64,000 bases of DNA. Source: an uncultured Sphingomonadales bacterium. Its GTDB lineage: Bacteria > Pseudomonadota > Alphaproteobacteria > Sphingomonadales > Sphingomonadaceae. Numbering within the stretch: position 1 is the first letter of the stretch; every line of letters starts with the position of its first letter. Of the stretch, positions 1 through 64,000 are shown in pieces. The stretch spans positions 29,064-93,063 of the forward strand of contig CALMZE010000007.1 of the NCBI GenBank assembly GCA_937870585.1. The letters run 5' to 3'. A model generated the notes under the pieces. That model was not told the DNA's origin. It saw only the letters and a list, made by a program, of their open reading frames with translations, and did no database searches. Both the position numbers and the translations under genes were made by a program.

Positions 1-360
1 CAGCCCATCGGGGAGGTCTTCATCATGGTTGCCCGTAATCCAGCGCAGATCGACGCGGGCAAGCAGCGCATCGAGCCGCGCCCGGATTGCAGGGGCCATC
101 CGCTCCGGCCCGGCGCTGTCATGGAAATTGTCCCCCAGCGCCCAGACTGTGCGGGCTTGGGTCTGCGCCACCAGCGCAATCAGCCGGTCGAGCGTGGCGA
201 GGCTGTCATAGGGCGGCAGCATCTGACCGCGCTCGGCAAACCAGCTGCCCTTTTCCAGATGCAGGTCTGCCACGAGCAGCGCCGATTGCGCGGGCCAGTG
301 GAGCGCAGTGCGGTCAACAATCGTGAAATCCTGCCCGCCAAATTGAAAGCGGGCAGGCGC
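1..360 (-). CDS. pdeM: Ligase-associated DNA damage response endonuclease (metallophosphoesterase), 3'-truncated by window edge; start codon uncertain (CTG 375 or TTG 411)
   Basis: Not in ORF track; manual translation gives ...ALLVADLHLEKGSWFAERGQMLPPYDS...LGDNFHD...WITGNHD, i.e. DxH, GDxxH and GNHD metallophosphoesterase motifs. Confidence 0.85.
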
Positions 361-364
361 AGGC

Positions 365-637
365 TCAGCCCTCAGCGGAATCCCCGCCTTCGCCTTCTGC
401 CTCGGTTTCAAACCAGGCTTCGACCGGGCCGGAGAGCTTGATCGTCAGCGGCTTGCCGCGACGGTCCACCGTCTTGCCCGCCTGAACGCGCACCCAGCCT
501 TCGGAGATGCTGTATTCCTCCACATCGTGGCGGACTTTGTCCTTGAAGCGGATGCCGATGCCGCGACGCAGCACGTCAGCGTTGAAATGGGGGCTGGACG
601 GATCGATCGACAGCCGGTCAGGAATGGTCTCGCTCAT
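365..637 (-). CDS. DUF3297 family protein
   Basis: MSETIPDRLSIDPSSPHFNADVLRRGIGIRFK...VEEYSISEGWVRV resembles DUF3297; start may be 649. Confidence 0.75.
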   Translation of the reverse strand: MSETIPDRLSIDPSSPHFNADVLRRGIGIRFKDKVRHDVEEYSISEGWVRVQAGKTVDRRGKPLTIKLSGPVEAWFETEAEGEGGDSAEG

Positions 638-701
638 GGGCGTGCCCATGCCCGCAATGACGGGAATTTGCCAGAGGAAAAAGCGGCGCTACAAGGCCGC
701 C

Positions 702-1478
702 ATGCACGCACTTCCCCTTTTTGTCCGGTTGAAGGACCGCCCGGTGATCCTGCTGGGCGATGGCGAGGCCGCGCACGCCAAGCGCCGCCTGCTGGAGCGC
801 GCGGGCGCGCGGATCATGGACGAAGAGGCCGAAGCCGCGCTCGCTATCGTTGCACTGGAGGAGGATGCAGCAGCCGAAGCGGCCATTGCCCGGCTCAAGG
901 CGCGGGGCGTGCTGGTCAATGCGGTGGACCGGCCCGCGCATTGCGATTTCACCCTGCCTGCGATCATAGACCGTGCGCCGGTGTTGATTGCCATCGGCAC
1001 CGATGGTGCGTCGGCAGGCTTGGCCAAGACGCTGCGGCAACGGCTGGAGGCATTGCTGCCGCCCACGCTCGGCGCGCTCGCTCTGGCCCTGAAGGCGGCG
1101 CGGGATGCAATGCGTCAGCGCTGGCCCGATGCCCGCACGCGTCGCCATGCGCTTGATGCCGCGCTCGCCGAAGGGGCGTTGCTCGATCCCTTTTCCCCCG
1201 GCGCAGCATCGCATGTGCCTGCGTGGCTGGAGGGTGAAACGGCGGTCAAGCCGGACAGGCTGCTGACACTGACCCTCACCTCCGACGATCCGGACCAGTT
1301 GACACTGGAAGCCGCCCGCCTGCTGGGTCAGGCTGATACAGTGGTCCATGCGGCAGACATCGCCCCGCTCATTCTGGCCCGCGCGCGGGCGGACGCAGTG
1401 CGGATTGCGGCAAACACACTTCCCAATCCCTTGCCCACCGGGCTGACACTCCATCTTGTTCGAGAGGTTTACCGATGA
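702..1478 (+). CDS. cysG: Siroheme synthase N-terminal-type protein (precorrin-2 dehydrogenase/ferrochelatase) with short degenerate methyltransferase-like tail
   Basis: MHALPLFVRLKDRPVILLGDGEAA, VNAVDRPAHCDFTLPAIIDR, IAIGTDGAS motifs; ATG at 702 in track ORF 507..1478. Confidence 0.8.
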   Translation: MHALPLFVRLKDRPVILLGDGEAAHAKRRLLERAGARIMDEEAEAALAIVALEEDAAAEAAIARLKARGVLVNAVDRPAHCDFTLPAIIDRAPVLIAIGTDGASAGLAKTLRQRLEALLPPTLGALALALKAARDAMRQRWPDARTRRHALDAALAEGALLDPFSPGAASHVPAWLEGETAVKPDRLLTLTLTSDDPDQLTLEAARLLGQADTVVHAADIAPLILARARADAVRIAANTLPNPLPTGLTLHLVREVYR

Positions 1479-2449
1479 TCCGTTGTTACCGGATTTGCGA
1501 TGGCGTGCCACAAGCGACCGGCACTGAAGTGGGCGAGCCATGCCCCGGCGGGCTCATCTGGTGCCACGTCAACGGGCAGGAACCCGACGCGCTGGCGTGG
1601 CTCAAGGCCTTGCCGGGAATCCCTGAAATCGCTCGCAACGCCCTGCTCGCGGTTGAAACCCGCCCCCGGTCAGACAGGGTGGGTGATGGTGAGATCGTCA
1701 ATTTGCGCGGCCCCGGTGAAACGCCCGAAGATGATCCTGATGATCTGGTTTCGGTGCGATTCTGGGCAGAGGCAGGCCGTGTGATTTCGCTCGGTTACAA
1801 TGCACCCGCTGCGGTGGAAACCGTCACGCAGGATTTCATGGCGGGGCATATTCTTGATCCCGGCGATCTGCTGACGGCTTTTGCCGCCGCCGTCACCCAC
1901 CCGCTGGATGAGGATGTCGCCAATCTGGGCGATCAGCTGGACGAGATTGAACTGCGGCTGGAGCGCGACCATGCCCGTGCGACAAGGCGGCGCGTCAATG
2001 CGGTACGCGGCAAGGCCATCCGCTATCGCCGCTTTCTGGTGCCGCAACGTGACGCGCTCGAACGGCTCTCCGCCTCAGCACATCAGTGGCTCGACGATCA
2101 CGACCGGCAGCATCTGCGCGATGCGGCAGACCGGTTTGCGCGCATGGCCGAAGAACTGGAGGCCATCCGCGAACGCTCTGCCATCGTCCATGACGCACTG
2201 ACTGACATGCGCGCGGAAATCATCGACGCCCGCGCGCTGATGCTCTCCATCGTCGCGCTGATCTTCCTGCCGCTCACCTTCATCACCGGGCTGCTGGGCA
2301 TGAATGTGGAGGGCATTCCTTATGCAAAGGAGCCCTGGGCCTTCTGGGGCGTGGTGGGCTTTTGCACGGCCATTGGTCTGGGCGTACTCGGCTGGTTCGT
2401 GGCGCGGCACTGGATTGCTGTGCGCGGGGCTGATGATGGGTTGGATTGA
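1475..2449 (+). CDS. CorA/ZntB family divalent metal transporter
   Basis: C-terminal TM pair with FLPLTFITGLLGMN (GMN signature). Confidence 0.9.
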   Translation: MIRCYRICDGVPQATGTEVGEPCPGGLIWCHVNGQEPDALAWLKALPGIPEIARNALLAVETRPRSDRVGDGEIVNLRGPGETPEDDPDDLVSVRFWAEAGRVISLGYNAPAAVETVTQDFMAGHILDPGDLLTAFAAAVTHPLDEDVANLGDQLDEIELRLERDHARATRRRVNAVRGKAIRYRRFLVPQRDALERLSASAHQWLDDHDRQHLRDAADRFARMAEELEAIRERSAIVHDALTDMRAEIIDARALMLSIVALIFLPLTFITGLLGMNVEGIPYAKEPWAFWGVVGFCTAIGLGVLGWFVARHWIAVRGADDGLD

Positions 2450-2457
2450 CAAACGCG

Positions 2458-2536
2458 CGTCGCCCCCGCGCAGGCGGGGCCGGTTTGAGGTGTGGGGCTA
2501 TGTCAGGAAAGCGGCCCCCGCCTGCGCGGGGGCGAC
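2458..2536. repeat. Inverted pair of REP-like palindromes
   Basis: GTCGCCCCCGCGCAGGCGGGGCCG (2459-2482) and reverse-complement copy CGGCCCCCGCCTGCGCGGGGGCGAC (2512-2536) between convergent genes. Confidence 0.7.
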
Positions 2537-2551
2537 ACCATATCTGGAAGC

Positions 2552-3547
2552 TTACCCCAGCTTGGCCGCCACAAGCGCCTTCAGATCATGCTCAGGACGC
2601 GGGCCATAGTGCGAGATGATCTCCGCCGCACAGATCGCGCCCATGCGCAGGCTGTCCGTCACCGAACGGCCCTGCGCCTGCCCCGCAAGAAAGCCCGCCG
2701 CAAACAGATCGCCCGCACCTGTGGTGTCCACCACGGCTTCAATCGGCTCGGCGGCAACTTCATGGCGTTCGCCGTTGGCAATCGCAATTGCGCCCTTTTC
2801 ACTCTTCGTCACGACCAGAACCGGCACTTGGGGCGCGATCTTGGCGACGGCGGCTTCGAAATCCTCAACCTCTGCAATCGCAGAGATTTCATGTTCGTTG
2901 GCGAACAGGATATCGATGTCTCCATTGGCCAGCAGCGCGCGGAAATCGTCACCATGGCGCGCGATCACGAAATTGTCTGACAGAGTGAAGGCCACCTTCC
3001 GGCCCGCCTTCTTCGCCACGTCAATCGCGGTGCACATGGCAGCGCGCGGCTGTTCCGGATCCCACAGATAGCCTTCAAGATAGAGGACCGCAGCCGATTC
3101 GATCTTCGCCACATCCAGAGCAGCAGCAGGCAGGAATTGCGAAGCGCCGAGGAATGTGTTCATCGTGCGCTGCCCGTCAGGCGTCACGAAGATCAGGCAT
3201 TGCGCGGTCGGCGGTTCACCTTCGCGGGCCGGGGTTTCAAAATCGACGCCAATCGCGCGAATGTCATGCGCGAACACCTGACCGAACTGGTCATTGGCGA
3301 CCTGACCGATGAACCCGCACTTGCAGCCCAAAGCGGCCATGCCCGCAATCGTGTTCGCCGCAGAACCGCCGCTGGCTTCAACCGCAGACCCCATCTTGCC
3401 ATAAAGCGCGGCCGCGCCTTCGGCATCGACCAGCTGCATCCCGCCCTTAGTCAGCGCCAGTTCAGCGATCTGCGCGTCTTCTGCGGGCGCGAGAATATCA
3501 ACAATGGCGTTACCGATGGCGATGATGTCGAGCGTGGGCTGGGTCAC
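2552..3547 (-). CDS. PfkB family kinase (adenosine kinase-like)
   Basis: GGSAANT and DTTGAGDLFAAG PfkB signatures. Confidence 0.9.
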   Translation of the reverse strand: MTQPTLDIIAIGNAIVDILAPAEDAQIAELALTKGGMQLVDAEGAAALYGKMGSAVEASGGSAANTIAGMAALGCKCGFIGQVANDQFGQVFAHDIRAIGVDFETPAREGEPPTAQCLIFVTPDGQRTMNTFLGASQFLPAAALDVAKIESAAVLYLEGYLWDPEQPRAAMCTAIDVAKKAGRKVAFTLSDNFVIARHGDDFRALLANGDIDILFANEHEISAIAEVEDFEAAVAKIAPQVPVLVVTKSEKGAIAIANGERHEVAAEPIEAVVDTTGAGDLFAAGFLAGQAQGRSVTDSLRMGAICAAEIISHYGPRPEHDLKALVAAKLG

Positions 3548-3652
3548 GGAATATCCTTTGCGTCAAAGTCGCGCCCCGGTAGCGGCGGGCGGCCCCGTGC
3601 GCAAGGGCGGCGCGATTGACAGACCGGTCCGCAGGCGGGCAGGAACCGCCTC

Positions 3653-4351
3653 ATGCTGCTGACCGCCCTTTCGCTGAGCTTTGCCCAATTGGGGGATCGC
3701 CGCATCGTGGGCGTCTTCGCCAAATCCATGCTCATCACGCTGCTGGCGTGCGTCGCCTTGTGGGTGGCGCTGGCGCAAAGCGTTTTGAGTCTCACGCAGG
3801 GCTGGGCCGCTCAGTTTGGGGAAGGCGCAGTGCTGGTGGATGTGATCGTCTGGCTGCTGAGCTTCGCGCTCGCCATGCTCGCCTTCCGCGCCATTGCCAT
3901 GCCCGTCACAGGTCTTTTCGGCGACGAAGTGGTGGCCGCGATTGAAGAGCGGCACTATCCGCAGGCGAGCGAACGGGCCGTGCGTGCGCCGCTCTCAGTC
4001 TCGGTGCGCCTCGGCCTCGCCTCGCTGGCGCGGGTGGTGCTGATCAACCTTCTTGCCCTGCCCTTCTATCTGTTCCTGATCTTCACAGCGATAGGCCCGC
4101 TCATCCTGTTTGTGGGCGTCAACGCCGTTCTACTGGGCCGCGATCTGGCGGAGATGGTGGCCGTGCGGCATCTCGATGGCCCCGCGCGCCGCCAATGGCT
4201 GCGCAACAACCGGCTGGATTATGCGCTGCTGGGGCTGGCGGTCACCGGGCTGTTTCTGGTGCCCTTCCTCAATCTGATCGCCCCCATATTGGGCGCAGCA
4301 GCGGCGACCCATTTATTCCATAAACGCGGCATCGGAGGCGCACAGGCATGA
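3653..4351 (+). CDS. EI24/CysZ-like membrane protein
   Basis: Multi-TM protein with FGDEVVAAIEERHYP and LVPFLNLIAPILGAAAATH. Confidence 0.7.
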   Translation: MLLTALSLSFAQLGDRRIVGVFAKSMLITLLACVALWVALAQSVLSLTQGWAAQFGEGAVLVDVIVWLLSFALAMLAFRAIAMPVTGLFGDEVVAAIEERHYPQASERAVRAPLSVSVRLGLASLARVVLINLLALPFYLFLIFTAIGPLILFVGVNAVLLGRDLAEMVAVRHLDGPARRQWLRNNRLDYALLGLAVTGLFLVPFLNLIAPILGAAAATHLFHKRGIGGAQA

Positions 4352-4731
4352 AGCAGGCTTTGAACGGGCTGGCGCTGGTCGCGCTGCTGCTGGCCCCTGC
4401 GGGCATGGCGGAGGCGCGCAAGAAAAAGAAGGATGTGGACGCCGGGTTCGTGCCGGGGCCGCCCGTCTCAACGCACGCAGCCTCTGGTGTGGAGCGCGTC
4501 ATGGGCAAGGATGCCCGCACGGTGATGGCCTATCTCGGCCGCCCGGTGCTGGATGTGCGTGAAGACGCAGCGCGCAAGCTGCAATTCTCTAATCGCGAAT
4601 GCATATTGGACGCCTTCCTCTATCCGCCGTCGCCCGGCAAGGAGCCGGTCGTGACCTTTGTGACCGCGCGCGTGCCTGATGGTCGCGATGCAGAGAAGAA
4701 CAGCTGCATCGTGGCGCTCAGCCGGGGCTGA
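4348..4731 (+). CDS. Exported hypothetical protein
   Basis: Signal-peptide-like N-terminus; 4-nt overlap with upstream gene. Confidence 0.65.
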
Positions 4732-5761
4732 GGCGCGCCACGGCCCAGCGCGCGGCGTCTGCCACGGCCGCATCATCGTCTTCGGTCAAACGCATCAGAA
4801 CCGGTAACAGCGCTGCATCCCCGCTATTTCCTGCCGCAATTGCCGCATTGCGCACCATGCGGTTGCGCCCGATTCGCTTGATGGGAGAGCCTGAAAAGAC
4901 GCGCCGAAAGCCCGGATCGTCGAGCGCGAGCAAATCACCAAGCGACGGAGCCACCAGTTCAGCGCGCGGCAGAAACGCTCGGTGCGCCTGCGCGGCGTGC
5001 GCGAATTTGTTCCATGGGCAAGCCGCCAGACAATCATCACAGCCATAAATGCGGTTGCCCATCGCCGCGCGAAATTCCTCTGGAATCGGCCCGGCATGTT
5101 CGATGGTGAGATAGGAAATGCAGCGCCGCGCATCGACCCGGTAAGGCGCGGGGAAGGCATCAGTCGGGCACGCTGTCTGGCAAGCGGTGCAACGGCCGCA
5201 ATGGTCCGCTTCGGGCGCGTCCTCCGGCAAGTCCAGCGTCGTCATGATCGCGCCCAGGAACAGCCAGCTGCCATGAGACCGGCTCACCAGATTGCTGTGC
5301 TTGCCCTGCCAGCCCAGTCCTGCCTGCTGGCCAAGCGGCTTTTCCATTACGGGTGCTGTATCCACGAACACCTTCAGTTCACAGCCCGTCCGCTCGACCA
5401 GCCAGCGCGCGAGCGCCTTCAGCGCCTTTTTGACGACATCATGATAATCCTGCCCCTGCGCATAGACCGAGATGCGGCCCCGGCTGCGCGCGGCGGCGAG
5501 TGCACGGGGATCGTGCGCAGGCGCATAGCTCATTCCCAGCATGATGACGCTGCGCGCCTCTGGCCAGAGCGCCTGTGGGCCGCGCCTTTGCTCTGCGCGC
5601 GCTTCCATCCAGCCCATGTCTCCATGGCAGCCCTTTTCAAGCCAGCCAGAGAGCCGCGCGCCGAAATCATGGCCTGCCCGCGTGATCCCGCATGTCGCAA
5701 AACCCAGACGCGTCGCTTCGGCCTTTAGTGCTTTGGCAAGACTGTTGTTGTTATCGGGCAT
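4718..5761 (-). CDS. queG: tRNA epoxyqueuosine(34) reductase
   Basis: [29 protein letters not shown] and [12 protein letters not shown] 4Fe-4S motifs. Confidence 0.95.
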
Positions 5762-5775
5762 AGGCCCCCGCTACC

Positions 5776-6723
5776 ATGCAGCCCGGCAAAAGGACAATCG
5801 GCGTGCCCAGCGACTTTCCCGTTCAGGCGGACAATCTGGTGAAGAGCTTCGGAAAGGCACGTGCCGTGAACGGTGTCAGTCTCGCCGTGCCGCAGGGCAT
5901 GATCTATGGCGTGCTCGGCCCCAATGGTGCGGGCAAGACGACAACGCTACGTATGTTGCTCGGGATCATCGATCCCGATAGCGGCACGCGGAGCCTGCTT
6001 GGGTGCAGCCACCCGCGCGACGCCAGCGACCGCGTGGGCTATCTGCCCGAAGAGCGCGGGCTCTATCCCAATATGACTGCGCAGGATGCGATTGCCTTCA
6101 TGGGCGCGCTGCGCGGGCTGGACTGGAAGACGGGGCAAGCGCGCGGCGCGGTGATGATGGAAGCCGCAGGTTTGGGCCATGCCATCACGCGCAAGATCAA
6201 GCAGATGTCCAAAGGTATGGCGCAATTGGTGCAATTGCTCGGATCACTCGTGCATCAGCCCGAACTGATCGTGCTGGACGAGCCATTTTCCGGACTCGAT
6301 CCGATCAACCAGCAGCATCTTGAAGCGCTGGTGCGTGGCGAGCGGGACCGGGGGGCGACAATCCTTTTTTCCACGCACGTCATGAGCCATGCTGAACGGC
6401 TGTGCGACCGGCTTGCAATCATCGCAGGCGGAGAGCGCCGCTTTGAAGGCACTGTGGCCGAAGCGCGGGGCACGCTGGCCCTGCGCGCACATTATGTGCC
6501 GTGCGCGCGGAGTGACGAAGCCCGGGCGCTGCTGCCTGCCGATGCCGTGCGCGAGGGCGAGGCGTGGCTGTTCACCGTGCCACCAGAAGGGCCGGAAGGA
6601 CTCGTTACACGGCTGATCAGCGCAGGACACGGCATTGCCGGGCTGACCATAGAACGCCCCGGCCTGCATGAAGCCTTTGTGAGGATTGTGGGCGAAGCCC
6701 GCGCACAGGGAGACGCCGCATGA
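5776..6723 (+). CDS. ABC transporter ATP-binding protein (ABC-2/NatA-like)
   Basis: Walker A GPNGAGKTT, signature MSKGMAQ, Walker B IVLDEPF; start may be slightly downstream. Confidence 0.9.
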   Translation: MQPGKRTIGVPSDFPVQADNLVKSFGKARAVNGVSLAVPQGMIYGVLGPNGAGKTTTLRMLLGIIDPDSGTRSLLGCSHPRDASDRVGYLPEERGLYPNMTAQDAIAFMGALRGLDWKTGQARGAVMMEAAGLGHAITRKIKQMSKGMAQLVQLLGSLVHQPELIVLDEPFSGLDPINQQHLEALVRGERDRGATILFSTHVMSHAERLCDRLAIIAGGERRFEGTVAEARGTLALRAHYVPCARSDEARALLPADAVREGEAWLFTVPPEGPEGLVTRLISAGHGIAGLTIERPGLHEAFVRIVGEARAQGDAA

Positions 6724-7925
6724 CCCGCTTCTTCCGGCAAGGAGCCGTGATCGCCCGGCGCGATTTTCTGGCGGTGGTAAAAACGCCAACCTTCCTCCTC
6801 TTCCTGCTGGCCCCGGTGTTCATGCTGATGTTCGGCTGGCTGGGCGGCTCTGGCGCATCGCAAGTGGCTGAGGGCGCGAGCAGCCTCTCGCGCATCGCCG
6901 TCATTGCCTCAGACCGCGATGCCGACGGCCTGCGCACGGCCGACAACCGGATGCGCGATTATGGAGATGCGCCGCGCCTGATGGTGGTTCCCGCCGGACC
7001 AGACCCGATGGAACAGGCCAAGACCCTGCTTGAAACGCCCGGCGCAGACTATCTGGCCGTCATGTATGGTCCGCTCGAAGAACCGGTGATCCAGCACGAA
7101 GAAAGTTCGTTGAAGGCCGCTATATGGTTGCAGGGCGTGGCCGATCAGGTGCTGCTCTCTCGCCGGCGCGGCCCGCCCGACACGCTCTCTCGCCCCGCTT
7201 TCCAGCCTCTGAAAGCTCAGCGCGCAGGCGTGGGGATGCAACGCCAGACTGGCTATGTTGCGGTGGTCACGGTGTTCATGCTTACGCTGTTGCTTGCCGG
7301 GCAGGCCGTGGGAATGCTGGCCGAAGAGAAATCGAACAAGGTGATCGAAATCCTCGCCGCCGCCGTGCCGTTGGAGGCCGTATTCCTTGGCAAGTTGGTC
7401 GGCATGTTCGGCGTCGCTTTGCTGTTCGTCGCCTTTTGGAGTGGGCTTTTGAGCGGTATAATGCTGCTCGTACCCGGCACGGGCGATGAACTGGCGGCGC
7501 TGGCGCCTGCTATTGGCTTGCCAGCCTTTCTGGTCCTTGGCGCGCTCTATTTCACCATGGCCTATATGCTGCTCGGCGCTGTGTTCCTCGGTATTGGCGG
7601 ATTGGCGGCGACGGTGCGTGACATCCAGATGCTGTCCTTCCCCGTCACCATCCTGCAAATGGCCATGTTCGGTCTGGCAACGGTTGCAGCAGGCCAGCCG
7701 CAAACCAGCATGGCGCGTTTTGCCGAAATCTTCCCGCTCAGTTCACCCTATGCGATGGCCGCTCGCGGTGCGCATGACCCCTCGCTCACGCCGCATCTTC
7801 TGGCGCTGGCGTGGCAGAGTCTGTGGGTGGCCATCATCATCTGGATCGCGGCGCGCCTGTTCCGGCACGGCGTTCTGCGGTCAGGTGGAGGCCTGTTTGC
7901 GATGATTGGCCGCAAAGCTCGTTGA
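6720..7925 (+). CDS. ABC-2 type permease (NatB-like)
   Basis: AEEKSNKVIEIL motif, multiple TMs, 4-nt overlap with ATPase. Confidence 0.88.
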   Translation: MTRFFRQGAVIARRDFLAVVKTPTFLLFLLAPVFMLMFGWLGGSGASQVAEGASSLSRIAVIASDRDADGLRTADNRMRDYGDAPRLMVVPAGPDPMEQAKTLLETPGADYLAVMYGPLEEPVIQHEESSLKAAIWLQGVADQVLLSRRRGPPDTLSRPAFQPLKAQRAGVGMQRQTGYVAVVTVFMLTLLLAGQAVGMLAEEKSNKVIEILAAAVPLEAVFLGKLVGMFGVALLFVAFWSGLLSGIMLLVPGTGDELAALAPAIGLPAFLVLGALYFTMAYMLLGAVFLGIGGLAATVRDIQMLSFPVTILQMAMFGLATVAAGQPQTSMARFAEIFPLSSPYAMAARGAHDPSLTPHLLALAWQSLWVAIIIWIAARLFRHGVLRSGGGLFAMIGRKAR

Positions 7926-7937
7926 CATTTGTGTCAA
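7922..7937. promoter_or_regulatory. Palindrome upstream of P450 (possible operator or -35)
   Basis: TTGACA-TTTG-TGTCAA perfect 6-4-6 inverted repeat. Confidence 0.35.
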
Positions 7938-7982
7938 TAGTAGCATTCTGCAACCTGATAGAGTTGGAGAGGATGATTCTGC

Positions 7983-9254
7983 ATGGCCACTGTTCTTGAA
8001 CCGTCTGCCCCGGAAGCTGAGGCGCGCCCGGTCGATCCACTGGATGTAACGCGCACTGAACTCTGGGAGAATGACACTTGGCAGGAGCCGTTCCGCCAGT
8101 TGCGGGCGGAAGATCCGATCCATTACACGCCCGAATCGCGCTTTGGGGCTTATTGGTCGGTCTCCACCTATCAACCGATCCAGCATATCGAGGGCAATCC
8201 CGAACTCTTTTCCTCCAGCTGGGAAGTGGGCGGCATTACCGTTGCCGGGGATGGCATCGAGCATCTGGAAGAAGGCGACATGGCCATGCCCATGTTCATC
8301 GCCATGGATGCCCCGCAACATACGGCACAGCGCAAGACCGTCGCTCCGGCCTTCGGCCCGACGGACGTGCTGCGGATGCGTGATGAAACCATCAAGCGCA
8401 CAAGCGATGTGCTCGACAGCCTGCCCATCGGACAGGCGTTTGACTGGGTGGATAAGGTTTCGATGGAACTGACCACGCAGATGCTGGCTACCTTGTTCGA
8501 TTTTCCTTGGGAAGAACGCCGCAAGCTGACCCGTTGGTCGGATGTTCTGGGCGACATCGAGATGTTTGGTGATCGCGAGAAGCGTGATTTCCGTCTCAAG
8601 ACCGCGTTTGAAATGGGTGCGGCATTCAAGACGCTTTGGGAGGAAAAGGCCAGAAATCCGGGGCAGCATGACCTGATTTCGATCATGCTCCAATCCGATG
8701 CGATGAGCCATATGAGCGAAGGCGAGTTTCTGGGGAATTTGATCCTGCTCATCATCGGCGGCAATGACACAACGCGCAATTCCATGTCGGCTTATGCTTA
8801 TGGTCTTGAGCAGTTCCCCGATCAGCGCACGCGACTGGAACAGGATCACAGCCCTGAGCTGGCGATCAATGCGATGCACGAAATCCTGCGCTGGCAGACG
8901 CCACTCGCGCATATGCGCCGCACCGCGACGCAGGATACAGAATTGTTCGGCAAGCAGATCAAAAAGCGCGACAAATTGGCGCTGTGGTATGTTTCGGGTA
9001 ACCGGGATGAAAGCGTGTTCCAGAATGCCGACCAGATCATCGTCGATCGTGAAAATGCCCGCCGCCACCTTGCGTTCGGCTATGGCATCCACCGCTGCGC
9101 CGGTGCCCGCGTTGCCGAATTGCAGCTGACCACGCTGATCGCGGAAATGCAGAAGCGCCGCCTGCGCGTGCATGTGAAGGACGCGCCGGTGCGCGTACCG
9201 GGCTGCTTCGTTCATGGCTACAAGAAGCTGATGGTGGAATTGGAACGCTACTGA
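7983..9254 (+). CDS. Cytochrome P450, CYP153-like
   Basis: I-helix LLIIGGNDTT, EILR (ExxR), heme motif FGYGIHRCAG. Confidence 0.9.
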   Translation: MATVLEPSAPEAEARPVDPLDVTRTELWENDTWQEPFRQLRAEDPIHYTPESRFGAYWSVSTYQPIQHIEGNPELFSSSWEVGGITVAGDGIEHLEEGDMAMPMFIAMDAPQHTAQRKTVAPAFGPTDVLRMRDETIKRTSDVLDSLPIGQAFDWVDKVSMELTTQMLATLFDFPWEERRKLTRWSDVLGDIEMFGDREKRDFRLKTAFEMGAAFKTLWEEKARNPGQHDLISIMLQSDAMSHMSEGEFLGNLILLIIGGNDTTRNSMSAYAYGLEQFPDQRTRLEQDHSPELAINAMHEILRWQTPLAHMRRTATQDTELFGKQIKKRDKLALWYVSGNRDESVFQNADQIIVDRENARRHLAFGYGIHRCAGARVAELQLTTLIAEMQKRRLRVHVKDAPVRVPGCFVHGYKKLMVELERY

Positions 9255-9273
9255 GTTCAGTGATCCGCTGCGG

Positions 9274-9301
9274 AAAAGGCCGGGTTTTCCCGGCCTTTTT
9301 T
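9274..9301 (+). terminator. Intrinsic terminator of P450 gene
   Basis: AAAAGGCCGGG-TTTT-CCCGGCC-TTTTTT. Confidence 0.85.
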
Positions 9302-9326
9302 GTGAACGCAGCTGAACCCTCAGCGC

Positions 9327-9396
9327 AAAAAAGAGGCCGGTCGTTGCCGACCGGCCTGTATAAGTTTGATAGGAGAGGATGCCTGAAAGGCAGTTT
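9327..9396 (-). ncRNA. suhB: SuhB-like small RNA (5' end approximate)
   Basis: Minus strand: hairpin TGCCT-TTC-AGGCA, single-stranded TCCTCTCCT, terminator AGGCCGGTCG-GCAA-CGACCGGCCT followed by a T tract; divergent from a LysR gene. Confidence 0.7.
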
Positions 9397-9446
9397 CTTT
9401 TTGCGCTGCGGTGTAATGTTTCGCAAGTGCGAAATAAAAAATCACG

Positions 9447-9463
9447 ATTGCAATTTTTGCAAT
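9447..9463. promoter_or_regulatory. LysR-type binding box
   Basis: ATTGCAA-TTT-TTGCAAT perfect inverted repeat containing T-N11-A between sRNA and LysR start. Confidence 0.65.
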
Positions 9464-9506
9464 CAATTGGCAAGCAGCCATTCAGTTTGCTCAAGGAGCT
9501 TGTCCT

Positions 9507-10421
9507 ATGCGTCGCCTGCCCTCGCTGGCTGCTGTTGAAGCGTTCGTTCAGGTTGCCCGTCTCGGGTCGATCAAGGCGGCGGCAGAAGAACTGAATCTGT
9601 CTTCCCCTGCGTTGTCCCGCCGGGTGCAGGCGTTGGAACGTTTCATCGGGCGTCCGCTGTTTGAGCGGCGGCACCAGTCCATCGTGCTGAACGAAGATGG
9701 CGAGAAACTCATCCACCTCACCGCGCCGCTGCTTGATTCGCTGACGGACGCCATTGAGGCGCTGACCAGCGCCAATCCCGTGATGCGGTTGCGGCTGGGT
9801 GTGCTGCCGCTATTCGCTTCACAACGGCTGATCCCGGCGCTGCCCTCGCTCCGGGACCGCCATCCATCGCTTCATATCGATGTCGATACCGCGCCCCATG
9901 CCGTCACCCGGCTGGGCGAAGGGCTGGACGCGGCGATTGTGCTGGCGAGCGTGATCGATCCCGCGCTTCATGCAGACCGGCTGGACCAAAACAAGATTTT
10001 CCCCATTGGTGCGCGGCGACTTGTGCAGGGGCCGCACGCCGTCACCGACCCCCTTCAGATCAAGGAAATGACGGTGTTCATCCACCGCGACATGCCAGAC
10101 CTGTTTGCGGACTGGAGCCGCGCCATTGGGCTGGACGGCATCGAGCCGGCCGCCATCGACCATTTCGATTCGGGCCAGTTGATGCTGGAAGCTGCCGCAC
10201 AAGGTCTGGGCGTCGCCTTCATGCACGAAAGCCATTTGCTCGACGCGCATGACGACAGGCTGGTGCGCATGTTCGCCGAAGATGTGGACAGCCCCTATAG
10301 CTACTGGTTCGTCTGCCGCCCGCGTGCGTTGCAGATCAAGCCTGTGCGTCTGTTCCGGGACTGGCTGGTGTCGCTGGATGAGTGGGCCGCGAACGAAGCA
10401 GACCCGCACACGCCGCGATAA
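9507..10421 (+). CDS. LysR family regulator
   Basis: N-terminal HTH LGSIKAAAEELNLSSPALSRRVQALE, GcvA-like. Confidence 0.92.
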   Translation: MRRLPSLAAVEAFVQVARLGSIKAAAEELNLSSPALSRRVQALERFIGRPLFERRHQSIVLNEDGEKLIHLTAPLLDSLTDAIEALTSANPVMRLRLGVLPLFASQRLIPALPSLRDRHPSLHIDVDTAPHAVTRLGEGLDAAIVLASVIDPALHADRLDQNKIFPIGARRLVQGPHAVTDPLQIKEMTVFIHRDMPDLFADWSRAIGLDGIEPAAIDHFDSGQLMLEAAAQGLGVAFMHESHLLDAHDDRLVRMFAEDVDSPYSYWFVCRPRALQIKPVRLFRDWLVSLDEWAANEADPHTPR

Positions 10422-10603
10422 CAAGCAGCCCCATCCAAGCTGTCACGAGCATTTGCGCCAGAGGGAAGTCTGCGATCATCATGCTTCCCCTTCGCACGCC
10501 GCGCCTCACCAGCCCGTCAAGAGCCATGGTTAACGACGCGGCAGCTTGCCGCTCGGCTCAGTCGCGGGCATGATGCCAAAATAACGGGAGGGGAGGACGC
10601 TGA

Positions 10604-11206
10604 ATGGCGCGCGAAAAGTCATGGATGGCCCGGCTGATCAAAGCCGCGATCCTGGCCTGGTTCAAACGCCAGAACTGGCAGGTGGAGGGCACAGCGCCAC
10701 AGCCACGCAAATTTGTCGTCATCGCAGCACCCCACACCAGCAATTGGGATTTCATCCATTTCATCGGGGCCGCAGACGGGCTCAACCTTGATCTGTCATT
10801 CATGGGTAAAGCCAGTCTGTTCCGCTGGCCATGGGGCCGGATGATGCGCGATTTGGGCGGGATTCCGGTTGATCGGCGGCAGGCCAACAACATGGTCGAC
10901 GCCATGGTCGCAGAATTTGCAAAGCGAGACGAATTCATGCTGACCATCGCGCCCGAAGGCACGCGCGGCAAAGTCCGCCAGTGGAAATCCGGATTTTACC
11001 ACATCGCCATGGGTGCAGGCGTGCCGATGGTGTGCGGCATGATGGACTATAGGCGCAAGGTGGTGGGGCTCGGCCCGGCCATCTGGCCCACCGGCGACTA
11101 TGAGGCGGACATGGCTGAAATTGGCCGCTACTACAGCCAATGTACGCCCAAATATCCAGACAAAGGTTATTCCGGCATCCCCGGAGCAGGTCACCAGACC
11201 AGATAA
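10604..11206 (+). CDS. Lysophospholipid acyltransferase (PlsC-like)
   Basis: APHTSNWD (Hx4D) and PEGTR motifs. Confidence 0.9.
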   Translation: MAREKSWMARLIKAAILAWFKRQNWQVEGTAPQPRKFVVIAAPHTSNWDFIHFIGAADGLNLDLSFMGKASLFRWPWGRMMRDLGGIPVDRRQANNMVDAMVAEFAKRDEFMLTIAPEGTRGKVRQWKSGFYHIAMGAGVPMVCGMMDYRRKVVGLGPAIWPTGDYEADMAEIGRYYSQCTPKYPDKGYSGIPGAGHQTR

Positions 11207-11212
11207 GACGAT

Positions 11213-11704
11213 TTACGCCGCGATCGCAGCCCGCACAGGCTCTTCCAACGGGCGAATATCCGCTGCCTGCTTCCAGCACAAATCGGCGAGCGCCAGTTCA
11301 CGCTTGTCATGCGCCATGATTCGGATCGGGCGGATCGGCTGCTCGTCACGCTTGTCGACCAGCACAGGAGTAGACGGAATCCCGCTGCCCCACCGTTCAC
11401 CCCATTGGCGCAGGCCGACCACGACCGGCAGCAATTCAGCGCCCTTTTCAGTCAGGCGATATTCGATCTTGCGTCGATCATCGGCGAGTGGCGTGCGGGT
11501 GAGAATGCCATGTTCCACCAAGCGGCCCAGACGGTTCGCCAGAATGTTGCGGGCAATGCCCAAAGCGGACTGGAACTCTTCGAAATGATGGAGCCCGTTG
11601 AACGCCCCGCGCAGGATCAGGAACGACCAGCGTTCTCCAATCGCTTCCAGAGCGGAAGGCAGGCCGCATTCTCCGGCATCGTCGAACGGTTCTCGCAATC
11701 CCAT
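11213..11704 (-). CDS. HxlR family winged-helix regulator
   Basis: CGLPSALEAIGERWSFLILR...EYRLTEKG. Confidence 0.9.
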   Translation of the reverse strand: MGLREPFDDAGECGLPSALEAIGERWSFLILRGAFNGLHHFEEFQSALGIARNILANRLGRLVEHGILTRTPLADDRRKIEYRLTEKGAELLPVVVGLRQWGERWGSGIPSTPVLVDKRDEQPIRPIRIMAHDKRELALADLCWKQAADIRPLEEPVRAAIAA

Positions 11705-11749
11705 ATCGTCACCTTAGTCAAAAATGGCAGCGCATGAAAATTTTTTTTC

Positions 11750-11800
11750 AGTTGCATCTTGAAACCAATCATATGGGATATTAGGTAGCAATCCGCAACT
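11750..11800. promoter_or_regulatory. Two related 17-bp imperfect palindromes (candidate HxlR operators)
   Basis: AGTTGCA-TCT-TGAAACC (11750-11766) and GGTAGCA-ATC-CGCAACT (11784-11800) in divergent intergenic region. Confidence 0.45.
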
Positions 11801-11822
11801 GATTAAATGAAAGGCCCACACA

Positions 11823-12146
11823 ATGACCCTCCCCCGCATTCTCCCCTTACTGGGTGCCGCAGCACTGTCCTTCCTCACGCTCGCGCCGACCATTCAGCCG
11901 GTCCAGGCCGCTGAAGGCGCACAATATAGCGCGAAGCTGACGACCTCGCTCGAAGGCACTCGCGTCGCCTCCGACACGCTGTGGCGTTGTGCGGGCAGCG
12001 AATGCACCGCCAGCCGCGCCACGGCGCGCCCCGCCATAGTTTGCGCCCATGCCGCGCGCGAGTTCGGCAAGCTTGAAGGCTTTGCCTTCCAGGGCAAGGC
12101 GTTTGATGAAGCCGAAATGACCAAGTGCAACGCCAAGGCCCACTGA
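11823..12146 (+). CDS. Small exported protein (CC_3452-like)
   Basis: Signal peptide; WRCAGSEC...C...G.L..F...G..F...CNAKA pattern. Confidence 0.65.
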   Translation: MTLPRILPLLGAAALSFLTLAPTIQPVQAAEGAQYSAKLTTSLEGTRVASDTLWRCAGSECTASRATARPAIVCAHAAREFGKLEGFAFQGKAFDEAEMTKCNAKAH

Positions 12147-12196
12147 ATCCTGCCATTCAGGCGCGTTGCGTCTTCATCCCCCGCACAGCCTGACGA

Positions 12197-12231
12197 CCGG
12201 CCCTGCGCACACCCCCGGTGCGCGGGGCCGG
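12197..12231. terminator. GC-rich hairpin between convergent genes
   Basis: CCGGCCCTGCGCAC...GTGCGCGGGGCCGG. Confidence 0.5.
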
Positions 12232-12251
12232 ATGCCGTTTGAGGTCAGCGT

Positions 12252-12629
12252 TTAATGGTGGTGAACACGCTTCAACTGATATTGCCCATCGGCAAAATCG
12301 TCGAACATGGTGGCAATGGCGGGATGGTCCACCGGGCCACCGTCTTCATCGGCCACCAGATTTTGCTGGCTGACATAAGCGATATAGCTGCTGTCCGCAT
12401 TTTCGGCGAGCAGATGATAGAAAGGCTGATCCTTTGCCGGGCGTACATGTTCCGGGATAGAGTCATACCATTCGTCACTATTTGCAAATACGGGATCAAT
12501 ATCGAACACCACGCCGCGGAAATCGAAAATCCGGTGCCGCACCACAGCGCCCACGCCAAAGCGAGCCCGCGCTACTGGAGGAGCATTGAGCGGCTGAGGC
12601 CGACCGAGCGGATGGAGAACATGCGTCAT
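12252..12629 (-). CDS. hspQ: Heat shock protein HspQ
   Basis: ARFGVGAVVRHRIFDFRGVVFDIDP...QPFYHLLAEN...YVSQQNL. Confidence 0.9.
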   Translation of the reverse strand: MTHVLHPLGRPQPLNAPPVARARFGVGAVVRHRIFDFRGVVFDIDPVFANSDEWYDSIPEHVRPAKDQPFYHLLAENADSSYIAYVSQQNLVADEDGGPVDHPAIATMFDDFADGQYQLKRVHHH

Positions 12630-12771
12630 ACCCCTGAATCTAGGGTGCGATGCGTCGGAACGCAAGCAGCGCACCAATCGATTAAACCGGGCTTGGCAAG
12701 TCGCCCACATTGCTCTAAGCGCGCGCAACTACACCAGCACGGCGAACCCCTGTTCGCTGACCTGCTCATGC

Positions 12772-12861
<90 letters not shown>

Positions 12862-12949
12862 AAAGCCTAATATATTTGGACTTTGAGGTAATGTGGTTGA
12901 CCCACCAACCACTTGGGCCGCGGCAGGAGCCTTTTAGCGATGCGCGGAC

Positions 12950-13135
12950 ATGTTATTTGACTCGCGCAAGATTTCGACAGAAGACCGAAGAACCCGGCGC
13001 TTCTCTCAGTGGAGCGCCTCATTAGCAAGCTCAAGAGCTGGCGCAGGGTCGCTATTCGATATGACAAACCACAGAAACTATCTCGGTTTGGTCGCAAGCG
13101 CTTCAATCAAACTGTGGGCATCTCTTGCCCATGCC
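12950..13135 (+). pseudogene. IS5-family transposase C-terminal relic (frameshifted)
   Basis: VERLISKLKSWRRVAIRYDK in one frame continuing as NYLGLVASASIKLW in another, matching the IS5 C-terminal RYDK...NYL..V..A.I.LW pattern. Confidence 0.8.
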
Positions 13136-13148
13136 GCCCAATCGCAAG

Positions 13149-14273
13149 TCAGCCGGCAGGTCGGCCGCTGCCGGCGAGCACCAGTACCGGTTTGATCGAA
13201 CTTCCATCTTCAGAGGCGTGGGCCGCTTCGTTGATCTGATCGAAGGGGAAGGTCTTGATCAGCCGTTCGAACGGGAATTTTCCGGCCTTGTGCCAATCGA
13301 GCATCTGAGGGATGAAGCTTTGCGGATCGGCATCACCTTCGGTGATGAACTTGGCCGAAACACCGCGCACAAGGCCAGACATCAGGCTGGCGGGCATCAT
13401 CGCTTCGGGCGGCGGCACGGCGACCATGCCGAGGATACCGTGCGGACCGAGCGCTTCAAACGCAGTCCCAATGACAGCGGGGATGCCGGTTGTATCAAAC
13501 GCGCAATTGACACCGCCGCCGGAGAGTTCCTTGACCGCTGCGAGCACATCTTCGGTCTCGCGCGGGTTGACGACATGCGTTGCCCCCAGTTCGAGCGCCA
13601 GCTTGCCACGCTCTGCATTGGGCTCAACCACAATCACCGTCCCGGCCCCGACCGCGCGTGCGGCAAGCAGTCCGGACAGGCCGACCGCGCCACCACCAAA
13701 AATGGCAAGCGACTGACCCGGCTTGAGGCCAAGCGAGAGCACGACCGCACCTGCCCCGGTCTGGATGCCGCAGCCCAGTGGCCCGAGGATTTCAAGCGGC
13801 AGGCTCTTGTCCACCTTCACCGTGTTGCGGACGTTGGCGATAGCGACGCTCGCAAATGAGGATTGGCCAAAGAAATTGCCATGCACCACCGCATCGCCCT
13901 GGCTGAGCGGCGAAGTGCCGTCTTCAAGACGCACGCCTGCAAAGTTGAGCCCCATGAAATTATGACAGTAAGCGGGCTCGTCATCCCCACAGGTCGGGCA
14001 GGCGCCGCACGAGGTAAAGCTGAGCACGACATGATCGCCGATCTCCAGCCCTTCCACATCTGGCCCCAATGCTTCGACGACGCCAGAGCCTTCATGCCCC
14101 AGCACGATTGGCATCGGCACGGGGAAGCCATCGCGCGCCACCAGATCGGTGTGGCACATGCCAACGCCAACAATGCGAACGCGCACTTCGTTGCCGCGCG
14201 GTTCGGCAACGTCTACCTCTTCCAGACAGAATTTCCCGCCGACTTCGCGGACCAGAGCAGCGGTTGCTTTCAT
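13149..14273 (-). CDS. Zn-dependent aryl-alcohol dehydrogenase (XylB-like)
   Basis: GMCHTD, GHEGSGVV, CGACPTC, GCGIQTGAG, GGGAVG motifs. Confidence 0.9.
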   Translation of the reverse strand: MKATAALVREVGGKFCLEEVDVAEPRGNEVRVRIVGVGMCHTDLVARDGFPVPMPIVLGHEGSGVVEALGPDVEGLEIGDHVVLSFTSCGACPTCGDDEPAYCHNFMGLNFAGVRLEDGTSPLSQGDAVVHGNFFGQSSFASVAIANVRNTVKVDKSLPLEILGPLGCGIQTGAGAVVLSLGLKPGQSLAIFGGGAVGLSGLLAARAVGAGTVIVVEPNAERGKLALELGATHVVNPRETEDVLAAVKELSGGGVNCAFDTTGIPAVIGTAFEALGPHGILGMVAVPPPEAMMPASLMSGLVRGVSAKFITEGDADPQSFIPQMLDWHKAGKFPFERLIKTFPFDQINEAAHASEDGSSIKPVLVLAGSGRPAG

Positions 14274-14283
14274 GGTGTTTCTC

Positions 14284-15252
14284 CTAAGTTCGGGTGCGGA
14301 TCGCGTTGCGGTTGCGACCGAGATAGGCGCGGCTCAGACCAAGTTGCTGAACGCCATGGCCATGGAGCCCGCCGCAGGTCACACGCAGCGAGGCTTGCAG
14401 ATAGGTGTTGGACGGGCACGGTGCCCAGTAACAGCCATTGACCGTCGAAAAGCTGACATCGAAGCTCTTGCCGCGCACATCGGTCACGCTCAGCACGCCG
14501 CCCATCGGCATGGCCTTGCGATACTCTTGTGTGCCCGAAGATGCGGTGATGCCGTAAATCTCCCCGTCTTCCAGCACATAGCCGCTGATGTGCGGTCCCA
14601 TCGCGTTGGTCTGCGCCAGATCATGGCCGGTGAAGAGGTGGATCGTCAGCGCCTCGCCAAAGCTGGCGTGCCACCAGATGACGGCCCCATTGTCCCGCTC
14701 CGGACGCGGGCCCCAGCTGCGATCTCCGGTTTCGACACAATCGACTCTGTGCCGCACGCCACGCGCGATCAGTTCTCCGGTGATGTGGTAGGTCTGCTCA
14801 TAGTGGCCGGACCAGCTTGAATCCCAGGCCGGGCCGATCCTCGCGGCTGCCGTGGGGTCCATTTCAGGATCGTTGATGTCATAGGGGGCGTGCAAGGCTC
14901 GATAGGTGAGATCGAAACTGGTCTCGTCTATCCCCTCATAACGCATCCTGTAGAGCTTCAATGGCTCCAAAGCCTCGAACGACAGTCCGTTGGGCAGTGC
15001 GAATTTGGTCAGCGTCTCGGGACAGGGCAGATGCTGCATATTGTCGACGTAGAGCTGCTCTTCCCACAGATCGGTGATACGGTCGATCAGCGTGATGTCG
15101 CACATGGCAACGCCCAGTTTGGGGCGGGTGACGAGGTAGACGACCGCGTTGATATTCGCTTCCGGCACAACGAAGGGCAGCGCCAGCGTCTCCGCCCAAT
15201 TATAGGGGGAGTCGTCTGTGAAATGGAAATCGAAATCCTCCGGGCGGATCAC
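14284..15252 (-). CDS. Hypothetical protein, AttH/CrtC/tocopherol-cyclase-like fold (inferred)
   Basis: GHYEQ...GDRSWGPR motif; similar pattern to 16870..17814. Confidence 0.6.
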   Translation of the reverse strand: MIRPEDFDFHFTDDSPYNWAETLALPFVVPEANINAVVYLVTRPKLGVAMCDITLIDRITDLWEEQLYVDNMQHLPCPETLTKFALPNGLSFEALEPLKLYRMRYEGIDETSFDLTYRALHAPYDINDPEMDPTAAARIGPAWDSSWSGHYEQTYHITGELIARGVRHRVDCVETGDRSWGPRPERDNGAVIWWHASFGEALTIHLFTGHDLAQTNAMGPHISGYVLEDGEIYGITASSGTQEYRKAMPMGGVLSVTDVRGKSFDVSFSTVNGCYWAPCPSNTYLQASLRVTCGGLHGHGVQQLGLSRAYLGRNRNAIRTRT

Positions 15253-15731
15253 GCGGCAGGCTCCATCGTGTCAAAGCCGAAGGGCAGGAACCAACGGCGA
15301 TCCTTCTCCACGCGCGCGGCTTCATGGGCGAGGATGAGGGCCGAGAGCGCCGCCTTCGCCCCCTCTGCGCCATCAGCCGAAACGGCCCGCACCAGCGCAT
15401 CGACGGCTTTGTTGATGACCGAGGTCTGACCGCGCACATCGCTGCCGTCTGCACCTTGGGCGGCTGCGCTCAAATCGCGGATAGCGGCACTGGTTGTGGC
15501 CCCGCCAGAGACTCCAGCGGTCAGCGCTTTTGCAATGGCGACCGCATCCGCCAGTTCTTCACGCTCAAAGGCCGGCACGGCATCCAGCTGCGCACGCAGG
15601 ATTTGCAGATGGCCGATAGAAAGCTGCACCTGCTCTTGCGCCAGCGTGGCTTCGGGCGGCAAATGCGGCAGGATCACTTCGGTCAGCGAGCGGACAATAC
15701 TGGCCAGGCGTTCGTCAACGGTCGGTGTCAT
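15249..15731 (-). CDS. Small helical hypothetical protein coupled to APH kinase
   Basis: 160 aa, 4-nt overlaps with both neighbours. Confidence 0.7.
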   Translation of the reverse strand: MTPTVDERLASIVRSLTEVILPHLPPEATLAQEQVQLSIGHLQILRAQLDAVPAFEREELADAVAIAKALTAGVSGGATTSAAIRDLSAAAQGADGSDVRGQTSVINKAVDALVRAVSADGAEGAKAALSALILAHEAARVEKDRRWFLPFGFDTMEPAA

Positions 15732-16858
15732 TGCACCTCTCCCATGCTGAGCAGGCGGACAAGATCGTGCGAAAACATCGGGGACGTCGCACCAAGGAAG
15801 GTGAGCAGCACATCCTGATGGTTATGCTGGGATCGCGCGGCGGCAAGGCCGTTGGCGGCAACGATGATGTTGCACTTCCAACTGCTCATCACATCGTAAT
15901 AATGCAGCGTCTGGCGGTTCACGCTGCGGCCAGAGCGCGTCTCATATGCGGTGATGAACTCTTCGCGCTCGAACAGGTCAGAGGCGCGGCGCGTGCCATC
16001 GGGATCGACCGTGCCAAACACCTGCATCAGCACCCAGCCCAAATCCTCATGGAAATCACCGATCCGCGCCAATTCCCAATCGAGCAATGCGGTGATCTTT
16101 CCCGTATCCTCTTCGAACAGATAGTTGCCCGTGCGATAATCGCCGTGCGTCACCACCAATTCGGCAGTGTCTGGCATATTGTCCGCCAGCCATTGCGTCG
16201 CGAGCGACATCACGGGGCGGTCCGTGCCCTCATCAATCCCCCACATCTCCAGCCAGTAATTATAAGACCAGCGCGCCGCCTGCTTGGGGTCGGCATCAGG
16301 CACTTCATAGCCGGGCAGCGGCTTTGCCCGCCAATCATAGGCATGGATTTTGACAAGATAATCGAGGAACTGATCGCGCAGTTTGGCGCGCAAATCCGGT
16401 CCGAGCCAGGTGCCAAGGCCGGAAACCTTCACGCCTGCGTCGCTGGGCTTGGTGACGCCGCTCACCACGCGCATGATCGCGGCAGGCTGCGGGAAATATT
16501 CGGCCTCATTATCGACCCAAACGGGTTCCGGCACGGGCACAACGCCCTGCATCGCGTCGATCAGGACAAATTCCCGCGCGCGGTCGGTCTCGGTGATCGC
16601 CGAGCGCGGGTCCATGCGCAGCAGAAAAGGCTCATCCTTCCCGTCTTGCGACAGGGTGAAGAAGAACTGCTCCTTCGACGCCCCGCCCCCTACGCGCCGC
16701 ACGCCCGACACGCTGGCACTGGGACGCTGCACCTTGAAATAATTGGAGAGAATCTCCGTCACTTCCGGGATGAGCGCGGCGCGATAGGGCGGCAGGCTCC
16801 GCCCGGCGCGGCGGCGCTCCAATATCTTGCGGTTGACCGATTCCATATCGTTCAGCAT
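15728..16858 (-). CDS. APH/choline-kinase family phosphotransferase
   Basis: GGASKEQF, HGDYRTGN, LLDWELARIGD motifs; SD GAGGAGAGG before ATG 16858. Confidence 0.88.
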   Translation of the reverse strand: MLNDMESVNRKILERRRAGRSLPPYRAALIPEVTEILSNYFKVQRPSASVSGVRRVGGGASKEQFFFTLSQDGKDEPFLLRMDPRSAITETDRAREFVLIDAMQGVVPVPEPVWVDNEAEYFPQPAAIMRVVSGVTKPSDAGVKVSGLGTWLGPDLRAKLRDQFLDYLVKIHAYDWRAKPLPGYEVPDADPKQAARWSYNYWLEMWGIDEGTDRPVMSLATQWLADNMPDTAELVVTHGDYRTGNYLFEEDTGKITALLDWELARIGDFHEDLGWVLMQVFGTVDPDGTRRASDLFEREEFITAYETRSGRSVNRQTLHYYDVMSSWKCNIIVAANGLAAARSQHNHQDVLLTFLGATSPMFSHDLVRLLSMGEVQ

Positions 16859-16869
16859 CGCGCCTCTCC

Positions 16870-17814
16870 TCAATAGGGGCCGTTCGCGCGGATGTGCGCG
16901 AGGTAGCTGGTCGGCCAGGCGCACTCCATCCAGCCCACGCCAGATTTGCCGTCGATGATTGCGCTGCCACCACTTTCATTGAGGCTGAGCTCGGGATGCG
17001 GAATCAGCGTGTAACAGCCGAACACCTGCGTCTCGACGCGGGTGACGCGCCCGGCGGCGTCCATAATGTCGGCGGTGTAGCCGGTCTGCCAATATTGATC
17101 GTCATAGGTGACATCGACCTTGACCGTATCGACGCGCGACATCAGCCCATCCTTGAACACATAGCCGCGGATATGCTCCTTCCCGAGCGCATTGAAGCGC
17201 CAGAAGTGGACCGAAGTCTCAGTGCCGACCTGCCCTACAAACCATTCATATTGCTGGAACGGAATCCAGTCGCGCGTGCCCCAACTGTGATCGCGGTGGC
17301 CGGTGCCTTCAAAGGCGATGGTCTTGTCGCCAAGGCGCAGCGTACCAGTTACCTTTCCGGCCTGCTCAATGCGGTCGGTCGCGCAATAGGCCGGGCAGCC
17401 GCGTGGGTCGTTGCCGTAGGAGTAAGGCGGGTGATAGGCTTCGAACGTGAAATCGACGGTCGCTTCGGGCGTTTCCCAACGCAGATGCGCATGATCGAAC
17501 TTCAGATCCTGCTTCATGCTGAAGCCTTCGATCTGCCAGTTGTCAAACCCCATATCCGCTGGAACGGGCCGGTCAGCAAGGCGCTGCTGGATCGGCGCGT
17601 CTCCCACGCCGGGGCCAAACACGGCAAGCGCCGCCCCGGCCTCTCCGGTTGCCGAAACCCAAGTGTAGGTGAAAAACGCGATCTGGTGTTCGGGCAGAAC
17701 CACAATGTAGGGGATCGACTCCCGGCCCATAGCCACCTTGGGCAAAACGTGCCGCCCGTCATGCACGGGATCGACAGCCATTTCGGGTTCAGCGAGCACA
17801 GAGTTGCTATACAT
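16870..17814 (-). CDS. Hypothetical protein, AttH/CrtC/tocopherol-cyclase-like fold (inferred)
   Basis: RIEQAG.VTGTLRLG...GHRDHSWGTRDW motif; SD GAGGAGAG. Confidence 0.65.
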   Translation of the reverse strand: MYSNSVLAEPEMAVDPVHDGRHVLPKVAMGRESIPYIVVLPEHQIAFFTYTWVSATGEAGAALAVFGPGVGDAPIQQRLADRPVPADMGFDNWQIEGFSMKQDLKFDHAHLRWETPEATVDFTFEAYHPPYSYGNDPRGCPAYCATDRIEQAGKVTGTLRLGDKTIAFEGTGHRDHSWGTRDWIPFQQYEWFVGQVGTETSVHFWRFNALGKEHIRGYVFKDGLMSRVDTVKVDVTYDDQYWQTGYTADIMDAAGRVTRVETQVFGCYTLIPHPELSLNESGGSAIIDGKSGVGWMECAWPTSYLAHIRANGPY

Positions 17815-17825
17815 GATCTCTCTCC

Positions 17826-18077
17826 TCAAGCGGCCCAATAGCCGCCGATGATGATGGTGGTGACAAGCGCCAGCCAGACGCTGACGACGATGCGGAACGG
17901 CCTTGGTTGCCATTTCAGTTCCATGAAATGACCGACGACCAGATTGATCTTGAACGCGGCAATCAGGATGACGGCAGTCGCGCCAACCTTCGCGGACACC
18001 GCGTCACCCTTCAGGAACCAGCTGAGCAGCGTGGCTGTGACGAGGATGGCCCATATGTGAATGGCGCGCAGGTGCAT
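17826..18077 (-). CDS. Cytochrome c oxidase subunit IV-like small membrane protein
   Basis: 83 aa, three TMs, AAFKINLVVGHFMELK; TGATG overlap with upstream gene. Confidence 0.7.
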   Translation of the reverse strand: MHLRAIHIWAILVTATLLSWFLKGDAVSAKVGATAVILIAAFKINLVVGHFMELKWQPRPFRIVVSVWLALVTTIIIGGYWAA

Positions 18078-18670
18078 CACCCGGCCCTCAGCAGATAGAG
18101 CAGCGGGAAGAGCATGATCCACAGCAGATCAACCATGTGCCAATAGCAGCCGACAGATTCGATCCATGTCACGAACTTCGCATCCAGCAGATCGCGCCGA
18201 GCCTTCGCCACCATCATCAGCAACGCGCCGATACCGATGATGAAGTGCAGAAAATGGATGCCGGTAAACGCGAAATAGTAAGTGTAGAATTCGTTGGTGG
18301 TGAGCCCAATTCCCGCAGCGCCCTTGGCCTTGTATTCCATGATTTTGGTGACCGCGAAGCCCAGACCGATCAGGATGGTGAGCGCGAGATTGCGCTGCAC
18401 CGCGCCACGCTCTCCGGCCCGCGCCGCCTCAACCGCTTTCACCATGAACAGGCTGCTGGTGAGCAGGATAAGCGTGTTGAGCAGACCCAGCGTCGCATCG
18501 AGATGCTGACGCGACGCCTCGAACAGATCGGGCGACGCCATCCTTCCCGCCGTGAAGACAAGGAAGAACATGGCGAAAGCGCCCATATCTGCAATGATGA
18601 AGGTCCAGACGCCGGAATCGCCGGGCAGATGATGCGCCTGCCCGGATATCCCCCCCTTAAGCTGCGGCAT
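18077..18670 (-). CDS. Cytochrome c oxidase subunit III/NorE-like membrane protein
   Basis: NTLILLTSS, FYTYYFAFTGIHFLH, YWHMVDLLWIMLFPLLYL subunit III motifs. Confidence 0.85.
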   Translation of the reverse strand: MPQLKGGISGQAHHLPGDSGVWTFIIADMGAFAMFFLVFTAGRMASPDLFEASRQHLDATLGLLNTLILLTSSLFMVKAVEAARAGERGAVQRNLALTILIGLGFAVTKIMEYKAKGAAGIGLTTNEFYTYYFAFTGIHFLHFIIGIGALLMMVAKARRDLLDAKFVTWIESVGCYWHMVDLLWIMLFPLLYLLRAG

Positions 18671-19385
18671 GTTCCTGCTCGATCCGGGTGATCGCCTTCA
18701 AGGCATAGACGGTCAGTACAGGCACCCATGCCATCCAGATCAGGAACTCGATCCAGAAGTTGAGAATGCCACTGCGCGCGAATGCGCCATTCATGAAATA
18801 GGGCATCAGGCATTCGGCGATGAACATGAAGCCTACCCAGATGCCATACCAGGCCAGCCATTTGGGCACGAGCGGCACCGCCCGCTTGTCCGCCATGAAG
18901 CCGACGCCGAGCGCGAAGAGCTGGACCGAGGTGACCGCATAAGCGAGATCGATCAGCAGCCACGCCATGTCGTAGAGCATCTGGATCATCCAGTCCGGCA
19001 GGGCATCGGGGCGGAAGGCCGCCGTCAACCAGAAGCTCGTTGGCACCAGAACGGTGATGGTCGTCCAGGCGGCACCGAGGCGCGCAAGCTGGACCATCAG
19101 ATTGCCGCTTGGGTTATCGCCACCAACCGTGTGTTCCATCACCTTCGCCAGCGCATAGCCCCACACGCCATAACAGGGCGCTGCTGTCATCGCGATGACC
19201 ATGCCAAGGCGAACACCGTCGCGGTGATCGCGGAAATAGCCTGCCACTTCAGACGCGGGCGCATCTGGCGAAAAGGGCGGGAAATTATGCCCCAGCACGC
19301 CCCAGCAATAATAGAATATGGCCACGAACACCGGCCCCATCCATGCGCAGAACCGCCAGTAGCGGGTATCAACCTTGCCGCTCAT
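18657..19385 (-). CDS. Multi-TM hypothetical protein (DUF4386-like)
   Basis: About six hydrophobic segments, PPFSP, FWLTAAFRP, LYDMAW; overlaps CoxIII-like gene. Confidence 0.7.
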   Translation of the reverse strand: MSGKVDTRYWRFCAWMGPVFVAIFYYCWGVLGHNFPPFSPDAPASEVAGYFRDHRDGVRLGMVIAMTAAPCYGVWGYALAKVMEHTVGGDNPSGNLMVQLARLGAAWTTITVLVPTSFWLTAAFRPDALPDWMIQMLYDMAWLLIDLAYAVTSVQLFALGVGFMADKRAVPLVPKWLAWYGIWVGFMFIAECLMPYFMNGAFARSGILNFWIEFLIWMAWVPVLTVYALKAITRIEQEHAAA

Positions 19386-19405
19386 TGCTCTCTCCTCTCC
19401 ATCCC

Positions 19406-19443
19406 AAAAACAAAGCCCCGGCCGTTCTTGTGCGACCGGGGCT
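19406..19443 (-). terminator. Intra-operon stem-loop/terminator after TonB receptor
   Basis: Minus strand AGCCCCGG...CCGGGGCT followed by TTGTTTTT. Confidence 0.6.
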
Positions 19444-19470
19444 CTGCTTCATCCTCTCTTCAACAAATGA

Positions 19471-22110
19471 TCAGAACTTCACTGTGGCTTCGATCCCGTA
19501 GGTGCGCGGCTGCGCGCGGACGCGGTAGCCATTGCCGAACAGATTCTCGATCGAGATGCCGAAGGGATAATAGGTCTTGTTGGCGAGGTTTTTGCCCCAC
19601 AACGCAACCGAGAAGCGATCTGTATCGTAGGAAATCCGGCCATTGAGCGTCCAATATTTGCCCTCGCCATTGCCGAATTTGCCGGAGGCCACAGCAGGCA
19701 GCGGCCCACGGCTATAATCCTTGAACGAGTCATAGTAGAACTGACCGGTATAGGCAGCATCGCCATGGACGTTGATCTTGCCCGCATCGGTTTCAAAGGC
19801 CCGCCAGTCAAAGCCCAGATTGATCGACGATTTGGCCGCATAAGGGAACGGGTTCCCCGCCACGCTCACCGGCCCGCCCGAAGACACCACGCAGCTTCCC
19901 AGCTGAGCCGGGAAGTTGGGGATCAGCGCCGGATTGGCAGGGCATTCACCCTTGGCATATTTGCTGTCGAGCAAACCGAGCGAGGCGCTCAGCTTCAGGC
20001 TGTCGGTTGCCTGGAACTGCGCATCGAGCTCGATGCCCTTCATCGTGCCGTCAAGCGAGATCAGGTTGGCGGTTGCGGTCGCATCCACCACCTGACCCTG
20101 CTGGCCCTTATAATCATAGTAGAAGAAGGCGCCGTTGATCTGCACGCGGTTGTCCGCAAAGCGCGTCTTGAAGCCGAATTCATAGGCGTTCACGCTTTCC
20201 GGCTTCACGAAATACACTTGGTTCGCGCTGCCATAGGCCAGACCATTGAACGTGCCCGCACGATAGCCACGGCTATAGCTGGCATAGAACATGACGGCGT
20301 CGCTCGGCTTCCAGTCCAGAATGGCGCGGCCAGACAAACGGCCCGAAGATCCCTTTCGCTCCAAGCCGCCCGGAAGCGGAATGCCCAGCGTCTGGAAGGA
20401 CGGGATTACCACAGCCCCAGCTTCGTTATAGACTGGCTGGAGAAAATAGGGGGCCAAGGCCCCGCCCTGCGTGAAGTTGGACACGGTCAGCAGCCGCGCG
20501 ACCCCGCGATCATCATAATAGGTGGTCAAGCCGTCGCTGAACTTGTTCTTGTCGCTGGTGTAGCGCAGGCCGGCCGTGAGCTTCACTGTGTCGGTGATCT
20601 CGTAGCTGCCTTCGCCATAAATGGCGTAGGATTTGCGGTCCTGCTTGAAGTGCTGCGTGGCGGTGATGCCGGTGGGCAGCGAACCCGCCGAAAGCGCCGT
20701 TCCGCCAAACGCTCCGCCCGGGTTGAACCAGCCCGCAGCACGGCCCGGCACGGCGGCATAAATCCCCGCCGCGCCATCAAGCGCCGCATTCACATCGCGC
20801 AGGAAGTTGAAGAAGTCGGGCTTGTTGTCGGCCGTCACGCTGTCCTTGCCGAAATAGCCGCCCAGGATCATCTTGAACCTGTCGCTCGAATAATCGAGGC
20901 GCAAATCCTGATTGAAGGCGTGGAATTTCGAATTGTAGCCGATCGAGCAGCCGCGCAGGGGCGTGGCGTCACAATCGGTGTTGAGCTGCGAATAGAGGCC
21001 CGAATCATATCCGGTGATCGAAGTGAGGCTCAGCTTGTCAGCCAGTTCTACCTTGGCCGTAAAGACCACCCCTTCGGACCGGGTCACCGCCCTGCCAACG
21101 CTGTCAGCTTCGATTTCATTGATGCCAAGGCCGCGCCCGCTCTGGCTGTATCCAGCCGGGAGAATGCCTGCGCCGCCCGGCCCGAGCGCCTGAAAAAGCG
21201 GACCGAGCAGGAAATTGTTGCTGAGATAGTTAAGTTGGTCGCTGGTCCGCGATTGCCCGGTGGGGATCGGCGTTTCGGTTCCGCCCTTCATCTTGGCGGC
21301 ATAGCCCTTCACAGTGAAGTCCACCGTGTCAGACGCCTTGAAACGCAGCGTGCCGCGAATGCCGTATGATTTGGAACCGCCCGGCTGAATGCCGGTCGCC
21401 TTGTTCAGGCCCGACGCGCCAAAGGCCGCGAACGTGTTATTCCCCGCTTTCAAACGGTTGTGAACATAGGGATCGGAATCGACATAGGTGCCTGCAACAC
21501 GAAGGCCGATCTTGTCCGCCACCGGTGTCACTTCAAACGCACCGGTAAAATTCACGCGGTTGAAATTGCCATAGCCCGCCGTCAGCGTGCCGTTCATGCC
21601 TTCCAGCGCAGGCTTGCGCGTGATGAAGTTGATCGCGCCGCCGGTCGTGTTGCGGCCATAAAGCGTGCCCTGCGGGCCACGCACCACTTCGATCTGTTCA
21701 AGATCGTAAAGCTGCTGACCATGACTGGCACGGAATGCCTGATAGACTTCGTCAACATACACACCAACCGGCGATGCCGCATTGGCATTGAACTCGGTCC
21801 CCACACCGACGCCGCGCACCGAGAAGTTGGGCTGCTGCTCGCCATAAGGGGATGACACCTGAAGGTTCGGCATTGAGTGATTGAGATCGGACGTTTCGAA
21901 CACGCCCTGATTGGCAAGAGACGCCGCCGAGATCGCCGAAACTGCAACCGGCACATCCTGCAAATTTTCATTTCGCTTGGTTGCCGTAACGACAATGTCT
22001 TCTAGGCCGACCGCTTCTTCGGCACCCTGCGATTGCGCGAGTGCAACGCTGGACGTGCTCGCCAACGCAAGAATCAGACTACCCGTAAACAGCTTGGAGC
22101 TCATGCTCAT
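19471..22110 (-). CDS. TonB-dependent receptor
   Basis: Signal peptide, DIVVTATKR TonB-box region, EVVRGPQGTLYGRNTTGG plug, C-terminal PRTYGIEATVKF; start 22110 or 22104. Confidence 0.95.
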   Translation of the reverse strand: MSMSSKLFTGSLILALASTSSVALAQSQGAEEAVGLEDIVVTATKRNENLQDVPVAVSAISAASLANQGVFETSDLNHSMPNLQVSSPYGEQQPNFSVRGVGVGTEFNANAASPVGVYVDEVYQAFRASHGQQLYDLEQIEVVRGPQGTLYGRNTTGGAINFITRKPALEGMNGTLTAGYGNFNRVNFTGAFEVTPVADKIGLRVAGTYVDSDPYVHNRLKAGNNTFAAFGASGLNKATGIQPGGSKSYGIRGTLRFKASDTVDFTVKGYAAKMKGGTETPIPTGQSRTSDQLNYLSNNFLLGPLFQALGPGGAGILPAGYSQSGRGLGINEIEADSVGRAVTRSEGVVFTAKVELADKLSLTSITGYDSGLYSQLNTDCDATPLRGCSIGYNSKFHAFNQDLRLDYSSDRFKMILGGYFGKDSVTADNKPDFFNFLRDVNAALDGAAGIYAAVPGRAAGWFNPGGAFGGTALSAGSLPTGITATQHFKQDRKSYAIYGEGSYEITDTVKLTAGLRYTSDKNKFSDGLTTYYDDRGVARLLTVSNFTQGGALAPYFLQPVYNEAGAVVIPSFQTLGIPLPGGLERKGSSGRLSGRAILDWKPSDAVMFYASYSRGYRAGTFNGLAYGSANQVYFVKPESVNAYEFGFKTRFADNRVQINGAFFYYDYKGQQGQVVDATATANLISLDGTMKGIELDAQFQATDSLKLSASLGLLDSKYAKGECPANPALIPNFPAQLGSCVVSSGGPVSVAGNPFPYAAKSSINLGFDWRAFETDAGKINVHGDAAYTGQFYYDSFKDYSRGPLPAVASGKFGNGEGKYWTLNGRISYDTDRFSVALWGKNLANKTYYPFGISIENLFGNGYRVRAQPRTYGIEATVKF

Positions 22111-22232
22111 CCTCCCTCTCCCATTTCACGCCCGTGAATCAGTTTTTACGTGACGTTGATACGCAAAATAGACTAAGCGAGAATCATGTCAACATATTTA
22201 CTACATGGTCTGAAACGAGGAGGAGGAAGAGG

Positions 22233-23279
22233 GTGAGCTGGCTCAAATCGCTCTTTGGAAGCAAGGAACCGCGTGCTGTTATCGTTCAGCCCTCTGGCAC
22301 GCGCTTTGCCGTTGAAGGCAGCGAAACGATCCTCGAACGTGCGCTCAAGGAAGGCCTGCCCTATCCGCATGATTGCACCGTGGGCACCTGCGGCGCGTGT
22401 CGCACCAAGCTGCTTTCGGGCAAGGTCGATGCGATCACGCCCTTTGGCTACACGCTGAGCCGCGAAGAGCTCGACGCGGGGTATATTCTGGCCTGTCAGG
22501 CGCAGCCCAAGTCCGATCTAGTTCTGGAGGTTGATCTCTCGGCCTCCGCGATGGAGCATGTCACCACCCCGGCCCGGCTGGCCGCCACCACGCCGCTGAC
22601 GCACGATATCATGAAGGTGGAGTGGGACGCCGAAACGCCCATGGCGTTCAAGGCGGGGCAATATGTCAATGTCCGCTGGGACGGAGGGGCGACGCACCGC
22701 TCTTACTCCTTCGCTACCGCCCCAGAACCGGGCGGCAGCACGCGCCTGACCAGCTTCATCCGCCATGTGCCCGGCGGCGCGTTTACGGATGCGCTGTTCA
22801 GCGGCAAAGCGGACGGCATGGCGTTCGAGCTGGACGGCCCGCACGGGGCTTTCTGGCTGCGCGAAGGCAAAGGCCCGATCCTGTGCATCGCAGGCGGCAG
22901 CGGCCTCGCGCCGCTCATCAGCCTGTTGCAGGACGCCGCCAAGCGCCGCGTCCGCCGCGACGTTGTGCTGCTGTTCGGCGGACGGGGAGAGCGCGACCTG
23001 TATTGCGAGGGCGAAATCTCGGCGATCCGCTCTGCCTGGACGGCGGGCTTCGATTATTGGCCCGTCCTCTCCGAAACGCCTGCCGAAGGCATCCGCTCCG
23101 GCATGGTCACGGCGCACATCGCGGCGGCACTGGATCGGCTGGGGCCGGATGCGCAGGCCTATCTCTGCGGGCCACCCGCGATGATCGACGCCGCCATTGC
23201 AGACCTGATGCATCACGGCGTGGGGATGGACGCGATCTTCTACGACAAGTTCACCGATGCCAGCTCGGCCCTAGACTGA
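22233..23279 (+). CDS. 2Fe-2S/FAD/NAD oxygenase reductase (XylA-like)
   Basis: CTVGTCGAC...LACQ ferredoxin, RSYSFA, GPHG, AGGSGLAP, YLCGPP; GTG start after AGGAGGAGG. Confidence 0.92.
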   Translation: MSWLKSLFGSKEPRAVIVQPSGTRFAVEGSETILERALKEGLPYPHDCTVGTCGACRTKLLSGKVDAITPFGYTLSREELDAGYILACQAQPKSDLVLEVDLSASAMEHVTTPARLAATTPLTHDIMKVEWDAETPMAFKAGQYVNVRWDGGATHRSYSFATAPEPGGSTRLTSFIRHVPGGAFTDALFSGKADGMAFELDGPHGAFWLREGKGPILCIAGGSGLAPLISLLQDAAKRRVRRDVVLLFGGRGERDLYCEGEISAIRSAWTAGFDYWPVLSETPAEGIRSGMVTAHIAAALDRLGPDAQAYLCGPPAMIDAAIADLMHHGVGMDAIFYDKFTDASSALD

Positions 23280-23296
23280 GACAAAAGGAGAGAGAC

Positions 23297-24736
23297 ATGA
23301 CCCTGAACCGCACCGCCTTCTTCATCAACAACCAGTGGGCCAAGCCCGCCAGCGATCGCACCTTCACGATCATCAACGCCTCCACCGGCGAGCCCATCGC
23401 CACCGTGCCGGAAGGCGTGGAAGCCGATATGGACGCCGCCGTAGCCGCTGCCCGGAATGCGTTCGACAATAGCGGCTGGGCCACGGCTCCTGCTTCTGAG
23501 CGCGCCGCCGTGATGCTGCGGTTCATGGAGGCGATGGCGAAGCGTGGGCCGCAGTTGGCCGAGGCGGTGTCGCTGCAAAACGGGATGCCCGTCTCGCTCT
23601 CCAATATGCTGGAGGCGCAGTTCCCCGCCGGGCTGCTGCAATATTATGCCAGCCTTGCCGATACCATTGGCCAACCCGATGTGCGCCCCTCGCAAATGGG
23701 CAAGGAAACACTCGTCGAACGCCGCGCTATTGGCGTGGTCGCGGCCATTGTGCCGTGGAACTTCCCCGTCACGCTTGCTTTCTCCAAGATCGCCCCGGCG
23801 ATGCTCGCGGGCTGCACTCTGGTCATCAAGCCCTCACCCGGCACCGTGCTCGACAGCTATCTCGTTGCCGAGGCCGCGCTGGAAGCGGGCGTTCCGGCGG
23901 GCGTGATCAACATCGTCGCGGCAGACCGCGCGGCGGGCGCCTACCTCGTCTCGCACCCTCAGGTGGACAAGGTCGCCTTCACCGGATCGACGGGCGCGGG
24001 CCGCAAGATTGCGGGCGTCTGCGGAGAGCTCCTCCGTCCGGTGACGCTGGAGCTGGGCGGCAAATCCGCGGCCGTGCTGCTGGAAGATGTGGACCTGAAC
24101 GTCTTTCTGCCCGGCATCCCCATGGCCTCGATGCTCAACAATGGCCAGGCTTGCTACAACGCCACCCGGATCCTCGCGCCCGCCAAACGCTATGACGAGA
24201 TTGTCGGCGCGGTCGCGGGCATGGTGTCTCAACTCAGCGTGGGCGATGCAATGGACGCCGCCACTCATGTCGGTCCGATGGCGAGCGCCGCGCACCGTGA
24301 CCGGGTGGAAGGCTATATCGCCAAGGGCCGCGAGGAAGCCCGCCTCGTCGCAGGCGGCGGACGCCCGGCCAATCACAATCGCGGCTGGTTCGTCGAGCCC
24401 ACCGTCTTTGCCGATGTGTCGAACGACGCGGTGATCGCGCAGGAGGAAATCTTCGGCCCGGTCCTCTCGATCATCAAATATAGCGACGAGGCCGACGCGA
24501 TCCGCATTGCCAATGACAGCGCGTTCGGCCTTGGCGGCTCCGTGTGGAGTGCCGATTCCGCCCACGCCACCGACATCGCCCGCCGCGTCGAGAGCGGCAC
24601 CGTCGGCGTCAACGGTTATATGCCCGCACTCGGCTCCCCCTTTGGCGGCGTGAAGGCGAGTGGAATGGGCAGCGAGTTCGGTCCCGAAGCCGTGGCGGGC
24701 TATCAGCGGGTGAAGTCGATTTACGTAATGGGTTAA
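23297..24736 (+). CDS. Aldehyde dehydrogenase
   Basis: PWNFP, FTGSTGAG, LELGGKS, NGQAC, EEIFGP; SD AAGGAGAG. Confidence 0.95.
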   Translation: MTLNRTAFFINNQWAKPASDRTFTIINASTGEPIATVPEGVEADMDAAVAAARNAFDNSGWATAPASERAAVMLRFMEAMAKRGPQLAEAVSLQNGMPVSLSNMLEAQFPAGLLQYYASLADTIGQPDVRPSQMGKETLVERRAIGVVAAIVPWNFPVTLAFSKIAPAMLAGCTLVIKPSPGTVLDSYLVAEAALEAGVPAGVINIVAADRAAGAYLVSHPQVDKVAFTGSTGAGRKIAGVCGELLRPVTLELGGKSAAVLLEDVDLNVFLPGIPMASMLNNGQACYNATRILAPAKRYDEIVGAVAGMVSQLSVGDAMDAATHVGPMASAAHRDRVEGYIAKGREEARLVAGGGRPANHNRGWFVEPTVFADVSNDAVIAQEEIFGPVLSIIKYSDEADAIRIANDSAFGLGGSVWSADSAHATDIARRVESGTVGVNGYMPALGSPFGGVKASGMGSEFGPEAVAGYQRVKSIYVMG

Positions 24737-25029
24737 GGCCTGCCGTTCCCCAAGTCTGGCCCAAAGTCAGCGGAGCGAAAAGCGCTCGCTGGCTCTTGGG
24801 TGTCGTAGCACTGGCGTCTCGCATCAAGCAGAAGGGAGCGGAATTGACCGGACACGGGCCTGCGCCATGTGTCCCTGTTGAGAGGCGGCGGATGGATCTC
24901 CGAGGAAAAGAGCTGGAGCTATGCTGCACCCCGTTCGGTTTAGCCTTCGCAATCGGTCTGGCGCTGTTTCGGCTTCGACCTTGAAAAACGTGCGATACCT
25001 GCCGTTCGGTATGGCATCTACTTCCAAAC

Positions 25030-25355
25030 TGGTGCGGGCGGGGGGAATCGAACCCCCAAGGGCAAATGCCCGACGGATTTTCTTACCAGCTACGGCTTTC
25101 GCCGCCACGCGCGCCGGAAACCGGCCACGCATGTTTGTGGTCTGGACTATCCCTTCACCGTGCCTTGGGTATCCAAGGGGTAGGTGCTGCCCGTCTAGTC
25201 TCTACACCTTCCCCGATGCGTGTGCATCCGGGCTTGGCTCGGGATTGCCATGTAACAGGTTTCCCCGAATTTGAGCAGTTCTGCATCGCGGGTTTCCCCG
25301 AGAGCACTCATGATTGGCCTAAGTCCGTTGCGTCTACCGATTTCGCCACGCCCGC
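25030..25355 (-). tRNA. trnL: tRNA-Leu(UAA), intron-containing (exons 25321-25355 and 25030-25081)
   Basis: Joined exons give GCGGGCG...ACGGA-CT-TAA-AA-TCCGT...GGGGG-TTCGATT-CCCCC-CGCCCGC-ACCA, 87 nt. Confidence 0.95.
25082..25320 (-). ncRNA. Self-splicing group I intron (trnL/IC3 type), 239 nt
   Basis: Inserted at U^AA; P AATTCGGGGAAACC, Q GGCAATCCCGAGCC, R GTAGAGACTAGACGG, S GAAGGGATAGTCC; terminal G; exon ACTT can pair with intron GAGT (P1 with U-G). Confidence 0.92.
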
Positions 25356-25397
25356 ATCCGGCCTGACTATAGTCAGGCCTTCGCCATCCGCCAAGCC

Positions 25398-25676
25398 TCA
25401 GGCGTTCAGACGATCGCGCATTTCCTTGCCGGGCTTGAAGTGCGGCACGCGCTTCGCATCCACCGGAACGGAATCGCCGGTGCGCGGATTGCGCCCGGTG
25501 CGGCCATCACGCTCGCGCGTTGAAAAGGCACCAAAGCCGCGCAGTTCAACACGCCCGCCTTCGGCCAGACGCGCCACAATGATGTCGAAGAAGGAATCGA
25601 CGATGGTTTCAACTTCACGCAATGTGAGGCCGGGATTCTCTTTGACCAGTGCACTCACCAACTCGGATCGGATCAT
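25398..25676 (-). CDS. ihfB: Integration host factor beta subunit
   Basis: MIRSEL...[10 protein letters not shown]...GRNPRTG...[13 protein letters not shown]. Confidence 0.97.
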
Positions 25677-25818
25677 ATCCACCCCTGTTGCGACATGATC
25701 TACAATCCGGTCTCCCCCATGAAGTCCGGACAGGAAGATGCGGGCCAACTAACGCCTGCAAGGTCCCCCCGGCCATGTCGCTGACGCGTCAATCCGCCAA
25801 AATCCGCACTTTTGCAAC

Positions 25819-25848
25819 AAAAAATCGCCGGTGTTGCCACCGGCGATT
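25819..25848 (-). terminator. rpsA terminator
   Basis: AATCGCCGGTG-GCAA-CACCGGCGATT with T tract on minus strand. Confidence 0.8.
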
Positions 25849-25890
25849 CCTTGTTTGGCACAGATGCCAATCAGTTCAATGACTTGGCAA

Positions 25891-27603
25891 TCAGTTCTTG
25901 GTGTCGCGAGCCTTGAGCGCTTCACCCAGAATGTCACCCAGCGACGCGCCTGAATCAGACGAACCATATTGAGCGACCGCCTGCTTTTCTTCGGCCAACT
26001 GGAGTGCCTTGATCGAGAAGTTCGGCTTTTTGGAGCGGTCGAAACCGATCACCAGTGCGTCGAACTTCTGGCCAACCTGGAAGCGGTCCGGACGCTGCTC
26101 GTCACGGTCGCGGCCCAGATCGGAGCGCTTGATGAAGCCAACGGCGCCATCATCACCAGCCTGCACTTCGAGTCCGCCATCAACGATCGCCAGAACCGTG
26201 ACCGTCGCGGTCGAGTTCTTGTTGAGGCCGCCGCTGCTGCCGGTTCCGCCCACAGCCGGGGCGCCCTTTTCAAGCTGCTTGATGCCGAGCGAAATGCGTT
26301 CCTTCTCAACATCGATGTCGAGCACGATCGCCTTCACGGTTTCGCCCTTATGGTGCATCGCCAGCGCTTCTTCGCCAGTCACGCCCCATGCGATGTCAGA
26401 CATGTGGACCATGCCGTCCACATCGCCATCAAGGCCGACGAACAGACCGAATTCGGTCGCGTTCTTGACTTCGCCCTCAACAACCGAACCAATCGGATGG
26501 TTGGCGGCAAAGCCTTCCCACGGATTGGTGGCAGCCTGCTTGAGGCCAAGCGAGATGCGACGCTTGTCGGTATCGACTTCGAGCACGACCACATCGACTT
26601 CCTGGCTCGTCGAAACGATCTTGCCGGGGTGAACGTTCTTCTTGGTCCACGACATTTCGGAGACATGGACCAGGCCTTCGATGCCCGCTTCCAGTTCCAC
26701 AAACGCACCATATTCGGTGATGTTGGTGACGCGACCGGTGAGCTTCGCACCCGTCGGGTAACGATCCACTGCGGTTTCCCACGGATCGCTTTCGAGTTGC
26801 TTCATGCCCAGCGAAATGCGCTGCGTGTCGCGGTTGATGCGGATGATCTGCACCTTGACGGTATCGCCAATGTTGATGATCTCGCTCGGGTGACCCACGC
26901 GCTTGTAGCTGATGTCGGTGACGTGCAGCAGGCCGTCAATGCCGCCCAGATCCACGAACGCACCATAATCGGTGATGTTCTTGACGACGCCATCGATCAC
27001 CTGACCTTCGGCCAGCGTCGAAATGAGGCCGGTGCGCGCTTCTGCACGGCTCTCTTCGAGGATCGCGCGACGCGACACAACGATGTTGCCACGGCGACGG
27101 TCCATCTTGAGGATGTGGAAGGGCTGCGGAATGTCCATCAGCGGGGTCACGTCACGCACCGGGCGGATATCGACTTGGCTACCGGGCAGGAAGGCCACGG
27201 CACCGTTCAGATCGACGGTGAAGCCACCCTTGACGCGGCCGAAGATCACGCCTTCGACACGGCTGGACTGGGAGAATTCGGCTTCAAGCACATCCCAAGC
27301 AGCTTCGCGGCGCGCGCGGTCACGGCTGAGAACGGCATCGCCCGAGGCGTTTTCAATGCGGTCGACATAAACGTCAACTTCGTCACCGACTTGCAGTTCG
27401 GCCTTCTGGCCGGGCGCAGCAAATTCACGAAGCGGCACGCGGCCTTCGCTCTTGAGGCCCACATCGATGACAGCGAGATCATTCTCGATCGCGGTCACGG
27501 TGCCCTTGACGACACGGCCTTCGAAATTCTGGTCTGCACCGCCGAACGATTCGTCGAGCAGCGCGGAAAATTCATCGCGGGTTGGAAAAGCCTGAGAGGC
27601 CAT
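25891..27603 (-). CDS. rpsA: 30S ribosomal protein S1
   Basis: Repeated S1 domains (DVGLKSEG, FLPGSQVD, DGLLHVTD, EGLVHVSE). Confidence 0.98.
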   Translation of the reverse strand: MASQAFPTRDEFSALLDESFGGADQNFEGRVVKGTVTAIENDLAVIDVGLKSEGRVPLREFAAPGQKAELQVGDEVDVYVDRIENASGDAVLSRDRARREAAWDVLEAEFSQSSRVEGVIFGRVKGGFTVDLNGAVAFLPGSQVDIRPVRDVTPLMDIPQPFHILKMDRRRGNIVVSRRAILEESRAEARTGLISTLAEGQVIDGVVKNITDYGAFVDLGGIDGLLHVTDISYKRVGHPSEIINIGDTVKVQIIRINRDTQRISLGMKQLESDPWETAVDRYPTGAKLTGRVTNITEYGAFVELEAGIEGLVHVSEMSWTKKNVHPGKIVSTSQEVDVVVLEVDTDKRRISLGLKQAATNPWEGFAANHPIGSVVEGEVKNATEFGLFVGLDGDVDGMVHMSDIAWGVTGEEALAMHHKGETVKAIVLDIDVEKERISLGIKQLEKGAPAVGGTGSSGGLNKNSTATVTVLAIVDGGLEVQAGDDGAVGFIKRSDLGRDRDEQRPDRFQVGQKFDALVIGFDRSKKPNFSIKALQLAEEKQAVAQYGSSDSGASLGDILGEALKARDTKN

Positions 27604-27782
27604 AGGTTAGAGTTCCTGTCTTCACTGTTTTCCGGCCAAGCGGTTGGGTCCGCTGGTCTTCTGGCCAGACTGCCACAGACACACCATATGGCTGCGGCAT
27701 CCGCAAAACGGCTGATCAAATGAAGGCGCAAAATGCAAAGCAAAAACGGCGCGGCGGGCAATTCCCGTCGCGCCCGACCGGC

Positions 27783-28397
27783 TTAGTTCCGGCGGCTTCT
27801 CTGTGCCTCCACACGCGCAATCGCCTGTTGGACAGCATCGTCTATACCCAAATTGGTCGTATCTAGCAAGTCTGCGTCGTCCGCGCGCCTGAGCGGTGCG
27901 GCAGAGCGGCTGGAATCACGTTCGTCACGGGCGCGGATGTCGGCGAGCACGGCGTCGTAACTCTCAGGCACATCTTTCGCGCGGCGCGCGGCGCGCACTT
28001 CGGGAGAGGCCGTGACGAACAGCTTGGCATCAGCATCCGGCGCGATCACTGTGCCAATATCGCGTCCGTCCAGCACAGCCCCGCCGGGCTGAAGCGCAAA
28101 CGCCCTCTGCCGCTCGAACAGCGCCTGCCTCACCGCCGGATGGGCCGAGGCCTGCGACGCCGCACGCGAAGCCACTTCATCGCGCAAGGCCGGATCATCA
28201 AGCAGGCTGTCCGGAAAGCCACAGGCCGCGAGCGCCGCATCCGCATCCGCCGGATCGCCCCCCGCACGCAGCGTCGCCACGCCGACGGCACGGTAGAGCA
28301 GCCCCGTATCCAGATAGGGCAAGCCATAATGCGCCGCGAGCGCGCGGGCGATGGTGCCTTTGCCCGAGGCCGCAGGACCATCAACGGCGATGATCAC
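27783..28397 (-). CDS. cmk: Cytidylate kinase
   Basis: IAVDGPAASGKGT, LDTGLLYR, DGRDIGT. Confidence 0.97.
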   Translation of the reverse strand: MIIAVDGPAASGKGTIARALAAHYGLPYLDTGLLYRAVGVATLRAGGDPADADAALAACGFPDSLLDDPALRDEVASRAASQASAHPAVRQALFERQRAFALQPGGAVLDGRDIGTVIAPDADAKLFVTASPEVRAARRAKDVPESYDAVLADIRARDERDSSRSAAPLRRADDADLLDTTNLGIDDAVQQAIARVEAQRSRRN

Positions 28398-29710
28398 CCC
28401 GCCAGCCCCGCCAGCATCGCCTCAAACCCCGGAAAGCTCGTCGCCACCGGTTCCATCGAATCAATCGACACGCCCTCGCGGCTCGCCAGCCCGGCCACGG
28501 CAAAGCTCATGGCGATGCGGTGGTCGAGATGGGTTTCGATCACGCCGCCGCCCTTCAGCGCCTCGCCACCGCTGCCATGGATGGTGAGGCCATCCTCCAT
28601 CTCTTCCACCATCGCGCCGATCCGCCGCAGCCCTTCGGCCATCACCGCGATCCGATCCGATTCCTTGACGCGCAATTCCTCCAGCCCCCGGAACACGCTC
28701 GTCCCGCTGGCAAGGGCCGCCGCGATGAAGAGCACGGGAAATTCATCGACCATGCTCGGCACGATGGCGGGATCGGTCTCGACGCCCGTCAGAGCCGACG
28801 CCTTGACCAGCAGGTCCGCCACCGGCTCCCCACCCACTTCGCGCGCATTTTCAAAAATGATGTCTGCGCCCATATCCTTGAGCACGCGATAAATGCCGTC
28901 GCGCGTCGGGTTGAGGCCGACATTCATCACGCGCACTTCAGACCCCGGTACGATCAGCGCCGCAACCACCGGGAAAGCCGCCGAAGACGGATCGCCCGGC
29001 ACCACGATCTGCTGCGGCTTCAGCTCCGTCTCACCCTGGATCGAGATGATCCGCGTGCCATCCGCCTCCACCTCAACGTCGAGCGTCGCGCCAAAGCCGC
29101 GCAGCATCCGTTCGCTATGATCGCGCGTCGGCACTGGCTCGATCACCCGCGTAATACCCGACGTGTTAAGCCCGGCGAGCAGCACCGCGCTCTTCACCTG
29201 CGCCGAAGCCACCGGCAGCCGATAGGTGATGGGCACCGCCGGGCAGGCCCCGCGCACCATCAGCGGCAGGCGTCCTCCGGGCGAGGTCGTGAACGCTGCC
29301 CCCATCTGTCCGAGCGGTTCAGTGACGCGGCCCATCGGACGCTTGGAGAGCGAGGCGTCTCCCGTGAAGGTGGCGGTGATGCCATGGCTCGCCACCAGCC
29401 CCATCAGCAGCCGGGTGGATGTGCCCGAATTGCCCATATCGAGCGCGGCTTCGGGCTGGAGCAGGCCGCCCACCCCCACGCCGCTCACCCGCCACACGCC
29501 ATCATCATGCCGGGTGATAGTCGCCCCCATCGCGCGCATCGCGGCGGCGGTGGCCAGCACATCCTCACCCTCCAGCAGCCCCTCAATGCGGCTCTCGCCT
29601 ACCGCCAGCGCAGAGAGCATCAGCGCGCGATGCGAAATGGATTTGTCTCCCGGCACGGTTACGGAACCGCGCAACGGGCCTTGATTGCAGAAGGTTTGGG
29701 GCTCACTCAT
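28394..29710 (-). CDS. aroA: EPSP synthase
   Basis: PGDKSISHR, GNSGT, ASAQVKS, RDHSE, ELRVKESDR, DHRIAM. Confidence 0.98.
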   Translation of the reverse strand: MSEPQTFCNQGPLRGSVTVPGDKSISHRALMLSALAVGESRIEGLLEGEDVLATAAAMRAMGATITRHDDGVWRVSGVGVGGLLQPEAALDMGNSGTSTRLLMGLVASHGITATFTGDASLSKRPMGRVTEPLGQMGAAFTTSPGGRLPLMVRGACPAVPITYRLPVASAQVKSAVLLAGLNTSGITRVIEPVPTRDHSERMLRGFGATLDVEVEADGTRIISIQGETELKPQQIVVPGDPSSAAFPVVAALIVPGSEVRVMNVGLNPTRDGIYRVLKDMGADIIFENAREVGGEPVADLLVKASALTGVETDPAIVPSMVDEFPVLFIAAALASGTSVFRGLEELRVKESDRIAVMAEGLRRIGAMVEEMEDGLTIHGSGGEALKGGGVIETHLDHRIAMSFAVAGLASREGVSIDSMEPVATSFPGFEAMLAGLAG

Positions 29711-29828
29711 GATGGCGCGTCTTTGACAGCGGCGTTTCACTATGGCAAGGCGCGCGCCGATTCAGCCGGGGCCAGTCTCCGGCACTGTTGATTCTTGCGA
29801 TCCGCACTGTTCGAAAGGCACAAAGACC

Positions 29829-30143
29829 ATGGCGAAAGCCGAATGGGGAACCAAACGCACCTGCCCGAAATGCGGCAACCGCTTTTACGATCTGACCAAG
29901 GACGAGCCCGTCACCTGCATTTCGTGCAGCTATGCTTGGTATCCGGAGCCTGTGCTCAAATCCAAGCAGCCGCTTCCCTTTGACGATGGCAACGCCAAGC
30001 CCGACGCCGCACCCGATTCGGATCTGGGTGATGATCTGCTGGATGTGGATGTCGAAGGTGAAGTTTCGCCCGACGATGAGGTCGATCTGGGCGGAGACGA
30101 TGATCTCGGCGTGGATACGGGCGAAAAGTCCGACGATAACTGA
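29829..30143 (+). CDS. TIGR02300 (FYDLN acidic) family protein
   Basis: MAKAEWGTKRTCPKCGNRFYDL with acidic tail. Confidence 0.9.
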   Translation: MAKAEWGTKRTCPKCGNRFYDLTKDEPVTCISCSYAWYPEPVLKSKQPLPFDDGNAKPDAAPDSDLGDDLLDVDVEGEVSPDDEVDLGGDDDLGVDTGEKSDDN

Positions 30144-30200
30144 TCCCAAAATTAGGGATTGATCCCGGGGAGCGGCTGCACTAATGGCCCTCCCACCGAT

Positions 30201-30276
30201 GGGGCCTTAGCTCAGCTGGGAGAGCGCTACACTGGCAGTGTAGAGGTCAGCGGTTCGATCCCGCTAGGCTCCACCA
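30201..30276 (+). tRNA. tRNA-Ala(GGC)
   Basis: GGGGCCT acceptor, CTACA-CTGGCAG-TGTAG anticodon arm, GGTTCGATCC, CCA; 76 nt. Confidence 0.97.
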
Positions 30277-30613
30277 TCTTCTTCTCGCGCATGACCGAAA
30301 CGGGATTCCATATCCGCCGGTGCGCGGCCTTTTCTCGAATCCCGCCAGCTACCTGCTTTCCTGAAGCAGAAAACGCATTTCAAAATCGAAACTTTAAGCC
30401 CATGAGAAAAGTGAGGCCTGAAGCGTAAGCATCGCTTCATACTGGCCCGGCGGCCGGTGCTGCGATACAATCTGGTTTGATTGTCCGAACTTCCGAAATG
30501 TCCAAACCTTGATCCTGCCTATTGGGCTGCCAGTGCACAATATTTGATTTGCAGTTTCCTCTGCCGTTTCGTAGCCAACGCCTTCAAGCAGGTGTCACCT
30601 CAAGGATAAGTTC

Positions 30614-31600
30614 ATGTTCGACTTTCTGAAAAAGCAATTCGTTGATGTCATCGAATGGCTGGAGGAACCCGGACAACTCGCCTGGCGCGTGCCCTTTGAA
30701 GACCATGAAATCCAGAATGGCGCGCAGTTGACCGTGCGGGTGGGGCAGATTGCTGCCTTTGTGAATGAGGGGCAACTGGCTGATTTCTTTGGGCCCGGTC
30801 TCCACACGCTCGATACAGCGAACCTGCCGATCCTGACCAATTTGATGAACTGGGACAAGGCGTTCAAGAGCCCGTTCAAGTCCGATGTCGTGTTCTTTTC
30901 GATGCGCGAGCAGGCCGGGCTAAAATGGGGCACCAGCCAACCGATCACCGTGCGCGACGCGGAACTGGGGCCGATCCGCATCCGCGCCTTTGGCACCTAT
31001 TCGTTCAAGATCGACGCGCTGGAGCCGGTCATCCACCGGGTTTTGGGCACCACCAGCGGCATTGAGGCGGCGACGCTGGAGATGCAGTTGCGCTCTGTCA
31101 TCAACACGGCGATTGCCACGGCGCTCGGCGGAAGCGGCATAAAGTTTCTTGATCTGGCGGCCAGCCAGCGGACTTTGTCTGATACGATCAAGGTCGAAGT
31201 GGACAAGGCTTTTGCCGATTGGGGGCTGAGCTGCCTGACCTTCTTTGTGGAAAGTGTGTCATTGCCCGATGATGTTCAGGCACATCTCGATAAGGCAGCC
31301 TCGATGCGCGTGGTGGGTGATCTGGATCGTTTCGTCAAATTCCAGGCCGCTGAAGCGCTAGAGAAATCGGCTGGGCAGGATGGCGGACTGGGCGGCATGG
31401 GCGCGGGCATGGCTGCCGCCGTGGCGATGGGCAACGTCATGTCGCAGGGCCTGTCTGGCGGAAGCGCGCCCGCCACTGCCGCTCCGGCCGAAGACCCGTT
31501 TGAGCTTATTGAAAAGCTGCACAAATTGCTGACGATGGGCGCGCTCTCGCAAGCTGAATTCGATGCCAAAAAGGCCGAACTGTTGCAGCGGGTCAAGTAA
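30614..31600 (+). CDS. SPFH domain protein (YdjI-like) with SHOCT-like tail
   Basis: FVDVIEW, EIQNGAQLTV, FGPGLHTLDTANLP, KWGT.QP; C-terminal IEKLHKLL.MGALSQAEFDAKK. Confidence 0.85.
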   Translation: MFDFLKKQFVDVIEWLEEPGQLAWRVPFEDHEIQNGAQLTVRVGQIAAFVNEGQLADFFGPGLHTLDTANLPILTNLMNWDKAFKSPFKSDVVFFSMREQAGLKWGTSQPITVRDAELGPIRIRAFGTYSFKIDALEPVIHRVLGTTSGIEAATLEMQLRSVINTAIATALGGSGIKFLDLAASQRTLSDTIKVEVDKAFADWGLSCLTFFVESVSLPDDVQAHLDKAASMRVVGDLDRFVKFQAAEALEKSAGQDGGLGGMGAGMAAAVAMGNVMSQGLSGGSAPATAAPAEDPFELIEKLHKLLTMGALSQAEFDAKKAELLQRVK

Positions 31601-31626
31601 GCAGCAGCGGGGCGGGGAGACGCGGA

Positions 31627-32295
31627 ATGGCCGAATTGCCATGTCCTTCATGCGGGGCGCCAGTGCCGGTTCGCAGCGCCGCGCTGCCTTATGTCACCTG
31701 CGCCTATTGCCAGACGCTGATCCGTCGCGAGGGGGAGGCCCTGTCCGCCATCGGCAAGAGCGCGGTGCTGCCCTTTGATGTGTCGCCCATCCAGCTCGGC
31801 TCCGCTGGTCGCTTTTCTCTCATACGCTTCCGCGTGGTGGGCAGGGTCCGCTGGGGATGGAGCGACGGATCATGGAATGAATGGCTGCTCGATTGCAGCG
31901 ACGGCACGCCGCGCTGGCTGGGCGAGGCGATGGGCAGTTTCATGTTGACGGCCGAACAGCCCGATTTGCTCGAACGGCGCGAACTGGCAGGTTTTGCTGC
32001 TGGCGGTCCGCTGCACTTGAGAACCCGCCTGGCGATTGAGGGCGAAGTCTATGTCGCCTGCGACATCAAGGAGGCCAAGTGCCTGGGCAGCGAGGGCGAT
32101 CTGCCCCGCCCGACGCCTGAAGGGACACCCCTTACGAGTGTGGATTTTCGAGGAACGGCGGGGGGCTTTCTCAGCGTGCAGCGCGATGCAGAGGGTGTGA
32201 GCGCATGGCGGGGCAACGCGGTTGATCTCGCCGCGCTCAACACGGTGGATCTGCGCCAGATTGAAGGCTGGACCATCCCGGCGGCACTGCGATGA
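31627..32295 (+). CDS. DUF4178 protein with N-terminal zinc ribbon
   Basis: CPSCG...CAYC; VVGRVRW...WNEWLL. Confidence 0.75.
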   Translation: MAELPCPSCGAPVPVRSAALPYVTCAYCQTLIRREGEALSAIGKSAVLPFDVSPIQLGSAGRFSLIRFRVVGRVRWGWSDGSWNEWLLDCSDGTPRWLGEAMGSFMLTAEQPDLLERRELAGFAAGGPLHLRTRLAIEGEVYVACDIKEAKCLGSEGDLPRPTPEGTPLTSVDFRGTAGGFLSVQRDAEGVSAWRGNAVDLAALNTVDLRQIEGWTIPAALR

Positions 32296-33611
32296 GCGCG
32301 GCGCGGGCAATCACCTGCCCCCAATGCGGTGGGGCCATCGCGATCAAGGCCGCAGGCTATACGGTTTCGGTTGGCTGCCAGCATTGCGGCGCGCTGCTCG
32401 ATGTGGCGCACCCCGATGTGACGGTGATAGCCGCTTATGAAGACGCAATGCGCGGCCTGCCGGTTCCGCTCGGACGGCGCGGCACTTTGTTTGGTGACGA
32501 ATGGGAAGCGATTGGCGCGCTCAGCCGCCATGATTATGATGTTGAATGGACCGAGACGCTGCTGTTCAACCCCTATCTGGGGTATCGCTGGCTGGTGCTG
32601 AGCGAGGGCGAGTGGAGCCTTGGCACCATGATTACAGACCCTCCCCAAGGCAGTGGCGAGGATATTGAGTGGCGCGGCGAGGCTTTCCATCAGGATTATA
32701 ATCTGGCTGAAACCATCACATCGCATGTGGTGGGCGAGTTTTACTGGCGCGTTGCAGCGGGAGACACAGTGGCGGCGACCACTTACAGCCGTCGGGACAC
32801 GCTTCTTTCTGCCGAATGGAGCGGAGACGAAGGCAGCTGGACGCAGCTCGTCCCCGTCTCTGCTCAAGATGTTCGGCAGGCTTTTGGACTGTCAGGAGTG
32901 GATGTGGGTGACAGCCCCGCTCCAAGGCGCAAGGCCAGACCCTTGGGATTATCCCGTTCGGCGGGTGCAGAAGCTGGCGACAATTTCATGACTCGTTTGC
33001 GTGCGGATTATGACGCCGCCGACATCATGGAAAAATCCGATCTGCCCAAGATGTTCAAAATGGGCGTGGCGGCTTTTCTGATCTCGCTATTGATGATGAT
33101 GGGTTTCACGACATCCAGCGATACTGTGAACAATTATGGCAGAGTGAAGGTTGGCGGGCCAGAAGTGACGGTCAATGTCGGTCAGATTTCGCTCAACGCA
33201 CCCTATCAGCCTGTCGAAATCGACGCGTTCGGCACTGGTTTTGAAAATGCGTGGGTTGATATCAACTATACGCTGATCAACCGCAAGACGCAGCGCGGCT
33301 ATACCGCTTATGGCGTGATAGAACGTTATACCGGTCGCGACAGTGAAGGGCCGTGGAGCGAGGGCAGCTTCTATGCGACAACCCAATTTTCGGGCATCCC
33401 GCGTGGCACCTATGATGTCGTGGCGGACCTGAAGGCAAATCGCTGGAACGGCGGAGCAGCACTGAACACGACCCCCACATGGGATGGTTCGCAAGAATTT
33501 TCGGTCAACCTGACGGCCACATCGGGTGGATTCATGTGGGGCAATTTGTGGTTGATCGCAGCTTTGCTGCTGGGAATGCCCATCTTGATCTTCTGGATGC
33601 GCCACTCATAG
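32292..33611 (+). CDS. DUF4178 membrane protein with N-terminal zinc ribbon
   Basis: CPQCG...CQHC; WTETLLFNPYLGYRWL, VVGEFYWRV; two TMs. Confidence 0.8.
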   Translation: MSAARAITCPQCGGAIAIKAAGYTVSVGCQHCGALLDVAHPDVTVIAAYEDAMRGLPVPLGRRGTLFGDEWEAIGALSRHDYDVEWTETLLFNPYLGYRWLVLSEGEWSLGTMITDPPQGSGEDIEWRGEAFHQDYNLAETITSHVVGEFYWRVAAGDTVAATTYSRRDTLLSAEWSGDEGSWTQLVPVSAQDVRQAFGLSGVDVGDSPAPRRKARPLGLSRSAGAEAGDNFMTRLRADYDAADIMEKSDLPKMFKMGVAAFLISLLMMMGFTTSSDTVNNYGRVKVGGPEVTVNVGQISLNAPYQPVEIDAFGTGFENAWVDINYTLINRKTQRGYTAYGVIERYTGRDSEGPWSEGSFYATTQFSGIPRGTYDVVADLKANRWNGGAALNTTPTWDGSQEFSVNLTATSGGFMWGNLWLIAALLLGMPILIFWMRHS

Positions 33612-33627
33612 GGATCCGAATTGAACG

Positions 33628-33771
33628 ATGACCAAACGCCTCTACATTTATGCTGCATGGTGCCTGTTCATCATCATGGGCACGACTGCGTCATCCTTTT
33701 TCGCATGGATGCCCTTTTCTGATGAGGATGATGGCGGTGGCACCACCATGCGCGGACCAAGCCATAAATAG
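33628..33771 (+). CDS. 47-aa single-TM protein (absent from ORF track)
   Basis: MTKRLYIYAAWCLFIIMGTTASSFFAWMPFSDEDDGGGTTMRGPSHK fills the operon gap. Confidence 0.7.
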   Translation: MTKRLYIYAAWCLFIIMGTTASSFFAWMPFSDEDDGGGTTMRGPSHK

Positions 33772-33807
33772 CGAGTTAGCCTAGACAAAATTGAAGGGAA
33801 CGATCCG

Positions 33808-34017
33808 ATGCTGAGCACTGACATATTTCTGGCCACGATCCTTTATGCTGGCGTTGGCATATTGATCTTCATCTTCAGCTTCGTGCTGGTCGACCGGCTG
33901 ACGCCCGGCGAACTGTGGCGCGAGATCATCGAGCGTCAGAACACCGCCGTCGCGATATTGGCCGGGGCCGTGGCGATTGGCATTTCGACGATCATCGCTG
34001 CTGCCGTGCATGGCTGA
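33808..34017 (+). CDS. DUF350 family small membrane protein
   Basis: DRLTPGELWREIIERQNTAVAIL...IIAAAVHG. Confidence 0.85.
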   Translation: MLSTDIFLATILYAGVGILIFIFSFVLVDRLTPGELWREIIERQNTAVAILAGAVAIGISTIIAAAVHG

Positions 34018-34063
34018 AGCACCCTCACGCACAGTTGGGCGCGGGCGTCACGCCTGATCCATC

Positions 34064-35590
34064 ATGACTGAACCCGCTGAGAAATCGGACGCGTCTCTGG
34101 CGCTGATCCTGCTCTTGTCCGTCCTGATCGTGGCGACGTGCGGGCTGATTTACGAACTGCTGGCGGGCACGCTTGCATCCTATTTGCTGGGAGACAGCGT
34201 TACCCAGTTCTCCACCGTGATCGGCACCTATCTGTTTGCGATGGGGATTGGCAGCTGGCTCTCCCGCTATGTAACCGGCGATGCGATGGGCGTGTTTGTG
34301 CGCGTGGAAATGCTGATCGCGCTGATTGGCGGCTGGTCTGCTGCCGGGCTGTTCATTCTGTTTCCGCTGGTCGCGGATTTTCGCTTTGCGTTGTACACCC
34401 TGGTGCTGGTGATCGGGCTGATGGTGGGCCTCGAAATCCCGCTGCTGATCCGCATTCTGCAACGCCGCTTTGCCTTTCATGAACTCGTCTCCAACGTGCT
34501 GACGGTCGATTATGTGGGTGCGCTGGTCGCTTCCGTGCTGTTCCCGCTGGTGCTGGTGCCGCAACTGGGGATGATCCGCACCGGCTTTGTCTTTGGTCTC
34601 GCCAATGTCTCTGTCGCGATTGCGCTGCTGATCATCCTGCGCAAGGCGCGGCGGACCGCGCCCGACATGGCGGCTGCCCTACTGGTGATGGCGAGCCTGA
34701 TTGCCGGGCTGATCTTTGCCGAGCGGATGCAGCGCTGGTCTGAAGTCGCCTTTTATCAGGAACCGGTGATCTACGCCCGCTCCACGCCCTATCAGCGCAT
34801 CGTGCTGACCCGACGCAACGATGATCTGCGGCTCTACCTCAACGGCAATCTGCAATTCTCCTCACGCGATGAATATCGTTATCATGAGGCGCTGGTGTGG
34901 CCGACTTTGGGCCGCGTCGCGCAGCCCGCGCAGGTGCTGGTGCTGGGCGGTGGAGACGGGCTCGCGGCGCGCGAAATCCTGAAGGACAAACGGGTAGAGC
35001 GCGTCACTCTGGTGGACCTCGATCCGGAGATGACACATTTGTTCCGCGAGACGCCGCAACTCGCCGCGCTCAATGGACAGGCCTTCACCTCGCCGCGCGT
35101 TTCGGTTCACAATGCGGATGCGTTTCGCTGGGTTCGGCAGGCACAAGGCCGCTATGATGCCATCCTCATCGACTTTCCCGATCCCACCGAATTTTCGCTG
35201 GGCAAGCTCTACACTGAAAATTTCTATCGCGAGGTCGCGCGGTTGCTTGCGCCCGGCGGCGTAATGGCGGTGCAGAGCACATCCCCGCTCATTGCCCCGC
35301 GCAGCTACTGGACAGTTGCGACGACGCTCGAAGCCGCAGGACTCACGGCGCGCGGCTATCACGCCTATGTGCCGAGTTTCGGCGAATGGGGCTTCACCAT
35401 GGCGGCGCACGGCCCCATCCCGCCGCTGGCAACACTGCCCGCTGGCCTGCGCTTTCTCACGCCCGAAAGCGAGGCGCTGATGTTCGACTTTCCGCCCGAC
35501 ATGGCTCGCCGCGCGACCCCGGTGAACCGGCTCGATAATCAGGCGCTAGTCCGCAGCTTCTCCGAAGAATGGGCGCCCTATGAGGGCTGA
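34064..35590 (+). CDS. speE: Polyamine aminopropyltransferase with N-terminal 7-TM domain
   Basis: GLIYELL TM domain; YHEALV, LVLGGGDG, VDLD, DAF, DFPDP. Confidence 0.88.
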   Translation: MTEPAEKSDASLALILLLSVLIVATCGLIYELLAGTLASYLLGDSVTQFSTVIGTYLFAMGIGSWLSRYVTGDAMGVFVRVEMLIALIGGWSAAGLFILFPLVADFRFALYTLVLVIGLMVGLEIPLLIRILQRRFAFHELVSNVLTVDYVGALVASVLFPLVLVPQLGMIRTGFVFGLANVSVAIALLIILRKARRTAPDMAAALLVMASLIAGLIFAERMQRWSEVAFYQEPVIYARSTPYQRIVLTRRNDDLRLYLNGNLQFSSRDEYRYHEALVWPTLGRVAQPAQVLVLGGGDGLAAREILKDKRVERVTLVDLDPEMTHLFRETPQLAALNGQAFTSPRVSVHNADAFRWVRQAQGRYDAILIDFPDPTEFSLGKLYTENFYREVARLLAPGGVMAVQSTSPLIAPRSYWTVATTLEAAGLTARGYHAYVPSFGEWGFTMAAHGPIPPLATLPAGLRFLTPESEALMFDFPPDMARRATPVNRLDNQALVRSFSEEWAPYEG

Positions 35591-37196
35591 TCGGCGCGGC
35601 GTCCTGGCGGGCGGATCGGCGCTGGCCGCAACCGCGCTGCTGCCCGCCGGATGCGCGGACCGCCCGCTTGTCCCCGGCACGCTGAGCGGACCAGACATGA
35701 CGCGCGGCCACCGGTTGAGAGACGGCACATACCCGGCCCCCAGCGGCCCGCCAGCGCGCATCGGCATCGCGATTGCCGGGGGCGGCGTGGCGGGCCTCTC
35801 AGCTGGCTGGACGCTGCTCGACGCAGGCTTTACCGATTTTGTGCTCTACGAACTAGAGGATGAGACGGGGGGCAATGCGCGGTCTGATCGCAATGCAGTC
35901 TCGGCCTATCCGCTCGGCGCGCATTATCTGCCCGTCCCCAATCGCGAGGCCAAGGCGCTCCGGCACATGCTGGAGCAGTTCGGCATCATCACCGGGGCGG
36001 ATACGGCGGGCGCACCCCGCTTCGATCCTCTGCAACTCTGTGCAGATCTGGAAGAGCGGCTGTTCTGGCGCGGCAAATGGCAGGAGGGGCTTTATCCGCA
36101 ATCCGGTTTAAGCGCAGAAGAGCAAAGCCAACGTGATCGCTTCTATGCCCGGATGGCGGAGTTTCGCGCGGCGCGCGGCGCAGATGGCCGCCCCGCTTTT
36201 GCCAGCCCATCGGCCTATTCGAGCCAAGACCCACACTTCACCGCGCTGGACCAGCAGAATTTTTCTGATTGGCTGACACAGCAGGGCTTCACTGCACCCG
36301 CACTGCGCGCCCATCTGCGCTATTGCTGCCGGGACGATTATGGCACCGAGCCCGAGCAGGTCTCGGCGTGGGCGGGGCTCCATTATTTTGCCGCGCGGCG
36401 CGGTTGGGCCGCTGATGAGCAAGGCGATGCCGAGCTGACCTGGCCCGAAGGCAATGGGCGGCTGATTGCGCTGATGCGGGCGCGGCTGAAGGATCATATC
36501 CGCACAGCGTCCCCCGTGCTTCGCGCCGCCCCCGATGGAGTAGGCGTGCTGATCGACCGGTTCGATTCCCACCGAGGCCAGACCCGGCAGACGAGCGCGG
36601 ACTGCGCGATCCTCGCCATGCCCTATTTCGTCGCTCACCGCGTTGCGCCCGCGCTCTCGCCCGCGCGCGGATTCAGCTATGCGCCATGGGTGGTTGCCAA
36701 TGTAACCGTCAGCCGCCTGCCGCGCGGCCCCGGCGCGCCGCTCGCATGGGACAATGTGTCAGCTGGAAGCGACTCGCTGGGCTATGTCGTCGCCACGCAC
36801 CAGAACTCCAGCGCGGGCGATGGCCCTTCGGTGCTGACCTGGTATATGCCGCTATCTCGGCTGTCCCCCAAGACGGCACGCGAGGCGTTGCGAAGCCGGA
36901 GCCTCAGCGCATGGCAGCAGATCGTCCGCGATGATCTGCTGCAGATTAACCCTGATCTCGATGGAGCCATCGACAGGATTGACGTGTGGCGTTGGGGCCA
37001 TGCGATGATCCGCCCCACGCCCGGTTTCCTGAGTGATCCGGCGCGGATGGCCGCCTCCGCACTCTCACCGCCGCTGTTGCTGGCCCATTCGGACCTGTCA
37101 GGCCTCTCTCTGTTTGAAGAAGCGCATTATCGCGGCGTCGCGGCTGCCGAAGCAGCCTTGCGCGCGCGCGGTCATACGTTCACCAGCCGCATCTAA
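35580..37196 (+). CDS. FAD-dependent oxidoreductase (amine oxidase-like), twin-arginine-like N-terminus
   Basis: DRRGVL; GGGVAGL Rossmann; YPLGAHY; RWGHAM; FEEAHYRG. Confidence 0.85.
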   Translation: MRADRRGVLAGGSALAATALLPAGCADRPLVPGTLSGPDMTRGHRLRDGTYPAPSGPPARIGIAIAGGGVAGLSAGWTLLDAGFTDFVLYELEDETGGNARSDRNAVSAYPLGAHYLPVPNREAKALRHMLEQFGIITGADTAGAPRFDPLQLCADLEERLFWRGKWQEGLYPQSGLSAEEQSQRDRFYARMAEFRAARGADGRPAFASPSAYSSQDPHFTALDQQNFSDWLTQQGFTAPALRAHLRYCCRDDYGTEPEQVSAWAGLHYFAARRGWAADEQGDAELTWPEGNGRLIALMRARLKDHIRTASPVLRAAPDGVGVLIDRFDSHRGQTRQTSADCAILAMPYFVAHRVAPALSPARGFSYAPWVVANVTVSRLPRGPGAPLAWDNVSAGSDSLGYVVATHQNSSAGDGPSVLTWYMPLSRLSPKTAREALRSRSLSAWQQIVRDDLLQINPDLDGAIDRIDVWRWGHAMIRPTPGFLSDPARMAASALSPPLLLAHSDLSGLSLFEEAHYRGVAAAEAALRARGHTFTSRI

Positions 37197-37198
37197 CC

Positions 37199-37552
37199 AT
37201 GACCCAGCGCGATCATCCCCACGGCCTCCATCTGATAGCGGACCTTTCCGCGTCTACCGGTCTGGCCGATCCGGCTTTTGTGGAGCGCGTCTTGCGCGAC
37301 GCGGCCAGCGCCGCCCGCGTCACCTTGATCGATCTCCGCCTCCACCATTTCGGTGAATCCAGCGGGGTGACTGGCGTAGCTCTGCTCGCGGAATCGCATA
37401 TTTCGATCCACACTTGGCCAGAGCATGAGTTGATTGCCATCGACATTTTCACCTGCGGTGCCGATGCCCGGCCAGAAGCGGCGCTGGAATGCATCGCGCG
37501 TCACTTCAAGGCGAGTGTGCTGCGCCAGCAACAGATTAATCGGCTCGCCTGA
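37199..37552 (+). CDS. speD: S-adenosylmethionine decarboxylase proenzyme (class 1B)
   Basis: LLAE-SHISIHTWPE cleavage motif, DIFTCG. Confidence 0.9.
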   Translation: MTQRDHPHGLHLIADLSASTGLADPAFVERVLRDAASAARVTLIDLRLHHFGESSGVTGVALLAESHISIHTWPEHELIAIDIFTCGADARPEAALECIARHFKASVLRQQQINRLA

Positions 37553-37581
37553 TGACTTGCCCTTGATCTTGCATTGGACTT

Positions 37582-38556
37582 ATGAAGGCTGTCTTTGTGT
37601 GCAAGCCATCGAAAAGGATCATCGGCGTGGTTGGTGAAAATCTCAGACATTTCGGCGGACTGCCCGTAGCGGATTTTCGCGGTGAGGGGACGCCTCTCGA
37701 TTTTACCCGGACCTGCCCAAGGCTGCGCTGCGATTATGATGACGAGCAGGATCTGCGCGATCTGCTGACGCTGTTGCTCGATCAGCCCTCTCTGCCAAGC
37801 CTGACCGCGCTGGTGTTCGGCCTCTGGCTTGAAAATGGCGAAAGCTATGACGTGTCGCCGCAGCCCGTGCTCGATATGCTGGTGGCCTTCAAGTTGCGAC
37901 TGCCCGCGCTCAAGGCCCTGTTCATGGGCGATATTGTCTCCGAAGAGAATGAAATCTCGTGGATCAAGCAGGGCGATTATGCCGGCATCTGGGCTGCCTT
38001 CCCCCGGCTGGAAGAGATCATTGTGCGCGGCGGCGCTGATCTGTCTCTGGGGACGATCAACCATCAATCTCTGCGCAAACTCGCCATTCAGACGGGCGGG
38101 CTGGATCAGATGGTTGTGCGCGAGGCGCTGTCCGCCAATGCCCCGATTGAGCATTTCGAGCTCTGGCTGGGGGATGAGGGCTATGGGGCCAACACTTCGG
38201 TTGCCGATTTCGAGGCGCTGTTCGCGGGTCATCTCTTTCCCCGCCTGCACACGCTGGCGCTGCGCAATGCACAATATACTGACGCCATTGCGTCTGCCCT
38301 CGTGGCCAGCCCGCTGATTGACCGGATCAAGCGGCTTGATCTCTCCAAGGGCACGCTGACCGATGCGGGCGCGCAGGCGCTGATCTCTTCAGGCAAGCTT
38401 GGGCAGCTCGAACAGATCGATATCAGCTTCCACTATGTCTCTCCTGAGATGGTGAGCGAACTCTCCCGCCACACGCCCAAGCTGATCGCTGATGATCCTC
38501 AAACGCCAGACGATTGGGATGGCGAGACGCATTATTACGTCGCCGTGTCTGAGTGA
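37582..38556 (+). CDS. STM4015 family leucine-rich-repeat protein
   Basis: LKALFMGD...EISWI, LELWLG..YG, LDLSKGTLTDAGA, C-terminal YVAVSE. Confidence 0.8.
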   Translation: MKAVFVCKPSKRIIGVVGENLRHFGGLPVADFRGEGTPLDFTRTCPRLRCDYDDEQDLRDLLTLLLDQPSLPSLTALVFGLWLENGESYDVSPQPVLDMLVAFKLRLPALKALFMGDIVSEENEISWIKQGDYAGIWAAFPRLEEIIVRGGADLSLGTINHQSLRKLAIQTGGLDQMVVREALSANAPIEHFELWLGDEGYGANTSVADFEALFAGHLFPRLHTLALRNAQYTDAIASALVASPLIDRIKRLDLSKGTLTDAGAQALISSGKLGQLEQIDISFHYVSPEMVSELSRHTPKLIADDPQTPDDWDGETHYYVAVSE

Positions 38557-39734
38557 AGGCTGAACTGGCTTCGCATGCAGGACGCCCGGCACTCGTCATA
38601 GTGGGCGGCGGATCAGGCCATCGGGCGCAGAGCCTGACCGCTGCCTGTCTGGCCGAATTCGGGCATAGACCGCGCACACTCACATGGCGCGATGTGCTGC
38701 GCGATCCCCACCACCTCGACACTGCGCTGGAGGGCGCCGACTGGCTACGCTTCGAAACGCCCGATCAGGATGCTGACGAACTGGCCGCGCTGCACGAGGC
38801 TGGCGCGGATGAAGCGGTGCGGCTGGGCATTCATACCATGCCCGCCGACTCTAAGGCGTTGATCGCGTCAGGCGCCATCGGCTCGCCCTCACAAATGAAT
38901 CTGGGCCTGCACAAGCTGGTCGCCATGGCCTGCGCACTAGCTGACACAAAAGGCGTTACCACTTCGACGCGACCCGAGGATGTGGCGCTCGCGTTCGACA
39001 AGCGCCATGCACAGGCGCAGTTCCGGGCGGCAGGGCTGCCCGTTCCCCGATCATTGGAGGGTGTGACCGACTTCGCCTCGCTTGAGACGGCGATGGATCA
39101 GGCGCGCATCAACCGGGTGTTCGTCAAACTGCGCCATGGTGCGGCGGCGGCAGGCATGGTCGCGCTCGCCCGCCATGGCCAAAACTGGCGCAGCGCAACG
39201 ACGGCGGAGATTGGAGCAGACGGCGTGCTGCGCGCCACCCGGCGTGTGCGGACACTCAACACGCGCGCAGAGGCCGAACGGCTGATCAACACACTCGGCC
39301 CGCTCGGCCTGCACGCCGAAGCCTGGATACCCAAGATCGGCATACAGGGCCGCGCCGCCGATGTGCGCCTTGTGATGATCGGCGGCGATGTGGCGTCGGT
39401 CACGGTGCGCGCCAGTCTCCACCCCATGACCAACCTTCATCTCGGCGGCGAGCGCCTGCCACTCGACGCGCTGACGGCTGTCATTGGCGATGCGATGTGG
39501 GATGCAATCTGCGAGACTGCGCGTAAGGTCGCGCGCCTGTTTCCGCACAGTGACAATCTGGGTATTGACATCGCCATCAGTGCCGATGCGCGGCGCCATT
39601 ATGTGCTGGAAGCCAATCTGTTCGGCGATTTCGTGAAGGATGCCGGAAGCGACGCTTCGCACCTGCACGCTCTGGCGATGCGCCACATCCGGCACAAAAT
39701 CGCAGCGCGGTGCATGGACCGGCACGCGGCATGA
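38553..39734 (+). CDS. STM4014 family ATP-grasp protein
   Basis: VFVKLRHGAAAAG, DVRLV, MTNLHLGGER, GIDI, LEANLFGD. Confidence 0.8.
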   Translation: MKAELASHAGRPALVIVGGGSGHRAQSLTAACLAEFGHRPRTLTWRDVLRDPHHLDTALEGADWLRFETPDQDADELAALHEAGADEAVRLGIHTMPADSKALIASGAIGSPSQMNLGLHKLVAMACALADTKGVTTSTRPEDVALAFDKRHAQAQFRAAGLPVPRSLEGVTDFASLETAMDQARINRVFVKLRHGAAAAGMVALARHGQNWRSATTAEIGADGVLRATRRVRTLNTRAEAERLINTLGPLGLHAEAWIPKIGIQGRAADVRLVMIGGDVASVTVRASLHPMTNLHLGGERLPLDALTAVIGDAMWDAICETARKVARLFPHSDNLGIDIAISADARRHYVLEANLFGDFVKDAGSDASHLHALAMRHIRHKIAARCMDRHAA

Positions 39735-40564
39735 GTGCGCCGCCCATCAACGCTGCGGCCTGCATCGGCATACACGACATCGTGTTCATCACGCTCGATA
39801 CGCTGCGATATGACGTGGCAGTCGCGGCCCTCGAACGCGGTGAGACGCCTGCCCTTGCCGCCTTGCTGCCCGGCGGCGCCTGGCAATGCCGCCACAGCCC
39901 GGCCAGCTTCACCTATGCCGCCCATCACGCGTTCTTCGCCGGATTTCTGCCAACCCCGGCGGCACCAGGGATCGGTCACACCCGCCTGTTCGCAGCACGC
40001 TTTCCTGGCAGTGAGACCACCGGCCCGGGCACGGCGGTGTTTGATACGCCAGACATTGTTTCTGGCCTTGCTGCGCATGGCTATCATTCGATCTGCATCG
40101 GCGGGACCGGATTTTTCAACAAACAGTCCCCGCTTGGATCGGTTCTGCCCAGCCTGTTTGCAGAAAGCTGGTGGTCGCCCGAACTGGGCGTGGCCGACCT
40201 TCATTCGCCCGCCAACCAGATCAACCTCGCCGTGGAGCGCATTGCAGCCTGCGCGCCTGAGCAGCGCCTGTTTCTGTTCATCAACATATCGGCCTGCCAC
40301 CCACCGCACGCCCTGTATCTGGAGGGAGCAGTGCAGGACAGCGCAGCAAGCCAGCGCGCAGCACTGGCGGCGGTAGACGCGCAACTGCCCCGCCTGTTCA
40401 CCACATTGCGCCGCCGCGCGCCGCTGCTGGCGATCCTGTGTTCAGACCATGGCACAGCCTTTGGCGAAGGCGGCCATCATGGCCACCGCATCGGCCATCC
40501 CACGGTTTGGACGGTGCCCTATGCCGAACTGACGCTGCCCGCGCTGGAAGGAGCGGCCCCGTGA
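39731..40564 (+). CDS. STM4013 family hydrolase (alkaline phosphatase/sulfatase superfamily)
   Basis: ITLDTLRYD, SPASFTYAAH, FLFINISACH, SDHGT. Confidence 0.8.
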   Translation: MSAPPINAAACIGIHDIVFITLDTLRYDVAVAALERGETPALAALLPGGAWQCRHSPASFTYAAHHAFFAGFLPTPAAPGIGHTRLFAARFPGSETTGPGTAVFDTPDIVSGLAAHGYHSICIGGTGFFNKQSPLGSVLPSLFAESWWSPELGVADLHSPANQINLAVERIAACAPEQRLFLFINISACHPPHALYLEGAVQDSAASQRAALAAVDAQLPRLFTTLRRRAPLLAILCSDHGTAFGEGGHHGHRIGHPTVWTVPYAELTLPALEGAAP

Positions 40565-41877
40565 CCGACCTGTCCGAACTGGGGCCGCTCTATCAGGATT
40601 ATGCCTATGGCTATCCGCACAAGAGCGCCTACCGCGCGTTCGCGCCCAGATTGAGGCTGGCCGATCTCTGGCGCGATGAGCGCAAGGACCGACTGTTCCT
40701 TTATGTGCACCTGCCCTTTTGCGACATGCGCTGCGGTTTCTGCAACCTGTTCACCACAGCCAATCCCGCCCGAGAGGTGCAAACCGCCTATCTCGCCGCG
40801 CTCGAACGCGAAATGGAGGCCGTGCGGGATGCAATCGGCGCGATCCAGCCCGTCCAGATGGCACTGGGCGGCGGGACGCCAACGCTGCTGTCCCCTTCTG
40901 ACCTTGCTCGGCTGCTGGATGCTCTGGCCCGGAACTTCAGCGCAAACCCTGCCCGCATGCCCGCAGGAATCGAAACATCCCCCAGCACTGCCACGCCAGA
41001 CCGCATCGCCCTGCTGTCCGAACGCGGGTTCGAACGCATCAGCATCGGCGTGCAATCGTTCAACGAAGCCGAAGCGCGCGCCATGGGGCGTCCGCAGGAC
41101 ACAGCGGAGGTGATGCAGGCGCTGGACACAATCCGCAGCCACGCGTTTCGCCGCCTCAACATCGATCTCATCTATGGGGCGGCTGAGCAAACGGTTGCTT
41201 CCTGGCTCGCCTCCTTGCAGCAGGCCCTGCGCTGGCAGCCCGAAGAGCTGTTCCTTTATCCGCTTTATATACGCGCGCGCACCGGGCTCGATGGCCGCTC
41301 CTCGGTGGAGGACGAACATCGTCGCACGCTCTATCGCGCAGGGCGGGATTATCTGGTGGCGCAGGGCTATCGGCAGATTTCGATGCGCGCCTTCCACCGG
41401 GCGGACACCAGCGAAACGGATAGCCCCCACGAATTCAGCTGCCAGGAAGATGGTGTGATCGGGCTGGGCACGGGCGCGCGCTCCTATACGGCCAAGGCGC
41501 ATTATTCCTCTCGCTATGCCGTCGCACGCGCCGGGGTGTTGGGCATCATCACCGACTATTGCGGCAAGACGCAGGACGATTTCAGGTTTGCAGATCATGG
41601 CATGACCATTGACCGCGACGACGCGATGCGTCGCTTCATCCTCAAATCGATCTTGCGCGTAGACGGGCTGGATCTGGCGCGTTTCAGAGCAGTTTTCGGC
41701 ATCGATGCGCGCGACGCCTTTCCGTCGCTGACCCGCCTATGCGATCTAGGCTTGCTGGCAAAGGAGGCGGAGCAGTTGCGCCCGACCGCCGATGGGCTGG
41801 AACATTCGGACGCAATTCCGCCACTTTTCTACTCCCCACGCGTTCGAGCCGCGATGCAATGCGGAGACGTGCTGTGA
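40561..41877 (+). CDS. STM4012 family radical SAM protein (HemN-like)
   Basis: YAYGYPHKSAYR, LYVHLPFCDMRCGFCN (CxxxCxxC), GGGTPT; GTG start overlapping upstream stop. Confidence 0.88.
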   Translation: MTDLSELGPLYQDYAYGYPHKSAYRAFAPRLRLADLWRDERKDRLFLYVHLPFCDMRCGFCNLFTTANPAREVQTAYLAALEREMEAVRDAIGAIQPVQMALGGGTPTLLSPSDLARLLDALARNFSANPARMPAGIETSPSTATPDRIALLSERGFERISIGVQSFNEAEARAMGRPQDTAEVMQALDTIRSHAFRRLNIDLIYGAAEQTVASWLASLQQALRWQPEELFLYPLYIRARTGLDGRSSVEDEHRRTLYRAGRDYLVAQGYRQISMRAFHRADTSETDSPHEFSCQEDGVIGLGTGARSYTAKAHYSSRYAVARAGVLGIITDYCGKTQDDFRFADHGMTIDRDDAMRRFILKSILRVDGLDLARFRAVFGIDARDAFPSLTRLCDLGLLAKEAEQLRPTADGLEHSDAIPPLFYSPRVRAAMQCGDVL

Positions 41878-42782
41878 GCGCGTCGCCCCTGACAATCCTG
41901 TGGCGCGGTCCGCTATCTGGCTGCAACTTCGATTGCGGCTATTGCCCCTTTGCCAAGCGCAAGGACAGCCGAGCGGTGCTGGCGCGCGACGCCAAAGCGC
42001 TCAACCGCTTCGTCGAATGGGTGCTGGCGCGCGACGGGCCGACATCTGTGCTGTTTACGCCCTGGGGCGAAGCGCTGATCCGCAAGCATTACCGGCAGGC
42101 TCTCATCCGTCTCTCGCACGCGCCGCATGTCGACCGGGTGGCGATCCAGACCAATTTGTCTGGCCCCGTGGAGTGGCTGAACGCCTGCGCACCCGCCAAA
42201 ATCGGCATCTGGGCAACATGGCATCCCGACCAGATCCCGATGGCGCGCTTTCTGGCGCGCATCGCCCGTCTCGACGCGCTGGGCATCGCCTATAGTGTAG
42301 GCGCGGTCGGCGTGCGTGCGCATGTCGAACAGATTGAGGCGTTGCGGGCCGCTTTGCCGACCCACGCCTATCTTTGGATCAATGCCGAAGAGTCGCTGCA
42401 AGGCCGATACAGTCCTGCCGAAATCGAGCGGTGGGCGGCAATTGATCCATGGTTCGAACTCAACAACCGTGCTTATGTCAGCCTTGGCCGCGCCTGCGTG
42501 ACGGGGCAGGGCGTCATTTCCGTGAATGGTGAAGGCGATGCGCGGCGTTGCCATTTCGTGGACGCTCAAATCGGCAATATTTACGAGCCCGGCTTTGAAG
42601 CCCGGCTCGCACCATCCCCTTGCCCGCTCTCGCAGTGCAACTGCCATATTGGCTATAGCCACCTCGATGATCTGGCGCTGCCCGGCCTGTTCGGGGCCGG
42701 CTTTCTCGAACGGCGCGCGCATGATCCAGAGCGCGCGGCGGCGCTTCTCGCCATGGCGCGGTTTGACAGCGGCGCGCTATAG
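41874..42782 (+). CDS. STM4011 family radical SAM protein
   Basis: WRGPLSGCNFDCGYCPFAK; C-terminal CHF...CPLSQCNCHIG; GTG start. Confidence 0.85.
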   Translation: MSASPLTILWRGPLSGCNFDCGYCPFAKRKDSRAVLARDAKALNRFVEWVLARDGPTSVLFTPWGEALIRKHYRQALIRLSHAPHVDRVAIQTNLSGPVEWLNACAPAKIGIWATWHPDQIPMARFLARIARLDALGIAYSVGAVGVRAHVEQIEALRAALPTHAYLWINAEESLQGRYSPAEIERWAAIDPWFELNNRAYVSLGRACVTGQGVISVNGEGDARRCHFVDAQIGNIYEPGFEARLAPSPCPLSQCNCHIGYSHLDDLALPGLFGAGFLERRAHDPERAAALLAMARFDSGAL

Positions 42783-42788
42783 CCGCGA

Positions 42789-43481
42789 TCAGCGCGCGCG
42801 TTCTTCCATCACGGCCCGCACCTTGGGGTTGGCTTCCTTTGCAATGTCCGCCGGAGTGATCGATTGCGGATCAAACGCAATCTGGCGTGAAACCGGCACA
42901 CCGTTCCAGCGCACACCCACCGGATCATATAGTTCGGGAAGTTCCTGAATCCCGCTGCCTGCCACATCAATCCAGGATGTGACCACCAGCCCCGGCGGCA
43001 AGTCCGCAATGCCGCTGCAACCGGACAGGTCCAGCACGGCCACTTCGCCGAGATTTTCGGGAAGCGCCTTCAGCGACCCGCAGCCAGACAGGTTCAACCT
43101 GCCGCCCCGCATGTTCAGATCGTCCGGCAAGGCGGTCAGCGCGGTGCAGCCCGACAGATCGAGGAACGCCACATCCATCCCGGCTGGCAGGCGCGTCAGG
43201 CCTGTGCAGCGGGCAAGAGACAGCGATCCGGTGTGAATGCCATCCGGCAAGTCACGCAGTTGCGCACAATCAGAGAGATTGACCGCAATATCGGCCGCAG
43301 CCGGAATCTCCGCTTTCGCAAACGCGCTGCCTTGCGCATTCATCATGCGCTTTCCGGCGGGCGTATTGCGCGGCGGCGGGGGTCCGGGGGTGCGGCGCGC
43401 TGTTTGCGCTGCCGAAGCAGGGGCAGCGGCGGGTGAACCGCTGCCGCCGAAAAACCGGGCAATGGTCTTGAAGATGGACAT
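42789..43481 (-). CDS. Leucine-rich-repeat protein
   Basis: About five LxLxxCxxLxxLP repeats; ends IAFDPQSIT...EANPKVRAVMEERAR. Confidence 0.8.
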   Translation of the reverse strand: MSIFKTIARFFGGSGSPAAAPASAAQTARRTPGPPPPRNTPAGKRMMNAQGSAFAKAEIPAAADIAVNLSDCAQLRDLPDGIHTGSLSLARCTGLTRLPAGMDVAFLDLSGCTALTALPDDLNMRGGRLNLSGCGSLKALPENLGEVAVLDLSGCSGIADLPPGLVVTSWIDVAGSGIQELPELYDPVGVRWNGVPVSRQIAFDPQSITPADIAKEANPKVRAVMEERAR

Positions 43482-43511
43482 GGCTTCTCCTTCGTCTGCG
43501 CCGAGCGGCAT

Positions 43512-46500
43512 TCAAAACTGGGTAACGCGGGCGAGATGCGGGTCAACAAGGAATAGGCGGCCAAATTGGTCAGCCAACAATACCGTGCCACTTGAGGCCG
43601 TGCGTGCGTGGGCTCTCGCCGGGACGCGCGCGAGCGGTATCAACTGGGTTTCCGCATGATGATGGAGTGAAAATTCCCGTTTGTCTTGCCCATCAGTTCG
43701 GATCACCGTCACCAACTTCCCGTCAACGGGGACGTTCGGATCGGGCGCGATCAAGACAGGCCGCCCGAAATCGCAGGGCATGAACTGGTCAAACACGCCC
43801 GCCTCAGCGCGCGGTTGCATCAGTTTGCGCGCGCGGGCCTCTCCGTCTTCGCTCCACAGCGAATAGGCCATGATGATGGTCTGGTCAGACAAGGCGCTAA
43901 ACGTCCGGCCCACCGTTTGGCTCCCCCAGGCCCAGGTGACTGTGGGAAGCAGCTCACCCGCGTCCGCAGGCTGCCCCTGCCGATAGCCATGGCAGATTGC
44001 TGTGGTGAGATGCCCACGCTCCTGCAAGCGCCACCATTCGGTCACGCCCTGCCGATCAGGCGAGACATCGATGGTGATCCAGGACGACGCATCCTCTTCA
44101 TGCAGAAAGGCAATAGCGCGCAGACGATCCGTGAGGGCGCACGACCAGAGAAACACAACGCGCGGCATGGCAGCGCACAGGGCAGCCAGATCGAGCGCGC
44201 CAATCTCGCTTCCCACTTGCACCAGCCAAGCCAGTTCGGATGTGACATCATGATGCGCGAGCAGGTTGACACGCCCGACCGGATGGAGCGAACGGCGCGC
44301 GGTATCGAAGCGCGTGATGCGTGTCAGTCCGTCCTTTTCGCGTTGCAGGATCAGGGCATGGGCACCACCGCCCACCGCCACCAACGCAGACACGTCACTC
44401 ATCGCCTGCCGCCAGATCACAAGACCATTGGCATCGATCAACTCAAGCTGCTGATTGTCTCGCCACGCCAAAATCAGGCCTGTGCCAAGGACGCAAGCCG
44501 CCAAGACCGGTGACGAGGTGACGAGCGGCTCGGGCACGAGCCAGTGACGCCGGGCAGGCGGCGCGGCGCGAAAGAGTTTGCGCAATGCGCCGAGATCACG
44601 GGCCAGCACCTTATGCCCGCTCTCTTGCAGCAAATGGACCAACTGATCCACATCCTGCGGGTTCAATTGGGCCGAAGCCTGACGCAGCACAGTGTTGGCC
44701 AGCCCTTCGAGCAGGGCAGACCCGGCCCCGTCCCAGAAGCCCATTTGCTCATCCGACCGGCGCGCTGCCAGACGGCGCATCGCGGCGAGCAGAGCAAGCA
44801 GGGCTTCTCCCTCTCCCTCGCGCAACATCAGGCTGCGCAAGTCCGCCAGTGCATCAGCGAGCAGCGGATCACCAACATGGGGCAGCGTGCGCGGAAATCC
44901 GGCAAGCTGGGCTGAATCGCCCGGCGCATGGCACAAGAGCGTGCGCGCCAGCGGTTCGGGCGCGAAGTTCCCCGGCTCAATTGACTTCATAGTCTCTTCT
45001 AGCCAGCCCCGGCGCAGATCGAGCAAGGCGCGGTCCACTCCAGCCTGACGCGCCAGATCATCGGTTACCTGCAAGGCCCGCAGCGGCTGACCGGATGCAA
45101 CCAGCGTGTCGGTCCAGCCTCTCAGCACAAAAGCATGATATTCGGCATCACCATTCCGGCTTTGCGCGGCCAGTTGCTCAAAACAGCCGGACCGATGCGC
45201 CAGCGCCAGCGCAGCCTCCTGCTTGCCAGCCGTATAGAGCAGCCGGATGGTCAGCACCGGATCGACTTTCGCCCCCAATGCCAGCCGAATGGCCTCTTCC
45301 ATCATGTCACCGCGTTCCAGCAATCGGACGGCGGCATCATTCTGTGCCAGAAGCTGCGAACGGATATAGGCCGCGCGCTTCATATCGCCTTCGGATTCGA
45401 GCTGTGTGGCCAGATCCTCATAAGTCTGGCGCATCTGCCAGCTCAGGTTCTCCGGCAGGACGGGCACTTCAAACGCGTCGCCTCCCAGATCGAAATCGAG
45501 TCGTGCCCGCGCAGCCGGAAGCTGACGGGGATAGCGGCGCGGGAGTTTGCGCGCCCCCTGCCCCCCACCCAACCGGATGGCCAGCCGCAAGGCATCGTCA
45601 ATCATGCCGCGCGCAGCCAGTGCCTTCACCTGCTGCGCCCGCGCCTCCAACTGCCTTGTGAGCGATCCGAACGGGTTCTTCCACGCCAGCCAGCCCAGCA
45701 GATTGTCGAGCAGGCCGGGCGTGCTCGGCTGGTGCGCAGCAGTTTCAGCCTTATCCTCTGCGCCCGCCAGTAGCCCGCGCACGAAACGGGTGAGGACGAA
45801 GACCAACACCATCAGCGAGATCGGTGCGCTCCGCGAGATAGCGGATAGGAGCAGAAGGAGACCGGCAGCATAGAGCACGAAGCGCAGCAGCCTGCCCATC
45901 GCAGGCAGAAGCCCGAGACCACCGCGCGCCCAGCCGACGAAGGAGCGGCGGCGACCCAAACTCTCCTTCAGATCCGAAAACGGGTCTGCCCGGCGACTGG
46001 GGACCAGTTCGACAAGGCTTGCACTTGCCTCTGCCTTAACCGGCACCAGCACCGCGCTGGGCGCGGCCGATTGGCGAGCCTCAACCCGGTCAGCATGACG
46101 CGCGACAGACTCTGGCCGCACGCCGGGATGCAGCATCACCTGCGGCATGTCCCATAAGAGCGAGAGCGGAAGCCTCTCCAGCACGTCCAGCGCAATGCGC
46201 TTCGCCCCTCCCCCCCACCAGATATCGACCGCGCGGACCGCACCGCCCAGCACAGGCGCGTCAACCGCGCGCCGCGCCGCATGGCTGGCGAGCGTCCCCG
46301 GCGCGCTCGCGACCAGCGGCAGAGCGGCGGGATGGTCAAGCCCGTGCGCCTTGGGTGGGCCATCGAACAGGATCACCAGCAGTTCACGTTGATGTGCGTC
46401 CGATCCGATCAAGCCCCGCCGCATCTCGCGCACTTGATCGCGCAGCCGGGCGAGCGGCGGCAGGCTGCCACCCGGCGGACGGATGAATGCCAGCGCCTGA

Positions 46501-46589
46501 CAGGGCTGATCAGAGGGGAAAACGGCAACCTCTGGCAGGGCGCGCGGTAAAGTCTCACGCGCGCGGATGGCGGCCTGACTGTGCCGCAT
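43512..46589 (-). CDS. bpX6-like large protein of MoxR-vWA-beta-propeller system
   Basis: TM segment, DDALRLAIRLG...TYEDL...RAAYI...LLER helical repeats, beta-rich C-terminus; TGATG coupling. Confidence 0.65.
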   Translation of the reverse strand: MRHSQAAIRARETLPRALPEVAVFPSDQPCQALAFIRPPGGSLPPLARLRDQVREMRRGLIGSDAHQRELLVILFDGPPKAHGLDHPAALPLVASAPGTLASHAARRAVDAPVLGGAVRAVDIWWGGGAKRIALDVLERLPLSLLWDMPQVMLHPGVRPESVARHADRVEARQSAAPSAVLVPVKAEASASLVELVPSRRADPFSDLKESLGRRRSFVGWARGGLGLLPAMGRLLRFVLYAAGLLLLLSAISRSAPISLMVLVFVLTRFVRGLLAGAEDKAETAAHQPSTPGLLDNLLGWLAWKNPFGSLTRQLEARAQQVKALAARGMIDDALRLAIRLGGGQGARKLPRRYPRQLPAARARLDFDLGGDAFEVPVLPENLSWQMRQTYEDLATQLESEGDMKRAAYIRSQLLAQNDAAVRLLERGDMMEEAIRLALGAKVDPVLTIRLLYTAGKQEAALALAHRSGCFEQLAAQSRNGDAEYHAFVLRGWTDTLVASGQPLRALQVTDDLARQAGVDRALLDLRRGWLEETMKSIEPGNFAPEPLARTLLCHAPGDSAQLAGFPRTLPHVGDPLLADALADLRSLMLREGEGEALLALLAAMRRLAARRSDEQMGFWDGAGSALLEGLANTVLRQASAQLNPQDVDQLVHLLQESGHKVLARDLGALRKLFRAAPPARRHWLVPEPLVTSSPVLAACVLGTGLILAWRDNQQLELIDANGLVIWRQAMSDVSALVAVGGGAHALILQREKDGLTRITRFDTARRSLHPVGRVNLLAHHDVTSELAWLVQVGSEIGALDLAALCAAMPRVVFLWSCALTDRLRAIAFLHEEDASSWITIDVSPDRQGVTEWWRLQERGHLTTAICHGYRQGQPADAGELLPTVTWAWGSQTVGRTFSALSDQTIIMAYSLWSEDGEARARKLMQPRAEAGVFDQFMPCDFGRPVLIAPDPNVPVDGKLVTVIRTDGQDKREFSLHHHAETQLIPLARVPARAHARTASSGTVLLADQFGRLFLVDPHLARVTQF

Positions 46590-48547
46590 CACATGTCCTC
46601 CGTGCAGCGGAGTTGCGCTGCACTGTTGCAAAGTTCTTCCAGCGAGAGGCGCTCTGTGTGCGATGTTCCGTGAGCGGGCTTGAAATTGTAGCGGAGCAGA
46701 TCTTGCGGCACGCCCTGCCTGTCACAGGCGACTGCCCAGAATACGCCATTGATGCGCAGGAGCGCGGCAATCCGACCTGCATCCGCGCCCAGATCCAGCG
46801 TCGCCTTATCTCGCGTTCGCCGCCCGCCAGAAAAGCGGCAGGATTCGATCACGCCCTCCCCGCCGAGCGCCGCATCAGACCAGATCTGCGCCTGCACACC
46901 ATTATTCTTGGCCACTGCATCGATGACACGCTCGACCGGCTCCACCTGAAATTGAAGCGCAGATGGCGACAGCGGGTGGTTGTAATGGCTATCGCTTTGC
47001 AGAACCGACCATTGGCCCGGCTGAATGGCGCAGGCCAGCGCGTTCTTTTCTGCGGCCCAGGCTATCCCGTGGAACGTCTTTGGCAATCTGGTACAATCGG
47101 GCAGGTAGTAGCTCGCCGATTCTCCTTCATTGCGCTTGATCACCTGCATGAACGCATGGCCACTTTGCATATAGCCCGCGATCTGGTCTGCCCCGGTGGA
47201 CAGCAAGATGCGGCGCGCTGAATATTTCGCTGAAAAGCGCCACGTCCAGCGATCAATGGCCTGCAGCACATAAGTCTGGCCGGAAGTTGAGTAAAATTCG
47301 ACGTCTCTCACACTATTCATACTGGGCAGTGCATAAGGGGAGCGGTTGTCGAACAGATGCTGGCTCGGCACGGCGTAGGACAGGATGGATGGTGCGTCGT
47401 GATTCTGGCCAGGCTTCAACTCAAACCGAAAATAGACAAGCCGCTGCTCGCCCTGCTGGACCTGATGATAGAGCACAAAAAGTTGATCATGGCGTACGGC
47501 AATCCCCGCCAGCAAGATGTCCGCTGGCAAGGGCAAGAACCAGTGCGCCTGCTGGGCACCGGCGGCGTTCACCTTCAGGATAAGCAGCCCGTACGCCACG
47601 CGCACCGCGCGATAATTCCCCGCCGGAGCAGACAGATAAAGCGGTTCCCATCCCGGCATTCCTGCGACGCTGTGGCTCTCCTGCCCCCCATCCCGCACGC
47701 GGACAGGGGCGGGAAAGGGCTTCTCCAGTGCGGACAGGCATTTTGCATCTGGCGCGAGTTCGATCCGCGCTGAATGGAGGCTGTGGCCGCCGCGCCTGAC
47801 GGTCAGCCGGGCCTCACGCGGCGTATCCCGCATTGGCGGCTGGAGGATGAAAGACAAAGCGTTGCGCTGCCTTGTGATCGCCGGAGCTTCGCCGCCCCAA
47901 TCGCGGGCAGACCCGATCACCCAATCCGCGACCTCTGGGCTCTTTGGCCGCGGTCTTTCCCCCGTGGCTTCGGCCCAGACCGCGCGCGCGTCTGCCAGAT
48001 CCTCATCATGGACTTCGCGAAACGCCCCAGACCGCAGGAAGCGCTTGATGCTGTTGACCGAAATATCGGTGAACCAGACAGCGCCCTCCGCCCGCGGCAG
48101 GAAGCACCAGTGAAACGCCGCACCCCGTTTTGCTGCCACGCGCGCCAGAAAGAACAGCGCCGCGAGCGCCACCAATCGGCCATGGCCCAATATATCCGGC
48201 CCTGCTGACAACACGACGCGCCACACAGGCCGCGTGCCGGGATCCGCATAGATGCGATCATGATAGAGTGTTTCAGATTCGGCCAGCCGCCGCAGAAATT
48301 CAAGTGGGGCCTCGGTCCGCAGCAGCAGCTCGCTTTGCAGGATATGATCAATCTCACCATGCAGCGTCAGGCCGCCCAAACCTTCAAATTCGCCTTGTTC
48401 GGCAAACTCCCGCTGCTCCAGCCCGCGTGCGAGCGGTTCGAACTGGATCAGTTGGCCGCACAGCACATCGGCCAGCGGGCGGGACAGCAGCGCGAGCACG
48501 GGCAGAAAGGGCGCATAGGCCGGAGGGAGCGAATCGGGCGCGCTCAT
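46589..48547 (-). CDS. Degenerate vWA-like MoxR partner with beta-rich C-terminus
   Basis: GEFEGLGGL...SELLL..E.PLEFLRR..ESE.LY pre-vWA motif; VLSAGPDILG where MIDAS DxSxS is expected. Confidence 0.6.
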   Translation of the reverse strand: MSAPDSLPPAYAPFLPVLALLSRPLADVLCGQLIQFEPLARGLEQREFAEQGEFEGLGGLTLHGEIDHILQSELLLRTEAPLEFLRRLAESETLYHDRIYADPGTRPVWRVVLSAGPDILGHGRLVALAALFFLARVAAKRGAAFHWCFLPRAEGAVWFTDISVNSIKRFLRSGAFREVHDEDLADARAVWAEATGERPRPKSPEVADWVIGSARDWGGEAPAITRQRNALSFILQPPMRDTPREARLTVRRGGHSLHSARIELAPDAKCLSALEKPFPAPVRVRDGGQESHSVAGMPGWEPLYLSAPAGNYRAVRVAYGLLILKVNAAGAQQAHWFLPLPADILLAGIAVRHDQLFVLYHQVQQGEQRLVYFRFELKPGQNHDAPSILSYAVPSQHLFDNRSPYALPSMNSVRDVEFYSTSGQTYVLQAIDRWTWRFSAKYSARRILLSTGADQIAGYMQSGHAFMQVIKRNEGESASYYLPDCTRLPKTFHGIAWAAEKNALACAIQPGQWSVLQSDSHYNHPLSPSALQFQVEPVERVIDAVAKNNGVQAQIWSDAALGGEGVIESCRFSGGRRTRDKATLDLGADAGRIAALLRINGVFWAVACDRQGVPQDLLRYNFKPAHGTSHTERLSLEELCNSAAQLRCTEDM

Positions 48548-48966
48548 ACGGAAACCGGGTCTCGGAGATGGACAGGATAAGCATCGACATCGCAGCTGAA
48601 CGATCTGGAGCCAAAGCGCGGCACGATGATTACGGGCGGAGCCCAGCCCGCATGGCGCGCAAAATCTTTCAGCAATTCGGCCTGCGCGGAATCGGGCACA
48701 TCAAGCGCGCTGCCAACCGGAAACCACCATCCGCTTTGCGCCTGATAGAGCGGAATCGCCCCTGCGATACGCGGCAGGACGGGCTGATCCTCTCCCTGCA
48801 AGGGACGACCGAACAGCGCAGCCCAATCTACGCCGACTGCAAAGGGCAGGCTGCGTGCGAAAGCCGGCTTGGCAAGCAGCGCTGCATCCAGCCTTGCGGA
48901 AGCCTCATCACCGATCAGCAGCAGGGCATCGACCGCCTGCACCGGATCAACCCGGCGCCAGTGCAT
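48544..48966 (-). CDS. bpX5-like small protein
   Basis: MHWRRVD...LP..AGAIPLY...WW.PVG..LDVP; coupled to MoxR gene. Confidence 0.55.
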   Translation of the reverse strand: MHWRRVDPVQAVDALLLIGDEASARLDAALLAKPAFARSLPFAVGVDWAALFGRPLQGEDQPVLPRIAGAIPLYQAQSGWWFPVGSALDVPDSAQAELLKDFARHAGWAPPVIIVPRFGSRSFSCDVDAYPVHLRDPVSV

Positions 48967-50165
48967 CAGGCGTCCGCACCCAAGGCGGACTGTCCCGCCG
49001 CACCTGTCCCCTTGTGTCCGGCGGCAAGGACAGCCTCGATGCTGGTGTGGAGCGCCCGCACATCCTGCGGCATGGCATCCGGCGAGAACGCAGCCTCGAT
49101 CCGCGTCAGCATCGTCTCCAGCCGGACCAGCCAATGTTCAAACAGACGATCCGTCTCCAAAGCGGGGCGCGCCTGCAACAGCTGAGCGGCCTGCTCCGCC
49201 AGCAAGGCGGCATGGGCAGCCAGCCCATGCGTCGCCTGCGCCACGCTGCTCGTCAGAACGGGATTACGGCTCTGCTCCAGTTCGACATGGAGCAGATCGC
49301 GCACCTCCTGCTGTCGCTCGCGCGACTGGACAAGATAGGTGACCGGCCAGAGATCCTCCGCGCCCGCCTTCATGTTGCCACGCAGCAGAGCCGCCGCCGC
49401 AATCAGCTTGAGCCCCTTGACCAGCTTGCGGTCTGAAATCGGCACGCCGGTCAGGCGGATTTTGCGGACGATATGCGCATAGTCCTCCCTTACGCCTCCA
49501 ACATCAACAGTGAGGATCGCCGCCTGAAGCCGCGCCAGCACCGACCGGTCGAGCGGCGGAACCGGCGCGTTGCCCGCCAGCGTTTCACGCCACCCGGCAT
49601 CGAGCAGCGCAGGAAGCTGATCCTCCCCAACCGGATCAACGAACATCGTCACCAGAAACCGATCAGCAAACGCCGCCAATGCAGCGTCTTCGGGCAATTC
49701 GTTCGATGCTGCGATGCAGGAGATCAGCGGCACCTGCGTCTGGAACTGGCCCCGCCGATAGGTGCGCTCGTTGAGGATTTTGAGCAGCGAGTTGAGAATG
49801 GCGGTCGAACCCAGAAAAATTTCATCGAGAAAGGCGACCTCGGCTTCGGGCAACATCCCGCTCGTTACCGGTCGCACCTCGCCGTCGCGTAACGCCGCCA
49901 GATCGAGCGCACCGAACAACTCGCCCGGCTCTGTGAAGCGTCCGATCAGATATTCGAAGGATCGCGCATCCACGGCCCGCGCCATGGCCTGCACCGCCGC
50001 CGATTTGCCGGTCCCCGGCGGGCCGATCAGCAACACATGTTCGCGCGTCAGCAAACCCAGCATGACCAGCTCAAGCAGCGCGCGCCGCGATACGAATTGC
50101 CCCGCCAATGCATCAAGATGCGCATTAACCTGTTCAATTGCGCCCGAAATTTCACCTTGATCCAT
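48966..50165 (-). CDS. MoxR/RavA family AAA+ ATPase
   Basis: REHVLLIGPPGTGKS, YLIGRFTEPGELFG, FLDEIF, ILNERTY, ASNELP, DRF. Confidence 0.92.
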   Translation of the reverse strand: MDQGEISGAIEQVNAHLDALAGQFVSRRALLELVMLGLLTREHVLLIGPPGTGKSAAVQAMARAVDARSFEYLIGRFTEPGELFGALDLAALRDGEVRPVTSGMLPEAEVAFLDEIFLGSTAILNSLLKILNERTYRRGQFQTQVPLISCIAASNELPEDAALAAFADRFLVTMFVDPVGEDQLPALLDAGWRETLAGNAPVPPLDRSVLARLQAAILTVDVGGVREDYAHIVRKIRLTGVPISDRKLVKGLKLIAAAALLRGNMKAGAEDLWPVTYLVQSRERQQEVRDLLHVELEQSRNPVLTSSVAQATHGLAAHAALLAEQAAQLLQARPALETDRLFEHWLVRLETMLTRIEAAFSPDAMPQDVRALHTSIEAVLAAGHKGTGAAGQSALGADA

Positions 50166-50357
50166 AGGGTAACAATTCTTTCTTTCATCGTCCAGGCCGC
50201 ACCCTATTGCGCCTTTTCGAAATCGCACAGCCTTTAATGTCTTCGGTCGATCAATTGCGATGTCGGGATGGTGGAATGAAGCCCTGCGCCTGCATTGCAT
50301 CGCATGAGAGTGCGAAAGCGCGAATCCCGCAAGTCACAGCGCTGAACCAACTGCCTG

Positions 50358-51005
50358 TCAGCCACCAAGATGCTGGCTGATGGCCCTATCCGTCAATCCG
50401 ATACCACGGCAGCAAAACCAGATGGCATCACGCTGCAATGCTTCGCCGTCATAAATCTCTGACGCGTTGGACAAGGCGCAAACCATATTCAGCATCGTCC
50501 CCAGATGCTCGTGAAACATGGCCAGATTTTTGGGACGCAATGACGGACCAACAATATCTCCCGAAGCGCGCGCCGCTTCCATGGCCACAAGGATCTGGTG
50601 GTGCATCTTGCGCTGTGCCCGACGATAGACAAGGCTGGCATAGCCCCCTTCTCCAGCGAGGCTGGCCAGAAGCATCCGCAAGCCCTCATGCATTCGGCCT
50701 TGCGTGCCAGACATGGAAATCTCGATATAGTTGCGGATCGAATTGATCAGCCCGGCCGTGCTCGGCTCCGGCAAGGGCATCTGCCTGTAGTTGGCATCCT
50801 GTTCGCGGATCATTTGGCGCAGAACGGCCCGATACAGCGCCAGCTTCGAAGGATAGTGGCGATAGACCAGCGCTTCGGACACCTTCGCTTCCGAGGCGAT
50901 CTTTTGGGTCTTTGCCCCTTCATAGCCCGCTTCGGCAAACACCTTGCGCGCGGCCTCCAGGATAAGGCTCCGGCGTTCGGCGGAAGGGATGCGCTTTCTG
51001 GGCAT
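50358..51005 (-). CDS. TetR/AcrR family regulator
   Basis: ILEAARKVFAEAGYEGAKTQKIASEAKVSEALVYRHY. Confidence 0.92.
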   Translation of the reverse strand: MPRKRIPSAERRSLILEAARKVFAEAGYEGAKTQKIASEAKVSEALVYRHYPSKLALYRAVLRQMIREQDANYRQMPLPEPSTAGLINSIRNYIEISMSGTQGRMHEGLRMLLASLAGEGGYASLVYRRAQRKMHHQILVAMEAARASGDIVGPSLRPKNLAMFHEHLGTMLNMVCALSNASEIYDGEALQRDAIWFCCRGIGLTDRAISQHLGG

Positions 51006-51225
51006 GAATGCTCACTTACTTGCAGCGCCATGGCGTGGCAATCTGAAAGCGTGCGGGATAGCGCCAGATTTGGGCCATTTTGTTCTTGCCCCTATCACAG
51101 TTTACGCGGCCCACTCCAATAGGAAACACTCACTTGCTCCGCCAACGGGAAGCAGGCCTCGATTGCCGCAGCTGCGCCACCGCCTATCTCCCGCATTGAC
51201 ATGCGGCCCAGAGACATTACCAAAG

Positions 51226-51239
51226 TAAGTATATACTTA
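51226..51239. promoter_or_regulatory. Candidate TetR operator 1
   Basis: Perfect palindrome TAAGTATATACTTA upstream of the VOC gene. Confidence 0.6.
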
Positions 51240-51260
51240 AATATTGAGGAGAGCCGCATC

Positions 51261-51704
51261 ATGACCGAATTGCCCGCCCGCGCCTTTGGCGTCTCCAAGG
51301 ATGCCATGCCGGTGTTTTGCAAGGTTTTCGTTCATGATCTGAAGGCGATGGCGGCCTTTTATGAAGAGGTGTTCGGCCTTGTCCCTATCTTTGAACATAG
51401 CGACGATATGATGGGGCGGATGATCAGCGAGATCGGCTATGGCGCGGGCTATCCGGGCGGTACCGAACTGACGTTGATCCAATATCATGATTCAAAGGCA
51501 CCGATTGCAGGCGAGTCCGTGATCGGCTTTACCACTACGGATTTGAACGCCTGTGTGGCGCGGGCCAAGGCGGCAGGCGGGCGCGTTCATGAACCCATCA
51601 AACGGCTCGACCAGTTCGGCATCTCGGTGACATTCATCATGGACCCCGAAGGCCATGTGAATGAAGTCGTCCAGCTTGATACGCCGATGGCGGCGCTCTC
51701 CTGA
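51261..51704 (+). CDS. VOC/glyoxalase family protein
   Basis: KVFVHDLKAMAAFYEEVFGL...MDPEGHVNEVVQ. Confidence 0.85.
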   Translation: MTELPARAFGVSKDAMPVFCKVFVHDLKAMAAFYEEVFGLVPIFEHSDDMMGRMISEIGYGAGYPGGTELTLIQYHDSKAPIAGESVIGFTTTDLNACVARAKAAGGRVHEPIKRLDQFGISVTFIMDPEGHVNEVVQLDTPMAALS

Positions 51705-52627
51705 TGCCTGTGGATCCGATGATCGTCGCCATGCTGGCCCAGGCTCCCGAATGGCCCGGCGTGCGCGCCATGGATCTGGCGACCCTCCGCCAGTCCGTGC
51801 GCGACAGCTCGATCCTGCTTCCTGCTGCGGAGGACACGCCCATAGCCCGCGTCGAAGATCGCTCAATCGCGGATGGCCTGCGGACCCGCATCTACTGGCC
51901 CGCAGGCGATGGCCCTCACCCTGTCACGCTCTACATGCACGGTGGCGGTTATGTGGTGGGCGACCTCGACACGCAGGATATGATCGCCCGCGCGCTGTGC
52001 CATTGGGGCCAGACCCTGCTCGTCTCACTCGATTACCGGCTGGCACCCGAACATAAATTCCCGGCCGCACCCAATGATGTGTGGAATGCGCTCAACTGGC
52101 TCGCTGTGCACGCGGCAGAGTTGGGCGGTGATCCGGCGCGGCTTGCGGTGGCAGGAGACAGTGCTGGCGGCAATCTGGCCTGTGCAGCAGCCTTGCGCGC
52201 ACGCGACGCAGGGCTATCCTTGCGCGCGCAGGTCAACCTTTATGGATCCTGCAACTATCCCAGCGAAGACCGGCCCTCGGCCCGCGAATTTGCGAACGGC
52301 CCCATCCTCAAGGCGGACGATGTTGCCTGGTTCTGGGAGCAATATCTGGAAGACCCCGCACAGGCCAACAATCCGCAGGCTTCCCCCTATCGCGCGGCGA
52401 GCCATGAAGGGCTCGCGCCTGCCTTCATTGGCACGGCAGAATGCGATCCCTCGCGCGACGATGCAGAGGCCTATGCCGAAACGCTGCGCCAGGCTGGTGT
52501 CGATGTGGTCGCAAAGCGCTATGCCGGCATGGTTCACGGCTTTGCATCCTGGGTGGCATTCCTCCCCGGCGCGCGAGAGGTGTTGCAGGATGCTGGGACT
52601 TTCCTGCGCAACAGGTTCACACTCTAG
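51704..52627 (+). CDS. HSL-family esterase (alpha/beta hydrolase)
   Basis: HGGG, GDSAGG, ECDP, HGF. Confidence 0.92.
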   Translation: MPVDPMIVAMLAQAPEWPGVRAMDLATLRQSVRDSSILLPAAEDTPIARVEDRSIADGLRTRIYWPAGDGPHPVTLYMHGGGYVVGDLDTQDMIARALCHWGQTLLVSLDYRLAPEHKFPAAPNDVWNALNWLAVHAAELGGDPARLAVAGDSAGGNLACAAALRARDAGLSLRAQVNLYGSCNYPSEDRPSAREFANGPILKADDVAWFWEQYLEDPAQANNPQASPYRAASHEGLAPAFIGTAECDPSRDDAEAYAETLRQAGVDVVAKRYAGMVHGFASWVAFLPGAREVLQDAGTFLRNRFTL

Positions 52628-52675
52628 CCGCCACGGCAGCCGAATGTGCCGTAACGGGCGGTGGGGCGCGCTTCA

Positions 52676-54601
52676 TCAGGGATGGAGCGTGTAACTCCCT
52701 TCTTCCGGCGCGCGCGTGGCATTGAAATAGTCGACCAGCCGCCACGGCCAGCTCAGGAACACGCGGCGCTTGCTGTTCATGTAGTAATTGTTCGCCTTGG
52801 GGTGCGTCCAGATCATATCCGGCATTCGGGCCTCCACCTTGGCGTTCCAGTCATCAAAGGCCTTTTGCGTGACCTCGAATGATCTCGCCCCTGCGTCCAC
52901 CACACGATCCAATGCCTCGATGATCCAGTTGATCTGGCATTCAGTCACCAGATTCTGCCCTGCTGCATGATTGGGGGCGCTGTTGGGGCCGACCGTGTGG
53001 AAATAATTGGGATAGCCCGGAATGCACATGCCCAGATAGGAGCGGGGATCATCCTCCCCCCATTCGCTGCCCAGATCGCGCCCGCCCACGCCGGTGATGG
53101 ACAAGTTGCCAATCATCTTGGCGACATTGAACCCTGTGGCGCACACGATGATGTCGCACGCGAACAGGTTTCCATCCCTGTCTTCCACACCCTCGGGCGT
53201 GATCCGGGCGATACCGCGATCATGCAACGTGACGTGCGGCTGCCTGAGCGCATCGAGCCAGCCGTTATCGAGCACGATCCGCTTCGAGAAAATGGGAAAG
53301 TCCGGCGTCAGCTTTTCGATCAGATCGGGACGGTCCTTGAGTTTGAGATCAAGGATGCCGAGCGCCCATTGCCGCACCTGCTCGTTGCTTTCTGACACCG
53401 CGAGATCATTGCCCTCCCAAGCCGGATCCTTGAGCACATTTTCAAACAGGCCGTCGGCCGCAGCCCAATAGACGCGGAAGCGGAACCATTGTTTGAAGCC
53501 GGGAATATGCGCGAGCGCCCATTTCATCCCCTCGCTCACTTCATGTGCGATTTCCGGGTTGGAAATCACCCAATGCTTGGTGCGCTGATAGACAGTGAGT
53601 TCGGACACATCGCCCGCAATCGCGCCCACCAACTGCGCAGCACTGGCCGCCGTGCCGATCACGGCCACGCGCTTGCCCTTCAGGTCGAGCCCTTCGGGCC
53701 AGTCTGCGGTGTGGACAATCGGGCCGTTGAAGCCGCGAAGGCCTTCAATCTCGGGCCATTTGAAGCGGTTGACCGGGCCATGGCCGTTGATCACCGCATT
53801 GGCGCGGATCGTCTCACTTGTGCCATCTGCGGTGCGGATCGTGACGGACCATAATCCCTCAGCCTCATCATAAGCGAGCGTTTCAACGCAGGTGTTGAAG
53901 CGGATGTTCCGCCGCACATCATATTTGTCCGCCACTTCCAGCATGTAGCGCTGCATGTCTGCACCGTGTGGGTGATAATGCTGCCAATCTGGCCATATTT
54001 CCCACGAGTAGCTGTAGAAGTGGCTGGGGGTGTCAACACCGACGCCGGGATAGCGGTTTTCATACCAAGTGCCGCCCACTTCGGGATTTTTCTCGATGAT
54101 GACATGGTCATAGCCCGCTTCATCGAGTTTCATGGCCGCGCACATGCCGGTCATGCCAGCGCCGATCACCAACACCTTGAATCCGTTCGGGCGAGGCGCG
54201 CGGCCGGGCAGCTTGGACCGGTCAATCCAGGGTTTGAAGCCGCATTGATCATAGACGAGGTCGATGAAATCTTCTTCCACATCCTCACCCACGCAGACAC
54301 TCATGATCTTGCGCATCAGCGCGGGCGACGGCGCATCGGTGCGCGTTGCGCCCGGCGAGGTCAGCGCGCTGCGCATGGCCTCAATCAGCGTTTCCCCCAC
54401 ACCGAGCGGGATTTCAGTGGGCGGCCAGCTGAATGCCGGTTTGATAAGCGGACGAAATTTTTCGAGCATCGCGTCATCGTGCGTGAGATAGACATAGGCT
54501 GCGAGCAGTGTCGGCGCATTAGCCTCGGAAAGCGCCGTCCGTAGCTCTGGCGAATCATCCAGCAGGGCCGCGTTTCCAGCGTTTTCGACTGCTTGAACCA
54601 T
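52676..54601 (-). CDS. Type I Baeyer-Villiger monooxygenase with N-terminal extension (HAPMO-like)
   Basis: GAGMTG, GGTWYENRYPG, FNGPIVHTADW fingerprint, ATGF. Confidence 0.88.
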   Translation of the reverse strand: MVQAVENAGNAALLDDSPELRTALSEANAPTLLAAYVYLTHDDAMLEKFRPLIKPAFSWPPTEIPLGVGETLIEAMRSALTSPGATRTDAPSPALMRKIMSVCVGEDVEEDFIDLVYDQCGFKPWIDRSKLPGRAPRPNGFKVLVIGAGMTGMCAAMKLDEAGYDHVIIEKNPEVGGTWYENRYPGVGVDTPSHFYSYSWEIWPDWQHYHPHGADMQRYMLEVADKYDVRRNIRFNTCVETLAYDEAEGLWSVTIRTADGTSETIRANAVINGHGPVNRFKWPEIEGLRGFNGPIVHTADWPEGLDLKGKRVAVIGTAASAAQLVGAIAGDVSELTVYQRTKHWVISNPEIAHEVSEGMKWALAHIPGFKQWFRFRVYWAAADGLFENVLKDPAWEGNDLAVSESNEQVRQWALGILDLKLKDRPDLIEKLTPDFPIFSKRIVLDNGWLDALRQPHVTLHDRGIARITPEGVEDRDGNLFACDIIVCATGFNVAKMIGNLSITGVGGRDLGSEWGEDDPRSYLGMCIPGYPNYFHTVGPNSAPNHAAGQNLVTECQINWIIEALDRVVDAGARSFEVTQKAFDDWNAKVEARMPDMIWTHPKANNYYMNSKRRVFLSWPWRLVDYFNATRAPEEGSYTLHP

Positions 54602-54628
54602 CGTCAAACCCCTCCATTCATTCATTTG

Positions 54629-54728
54629 TGAGTATTGACTTACATATTGTCGTGGAGGCTGGCAACTGCTTTTGCCGTATGAAATTTGGGGCTTGTCCGA
54701 CAAGTGATTAAATGTAAGTTGTAACTAA
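54629..54728. promoter_or_regulatory. Candidate TetR operators 2 and 3
   Basis: TGAGT-ATTG-ACTTA (54629-54642) and TAAGT-TGTA-ACTAA (54715-54728), each one mismatch from TAAGT-N4-ACTTA. Confidence 0.55.
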
Positions 54729-54786
54729 CTTATAAAAATACACGCTGCCGAATCATCCGGTTTGCAGCACGAAGAGGAGCACAGGG

Positions 54787-55869
54787 ATGCTGAACGACGC
54801 CCAGAAATTAGCCATTTCCAATGTGTTGAGGCCCGCCGCTCCGCCGCGCGAGCTGGATGATGTTTTCTCTGCCGATCAGCTGCGCCGGATGCTCGATGTC
54901 GTCCATGCCGAAGGCCCGTGGAAGCTGATCATCGCCCAACATTTCGCGTCCGCCGAGGAACTGGTGGCCACCATGTCGGGCGGTATGCCGCAGGGTGTCG
55001 AACCGCAGCTCGACTGGTTTCTGACGCCCACGTTCCGCGGCCATTATGCGCAATATTCGGCCTGTCTTTTTCCTGAGATTGACGACTGTTTCTACAATTC
55101 GCGCTTTCTGGAACTCGCCAAATCCTATTGGAATGCCGCCTATGCCAAGCCCGAAAAGATGCTGTTCAATGTGAACGGCGCGTGCGGCAACACTGATCCC
55201 GGCCATCTTGATTCCCCCAGCTTCCGGGGCGTGCGCTACGAAAATGCGCCCACCTGGCTGTGTTCGGTGATGGGCAAATCAGGGCTGTTTCAGGATTATC
55301 TCATCAAAATGGCGCAGGTCATCACCTGGTTCAGCCATGATGAAGGCAGCGGCTTCACCTATTGGCCAGATGGCCCGCTGAAGGCCCCGCAGCGGCTGAT
55401 GCCCCCGGTCTATAATCGCGGTGTCCTCGTGCAGAATGAGATGATGGTGCATCGCGGTGAGGCCAATGGTCCGCTCGATCAGCAGCGCCCGGCGGGGCTG
55501 GATTTCGAGACGCGCTTTCGCGGCGAGCCCGGCAATCCGGACGGCTGGCAGGCCGTCAATGGAGACACGGTGATTGCGCGCTACGATACGCGTGACCTGC
55601 GCTTCCTGGTGCATTGGTCGGCTGAGGTGTTTGCCGATTATGCCGAGCTCAAGAAGAATATGGATCACACCGATGATCTGACGTTCGACCGCGTGTTCGA
55701 AACGCTGATCAAGGATTGCCGGGCGCGCGGGATCGAAATCGCCACGCCGACCGATCCGTTGCGCGATCCCCAGTTCATCATGACGTTGAACGCGGCCTAT
55801 GATTTTGGCGGCCCGCGTGAATATCCGGCAGAGGCTCCTGTCACGCCCATCTACGCACAGGCTGCGTAA
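54787..55869 (+). CDS. Hypothetical protein, possible Fe(II)/2-oxoglutarate oxygenase fold
   Basis: GHLDSP (HxD) and distal NEMMVHRG. Confidence 0.5.
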   Translation: MLNDAQKLAISNVLRPAAPPRELDDVFSADQLRRMLDVVHAEGPWKLIIAQHFASAEELVATMSGGMPQGVEPQLDWFLTPTFRGHYAQYSACLFPEIDDCFYNSRFLELAKSYWNAAYAKPEKMLFNVNGACGNTDPGHLDSPSFRGVRYENAPTWLCSVMGKSGLFQDYLIKMAQVITWFSHDEGSGFTYWPDGPLKAPQRLMPPVYNRGVLVQNEMMVHRGEANGPLDQQRPAGLDFETRFRGEPGNPDGWQAVNGDTVIARYDTRDLRFLVHWSAEVFADYAELKKNMDHTDDLTFDRVFETLIKDCRARGIEIATPTDPLRDPQFIMTLNAAYDFGGPREYPAEAPVTPIYAQAA

Positions 55870-55900
55870 GACAAAATCCATAAAAGAGAGGGAGGATGTT

Positions 55901-58348
55901 ATGACAACCATGTTCAGGATGGCGCTTCTGATGGGCAGCGTATCGGCGCTGGCCATGCCGCAAATTGCCTATGCCCAGCCCGCAGACACAGAGGAAGCGC
56001 GCGACGAAATTCTGGTGAGGGCCACGCGTGATGCGCGCAGCCTTCAGGAGGTTTCGATGGCAGTCGATGTGGCGACCGGCGACGATCTCGAAAAGCTTCG
56101 CATCTTTGACGTGAAAGACATCCAGCAACTCTCCCCGGGTCTGGAACTCACCAACAATAGCGGACGCAACAATACCGCGTCGCTGCGCGGCGTTTCGTTC
56201 GATCCTGATCAGGGCACATCGCCTTCGGTGCAGGTCTATTTCAACGAAGCCCCGATTGATGCGCAGACGGCCTTCACAGCCATGTACGATGTGAGCCAGA
56301 TCGAAGTGCTACGCGGCCCGCAAGGCTTGTTGCGCGGCGAAACCGCCCCTGCCGGATCGATCACCATCGCCACGCGGCGACCGGATTTTGGCGTGGTCGA
56401 AGGCTATGCTCAGGCGAGCCTCACCTCGCGCGGCGGGCACAATCTGCAAGGCGGCTTCACCCTTCCGCTGGGCGAAACCTTTGCGCTGCGTGTGGCGGGC
56501 CTGACCGATGGCAACCGGATCAACCATGTCCGCAACGTCAATCGCGGTGGAGAGCGCTCAAAGAGCCGGACCTGGAGCGGTCGGGCCACATTGGGATGGA
56601 AGCCCAATGACCGGTTCGAGGCCTATCTGACCTATCAGCATCTTGACGCGGACAATCAGGTGTTCACGCAGGTTACTGGTGCCGGAAACACGCCCTTTGG
56701 GATCTATGGAGAGATTTTCGGAACGCCGTCCATCTTCATGCCGCCCGCCTTTGGCGGTGGCCCCTTTGCCGTGAACACGGCCGTGCGATCCGGCCCGGCG
56801 ATCACCGTGAAGGCCCGGCTTGCGGTTTCGGAAGGGCCGTATCGGGTCAAGCTGAATTCAGACATTGTGAATCTGGCGTTTGATTGGGATTTGGGCGCCG
56901 TCAAACTCGCCTTTGTCGGCAATCACCAGCGCGCGGTGGCCAATACGCTGCGCGATCAGGATTATGGCAATGCTATTCCCGGCTATCAGCAGCTCAATCC
57001 GGTTCACGTCCCCTATAATGTCGACACGCAGGAATTGCGGCTCGATTCCAGCAACAGCGAGGGCTTTGGCTGGGGCGTGAGCGTCTATCACCGGCGGCAG
57101 AAGGGGCTCGTGACCAACGATTCCACGAATGACCTGTTCCTCTATGCCGTGTCGCCAACATCAATGGTTCGCCCGCCGAACGCCTTGGTGGGGCTGCCGG
57201 GCGCTGGCTTTGCGCCCTTCCTGATCGGCAATCAGTTGGGCCTGCAAGTCGCGGTGGATGTTCCGCTCAACATCGAAACCTTCTCGTACAATGCGCACCT
57301 CCGCTACAGTTCGGGGCCACTGCGGATCGAAGGCGGCCTGCGCTATTCGACGCGCAAGAATGTGCAGACCACGCAGATTGGCCTTTCAGGCTTGCAAACC
57401 GTTGCCAAGCGCGAAGTCATTCCGGCGCACTTGCAGGATATCCGCTCCAAACCATGGACGGGTGGGTTCAACATAAACTACGCGTTGAGTGACACGCTCA
57501 ACGTCTACGCTGCATATGGCCGCTCAAACCGGGGCGGCTCCACGGGCGTCTCCACACCCATCGGCATTACCGATGATCTGGTGCGCACTACCGAGGAAAA
57601 GACCGATTCTTACGAAATCGGCATGAAGGGCTCGGCACTGGACCGGAAGCTCAATTTCTCGATGGCCGCTTACTACCAGAAGCTTGACGGCTATGTCCGC
57701 CGCCTCGATGGCATTTTCTACAATGCCCCGGCCAATCAACCCACAACCGGCTTCTTCTATTTCAACTATAATGGCGATGCGACCATCAAGGGCGTGGAAG
57801 GTACGCTCGATGCGCGCCCCACGCCCAACTGGGATGTGAACCTTTCTGCGTCCTATAGCCGCGCGCGCTTTTCCAATGCCCGCCTGCCCTGCAATGACTT
57901 TGCCGGAACGGGCATCCCCAACCAGAATGGCGTGCCAACCGTTACGGGAACTGGGAATACCAGCTATTGCCTGACCAATGGCCGTCTGGCTGAAGTGCCC
58001 GATTTCAGCCTGACAGCGAACACCGAAGTCCGGTTCCCAATGGGCAGCGTCACGCCCTATGTGCGCGCCTTGTTCACCCACCGCCCCGGCTTCTTCTCTG
58101 ATCTGGCACAGTTCCATTATCAGAGCCGCCAGTTGCTCAACATGTTCATCGGTGTGCGTGGACCCGACGATAAATGGTCGGTCGATGTGTTCGCCCGCAA
58201 TCTGTTCAACCAGCAGCGCATCTCAAACATTTCTGTCGGCAATGCCACGCTGAACGCAACGGTCAGCGGTGCCTTCAACTCCGGCTACCGAACCATCAAC
58301 AGCACAACGCCGCGCGAATTCGGGCTGACTGCGGCTGTAAAGTTCTGA
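55901..58348 (+). CDS. TonB-dependent receptor
   Basis: Signal peptide, EVLRGPQGLL plug, C-terminal PREFGLTAAVKF; SD GGGAGG. Confidence 0.93.
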   Translation: MTTMFRMALLMGSVSALAMPQIAYAQPADTEEARDEILVRATRDARSLQEVSMAVDVATGDDLEKLRIFDVKDIQQLSPGLELTNNSGRNNTASLRGVSFDPDQGTSPSVQVYFNEAPIDAQTAFTAMYDVSQIEVLRGPQGLLRGETAPAGSITIATRRPDFGVVEGYAQASLTSRGGHNLQGGFTLPLGETFALRVAGLTDGNRINHVRNVNRGGERSKSRTWSGRATLGWKPNDRFEAYLTYQHLDADNQVFTQVTGAGNTPFGIYGEIFGTPSIFMPPAFGGGPFAVNTAVRSGPAITVKARLAVSEGPYRVKLNSDIVNLAFDWDLGAVKLAFVGNHQRAVANTLRDQDYGNAIPGYQQLNPVHVPYNVDTQELRLDSSNSEGFGWGVSVYHRRQKGLVTNDSTNDLFLYAVSPTSMVRPPNALVGLPGAGFAPFLIGNQLGLQVAVDVPLNIETFSYNAHLRYSSGPLRIEGGLRYSTRKNVQTTQIGLSGLQTVAKREVIPAHLQDIRSKPWTGGFNINYALSDTLNVYAAYGRSNRGGSTGVSTPIGITDDLVRTTEEKTDSYEIGMKGSALDRKLNFSMAAYYQKLDGYVRRLDGIFYNAPANQPTTGFFYFNYNGDATIKGVEGTLDARPTPNWDVNLSASYSRARFSNARLPCNDFAGTGIPNQNGVPTVTGTGNTSYCLTNGRLAEVPDFSLTANTEVRFPMGSVTPYVRALFTHRPGFFSDLAQFHYQSRQLLNMFIGVRGPDDKWSVDVFARNLFNQQRISNISVGNATLNATVSGAFNSGYRTINSTTPREFGLTAAVKF

Positions 58349-58536
58349 CCAGCTCCCCAGGGGCGGCCGATGAATATGGCCGCCCCACCCATGGCCATTG
58401 TCCTGCCTGATCGTTCTGATAGAGCGTCGAGACGGGCTTGAGGCGGAACCCCTCCAGCGTAGCGCTGATCTGGAGGGGGCTTCTGCCAAGAGACCGCTTT
58501 AACAGCCCTCTCTCTACGAGCCCCGAGGATAGCAGC

Positions 58537-59325
58537 ATGGCCGAAATCGAATATTCCGTGTCAGACAATATCGTGACGATCACACTGAACCGGCCAGAGC
58601 GCATGAACGCCATTTCGCGCTCCATGCTCGCCGAACTCTCGGCAGCACTCGTTGCTGCGGATGAAGACAAGGATGTGCGGGTCGTGATCCTGACCGGAGC
58701 GGGCCGCAGCTTTTGCGTTGGGCTGGATTTGCAGGAAGCCTCTCGCGGAGAAGGCATTGGCGGATCACAGGGCAATTATGCCCCCACGCTGGACCTGCGC
58801 AACGCACCACCCATTGTGCTGAACAGCATCGACAAGCCAACCCTGTGTGCGCTGAACGGCTCAGCCGCGGGATATGGCATGGACCTTGCGCTGGGGTGCG
58901 ACATTCGGATCATGTCCCAGGATGCCAAGCTCGCGGCTGCCTTTGTAAAGCGCGGCGTCGTGCCTGAATCGGGGGGAACATGGTTCCTGCCGCGTATGCT
59001 GGGCTGGGCGAAGGCAGCAGAGATTATTTTCACAGGCCGAACCCTTTCGGCAGCCGAATGCCTCGCAGACGGTCTGGCGAATCAGCTTGTCGCAGCCGAT
59101 GACGTGATGGCCACCACCATGGCCCTGGCTCGCGAAATCGCCAGCAATGCACCGCTGGCCGTGAGCGCATCGAAACGGATGATGCGTATGGGGCTGGAAG
59201 AGACATTTCCCACCCATGTCCAGCATGTTTACCTGCAACTGCTGCCGCTCTTCGCCTCCGCAGACTTCAGGGAGGGGATCGCCTCATTTCTGGAGAAGCG
59301 AGAAGCGCAGTTCAAGGGACAATAA
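58537..59325 (+). CDS. Enoyl-CoA hydratase/isomerase family protein
   Basis: LNRPERMNA, FCVGLDL, AAGYG, PESGG. Confidence 0.92.
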   Translation: MAEIEYSVSDNIVTITLNRPERMNAISRSMLAELSAALVAADEDKDVRVVILTGAGRSFCVGLDLQEASRGEGIGGSQGNYAPTLDLRNAPPIVLNSIDKPTLCALNGSAAGYGMDLALGCDIRIMSQDAKLAAAFVKRGVVPESGGTWFLPRMLGWAKAAEIIFTGRTLSAAECLADGLANQLVAADDVMATTMALAREIASNAPLAVSASKRMMRMGLEETFPTHVQHVYLQLLPLFASADFREGIASFLEKREAQFKGQ

Positions 59326-59378
59326 GGCGCGAACACAGCGCCACGCTTTGCCAAATCGGCTGCTTCTATTTGGAAAAG

Positions 59379-59454
59379 TGGTGCCTCGGGGCGGATTCGA
59401 ACCACCGACACGCGGATTTTCAATCCGCTGCTCTACCAACTGAGCTACCGAGGC
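59379..59454 (-). tRNA. tRNA-Phe(GAA)
   Basis: GCCTCGG acceptor, GCGGA-TTGAAAA-TCCGC anticodon arm, GGTTCGAATCC, CCA; 76 nt. Confidence 0.97.
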
Positions 59455-59501
59455 CCAAAGCGCGGATGAATCAGCCGCGCGTTTCGGAGCCGCGCCTATA
59501 G

Positions 59502-59681
59502 TCAGGCTTCGGGGGTGCTGTCCAGCCCTGTTCCAGCATCTTCGTCATCTGAATGCACCGGCACCGCATAAGCGCCATCGAGCCAGTTGATCATATCCCG
59601 ATCCCGGCAGCCGCGCGAGCAGAAGGGCTTGTGTGCGGGCTGCGTCGGCTTGCCGCACAAGGGGCAGCGGCGCTCAGCCAT
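59502..59681 (-). CDS. yacG: DNA gyrase inhibitor YacG
   Basis: CPLCGK...PFCSRGCRDRDMINWLDGAY. Confidence 0.92.
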   Translation of the reverse strand: MAERRCPLCGKPTQPAHKPFCSRGCRDRDMINWLDGAYAVPVHSDDEDAGTGLDSTPEA

Positions 59682-60240
59682 GCAAGGCTCCTGCGGCTTC
59701 GAGCAGCGCGCGCGTTTCAAACAGTGGCAGACCCATCACGCCCGAATGCGATCCGGCGAGGTGCTTCACAAATGATTCGGCCAGGCCCTGAATGGCATAG
59801 CCTCCCGCCTTCCCGTCCCATTCGCCGCCCGCCACATAGGATTCGATTTCAGCCGCGCCGAGCCGCTTGAAGCTGAGCGTGCTCACCGAAAGCCGGTGGC
59901 GCGCCGCGCCGCCCGCATCCACTACGGTAACAGCAGAGAGTACACGGTGTCGCCGCCCTGAAAGGAGGTTCAGGCAGGCGCGTGCCTGCTCCGCTGTTTC
60001 AGCCTTGGGCAAGATACGCCGCCCGCAGGCAACCACCGTATCGGCGGCCAGAACGATTTTTCCGGGATGGCGCGCAGCAACGAGCATCGCCTTTTCCGCC
60101 GCAATCCGGCGCGCATAGTCGGCAGGAAGCTCAGCCTTGTGCGGGGTTTCATCGCAATTGGCAGGGTCAACCGCTTCTGGCACAAGGCCCAGCCGCGCCA
60201 ACAACTCCAGCCTGCGCGGGCTGGCGGAGGCGAGGATCAT
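59674..60240 (-). CDS. maf: Maf family nucleotide pyrophosphatase
   Basis: [32 protein letters not shown]. Confidence 0.95.
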
Positions 60241-60455
60241 TTGAAGCGGTAGGTGATGCGGCCCTTGGTCAAATCATAGGGCGTCAGTTCCACCAGAACA
60301 TCGTCTCCCGTCAGCACGCGGATGCGGTTCTTGCGCATCTTGCCTGCCGTGTGGCCGAGGATTTCATGATCATTCTCAAGCTTGACGCGGAACATGGCGT
60401 TGGGCAGCAGTTCAACGACTGTGCCGCGCATCTCGAGAAGTTCTTCCTTCGCCAT
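60237..60455 (-). CDS. infA: Translation initiation factor IF-1
   Basis: MAKEE...[13 protein letters not shown]...[11 protein letters not shown]...[13 protein letters not shown]. Confidence 0.99.
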
Positions 60456-60602
60456 CCGGTTGTTCGTGCCTTGTCAAAACTGTTTGGAGCCGCGCGCCCC
60501 TTAACCGCTTTGACGTCAAAAGGAAAGGGCTGACGCGACTTGCGTAACGGCCCATTTGCGGGCAGCCTTGTCTCTATCCAAGATGACCGTGGCAGAGGGG
60601 GC

Positions 60603-61523
60603 ATGATGGGGGCTCGATCCAGCTTTGTGTTGATGATGGCTGCCGCCACGCTGGCGCAGGCTCTGCCGCTGGGTGCTGCACCTGACGAAGCCATCGATGG
60701 CAGCACCACGGTTGAGCAAGGCCGCCCCGCGCGCTGGATGTTTGAGCAACATTTGAAGCTGACAGCCGCGCTCGCTACACTCAAGCCGCAGCGCAAGGGC
60801 GTGGTGGATGCCTTTGTCGTCTCGATCGGGCTTGATGCCGATCCGGTGTTCGGGCGAGAAGCAGCAGAGGCCGAGCGCGTTCTGTCGCGGCGCTATGGGG
60901 CAGAAGGCCACTCCATCCTGCTGGCAGCTGGGCCGGGCGCGGGCGGCAAGGAGGATGCCAATGGCTCTCCTTCAAACCTGACCATCGCTTTGGGCAGTAT
61001 CGCGGCAAAGATGGACCCGAAGGAGGACGTGCTGATCCTCTACACCACCAGCCATGGCAGCCCCACCAATGGCCTCGCCTATAAGGACGGGGAGTTCGGA
61101 TTTGGCATGATCGGCCCCAAAAGACTGGCGGACATGCTCGACGGATTTGGCATCAAGCGGCGCATGGCGATTATTTCCGCCTGCTATTCGGGTATCTTCG
61201 TGCCGGTGCTGGCGAATGACACGAGTGTGATCGTCACAGCCGCATCGGACCATACATCGTCCTTTGGCTGCGTGCCGACCAATGACTGGACCTATTTCGG
61301 AGACGCCTTCATCAACAATGCGCTGCGCAGTCCGGTGACGCTGGACACGGCCGTGGCGCAGGCCTTTGCGCGGATCAGCGAATGGGAGAAGAAGGACACG
61401 CTCTTCCCCTCCCAGCCGCAATTTTCCATGGGTGAGAAAGTGGGGACTTGGCTGACGCCGCTGGAAGCGCGGATGCCCAAGGAGCGGACCAAGCCGACGG
61501 GCAAACCGGCGGTGACGAGGTAA
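60603..61523 (+). CDS. C13 family peptidase (legumain-like)
   Basis: Signal peptide; TSHG and SACYSG His/Cys dyad motifs. Confidence 0.85.
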   Translation: MMGARSSFVLMMAAATLAQALPLGAAPDEAIDGSTTVEQGRPARWMFEQHLKLTAALATLKPQRKGVVDAFVVSIGLDADPVFGREAAEAERVLSRRYGAEGHSILLAAGPGAGGKEDANGSPSNLTIALGSIAAKMDPKEDVLILYTTSHGSPTNGLAYKDGEFGFGMIGPKRLADMLDGFGIKRRMAIISACYSGIFVPVLANDTSVIVTAASDHTSSFGCVPTNDWTYFGDAFINNALRSPVTLDTAVAQAFARISEWEKKDTLFPSQPQFSMGEKVGTWLTPLEARMPKERTKPTGKPAVTR

Positions 61524-61526
61524 GGC

Positions 61527-63305
61527 TCAGCAGAACCGCTCCACCACCTCCAGCACTTCATCGCCATAAGCATCGAGCTTGCGCTGGCCGAGGCCCGGCA
61601 GGCGCGACAAGGCGGCAAGCGAGGCCGGGCGCGCGGCGGCGACCTCCCGCAACGTGCTGTCATGGAAGATCACATAGGGCGGCACTTGTGCTTCGGCAGC
61701 ACGATCCCGCCGCCACGCCTTCAAAGCCTCAAACAACGGATCGCCCACCGGATTGGACCCGCCATCACGGCGGCGCTTGCGCTCTCGCTTGGGCGTCTGG
61801 ATCAGGCTGACACTCGTATCGCCTTTGAGGATCGCGCGCGCTTCCGGGCCGAACATCAACCCACCATGCTCTCCGGTACGCAAGGCATCACGCAACAGGA
61901 GCGAGCGCGCGACGGGCTTGATCAGCGCCGCCTCTTCCGCATCGACAATGCCGAAGACAGACAATTGATCATGCCCCAGCCGCTGCGCCCGCTCATCCGC
62001 CTTGCCGGTCAACACTACCTCTACATGGCCCACGCCAAAGCTCTGCCCGGTGCGGTAGACAGCGGAGAGGAACTTGCGCGCCAGTTCGGTGACGTCAAAA
62101 GCGTTGGGCGGATTGAGGCAATTGTCGCAATTCCCGCATGTCTCTGCCGGGCTTTCTCCGAAGTGCCTGAGCAGAACCGCGCGCCTGCATCCCGCCGTTT
62201 CCACAAGCGCGCCCAATGAATTGAGCCTCGCGCGTTCACCGGGGAGGCGCGATTCATCCACATCACCCAGCCATTGCCGCGCGCGGGCGAAATCATCCGC
62301 ACCCCAGAACATGTGCGCCACCGCCGGTTCGCCATCGCGCCCGGCTCGTCCGGTTTCCTGATAATAGGCCTCGATCGATTTGGGCAGACCGGCATGGACC
62401 ACGAAACGGACATCGGGCTTGTCGATCCCCATGCCGAACGCGATGGTCGCCACCATCACCATATCCTCGCTCGCCACAAAATCAGCCTGATTCTGGCGGC
62501 GCACCTCAGGCTCCAGCCCGGCATGATAAACGCGCACTGGTCGCCCGGTCTTCGCCAGCTTGTCCGCCAGCACTTCCGTGCCATTACGCGACTGAACATA
62601 CACAATACCCGCGCCCGGCGTTTCGGCAATCACATCCGCCACCTGCCGCGTCGTGCCATCGCGCGGGGTAATGGCGTAGCGGATGTTGGGCCGGTCAAAG
62701 CCCGCCACGATCAGCCCGTCATCGGGAATGCCAAGCTGCGCCAATATGTCCGCGCGCGTGTGCCGGTCTGCCGTGGCGGTCAGCGCCAGACGCGGCACGT
62801 CATGGAAATCATCCATCAGCGGACGCAGCATCCGGTAATCGGGCCGGAAATCATGCCCCCATTCAGAGACGCAATGCGCTTCATCAATGGCGAAGAGCGC
62901 AATATCGGCTTCGCGGAGCAGGCCCCGGAATTCATAGCCGGACGCGCGTTCTGGCGCGACGTAAAGCAAATCGAGCTCACCTGAACGGAACCGCTCCAGC
63001 GTCTCCGCCCGGTTCTCATCCACCGAAGTCAGCGCAGCGGCGCGGATGCCCGCGCTGGTGGCGGACCGGATCTGATCGTGCATCAGCGCAATCAGCGGAG
63101 AGATGACGATGGTCGTTCCGCTGCTCATCACGGCAGGCAGTTGGTAGCAGAGCGATTTGCCTGCTCCGGTCGGCATCACTGCCAACGTTCGCAATCCGCC
63201 CAGAACGCGGGCCACCACGTCAGACTGGACCCCGCGAAACCCCGGAAATCCAAAGACGCGCCGCAGGTGATCGAGCGTATCGGGGGGAAGCGGCGGCGCA
63301 AGCAT
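61527..63305 (-). CDS. recQ: DNA helicase RecQ
   Basis: MPTGAGKS, DEAH, ALTATA, YYQETGRAGRDG, RQC and HRDC regions. Confidence 0.97.
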   Translation of the reverse strand: MLAPPLPPDTLDHLRRVFGFPGFRGVQSDVVARVLGGLRTLAVMPTGAGKSLCYQLPAVMSSGTTIVISPLIALMHDQIRSATSAGIRAAALTSVDENRAETLERFRSGELDLLYVAPERASGYEFRGLLREADIALFAIDEAHCVSEWGHDFRPDYRMLRPLMDDFHDVPRLALTATADRHTRADILAQLGIPDDGLIVAGFDRPNIRYAITPRDGTTRQVADVIAETPGAGIVYVQSRNGTEVLADKLAKTGRPVRVYHAGLEPEVRRQNQADFVASEDMVMVATIAFGMGIDKPDVRFVVHAGLPKSIEAYYQETGRAGRDGEPAVAHMFWGADDFARARQWLGDVDESRLPGERARLNSLGALVETAGCRRAVLLRHFGESPAETCGNCDNCLNPPNAFDVTELARKFLSAVYRTGQSFGVGHVEVVLTGKADERAQRLGHDQLSVFGIVDAEEAALIKPVARSLLLRDALRTGEHGGLMFGPEARAILKGDTSVSLIQTPKRERKRRRDGGSNPVGDPLFEALKAWRRDRAAEAQVPPYVIFHDSTLREVAAARPASLAALSRLPGLGQRKLDAYGDEVLEVVERFC

Positions 63306-63383
63306 GGCGCTGCCCTAGCGGGGAAGTGGGCCGCGCGGAAGCCTGCTCTGGCCTCTCCCGCGCTTCCATGGCACAAGGCCGCC

Positions 63384-63761
63384 ATGTCCCGCCTTTCCGA
63401 TCTGGCGCACCGCCTGCGCATTGACGCCCATGCCGTCTGGCTCGCCGCGCGTGATCCCGCTGTGCCATGGCCGGTGCGGCTGTTCGGCCTGTTTCTCGCG
63501 GCCTATGCGCTCTCACCAATTGATCTGATCCCGGACTTCATCCCGGTGCTCGGCTTGCTGGACGATGCGATCATCCTGCCTGCGGGCGTCTGGCTGTTCG
63601 TCAAGCTGGTTCCGGCTGATATTTGGGAAGGCCATAAGGCGAGCGCAGAGGCCGCCAGCCATCGCCCGGTCAGCCGCTGGGGCGCGGTCGGCATTGCGCT
63701 GTTGTGGATCGTGGCACTGGCTTGGGTGGCGCTGCTGGTGCTGGGCGGGCGCTATTATTGA
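63384..63761 (+). CDS. DUF1232/YkvA family membrane protein
   Basis: [22 protein letters not shown]. Confidence 0.9.
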
Positions 63762-63771
63762 GGATGATGGC

Positions 63772-64000
63772 ATGACCGAACGCCGCTTCAAACAGGTGGA
63801 TGTGTTCACTGCCGTGCCGCTGATGGGCAATCCTGTGGCCGTCATCCTGGAGGCAGATGGCCTGACTGATGCCGACATGCATCGCATGGCCGCGTGGACC
63901 AATCTGTCCGAGACAACCTTCGTGCTGCCGCCGACCGACCCGGCCGCCGATTATGCCGTGCGCATCTTCACCCCGCGCGCCGAACTGCCCTTTGCCGGGC
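63772..64000 (+). CDS. PhzF family epimerase (3'-truncated by window edge)
   Basis: QVDVFT...GNPVAV...NLSETTF...RIFTP..ELPFAG. Confidence 0.92.

Follow-up and report, generated by a model that had tools for sequence, protein, structure and literature searches.

The tRNA-Leu(UAA) gene of the 64-kb window (the whole stretch of DNA that was analysed) lies on the minus strand at 25355..25030, and its anticodon is interrupted by a 239-nt group I intron. The complete gene, a pre-tRNA of 326 nt with encoded CCA, was detected by ARAGORN in intron mode (-i) as tRNA-Leu(taa) i(36,239). Read from 25355 to 25030, the minus strand gives GCGGGCGUGGCGAAAUCGGUAGACGCAACGGACUU / AGGCC...GGUAAG / AAAAUCCGUCGGGCAUUUGCCCUUGGGGGUUCGAUUCCCCCCGCCCGCACCA. 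The 5' exon (25321..25355, minus strand, 35 nt) comprises the 5' strand of the acceptor stem, the D arm, the 5' strand of the anticodon stem and C32, U33 and U34, and ends in ...ACGGACUU. The intron of IC3 type (25082..25320, minus strand) has its omega-G at 25082 and was identified by the Rfam model RF00028, by its fold and covariation and by its identity to the published intron Ncf2.Leu.3Ug. The 3' exon (25030..25081, minus strand) runs from AAAAUCCGU to CCA and supplies A35, A36, the rest of the anticodon arm, the long variable arm, the T arm and the 3' strand of the acceptor stem. The insertion falls between U34 and A35 (CUU/intron/AAAA; ARAGORN -i, anticodon taa). When the exons were joined in silico, ARAGORN recognised an 87-nt tRNA-Leu(taa) with a canonical cloverleaf (7-bp acceptor stem and D, anticodon, long variable and T arms), the anticodon loop CUUAAAA and an encoded CCA.

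The split gene is easily overlooked. ARAGORN in default mode passed over it while calling three other tRNAs in the window, and at its gathering threshold the Rfam tRNA model did not detect the gene either, as a previous sequence-only reading of the window had anticipated for standard tRNA callers. The model RF00028 (Intron_gpI) matched 25330..25126 with 54.6 bits, above its gathering score of 50; the E value was 4.2e-11 when the whole window was searched and 4e-13 in a local search. This alignment ends at 25126, 44 nt short of the 3' splice site, because of an extra hairpin in the P9 region. No ORF is contained within the 239-nt intron, and an intron-encoded homing endonuclease, the criterion for a mobile intron, was accordingly not found; there is no space for such an ORF, since the helices described below use up all 239 nt. 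The ORFs that overlap the intron cross the exon boundaries and look spurious. The tRNA-like T arm and acceptor stem, together with the P8/P9 hairpins, account for weak, sub-threshold matches to the tmRNA and LOOT models over the locus. The sequence-only reading had the coordinates, the length of 239 nt, the U34/A35 site, the terminal G and the lack of an endonuclease ORF right and gave no strand; its identification of a group I intron in tRNA-Leu(UAA) is borne out by the RF00028 score, the intron mode of ARAGORN and a covarying fold.

The upstream neighbour is ihfB (25398..25676, minus strand), which encodes the 92-aa beta subunit of integration host factor and anchors the synteny of the tRNA-Leu(UAA) locus within Sphingomonadales. 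The tRNA gene lies 42 nt downstream of ihfB, and rpsA, cmk and aroA follow past ihfB on the same strand. The best genome matches of IHF-beta were Sphingomonadales or metagenome-assembled genomes (MAGs) without classification below class or phylum, headed by the activated-sludge MAG L121 with 96% amino-acid identity. These matches identify the host, which had been read as an alphaproteobacterium, as a sphingomonad. A sigma-70-like promoter, TTGGCG-17-TATAGT (25366..25394, minus strand; function inferred), stops 10 nt short of the tRNA 5' end, with one such match found against 0.2 expected. At the same place, a CTATAG motif recurs ahead of the homologous tRNA of L121 and of metagenome contigs. 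The promoter match and the recurrence of this motif suggest that tRNA-Leu(UAA) is probably transcribed from its own promoter.

An assembly artefact as the source of the split gene was ruled out by an independent activated-sludge DNA metagenome (run X1), in which a 293-nt contig is identical to 24916..25208 and so reaches from the 3' flank through the 3' exon to halfway into the intron. From a wastewater run (X3) came a contig about 96% identical over 24988..25195. Scans of metagenome contigs and genome contigs with window-specific strings gave no match, nor did a search for proteins identical to IHF-beta. Among sequencing runs, the best coverage of words from the window was 0.40, in activated-sludge DNA, and no run covered the whole genome.

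Fold of the intron

A P1-P9 fold was drawn by hand on analogy with the Azoarcus and Anabaena architecture and was assessed on 121 homologous introns that had been aligned by plain MAFFT without fitting to the structure. In this alignment 89.6% of the cells pair, compared with 30-42% when the 3' partners were slid by 1-3 columns. Double-sided, compensatory changes occur in 52 of the 80 pairs, and none of 500 shuffles attained the observed values. Pseudoknot-free minimum free energy (MFE) folding independently yielded P2, P4, P6a, P7, P8/P8a, P9a and P9b (-98.5 kcal/mol, z = -2.74). The P, Q, R and S elements noticed in the sequence-only reading are present as AAAUUCGGGG, AAUCCCGA, GUAGAGACUAGACGG and AAGGGAUAGUCC, and inspection of the window copy likewise upheld the proposed P1 with a U·G wobble.

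All helices are given on the minus strand. P1 (25306..25324) joins exon ACUU and intron AGG with CAUGAGU and places the wobble of U34 (25321) with G (25309) at the 5' splice site. Its pairs in the window are A-U, C-G, U-A, U34·G and A+1-U, of which exon A-C-U-U faces intron G-A-G-U, and there is one internal G×A mismatch. The four exon pairs of P1 are invariant in the 121 homologues, but this invariance, like that of GAGU, was partly forced by the pattern that gathered most of the sequences, so that only the pairing in the window itself counts. The P2 hairpin (25283..25305) carries a GAAA tetraloop, L2 (25296..25293), and one U×C mismatch; it is 93.8% paired with compensatory changes in 7 of 9 pairs, and MFE folding recovers it. 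The 5' strand of P3 (CUGCUC, 25273..25278) pairs with the 3' strand GGGCAG (25187..25192), read as 25192..25187, and shows UA/CG and GC/CG/UA exchanges. P3, P4 and P7 are paired in 100% of the 121 homologues. P4 (UCGGGG...UCCCGA) encloses a short P5 in the P4-P5-P4' domain (25239..25268) and has MFE support. In the following domain (25206..25238), P6 (GCC/GGU) is 99.7% paired and all nine pairs of the P6a hairpin show compensatory changes.

The 5' strand of P7 (25196..25202) reads G-A(bulge)-GACUA and its 3' strand (25144..25149) UAGUCC. Five of the six P7 pairs are invariant in the 121 sequences, including the G-C pair between the G of GACUA and the C of UAGUC. This pair, next to the bulged A, would form the guanosine-binding site, a function that we presume by homology with G264-C311 of the Tetrahymena intron and with the Azoarcus intron. 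The sequence-only reading had tied its assignment to folding into P3-P7 with a G-binding site; the fold contains the P3/P7 pseudoknot and this G-C pair, with binding itself ascribed by homology. P8 (CACC/GGUG), an internal loop and P8a follow at 25156..25186; P8 is paired in 99.8% of the homologues and has MFE support. The P9 three-way junction (25085..25141) consists of P9 (ACCA/UGGU), a lineage-specific P9a hairpin and P9b, which is 94.5% paired and capped by a GAAA tetraloop (25100..25097). The intron then ends with AAG at the omega-G (25082), and the genuine homologues all end in G. In IC3 introns the receptor of the L2 tetraloop lies at the position of the P8/P8a internal loop (PMC11571812), and by analogy a contact between L2 and P8 may also form in the window intron.

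Three non-pairs are private to the window copy, namely the G×A at position +2 of P1, the U×C in P2 and a G×G in P6a; its closest relatives are paired there. About 7-11% of the family members are likewise non-paired at these same three positions, and P3, P4, P6, P7, P8, P9b, J8/7, the U·G pair and the omega-G are all intact. For both reasons the mismatches were read as tolerated variation and not as decay.

Distribution and history among sphingomonads

A degenerate pattern of GGACTT, the GAGT guide and AGACTNGACGG was searched in one genome per species. Among the 120 matches listed, about 107 were genuine tRNA-Leu(UAA) genes split exactly at CUU|...G|AAAA, which sets their number at no fewer than about 107. 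The remaining 12-13 listed matches, two cyanobacterial and two archaeal ones among them, were chance hits without intron. By record title, roughly 60% of the genuine genes listed came from Alphaproteobacteria and about 30% from Acidobacteriota, and the rest from Bacteroidota, Burkholderiales and Gammaproteobacteria. The alphaproteobacterial carriers among them included Sphingomonadales, Caulobacterales, Hyphomicrobiales, Rhodobacterales, Azospirillum, Acidocella, Reyranella and Micavibrio. A 36-mer of the intron, from the 3' strand of P2 to P4, was found without mismatch in 22 species; some 18 of these belong to Sphingomonadales (Sphingorhabdus, Novosphingobium, Sphingomonas, Sphingobium and Altererythrobacter). 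Where the exon context of these Sphingomonadales was visible, all but one carried the intron at the same tRNA-Leu(UAA) site; in the exception (L209) it lies in tRNA-Leu(CAA). At least about 30 Sphingomonadales species share the same intron at the same site.

Leu.3Ug is one of the four classical bacterial tRNA intron types in a survey which mapped 5292 tRNA genes split by group I introns in about 80,000 genomes (Williams 2020, bioRxiv 10.1101/2020.01.27.920355). The element is already known: it is an ordinary, catalogued Leu.3Ug-class intron of many related bacteria. The rarity and novelty implied by the sequence-only reading do not hold in view of at least about 107 split tRNA-Leu(UAA) genes, the 22 species with the exact 36-mer and a published seed with 92% identity. 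That reading had also allowed that a widespread vertical presence in sphingomonads would remove the novelty. The presence is widespread, and vertical descent is one of two similarly weighted readings.

The locus was compared in 80 Sphingomonadales species fetched via ihfB. An uninterrupted tRNA-Leu(UAA) was found in 56 of them, downstream of ihfB and mostly immediately so; five carried the intron and 19 had neither form in the fetched flank. The sister species represented by L121 is 90.2% identical to the window over the 2865 bp of cmk, rpsA, ihfB and the 5' exon, and its tRNA-Leu(UAA) is uninterrupted. Homology ends at 25320, the first intron base, where L121 goes straight into AAAAUCCGU; the alignment places the junction no finer than 25321/25320, because an A stands at that position in both sequences. 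As the homology stops there, the sister species differ by the clean presence or absence of the intron.

The patchy distribution and the intronless sister species make horizontal acquisition plausible, as proposed from the sequence alone. A recent gain, in which the intron entered after the split from L121, has in our judgement close to an even chance of being correct. The intron could have come in through recombination with an incoming intron-bearing tRNA allele; alternatively it could have reverse-spliced, with reverse transcription and recombination as the later steps. Such a gain would fit the homology to L121 that breaks off at the first intron base, the occurrence of the intron in only 5 of the 61 sphingomonad species that have tRNA-Leu(UAA) at the ihfB locus, and the distance to Novosphingobium sp. 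CF614, which hosts the closest intron and whose ihfB has only about 75% DNA identity. High identity between introns nevertheless says little about transfer, since the core is about 80% conserved even in comparison with Acidobacteria. The lack of a homing endonuclease and of co-conversion of the exons with the nearest intron donor type also speaks against a gain, and only one close relative was available for judging the direction of change. Ancient vertical inheritance within Sphingomonadales, with the window retaining the ancestral state, is a serious possibility that we rate somewhat below even. The intron would then have been lost precisely and independently many times, for example by recombination with reverse-transcribed mature tRNA. 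In line with this, the lineage defined by the exact 36-mer is nearly confined to Sphingomonadales, about half of the 36-mer loci have an ihfB match within the fetched flank, and among the matches listed the family extends over many alphaproteobacterial orders at the identical site. The price is dozens of precise losses, given that 56 of the 61 sampled species are intronless. With one close relative compared, gain in the window lineage and precise loss in the lineage of L121 carry similar weight, and it may be either. The two species, about 90% identical in DNA and cleanly different at a syntenic locus, could together with denser sampling of the genus inform how endonuclease-less tRNA introns are gained and lost.

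Splicing and the decoding of UUA

The window intron is very probably an ordinary member of Leu.3Ug, a compact, endonuclease-less IC3 intron that splices constitutively and persists as a near-neutral selfish passenger with a patchy distribution due to gain, loss or both. By analogy with characterised introns, maturation to tRNA-Leu(UAA) is expected to proceed by two-step, guanosine-initiated transesterification. On folding of the 326-nt precursor, the U34·G wobble would be presented by the anticodon stem together with P1 (exon ACUU with intron GAGU), while the P3-P8 and P4-P6 domains, braced by the GAAA tetraloops of L2 and L9, would build the active site. Free guanosine bound at the P7 G-C pair would attack after U34 in the first step. 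In the second, the terminal G (25082) would take the same site and the 3'-OH of U34 would attack after it, joining the exons to a normal 87-nt tRNA-Leu(UAA) and releasing the intron. Most likely splicing occurs constitutively and the intron is near-neutral to its host; its patchiness in Sphingomonadales probably stems from repeated gain, loss or both at this one site. The introns of Anabaena, Azoarcus and Agrobacterium are classical self-splicers. The tRNA-Arg intron of Bartonella splices both in vivo and in vitro (PMC7717549).

RNA runs shared only conserved 31-mers with the window. A 664-nt metatranscriptome contig that skips exactly 239 nt was considered as a spliced product and rejected, as its foreign flanks identify it as an uninterrupted gene from another organism. 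The metatranscriptome comparison for the Rhizorhabdus homologue (L200) gave no splice joints.

In a crude gene set TTA is rare, making up about 0.7% of the leucine codons. The ORF at 11823 has it as codon 9 and the ORF at 54787 as codon 8, in agreement with the sequence-only reading. Among the genes of the window with Pfam support, TTA also occurs in one of the EI24/CysZ family and in an amine-oxidase-like one. Because of the TTA codons in these Pfam-supported genes, the cell needs tRNA-Leu(UAA). The split gene is the only one visible within the 64-kb window; a second, intronless copy may exist elsewhere in the genome.

Two further explanations depart from constitutive splicing. The intron might be decaying and unable to splice, which would make the gene a pseudogene and leave its task to another tRNA-Leu(UAA) copy. 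This is very improbable: the three private mismatches in P1, P2 and P6a and the lack of splicing evidence in the metatranscriptome contigs examined for the window and L200 point that way, but the core listed above is intact, the exons form a perfect cloverleaf, and the helices differ from those of the nearest relatives mainly by compensatory changes (3-8 double changes in each comparison). Moreover, tRNA-Leu(UAA) has a single, conserved site in the order, which is this locus, and a related strain with about 96% identity keeps the intron. Alternatively, splicing could be under conditional control, for instance by stress, a protein cofactor or the level of guanosine nucleotides, and so throttle tRNA-Leu(UAA) together with genes that carry early UUA codons, and the patchy presence in sister species would in that case reflect selection and not selfish spread. 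The rarity of UUA and its early position in the ORFs at 11823 and 54787 could be cited for this idea. We nevertheless regard it as scarcely credible, as the standard P1-P9 helices cover all 239 nt and no extra sensor domain is present, closely related species lack the intron at the same locus, the two ORFs have no Pfam family or known mutual link, and introns of this class are regarded as selfish or neutral (PMC3984707). The gating of UUA decoding put forward in the sequence-only reading holds only trivially, inasmuch as splicing is required to produce the tRNA, and there is no sign of regulation.

The main value of the locus is a practical one. Default tRNA callers skip the only visible tRNA-Leu(UAA), which calls for intron-aware annotation. 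The Rfam match is 44 nt too short and should be extended to the true omega-G, and spurious ORFs that gene callers may set across the intron should be ignored. Biologically, the locus adds one more instance of a well-known selfish ribozyme.

Relation to known introns

The closest known intron is Ncf2.Leu.3Ug from Novosphingobium sp. CF614 (L212), the first seed of the covariance model of Williams (2020), with 92% identity over aligned positions; the published sequence and the L212 copy have equal length and equal identity to the window intron. Both introns share the CUU/...g/AAAA site, the host gene and the host order, are identical in the P2-P3-P4 36-mer, P7, J8/7 and P9b, and contain no ORF. 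The window intron is 18 nt longer owing to insertions in P8a and P9a, differs in P6a by compensated changes and has its three private mismatches. The classical types are marked as IC3 in GISSD (Williams 2020, bioRxiv 10.1101/2020.01.27.920355).

Over all alignment columns, the identity of the window intron is 83% with the sphingomonad seed, 69-70% with tRNA-Arg introns of proteobacteria and 61% with a cyanobacterial trnL intron; the value for the tRNA-Ile intron of Azoarcus, which is shorter, is 56% over all columns. Identities to the proteobacterial-type seeds, which include two of the four classical types, range from 69 to 83% over all columns. The compact IC3 architecture is evident from the presence of P2, the lack of a P5abc extension, GAAA in L2 and L9, a length within about 200-260 nt and the lack of an ORF. 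On sequence similarity, the intron belongs in the proteobacterial and acidobacterial IC3 cluster, a placement reportedly in accord with the work of Paquin et al. in 1999 and Vepritskiy et al. in 2002. The introns of proteobacterial tRNA-Arg and tRNA-Ile have a near-identical core (CAAAUUCGG.GAAACC, GAGCCAAG, GAAGGUGUAGAGACUAGACGG and AUAGUCCAG) and, like the window intron, GAAA in L2 and L9; they too lack an ORF and measure about 200-240 nt. They reside in other tRNAs at position 5 of the anticodon loop (after nt 36/37) and hence use a different P1 guide, and the Azoarcus intron lacks the P9a extension seen in the window. A gammaproteobacterial tRNA-Leu(UAA) intron described by Vepritskiy, Vitol and Nierzwicki-Bauer in J Bacteriol in 2002 is said to occupy the same site in a different host class, to be non-cyanobacterial and more similar to Arg and Ile introns of proteobacteria than to cyanobacterial trnL, and to self-splice in vitro.

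The intron of cyanobacterial and plastid trnL(UAA) (Anabaena and Synechococcus type; seed Sel1.Leu.3Ug), to which the sequence-only reading had linked the window intron, has the same tRNA, 34/35 position, IC3 architecture and mechanism. The anticodon stem reportedly helps to hold the exons in an intron of this cyanobacterial type, according to Zaug et al. in 1993. The guide of Sel1.Leu.3Ug is GGG as opposed to GAGU in the window, and the peripheries of P6 and P9 differ; because of this guide, our GAGU-based pattern was not expected to catch cyanobacterial trnL introns. The link therefore holds for the position but not for the sequence, with 61% identity compared with 69-70% to the proteobacterial tRNA-Arg introns, and cyanobacteria were rejected as a recent source since the similarity to them is below that to the proteobacterial tRNA-Arg introns.

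Annotation of the split tRNA gene

The Rfam group I intron model RF00028 matched the minus strand of the window at 25126..25330 (-) and placed its last model position on the G at 25126; the real omega-G (25082) is found 44 nt further downstream. The alignment ends early because of the extension formed by the hairpins P9a and P9b near the intron 3' end, and the Rfam match used alone would thus yield wrong intron boundaries. Gene callers could label as hypothetical proteins several open reading frames of 102-210 aa (24824..25132 (-), 24921..25274 (+) and 25066..25698 (+)), which cross the intron, the exons and the antisense strand of ihfB and are almost certainly spurious. Elsewhere in the window, the Rfam family RF00519 (suhB/mmgR sRNA) was matched at 9320..9398 (-), where the score of 50.2 bits exceeds the gathering score (41).

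Upstream motif and downstream synteny

At a distance of about 10 nt before the 5' end of tRNA-Leu(UAA), the motif CTATAG/TATAGT is conserved in the window (25366..25380 (-)), in the intronless locus L121 of the sister species (2806..2815) and at the loose ends of several metagenome contigs. The motif probably represents the -10 box of the promoter for this tRNA; the window copy lies within the inverted repeat GGCCTGACTATAGTCAGGCC. Window and L121 share 90% homology across cmk-rpsA-ihfB-tRNA, and this homology stops at the tRNA. In a comparison of window 24600..25030 with L121 2912..5273, the window DNA 3' of the tRNA had no blastn counterpart within the 2.4 kb downstream of the L121 tRNA. In the window, this side carries an aldehyde dehydrogenase, a ferredoxin-reductase-like gene and a TonB-dependent receptor (19471..24736). 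The difference amounts to a synteny break at the tRNA gene, with no integrase seen in its vicinity.

Related introns in other genomes

In the Acidobacteriaceae MAG palsa_277, an intron of the same family (L034, 6428..6700) is located between degenerate exon-like flanks. The acceptor and the D arm are missing from the 5' flank, and the sequence on the 3' side is AAAATCGATCC, so this copy may have decayed or been relocated. The Sphingomonadales MAG UBA7471 contains two differing intron-bearing tRNA-Leu(UAA) alleles, one per contig (L070, DLOZ01000026.1; L203, DLOZ01000008.1). Their introns measure 221 and 225 nt, and the pair reflects either two strains mixed in the bin or two split copies in one genome.

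A MAG labelled 'delta proteobacterium' (CAWDMI010000002.1, locus L209) carries a related group I intron in each of two tRNA-Leu(CAA) genes less than 3 kb apart (L209 4306..4647 and 7226..7571), and a third, intronless tRNA-Leu(CAA) is found nearby. Both split genes read GGACUC|...G|AAAAUCC, with C instead of U in front of the 5' splice site. They match the unusual 'Leu.3Cg' type, for which a splicing test was called for (Williams 2020, bioRxiv 10.1101/2020.01.27.920355).

Follow-up and report, generated by a model that had tools for sequence, protein, structure and literature searches.

A polyamine operon, an STM4011-STM4015 cassette and a MoxR system side by side in an uncultured Sphingomonadales bacterium: probable mosaic of modules

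Layout of the locus

Do genes that are packed almost without gaps on two converging strands belong to one system? The question is raised by a 19.5-kb span of the window (the whole stretch of 64,000 nucleotides that was analysed), where 13 plus-strand genes (30614-42782) converge stop-to-stop on 5 minus-strand genes (42789-50165). We placed all 17 recognisable genes in families; the array and its convergent partner are real, and each family assignment of the first-pass annotation was checked. The reading that we favour, and consider somewhat probable, is that three autonomous modules (A, B and C) make up the span as a mosaic, with B and C forming a recurrent composite and A being a lineage-specific neighbour. 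The features are as follows.

30201..30276, plus: tRNA-Ala(GGC), 337 bp 5' of module A, context only
30614-37552, plus: module A, Band-7/SHOCT, DUF4178, DUF350, 7TM-SpeE, amine-oxidase, SpeD operon
30614..31600, plus: gene A1, Band-7/SPFH with C-terminal SHOCT (PF13421, Band_7_1, E 2.4e-67; PF09851, E 2e-6) and a Gly/Ala/Met-rich segment
31627..32295, plus: gene A2, Zn-ribbon and DUF4178 (PF13785, E 2e-11)
32292..33611, plus: gene A3, Zn-ribbon and DUF4178 (PF13785, E 9e-14); two TM segments predicted by hydropathy scan (254-272, 418-436)
33628..33771, plus: gene A4, 47-aa ORF kept in closest relatives; no gene call in the public assembly
33808..34017, plus: gene A5, DUF350 (YjfL family), 2-TM (PF03994, E 1e-13)
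34064..35590, plus: gene A6, 7TM-SpeE (NF002956, E 1e-199; PF01564, E 4e-31)
35580..37196, plus: gene A7, FAD amine oxidase (PF01593, E 6e-13)
37199..37552, plus: gene A8, class 1b S-adenosylmethionine decarboxylase (SpeD), last of module A (TIGR03330, E 6e-33)
37553..37626, plus: A-B boundary spacer, 74 bp (29 bp if STM4015 starts at ATG 37582)
37627-43511: module B, STM4015 to STM4011 with the convergent LRR gene
37582..38556, plus: gene B1, STM4015 family LRR protein, likely start GTG 37627 (NF038076, E 5e-85)
38553..39734, plus: gene B2, STM4014 family, ATP-grasp-like (NF038074, E 8e-74)
39710..40564, plus: gene B3, STM4013/SEN3800 alkaline-phosphatase-superfamily hydrolase, start likely at 39731 (NF038075, E 3e-114; PF00884, E 3e-6)
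40561..41877, plus: gene B4, STM4012 HemN-like radical SAM (NF006067, E 8e-164; PDB 1olt HemN, E 4e-30)
41859..42782, plus: gene B5, STM4011 radical SAM (NF038073, E 1.5e-110)
42789..43511, minus: LRR protein, 240 aa, truncated DUF6745; homologues adjoin STM4011-15
43512-50165, minus: module C, four-gene beta-propeller-type MoxR ternary system
48966..50165, minus: gene C1, MoxR-type AAA+ ATPase of the beta-propeller ternary-system clade (PF20030, bpMoxR, E 3e-77; AAA_5, E 5e-24)
48544..48966, minus: gene C2, 140-aa protein, in the position of the bpX5 protein of locus L199
46589..48547, minus: gene C3, 652-aa protein, N-terminal alpha/beta domain and C-terminal beta-propeller
43512..46631, minus: gene C4, third component of about 1030 aa, next to the 650-aa protein and 3' of it in every C locus

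All six overlapping junctions claimed earlier (DUF4178a/b, SpeE/oxidase, 4015/4014, 4014/4013, 4013/4012 and 4012/4011) were recovered, STM4012 starting across the STM4013 stop (GTGA). The convergent stop codons (42782 and 42789) lie 6 bp apart, and a consensus scan found no terminator at this junction, as had been stated; the junction also has no more folding potential than its shuffled versions (z 0.08). The stated 46-bp limit on the gaps applies only with the STM4015 start at ATG 37582. With the homologue-supported GTG 37627, which is preceded by an AAGGA Shine-Dalgarno sequence and gives the 309-aa protein of the public gene call, the SpeD-STM4015 gap becomes 74 bp, the widest in the array, and it coincides exactly with the boundary between A and B. 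No att-like repeat of the tRNA-Ala(GGC) 3' end was found elsewhere in the window.

The polyamine operon and its boundary

Module A encodes a 7-TM N-terminal domain (7 predicted TM segments) fused to a spermidine-synthase-like aminopropyltransferase carrying GGGDG and DFPDP motifs. SpeD has its ES self-processing site intact (LLAESHISIHTWPE), and the FAD amine oxidase is probably exported, since its N-terminus has a twin-arginine motif (RRGVL) followed by Cys25. The 47-aa ORF is matched by tblastn at 53% identity over its full length in three loci (L089, L091, L092), and Novosphingobium relatives keep it. Clusters of AdoMetDC, MFS-SpdSyn-fusion and DUF350 genes were reportedly described by Li, Kurihara, Kim, Liang and Michael (Biochem J, 2019). 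The closest counterpart is the Band-7 + 2TM + SHOCT variant of the PSP-associated polyamine operons (Ravi et al. 2024, mSystems, PMC11237479), with which module A shares Band-7+SHOCT, DUF4178, DUF350 (YjfL), the 7TM-spermidine-synthase fusion, AdoMet decarboxylase and polyamine oxidase, as well as the absence of the PspA/CesT pair from the operon. There is no essential difference between the two; features of the window operon are its two DUF4178 paralogues, the conserved 47-aa ORF, the twin-arginine signal on the oxidase and, in this lineage only, an unrelated cassette abutting the 3' end. Module A is already described computationally in the 2024 and 2019 studies. The earlier view of the modules as uncharacterised is fair for experimental function, but A and C both have computational descriptions (PMC11237479, PMC7159879).

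The polyamine module had been joined with STM4011-15 into one system, and lack of co-localisation in other genomes had been named as the finding that would speak against this. We counted neighbours around STM4011 and SpeE in the best 80 of more than 560 matches on each side. No polyamine-module gene was found around STM4011 (0 of 80 loci, 55 of which extend 3 kb or more to either side), nor any STM or MoxR gene around 7TM-SpeE (0 of 80, 52 with at least 5 kb downstream), so that the pair is together in none of the 160 sampled loci and the joining is not upheld. Homologues of the Band-7 gene (44-81% identical) head the operon in 40 of these 80 SpeE loci, and Sphingomonadales relatives (SpeE 59-84% identical) keep the A gene order with the operon ending at SpeD; the gene that follows in the nearest relatives examined is usually convergent. 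On the other side, four close STM4011 relatives (67-72%) were recovered; three reach upstream of STM4015 (the contig of L257 is too short), and none of the three has a polyamine module there. One of them, L258 (STM4011 67%, MoxR 84% identical), has the B, LRR and C block of the window without A, and unrelated minus-strand genes upstream of STM4015; the other two (L081 and L085, 69-70%) have B with the LRR gene alone, 3' of a LysR gene.

From these gene neighbourhoods, module A appears independent of B and adjacent to the others in this lineage only. Neither a terminator nor a sigma-70-like promoter is recognisable between SpeD and STM4015, and the spacer aligns weakly with the STM4015 upstream region of relatives lacking module A. 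Since there is no terminator between the modules, A may read through into B here, which would be transcriptional piggy-backing and not a shared pathway; with the tight spacing, co-expression of the two in this organism is possible.

Adjacency of the STM cassette and the MoxR system

Each of the five STM proteins scores above its NCBIfam curated cut-off, and the window has them in the commonest order (4015>4014>4013>4012>4011), found in 44 of the 59 complete loci among the best 80 of more than 560. STM4015 matches PDB 2ra8 (E 6e-36), whereas Pfam ATP-grasp matches of STM4014 are weak and under cut-off. STM4011 has a Cys-rich C-terminal region and an AF2 model (pLDDT 87) whose closest folds are anSME, SkfB, BtrN and viperin (TM about 0.5). 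No experimental function for STM4011-STM4015 was found in the literature searched. Unlike the Salmonella prototype, which stands alone between ompL and typA, the window cassette is flanked by SpeD and a MoxR system.

The minus-strand genes had been taken as a five-gene MoxR operon. Its four core genes are conserved, but by comparative data the fifth, an LRR gene, belongs with the STM genes. An LRR protein in each operon, as first described, is verified (STM4015 and the 240-aa protein). A homologue of the latter gene adjoins B in 26 of 80 loci (again the best 80 of more than 560), 25 of them with a partner of about 98 aa, and it is absent from all C-only loci; it therefore appears, from gene order, to be an accessory conserved with the STM genes and outside the MoxR core. 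A Methylobacterium plasmid carries it with B as a 7-gene co-directional operon. The window thus has the convergent LRR-DUF6745 gene seen in about a third of the sampled STM4011-15 loci, placed last, on the 3' side, in the string of MoxR genes as throughout the window clade, but differs in that the usual upstream partner of about 98 aa is missing and the protein is truncated, lacking the first 70 or so and the last 85 or so residues of the usual family (about 340 aa) and keeping only the start of DUF6745. It matches plant-NLR and XopL-type LRRs and is 48% identical to a Methylobacterium 'DUF6745 domain-containing protein'.

For module C, the first labels were 'vWA-bpX'. The ATPase is indeed bpMoxR, with an ordinary P-loop (GPPGTGKS) and a start at 50165 (399 aa) that agrees with homologues better than the 365-aa gene call. 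The labels on the other three core proteins are unsupported by sequence models, because none has a Pfam match even at E 10, the bpX0-bpX6 models included; no MIDAS motif was found in them either. The 652-aa protein (AF2 pLDDT 85) hits WD40- and BamB-type propellers in Foldseek, its N-terminal alpha/beta domain is presumed to be a divergent vWA, and its 85 homologues are almost all alphaproteobacterial and every one unannotated. The third component combines a globular N-terminal part with 2 TM segments (248-289), a helical stretch and a C-terminus rich in beta structure, and tblastn matches it (E 1e-8) with the L199 protein that bears bpX6; homology of the 140-aa protein to bpX5 is not demonstrable. 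Module C fits the gene plan of subsystem 4 of the MoxR-vWA beta-propeller ternary systems, described without conventional effectors (Kaur, Burroughs, Iyer and Aravind 2020, eLife, PMC7159879). It has the bpMoxR-clade ATPase, a second component of about 650 aa with a C-terminal beta-propeller, a third of about 1030 aa with variable N-terminus, TM segments, helical region and beta-rich C-terminus, a small extra conserved protein and the occurrence in Proteobacteria; it differs in that its non-ATPase components fit no Pfam bpX0-bpX6 model and lack a MIDAS motif.

The proposed link between STM4011-15 and the MoxR operon is supported by direct adjacency in six gene orders from distant lineages (three alphaproteobacterial orders, Acidobacteriota, Planctomycetota and one marine metagenome contig), with no gene between B and C in any of the six.

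Architecture 1: window, L257, L258
Architecture 2: L012, Paracoccaceae
Architecture 3: L007, Phycisphaeraceae, with Pfam bpX0-4
Architecture 4: L175, Hellea
Architecture 5: L199, Acidobacteriota, bpX5 and bpX6; C then co-directional B
Architecture 6: L267, marine metagenome contig; B then co-directional C

B was present in 3 of 31 loci with adequate flanks when searching from C, and C in 2 of 80 when searching from B (best 80 of more than 560). A rough binomial gives the chance of immediate adjacency as 2e-6 (C side) and 1e-3 (B side), values that are optimistic because accessory modules tend to cluster in islands. The neighbour state is that of a minority; about 90% of C and about 97% of B loci have no partner nearby.

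Weighing the readings and possible roles

The earlier model of a single 18-gene system, in which scaffolds, LRRs, MoxR and all enzymes would yield a polyamine-derived modification, stood on the one-system reading, of which the B-C link survives and the joining of A to B does not. The tight packing of the 13 plus-strand genes and the unmarked SpeD-STM4015 spacer speak for it, as does the use of SAM or its derivatives by all three enzyme sets. The same arrangement occurs in a 73.8 kb ENA assembly contig (possibly of the same source as the window), and an assembly artefact is probably not involved, the longest contig on record for the same protein being 98.4 kb. Yet the A-B junction is missing from the 160 sampled loci and from the three close relatives, it is the widest spacer of the array with a Shine-Dalgarno sequence of its own at GTG 37627, and A and B are each conserved by themselves in hundreds of species of many phyla, B in Salmonella included. 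We regard this model as very improbable. A stronger rival, still unlikely, is that the three modules have no functional coupling at all, B and C being mobile cassettes that share variable regions, insertion sites and islands. They are indeed mostly apart (28 of 31 C loci without B, 78 of the best 80 of more than 560 B loci without C). Allosphingosinicella deserti has both on separate contigs, C in L259 lies beside integrase fragments and NAD-salvage genes, B occurs on plasmids and megaplasmids and twice on a single Deinococcus contig (L017, L018), and conflict operons often cluster generically (PMC7159879). Such sharing of islands fits poorly with a gene-free contact in six of six architectures and lineages from three phyla, with the operon-like, co-directional L199 and L267 (gaps of about 150-200 bp), and with the position of B's LRR partner, which abuts C wherever the flank is readable (window clade, L012, L007), 22-30 bp behind the last C gene in the window clade.

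A mosaic with B-C as a recurrent composite leaves room for several roles. Module A is the PspA-less, Band-7/SHOCT variant of polyamine-linked envelope-stress operons; judging from the families and the 2019 work, SpeD would supply decarboxylated SAM, the membrane-embedded SpeE-like enzyme would pass its aminopropyl group, at the membrane, to some acceptor that is not putrescine, the oxidase, probably exported, would turn over the product, and the Band-7, DUF4178 and DUF350 proteins would serve as organisers or sensors of the membrane site. Module B is a self-contained cassette of HemN-like and SPASM/twitch-like radical SAM enzymes, an ATP-grasp ligase, an NPP/sulfatase-fold hydrolase and an LRR protein, with an optional pair (a His-rich protein of about 98 aa, then the LRR-DUF6745 protein); it would use SAM and ATP to modify a small molecule or else a protein held by the LRR scaffolds. 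Module C would be an ATP-driven chaperone switch at the membrane. Where adjacent, B and C may cooperate, the MoxR switch either gating or assembling the B enzymes and LRR adaptors or maturing the enzymes' metal centres. The latter, as a coupling outside conflict with MoxR and its partner as a maturation chaperone that would insert or repair the metal centres of the radical SAM enzymes or of the alkaline-phosphatase-fold hydrolase, seems to us quite unlikely: it has precedent in the MoxR-vWA pairs CoxD/E, NorQ/D, CbbQ/O and RavA/ViaA (PMC7159879), B encodes at least three metalloenzymes, and no PADLOC model fits B or C, but B cassettes mostly manage without C, chaperones that insert cofactors do not usually include a large membrane protein of variable N-terminus such as the third C component, and it is the LRR protein and no enzyme that abuts C. 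A precedent for a MoxR-vWA switch beside a radical SAM enzyme is given by the FtsH-type ternary systems, whose stand-alone radical SAM effector has a peptide from a separate gene as its predicted target (PMC7159879); the window differs in that it has no FtsH component and that its B cassette joins two distinct radical SAM enzymes with a ligase and a hydrolase, and no precursor peptide was identified.

As PMC7159879 gives no radical SAM, ATP-grasp or LRR gene link for subsystem 4, the B-C adjacency appears to be so far unreported. Module A being already known, the new lead from this locus is the link between the STM4011-15 cassette and the MoxR system, which is worth testing.

Gene array and junctions

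ORF listing, translation and Pfam and NCBIfam scans upheld the array drawn in the first-pass annotation, which has 13 plus-strand genes (30614-42782) and 5 minus-strand genes (42789-50165), with six overlapping gene pairs and convergent stops only 6 bp apart. For the present analysis the array is divided as follows.

30614-37552, plus strand: module A, encoding a Band_7_1/SHOCT protein (30614-31600), two Zn-ribbon-DUF4178 proteins, a 47-aa ORF, a DUF350 protein, a 7TM-aminopropyltransferase (7TM-SpeE), an FAD amine oxidase and SpeD
37627-42782, plus strand: module B, encoding STM4015, STM4014, STM4013, STM4012 and STM4011
42789-43511, minus strand: gene of a 240-aa LRR protein
43512-50165, minus strand: module C, encoding a ~1030-aa protein with two TM segments, a 652-aa protein, a 140-aa protein and an AAA+ ATPase of the bpMoxR clade (PF20030, E 3e-77, profile positions 2-185 of 205)

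The array is indeed compact, except that the spacer between SpeD and STM4015 is 74 bp long and is the widest gap in it, when STM4015 is started at the GTG at 37627 (behind an AAGGA motif), as homologues and the public gene call indicate. No consensus terminator was found either at the convergent junction, where the fold z is 0.08, or in this A-B spacer, which has a mild non-terminator fold (z -1.8). Beyond the MoxR gene, 50358-52627 holds a TetR regulator gene (minus strand) and then glyoxalase-fold and alpha/beta-hydrolase (esterase) genes, which have no relation to the three modules and in relatives are not kept beside them. The sequence of the window recurs in an ENA metagenome assembly and in the Logan assembly of a public run. 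Fragments of the sequence were found in DNA metagenomes only (activated-sludge and related ones), and the Logan contigs that align at the SpeD-STM4015 junction are so short and diverged that none reaches across it.

Module A and its junction with module B

Module A is an operon of an already described kind. Ravi et al. [quoted passage not shown] 2019. Exactly the same gene set as in this Band-7/SHOCT PSP-associated polyamine operon is found in module A. Its first protein (PF13421, E 2e-67; PF09851, E 2e-6) has SHOCT at the C-terminus, replacing the PspA-CesT/Tir pair, and a hydropathy scan did not detect the '2TM' segment in it, the region being rich in Gly, Ala and Met. The 7TM-SpeE (NF002956, E 1e-199; 7 predicted TM segments) carries the GGGDG and DFPDP motifs and is accompanied by the DUF350 protein (PF03994) and the two DUF4178 proteins (PF13785 twice). 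Fusions of this type reportedly do not make spermidine and use an aminopropyl acceptor other than putrescine. SpeD (TIGR03330, E 6e-33) has its ES processing site intact and the amine oxidase matches PF01593 (E 6e-13). The N-terminus of the latter, MRADRRGVLAGGSALAATALLPAGC (35580-35700, plus strand), has a twin-arginine motif (RRGVL), a hydrophobic stretch and a Cys in a non-canonical lipobox, suggesting that the enzyme may be Tat-exported and possibly lipidated; if it is exported, the polyamine-like substrate of module A would be extracytoplasmic. The 47-aa ORF (33628-33771, plus strand), which follows the second DUF4178 gene and precedes DUF350, is absent from the gene calls of the public assembly and is kept at the same position, in full length and with 37-53% identity, in four Novosphingobium and Sphingopyxis relatives.

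The first-pass annotation had joined SpeD and the polyamine genes to STM4011-15 as one unit, which the comparison of loci does not support from either side. Among the best 80 SpeE loci, the closest of which belong to Novosphingobium and Sphingopyxis (79-84% identity) and place the window in Sphingomonadales, the full seven-gene set of module A is present in 25, and none has an STM401x, LRR or MoxR-system gene within its flanks. The gene order of module A is unchanged in Sphingomonadales relatives; where the nearest of them were examined, SpeD is usually followed by a convergent gene. On the other side, an alignment-based scan gave STM4011 loci from more than 560 species across many phyla, and the best 80 that we inspected (L001-L080) have no polyamine-module gene around STM4011. 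Genomic context was also taken for four of the closest STM4011 relatives. In L081 and L085/L086 (69-70% identity) a LysR gene is followed by STM4015-4011 and then by the convergent LRR gene. L258 (67% identity) repeats the arrangement of the window exactly from module B through the LRR gene and the complete MoxR system; upstream of its STM4015 lie unrelated minus-strand genes and a P450, and no module A. L257 (72%) has the same join of B, LRR gene and C, its contig ending short of the region upstream of STM4015. In Salmonella the five STM genes lie between ompL and the genes of a Cof-type hydrolase, typA and glnA. As module A stands beside module B in none of the loci inspected from either side, in none of the close relatives whose contigs reach upstream of STM4015 and not in Salmonella, the A-B junction is specific to the lineage of the window among the loci covered, and module A is a neighbour of B by chance. 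About 70 nt upstream of STM4015 align weakly with the corresponding regions of L258, L081 and L085, a hint that module B may have brought its own 5' region along. A and B may still be co-transcribed in this genome.

A tRNA-Ala(GGC) gene is present at 30201-30276 (plus strand), 337 bp upstream of module A. A genomic island bounded by it was considered and rejected, as the 25 nt at the tRNA's 3' end have no second copy in the window with up to 3 mismatches allowed and relatives have no tRNA beside operon A.

The STM4011-15 cassette, its LRR gene and module C

All five proteins of module B score above the NCBIfam curated cut-offs in one cluster (285 against 275 bits, 249 against 175, 381 against 250, 546 against 380 and 369 against 200 for the five families), their genes being contiguous with 4- to 19-bp overlaps. 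STM4012 is HemN-like (PDB 1olt, E 4e-30), and the model of STM4011 (pLDDT 87) has SPASM/twitch enzymes and viperins as its nearest structures, with a TM of only about 0.5. PDB sequence searches with STM4011, STM4013 and STM4014 gave no useful match. STM4011 was also considered as an anSME-like formylglycine maturase of the sulfatase-fold STM4013; this candidate was dropped, as a reading of the STM4013 sequence shows no C/S-x-P-x-R motif and an NPP-like appearance (SPASFTYAAHH). Two main gene orders occur among the 59 complete loci of L001-L080, namely the co-directional 4015>4014>4013>4012>4011 (44 loci) and one with 4014 and 4015 inverted downstream of 4011 (13 loci, mostly Myxococcota); the cassette thus behaves as two sub-blocks, 4013-4012-4011 and 4015-4014. 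The cassette with its LRR gene is found twice on one Deinococcus lacus contig (L017, L018) and on several plasmids or megaplasmids of Deinococcus (L072, H2, H6, H9), Methylobacterium and Streptomyces, which suggests that it is mobile.

Clustering of every ORF from the 80 STM loci without prior labels gave only two recurrent non-core neighbours, an LRR family (median 339 aa) with DUF6745 in its C-terminal half (Pfam E 2e-18), and a family of ~98-aa proteins encoded directly upstream of the LRR-DUF6745 gene on the same strand (e.g. L009:3781-4080, minus; L261:2325-2621, plus). By tblastn each is present in 26 of the 80 STM4011 loci and both together in 25. The ~98-aa protein has the motifs RHGDV, GExTGHSHR, HEEH and YRVWxQREY and no match in Pfam or PDB; it matches the phage family phrog_27831 (E 3e-16), and its gene is absent from the window. 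On a Methylobacterium plasmid both genes and STM4015-4011 make up one co-directional operon of seven genes, the LRR protein there (340 aa) being labelled 'DUF6745 domain-containing protein' by PGAP. The LRR protein of the window aligns only to residues 73-255 of this protein (48% identity) and therefore lacks most of DUF6745; relative to the ~340-aa family, about 70 residues are missing at its N-terminus and about 85 at its C-terminus. L081, L085, L257 and L258 share this short form with 64-67% identity, which marks it as a variant of the clade rather than a pseudogene. In L081 (a 70% relative) genes of an Imm11 immunity protein (12423-13127) and a HlyC-type acyltransferase (13669-14274) lie just beyond the LRR gene. 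The 240-aa LRR protein had been counted in the MoxR operon and is there on the minus strand, but its gene was never found in loci with module C only, and it belongs to module B.

In module C, the string of MoxR, 140-aa, ~650-aa and ~1030-aa proteins is conserved in Sphingomonadales and Caulobacterales, and this four-gene plan matches subsystem 4 of the beta-propeller MoxR-vWA ternary systems (Kaur et al. 2020, PMC7159879). In that subsystem the second component has a vWA domain and then a beta-propeller with about four blades, and the third has a variable globular N-terminus and a membrane segment ahead of TPR and beta-propeller regions. The three non-ATPase proteins of the window, and likewise their L258 homologues, have no Pfam match to bpX0-bpX6 or vWA up to E 10; bpX0-bpX6 are present in the related, more distant loci L007 and L199. 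In the AlphaFold model of the 652-aa protein (32 homologues, pLDDT 85), an alpha/beta domain at the N-terminus is followed by a beta-propeller at the C-terminus, for which Foldseek gives WD40- and BamB-type matches. The protein has no vWA match in Pfam or PDB profiles and no DxSxS motif, and its family profile found no match in PDB sequences; it may be noted that the vWA domains of subsystem 4 are described as divergent (PMC7159879). The ~1030-aa third component has its TM segments at 248-289, a sole TPR match at E 0.32, and a match by tblastn to the protein of L199 that bears bpX6 (E 1e-8). Comparison of the 140-aa family with a bpX5 protein by hhalign was not significant (probability 0.3%). 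From the lack of bpX matches we read module C as a divergent alphaproteobacterial subtype of the beta-propeller MoxR system. In its closest complete-genome relative, L259 (652-aa protein 56% identical), the four genes lie between DUF4011/AAA_11-12 helicase and NUDIX, NrtR and NAMPT NAD-salvage genes (1-8225) and phage-integrase fragments (15549-16053), an island-like, conflict-type neighbourhood.

Modules B and C are direct neighbours in five other architectures besides the window clade (the window, L257 and L258), with zero intervening genes in all of them.

Architectures with modules B and C adjacent, outside the window clade
L012, Paracoccaceae: B> <LRR MoxR>...>
L007, Phycisphaeraceae: 4012>4011> <LRR <98-aa bpX4> MoxR>...>
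L175, Hellea: C> <4013 <4014 4012> 4011>
L199, Acidobacteriota: C> 4015>...4011>
L267, marine metagenome: <4013<4014<4015 4012>4011> MoxR>...>

Searching from the C side, B was beside C in 3 of the 31 loci with adequate flanks, and from the B side C was beside B in 2 of the best 80 STM4011 loci. Under a generous null that grants every genome the partner at some position, the chance of such immediate adjacency is about 2e-6 (C side) and 1e-3 (B side). The association is nevertheless a minority state, and A. deserti has both modules unlinked. An alternative reading is that the adjacency reflects island formation only; no flanks conserved with Sphingomonadales relatives were found by which to see whether B and C came as one insertion. 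We take B with its LRR gene and C to be a recurrent composite. The single system proposed in the first-pass annotation is thus supported in part, for STM4011-15 beside the MoxR system, whose direct adjacency recurs, and not for module A, whose co-localisation with B was seen in no other locus examined. The B-C composite appears to be unreported so far. The text of Kaur et al. (PMC7159879) does not mention a radical SAM, ATP-grasp or LRR link for subsystem 4 and describes the beta-propeller MoxR ternary systems as having no recognisable effector. Literature searches (STM4011-15, SEN3800, DUF6745, enzyme combination) gave only incidental expression-table mentions, with no function for STM4011-15 and no mention of DUF6745. 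The defence-system models of PADLOC-DB v2 gave weak generic radical SAM and AAA matches only (E 6e-7 to 2e-3) and nothing for STM4011, 4013, 4014, 4015, the LRR protein or the C components.

Possible roles of the modules

The mechanisms that we infer for the three modules are as follows. In module A, SpeD would supply decarboxylated SAM, from which the 7TM enzyme would transfer an aminopropyl group to an acceptor at the membrane; the oxidase may then handle the product outside the cytoplasm, as its twin-arginine motif suggests, with the Band-7, DUF4178 and DUF350 proteins as putative membrane scaffolds or sensors. For module B, the HemN-like STM4012, the SPASM/twitch-like STM4011, an ATP-grasp ligase and an NPP-like hydrolase together point to a modification that proceeds in several steps and depends on SAM and ATP; a small molecule or an LRR-bound protein could be its substrate. 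Module C would act as an ATP-dependent chaperone switch and, where it adjoins B, may gate, assemble or mature the B machinery. A bolder proposal, which we consider rather unlikely, is that STM4011-15 with the LRR-DUF6745 and ~98-aa partners would be the missing output arm of the beta-propeller MoxR ternary systems. The MoxR switch and the membrane-anchored third component would then sense an envelope or phage insult and release or assemble a two-radical-SAM/ATP-grasp/phosphodiesterase pathway, which would make a toxic or signalling SAM-derived product or modify an LRR-bound protein.

A chance neighbour (A) is now separated from a recurring partnership (B-C), and the earlier model of a polyamine-derived modification is not backed by the comparative data. 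Module A stays a good model for finding the aminopropyl acceptor, a question already posed in the literature. The adjacency of B and C gives each of two orphan systems a candidate partner, and for a cassette as widespread as STM4011-15, which occurs in Salmonella as well, the LRR-DUF6745 and ~98-aa proteins as frequent members suggest possible substrates or partners of the two radical SAM enzymes.

What the first reader, a model, noticed from the sequence alone, without database searches (positions are those of the whole stretch)
37582..42782. STM4015-4011 cassette as a cryptic biosynthetic or modification pathway
Seen: LRR protein, RimK-like ATP-grasp, AlkP/sulfatase-fold hydrolase lacking the CxPxR formylglycine motif (SPASFT instead), HemN-like radical SAM (CDMRCGFC) and a second radical SAM (CNFDCGYC plus C-terminal Cys cluster), all with 4-nt overlaps. 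Knowledge: these families are named after Salmonella STM4011-4015 and have no assigned reaction that I know of; HemN-like enzymes include class C methyltransferases. Inference: an amide-ligation plus radical-modification route, with the upstream SpeD/SpeE product as a plausible amine substrate.
Basis: partly seen in the sequence, partly recalled or inferred. Interest (0 to 1): 0.65.

Follow-up and report, generated by a model that had tools for sequence, protein, structure and literature searches.

The report
Enzyme cassette aimed at a protein tail
This is an intact copy of a widespread, catalogued but never characterised five-gene bacterial cassette. Its enzymes most likely modify the always-glutamate end of the repeat protein encoded beside them, and nothing ties it to the polyamine genes that happen to sit upstream here.

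Summary
Five translationally coupled genes at 37582/37627-42782 match the NCBIfam STM4015, STM4014, STM4013, STM4012 and STM4011 models above their cut-offs, and all catalytic motifs are intact.

The proposed polyamine link does not hold. None of 80 related loci from more than eight phyla carries SpeD, SpeE or the amine oxidase, and neither does the closest relative (78% identity).

STM4015-family proteins end exactly in Glu, usually as [R/Y]-Y-x-[A/S]-V-x-E-COOH. This was seen in 117/120, 120/133 and 146/148 sequences, against a 5% background.

- **STM4014:** its best sequence and fold matches are LysX/ArgX (solved with LysW) and RimK. These ligases act on a protein's C-terminal Glu.
- **STM4011:** it carries a SPASM/twitch-like Cys domain.
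- **STM4013:** it is an NPP-type phosphodiesterase with a Thr nucleophile.
- **STM4012:** it is HemN-like but scores below the HemN, HemW and ChuW cut-offs.

My best reading (about 0.5) is a protein C-terminal tail modification system. The ligase step is inferred and the chemistry of the other three enzymes is unknown. A truncated LRR gene at 42789-43511(-) is a recurrent sixth partner. The held literature contains no functional study.

The parts
37627..38556 (+). STM4015-family leucine-rich-repeat protein (309 aa from GTG 37627; the longest ORF starts at ATG 37582). It is the predicted substrate or carrier of the cassette.
   Evidence: NF038076 scores 285 bits against a cut-off of 275. The public gene call is 309 aa. 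The AF2 model has pLDDT 94.5. The top fold and HMM match is PDB 2RA8, an uncharacterised B. fragilis protein (E 3e-70), followed by RNase-inhibitor/NLR LRRs.
38506..38553 (+). Coding region for the conserved C-terminal tail PDDWDGETHYYVAVSE, ending in the invariant terminal Glu. The stop codon overlaps the STM4014 start.
   Evidence: A terminal Glu is found in 117/120 database homologues and 120/133 locus ORFs, and in 146/148 representatives at 50% identity. Only 5% of background ORFs end in E. Salmonella STM4015 ends ...DDYDGDIYMNAMYTE with the same spacing.
38553..39734 (+). STM4014 ATP-grasp ligase of the LysX/ArgX/RimK type.
   Evidence: NF038074 scores 249 bits against 175. A profile search of the PDB gives LysX 1uc8/3vpd and then RimK as top hits. 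The AF2 model has pLDDT 92. Foldseek top hits are ArgX-LysW 3vpb, LysX/ArgX-LysW 5k2m and LysX 3vpd at E about 2e-12, followed by Ddl, MdnC and RimK-RpsF. The invariant ATP-grasp residues are present.
39731..40564 (+). STM4013 alkaline-phosphatase-superfamily enzyme. It is NPP-like, with Thr61 as probable nucleophile, and is not a formylglycine sulfatase.
   Evidence: NF038075 scores 381 bits against 250. Identity is 65-70% across phyla. The top PDB profile hit is the Xanthomonas nucleotide pyrophosphatase/phosphodiesterase 2gsn. The invariant 'SFT' aligns with the NPP 'LTF' motif, and D23, D239 and H240 are invariant.
40561..41877 (+). STM4012 HemN-like radical SAM enzyme (CDMRCGFC, GGGTP, HemN_C domain).
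   Evidence: NF006067 scores 546 bits against 380. It falls below the cut-offs for HemN (150 against 325), HemW (141.5 against 205) and ChuW (140 against 400). PDB matches are HemN 1olt at E 4e-30 and the class C methyltransferase NocN at 2e-19.
41874..42782 (+). STM4011 radical SAM enzyme with a C-terminal SPASM/twitch-like cysteine domain.
   Evidence: NF038073 scores 369 bits against 200. The invariant residues are C17/C21/C24 plus C208, C226, C250, C255 and C257, and the hairpin motif is C..G.SVISVDGDG..RRCHF...GNIY. The weak top PDB hits are anSME 4k37 and SkfB.
42789..43511 (-). Accessory LRR protein, convergent with STM4011. It is a C-terminally truncated relative of an LRR+DUF6745 protein that recurs next to the cassette. 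The more likely start is the Met at about 43481.
   Evidence: Homologues lie next to the cassette in 16 of 80 loci from several phyla. The full-length form carries DUF6745. The window copy aligns only to residues 65-230 of 316. The closest relative, L081, has the same truncated gene (66% identity) in the same position without any MoxR system.

Best explanation
The cassette is a protein C-terminal tail modification system, and STM4015 is its own substrate. STM4015 is a folded leucine-rich-repeat protein whose chain always stops at a Glu, preceded by a conserved DD[W/Y]DG[E/D] hairpin and a [R/Y]-Y-x-[A/S]-V-x tail. STM4014 is an ATP-grasp ligase of the LysX/ArgX/RimK type. I infer that it activates a carboxylate of that terminal Glu as an acyl phosphate and joins an amine to it. 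The amine could be an amino acid or a small molecule. The tightly linked trio then acts either on the tail directly or on the group attached to it. The trio is STM4013 (NPP-like phosphodiesterase), STM4012 (HemN-like radical SAM) and STM4011 (radical SAM with a SPASM/twitch-like domain), often joined by a HAD phosphatase. The following is shown: family membership, intact catalytic motifs, the invariant terminal Glu, the structural kinship of the ligase, and the two-module gene linkage. The following is inferred: that the ligase acts on the tail, the identity of the added group, and every radical SAM step.
For: STM4015-family proteins end exactly in Glu in 117/120, 120/133 and 146/148 sequences, against 5% of other ORFs. 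This holds in paralogues with different N-terminal domains (WGR, HEAT) and in divergent Salmonella.

STM4015 is the only non-enzyme in the cassette. All genes overlap by 4 nt, which leaves no room for a separate precursor peptide.

A STM4015 gene lies directly upstream of STM4014 in 52 of 68 loci.

The best sequence-profile hits of STM4014 are LysX and RimK. Its best fold hits are ArgX/LysX solved with LysW, at E 2e-12 and TM about 0.72-0.75 on the target. RimK-RpsF and the peptide macrocyclase MdnC also rank high.

STM4011 has five invariant C-terminal Cys and a SPASM-type hairpin. Its weak best hits are anSME and SkfB, both of which modify proteins or peptides.

Up to six STM4015 paralogues, all carrying the tail, accompany one enzyme set in cyanobacteria. 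This fits several substrates sharing one recognition tag.
Against: No experiment exists, and no complex could be modelled.

Foldseek scores for D-Ala-D-Ala ligases (4.5e-11) are close to those for LysX/ArgX (about 2e-12), so the fold alone does not prove a protein substrate. The sequence-profile hits to LysX and RimK are weak (E about 2e-3).

AF2 predicts the tail as ordered (pLDDT about 89 for the last 9 residues). The motif could therefore be a structural cap rather than a free substrate tail.

The STM4013-4012-4011 trio is far more conserved (65%, 47% and 50% identity) than the LRR and the ligase (40% and 30%). It occurs without a nearby ligase or LRR gene in several loci (L054, L057, L007, L011, L030, L039).

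HAD phosphatases of several subfamilies attach to the trio. This points to a phosphorylated small molecule. Pfam does not detect a SPASM domain.
Confidence: 0.5

Rival explanations
1. A small-molecule pathway, which is the first reader's general idea without the polyamines. The four enzymes would make or alter a free metabolite, perhaps from a nucleotide or sugar phosphate. STM4015 would be only a scaffold, regulator or sensor, and its conserved end would be a structural cap.
For: HAD phosphatases of different subfamilies are attached in at least 9 loci. STM4013 is an NPP-type phosphodiesterase. The trio is strongly conserved and sometimes stands alone. The tail is predicted to be ordered. Ddl-type small-molecule ligases score almost as well as LysX by fold.
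Against: This reading does not explain why the chain must end exactly at Glu in about 97% of family members, including multi-domain paralogues. It does not explain why the LRR gene sits directly before the ligase gene. It also does not explain the SPASM-like domain that is typical of peptide-modifying enzymes. No transporter or export gene is conserved with the cassette.
Confidence: 0.22
2. A carrier-protein route of the LysW type. A substrate amino acid would be tethered through its amino group to the terminal Glu of STM4015, rebuilt on the carrier by the radical SAM enzymes and the phosphodiesterase, and then released.
For: The top fold and profile matches of STM4014 are LysX/ArgX in complex with LysW. 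The family has a terminal Glu and an acidic DDWDGE stretch that resembles the LysW C-terminal EDWGE. That resemblance is recalled from memory and is a lead only.
Against: No amidase or peptidase that could release a product is conserved with the cassette. The 'carrier' is a 300-600 aa LRR protein, often fused to WGR or HEAT domains and present in up to six copies, which is unlike a dedicated small carrier. The LysZ, LysY, LysJ and LysK equivalents are absent.
Confidence: 0.15
3. A polyamine-linked route. STM4014 would ligate spermidine or another product of the upstream SpeE/SpeD genes.
For: The only evidence is local. SpeD ends at 37552, 29-74 nt before STM4015 on the same strand, with no terminator-like site between them.
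Against: None of the 80 related loci has SpeD, SpeE, the amine oxidase, DUF4178 or SPFH within 10 kb. The closest relative has a LysR gene there instead. Salmonella has ompL. The polyamine module is a separate conserved unit.
Confidence: 0.03

Closest known systems
STM4011-STM4015 cassette of Salmonella enterica (NCBIfam NF038073, NF006067, NF038075, NF038074, NF038076)
   Same: All five models are hit above their cut-offs. The gene order 4015>4014>4013>4012>4011 is the same. The terminal Glu on STM4015 is the same, with the same spacing from the DDxDG motif.
   Different: The Salmonella proteins are a divergent branch: STM4013 is only 36% identical, against 60-70% between most phyla. The Salmonella cassette carries a sixth, overlapping Cof-type HAD gene. 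The window has no HAD gene and instead has a convergent truncated LRR gene. The family has a name but no known function.
LysW / LysX-ArgX amino-group carrier system (Thermus, Sulfolobus, Thermococcus; PDB 3vpb, 3vpd, 5k2m)
   Same: Both pair an ATP-grasp ligase of the same structural neighbourhood with a protein whose last residue is Glu.
   Different: LysW is a roughly 54-aa zinc-ribbon protein, whereas STM4015 is a 309-aa LRR protein. The follow-up enzymes differ entirely: a kinase, reductase, aminotransferase and peptidase on one side, against two radical SAM enzymes and a phosphodiesterase here. STM4014 scores far below the LysX model cut-off (19 against 276 bits).
RimK / ribosomal protein S6 (PDB 4iwx, 5zct, 5zk6)
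   Same: An ATP-grasp enzyme adds residues to the C-terminal Glu of a specific folded protein. RimK ranks among the top profile and fold hits.
   Different: The substrate protein is different. RimK works alone, without radical SAM partners. STM4014 has an extra roughly 100-residue N-terminal region relative to RimK and LysX (393 against about 280-300 aa).
HemN (PDB 1olt) and class C radical SAM methyltransferases (NocN)
   Same: STM4012 shares the radical SAM core, the YxHxPFC...CxxC motif, GGGTP and the HemN_C domain.
   Different: STM4012 scores below the HemN, HemW, ChuW and HemZ cut-offs. It has no haem-pathway context, and its substrate is unknown.
PDB 2RA8 (Bacteroides fragilis Q64V53, structural genomics)
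   Same: It is a true STM4015-family member (HMM E 3e-70, Foldseek E 2e-18, 29% identity).
   Different: It was deposited as uncharacterised, so it gives a fold but no function. I could not inspect whether its tail is ordered.

Membership tests
STM4011-4015 cassette (NCBIfam) | Each of the five proteins scores above the curated cut-off of its model | tested here: met
   Scores against cut-offs: STM4015 285/275, STM4014 249/175, STM4013 381/250, STM4012 546/380, STM4011 369/200.
STM4011-4015 cassette (NCBIfam) | The five genes are adjacent and in the order 4015-4014-4013-4012-4011 | tested here: met
   The window junctions overlap by 4 nt. The same order is the commonest arrangement, and all five genes are present in 57 of 80 loci. 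Salmonella has the same order.
STM4011-4015 cassette (NCBIfam) | The STM4015 member ends in the conserved tail with a terminal Glu (a feature derived here, not a stated NCBIfam criterion) | tested here: met
   The window protein ends ...DDWDGETHYYVAVSE.
LysW/LysX amino-group carrier system | ATP-grasp ligase of the LysX/ArgX family | tested here: inconclusive
   LysX and ArgX are the top fold and profile neighbours. However, the LysX model scores only 19.3 bits against a cut-off of 275.6, and Ddl enzymes score nearly as well by fold.
LysW/LysX amino-group carrier system | Small zinc-ribbon carrier protein ending in EDWGE | tested here: not met
   The partner is a 309-aa LRR protein. Only the terminal Glu and an internal DDWDGE stretch resemble LysW.
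LysW/LysX amino-group carrier system | Downstream LysZ/LysY/LysJ/LysK-type enzymes, including a releasing peptidase | tested here: not met
   No such genes are conserved with the cassette in 80 loci.
HemN / HemW / ChuW | Score above the equivalog cut-off | tested here: not met
   HemN scores 150 against 325, HemW 141.5 against 205.4, ChuW 140.3 against 400 and HemZ 116 against 321.
Formylglycine sulfatases | C/S-x-P-x-R motif at the nucleophile position | tested here: not met
   The motif in that region is the invariant H-S-P-x-S-F-T. The best solved relatives are NPP phosphodiesterases, and their Thr nucleophile aligns with T61.
SPASM/twitch radical SAM peptide maturases | C-terminal auxiliary Fe-S cluster domain with the SPASM cysteine pattern | tested here: inconclusive
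   There are five invariant C-terminal Cys and a typical hairpin plus GNI motif. anSME and SkfB are the top PDB hits, but only at E 0.05-0.5. Pfam reports no SPASM domain.
RiPP pathway | A short precursor peptide gene next to the enzymes | tested here: not met
   There is no intergenic space in the window cassette. No conserved ORF of 60 aa or more other than the ~100-aa partner of LRR-DUF6745 was found in the loci; ORFs under 60 aa were not screened.
Polyamine (SpeD/SpeE) pathway extension | Conserved co-location with SpeD/SpeE | tested here: not met
   0 of 80 loci, and none in L081 or Salmonella.
Known or candidate anti-phage defence systems (PADLOC) | A match to a PADLOC model | tested here: not met
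   There are only weak generic radical SAM matches for STM4012 and nothing for the other proteins.

The most novel reading that the evidence does not exclude
STM4015-type proteins would define a broad, unrecognised class of protein C-terminal chemistry. A folded LRR protein, often fused to WGR or HEAT sensor-like domains and multiplied in multicellular bacteria, would receive on its invariant terminal Glu a complex adduct. A LysX-like ligase would attach the adduct. Two radical SAM enzymes and an NPP-type phosphodiesterase would build it from a phosphorylated precursor, such as a nucleotide or sugar phosphate. The modified tail would switch or arm the LRR protein, possibly within conflict or immunity-type systems. 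Hints for that last point are the MoxR-vWA neighbours, the LRR-DUF6745 partner, and a phyletic pattern weighted towards cyanobacteria, myxobacteria, actinobacteria and planctomycetes.
Probability: 0.3. Interest if true: 0.85.

Novelty: new variant of a known kind. Interest (0 to 1): 0.6.

Why it matters
The family is very large. A capped search (8,000 candidates scored) found more than 5,500 STM4013 clusters at 90% identity. STM4015 has about 1,600 clusters at 50% identity with E below 1e-30. The family spans Proteobacteria, Cyanobacteria, Myxococcota, Planctomycetota, Chloroflexota, Acidobacteriota, Actinomycetota, Deinococcus, Paenibacillus (Bacillota) and Bacteroides, and it includes Salmonella. 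Even so, the held literature gives it no function.

If the reading is right, it adds a new kind of enzymatic protein C-terminus modification to the short list that includes RimK/S6, tubulin ligases, LysW and Pup. It would also give two orphan radical SAM families a substrate. The hypothesis can be tested directly by co-expression and mass spectrometry of one small soluble protein.

As a locus, however, the window copy is an ordinary member of the catalogued cassette, and the window-specific idea of a polyamine substrate is not supported.

Tried and rejected
- **Polyamine link:** I searched 80 loci for the six upstream window proteins and found no hits. I then checked the closest relative and Salmonella, and neither has them. 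Rejected.
- **Serine-type sulfatase matured by a radical SAM enzyme (anSME logic):** Considered because of the sulfatase fold next to a SPASM-like enzyme. Rejected because position 56 is Ser or Thr, the motif is not S-x-P-x-R, and the NPP Thr nucleophile aligns with the invariant T61.
- **Separate precursor peptide:** There is no space for one in the window, and no conserved ORF of 60 aa or more in the loci; shorter ORFs were not screened.
- **Known defence system:** PADLOC gave nothing. The Kaur et al. 2020 paper on MoxR-vWA systems (PMC7159879) mentions only an unspecified radical SAM effector and no ATP-grasp or LRR cassette.
- **Gene fusions between cassette members:** The long ORFs were only upstream extensions in other frames of GC-rich DNA (judged from the coordinates).
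I did not find this in my loci that lack STM4014.
- **Transcript evidence for co-transcription with SpeD:** Only metagenome DNA runs hold the sequence; there are no RNA runs.
- **Literature:** Searches for the gene names, model numbers and concept terms found only incidental table entries.

Full report
**Observation**

The + strand of the window carries five coupled genes:
- STM4015: 37582 or, more likely, 37627 to 38556
- STM4014: 38553-39734
- STM4013: 39731-40564
- STM4012: 40561-41877
- STM4011: 41874-42782

Each protein scores above the curated cut-off of its NCBIfam model: NF038076, NF038074, NF038075, NF006067 and NF038073. Pfam sees only generic domains: weak ATP-grasp hits below cut-off, Sulfatase just above its cut-off, Radical_SAM plus HemN_C, and Radical_SAM alone. 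It sees nothing for STM4015. All four junctions are GTGA or ATGA overlaps.

**Relatives**

STM4013 is unusually conserved. A capped search (8,000 candidates scored) found more than 5,500 clusters, and identity is 65-70% between phyla. I used its alignment to fetch 80 loci from Planctomycetota, Chloroflexota, Myxococcota, Cyanobacteria, Acidobacteriota, Actinomycetota and Alpha-, Beta- and Gammaproteobacteria. All five genes are present in 57 of the 80 loci. The STM4013-4012-4011 trio is present in 70. A STM4015 gene lies directly upstream of STM4014 in 52 of 68 loci. The cassette therefore consists of two linked modules: LRR protein plus ligase, and phosphodiesterase plus two radical SAM enzymes.

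**The polyamine idea**

None of the six upstream window proteins has a homologue within 10 kb of the cassette in any of the 80 loci. These proteins are SPFH, two DUF4178 proteins, the membrane SpeE, the flavin amine oxidase and SpeD.
- In the closest relative (78% identical STM4013) the upstream gene is a LysR regulator.
- In Salmonella the cassette lies between ompL and a HAD gene followed by typA.
- In the window, SpeD ends 29-74 nt before STM4015 with no terminator-like site between them, so read-through transcription is possible.
- No RNA data exist for this sequence.

The adjacency is local and recent. It is not evidence of a shared pathway.

**The key feature**

STM4015 is the only non-enzyme in the cassette. 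Its family members end exactly at a Glu.

| Sample | Sequences ending in Glu |
|---|---|
| Database homologues | 117 of 120 |
| ORFs clustered with STM4015 in the 80 loci | 120 of 133 |
| Representatives at 50% identity | 146 of 148 |
| Other ORFs in the same loci (background) | 5% |

Among the locus ORFs, at least nine of the exceptions have WD40-like C-termini and appear misclustered. Among the representatives, the two exceptions are short sequences whose match stops before the end of the profile.

The usual ending is [R/Y]-Y-x-[A/S]-V-x-E, preceded by an acidic DD[W/Y]DG[E/D] stretch. The window protein ends PDDWDGETHYYVAVSE. The divergent Salmonella protein ends PDDYDGDIYMNAMYTE, with the same spacing.

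The tail is kept in paralogues that carry N-terminal WGR domains (myxobacteria, planctomycetes) or HEAT repeats (cyanobacteria). It is also kept where up to six paralogues accompany one enzyme set. Gemmata-like and Polyangiaceae loci carry a variant tail, [Y/F]-L-x-x-G-D-x-E, that still ends in Glu.

The AF2 model of STM4015 is confident (pLDDT 94.5). Its nearest solved structure is 2RA8, an uncharacterised Bacteroides fragilis family member, followed by ribonuclease-inhibitor and NLR-type LRRs.

**The enzymes**

- **STM4014:** The AF2 model has pLDDT 92. Its top fold matches are ArgX and LysX, several of them solved with LysW (E about 2e-12). D-Ala-D-Ala ligases, the peptide macrocyclase MdnC and RimK with S6 follow. 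A sequence profile also ranks LysX first and RimK next, but weakly at E about 2e-3. LysX, ArgX and RimK all act on the C-terminal Glu of a specific protein (established knowledge of these families).
- **STM4013:** It aligns best with Xanthomonas NPP phosphodiesterase. The NPP Thr nucleophile falls on the invariant T61 of the SFT motif. D23, D239 and H240 are also invariant. It is therefore a Thr-nucleophile phosphodiesterase or phosphotransferase, not a formylglycine sulfatase.
- **STM4012:** Its nearest solved relatives are HemN (E 4e-30) and the class C methyltransferase NocN. It scores below the HemN, HemW, ChuW and HemZ cut-offs.
- **STM4011:** Besides CxxxCxxC it has five invariant C-terminal cysteines and a hairpin plus GNI motif typical of SPASM/twitch domains. 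Its weak best PDB hits are anSME and SkfB.

All invariant residues are present in the window proteins, so this copy looks functional.

**Explanation**

The simplest reading that fits the evidence is that STM4015 is the substrate. The supporting points are the invariant terminal Glu, the LRR-ligase gene pairing, the LysX/RimK kinship of the ligase, the peptide-type radical SAM enzyme and the lack of any precursor peptide gene. Under this reading STM4014 ligates an amine to the terminal Glu of STM4015, and the trio modifies the tail or the attached group. I put this at about 0.5.

Several observations count against it:
- The tail is predicted to be ordered (pLDDT about 89), so it could be a structural cap.
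- Small-molecule ligases score nearly as well as LysX by fold.
- The trio is much more conserved than the LRR and the ligase, and it sometimes stands alone.
- HAD phosphatases of several subfamilies are repeatedly attached: type IA before STM4013 in seven loci, another in L030, and Cof-type IIB overlapping STM4011 in Salmonella. This points to a phosphorylated small molecule somewhere in the route.

A mixed model accommodates both sets of evidence. In it, the trio makes or trims a phosphorylated adduct and the ligase puts that adduct on the tail. It is the most novel reading that the evidence does not exclude.

**Wider context**

The convergent gene at 42789-43511(-) is a truncated relative of an LRR+DUF6745 protein. 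That protein, together with a roughly 100-aa partner (phrog_27831-like, with invariant GExTGHxH and HxEH motifs), sits beside the cassette in 16-18 loci of several phyla. The window copy lacks the DUF6745 core and the partner. The closest relative has the same truncated gene in the same place without a MoxR system, so the gene belongs with the cassette.

MoxR and vWA genes of the ternary-system type lie near the cassette in about seven of the 80 loci, as they do in the window. The paper that defined those systems does not describe this cassette. PADLOC has no model for it.

**Known or new**

The families are catalogued and one member has a solved structure, but I found no functional study. The Salmonella papers that mention these genes only list them in tables.

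Earlier notes of this same scan on other genomes reached the same tail-Glu reading. I read them after reaching mine. They are not independent evidence.

As a locus this is an ordinary, intact member of the cassette. As a mechanism it would be a new variant of ATP-grasp chemistry on a protein C-terminus.

Noticed in passing
window 42789-43511 (-); L008:13089-14381; L081:13109-13687: An LRR+DUF6745 protein and a roughly 100-aa partner recur next to the cassette in 16-18 loci of several phyla. The partner has invariant RxGDV, GExTGHxH and HxEH motifs, a terminal Asp, and matches phrog_27831. The window and its closest relative keep only a truncated LRR part and lack the partner.
   Followed up: partly
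window 43512-50165 (-); L005, L010, L017, L023, L034, L037, L046: MoxR (bpMoxR) and divergent vWA (ivWA) genes of the 'ternary system' type lie within 10 kb of the cassette in about 7 of 80 loci from four phyla, as they do in the window. I did not test whether this is functional linkage or shared island context.
   Followed up: partly
L004:5012-5737, L017, L023, L025, L026, L034, L080; L030:5042-5542; L083:9877-10611: HAD-family phosphatases of different subfamilies are attached to the STM4013-4012-4011 trio in separate lineages (type IA YjjG-like, and Cof-type IIB in Salmonella). This hints at a phosphorylated intermediate. The window cassette has no HAD gene.
   Followed up: partly
L049, L050, L058, L063, L064 and other Nostocales loci: Cyanobacterial loci hold up to six STM4015 paralogues with HEAT-repeat N-termini, interspersed with WD40 proteins. 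Nearby is an Hsp70-like, DUF2997 and coiled-coil gene trio.
   Followed up: no
L039:7740-9935: In an Obscuribacterales MAG, the gene right after STM4011 encodes an ATP-dependent DNA ligase fused to WGR domains. WGR is the same domain found at the N-terminus of many STM4015 paralogues.
   Followed up: no
L007:7345-8253 (-): A leucine carboxyl methyltransferase family gene (PF04072) lies convergent to the trio in a Blastocatellia MAG. Some members of that family methylate protein C-terminal carboxylates. This is a single case.
   Followed up: no
L044:13065-14213, L062:4979-6490, L076:13038-15713, L077:13156-14589: STM4015-like LRR proteins in Gemmata, Fimbriiglobus and Polyangiaceae carry a different tail, [Y/F]-L-x-x-G-D-x-E, that still ends in Glu. 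They lie after STM4011 rather than before the ligase.
   Followed up: no
window 32292-33611 (+): The second DUF4178 protein of the upstream polyamine module has a sub-threshold Pfam hit to the LysW-type zinc ribbon (E 7e-4, 19.6 bits against a cut-off of 27). It is probably just a generic zinc ribbon.
   Followed up: no
L083 (Salmonella) versus all other loci: The name-giving Salmonella cassette is an outlier. Its STM4013 is only 36% identical to the window protein, whereas proteins from different phyla are typically 55-70% identical.
   Followed up: no
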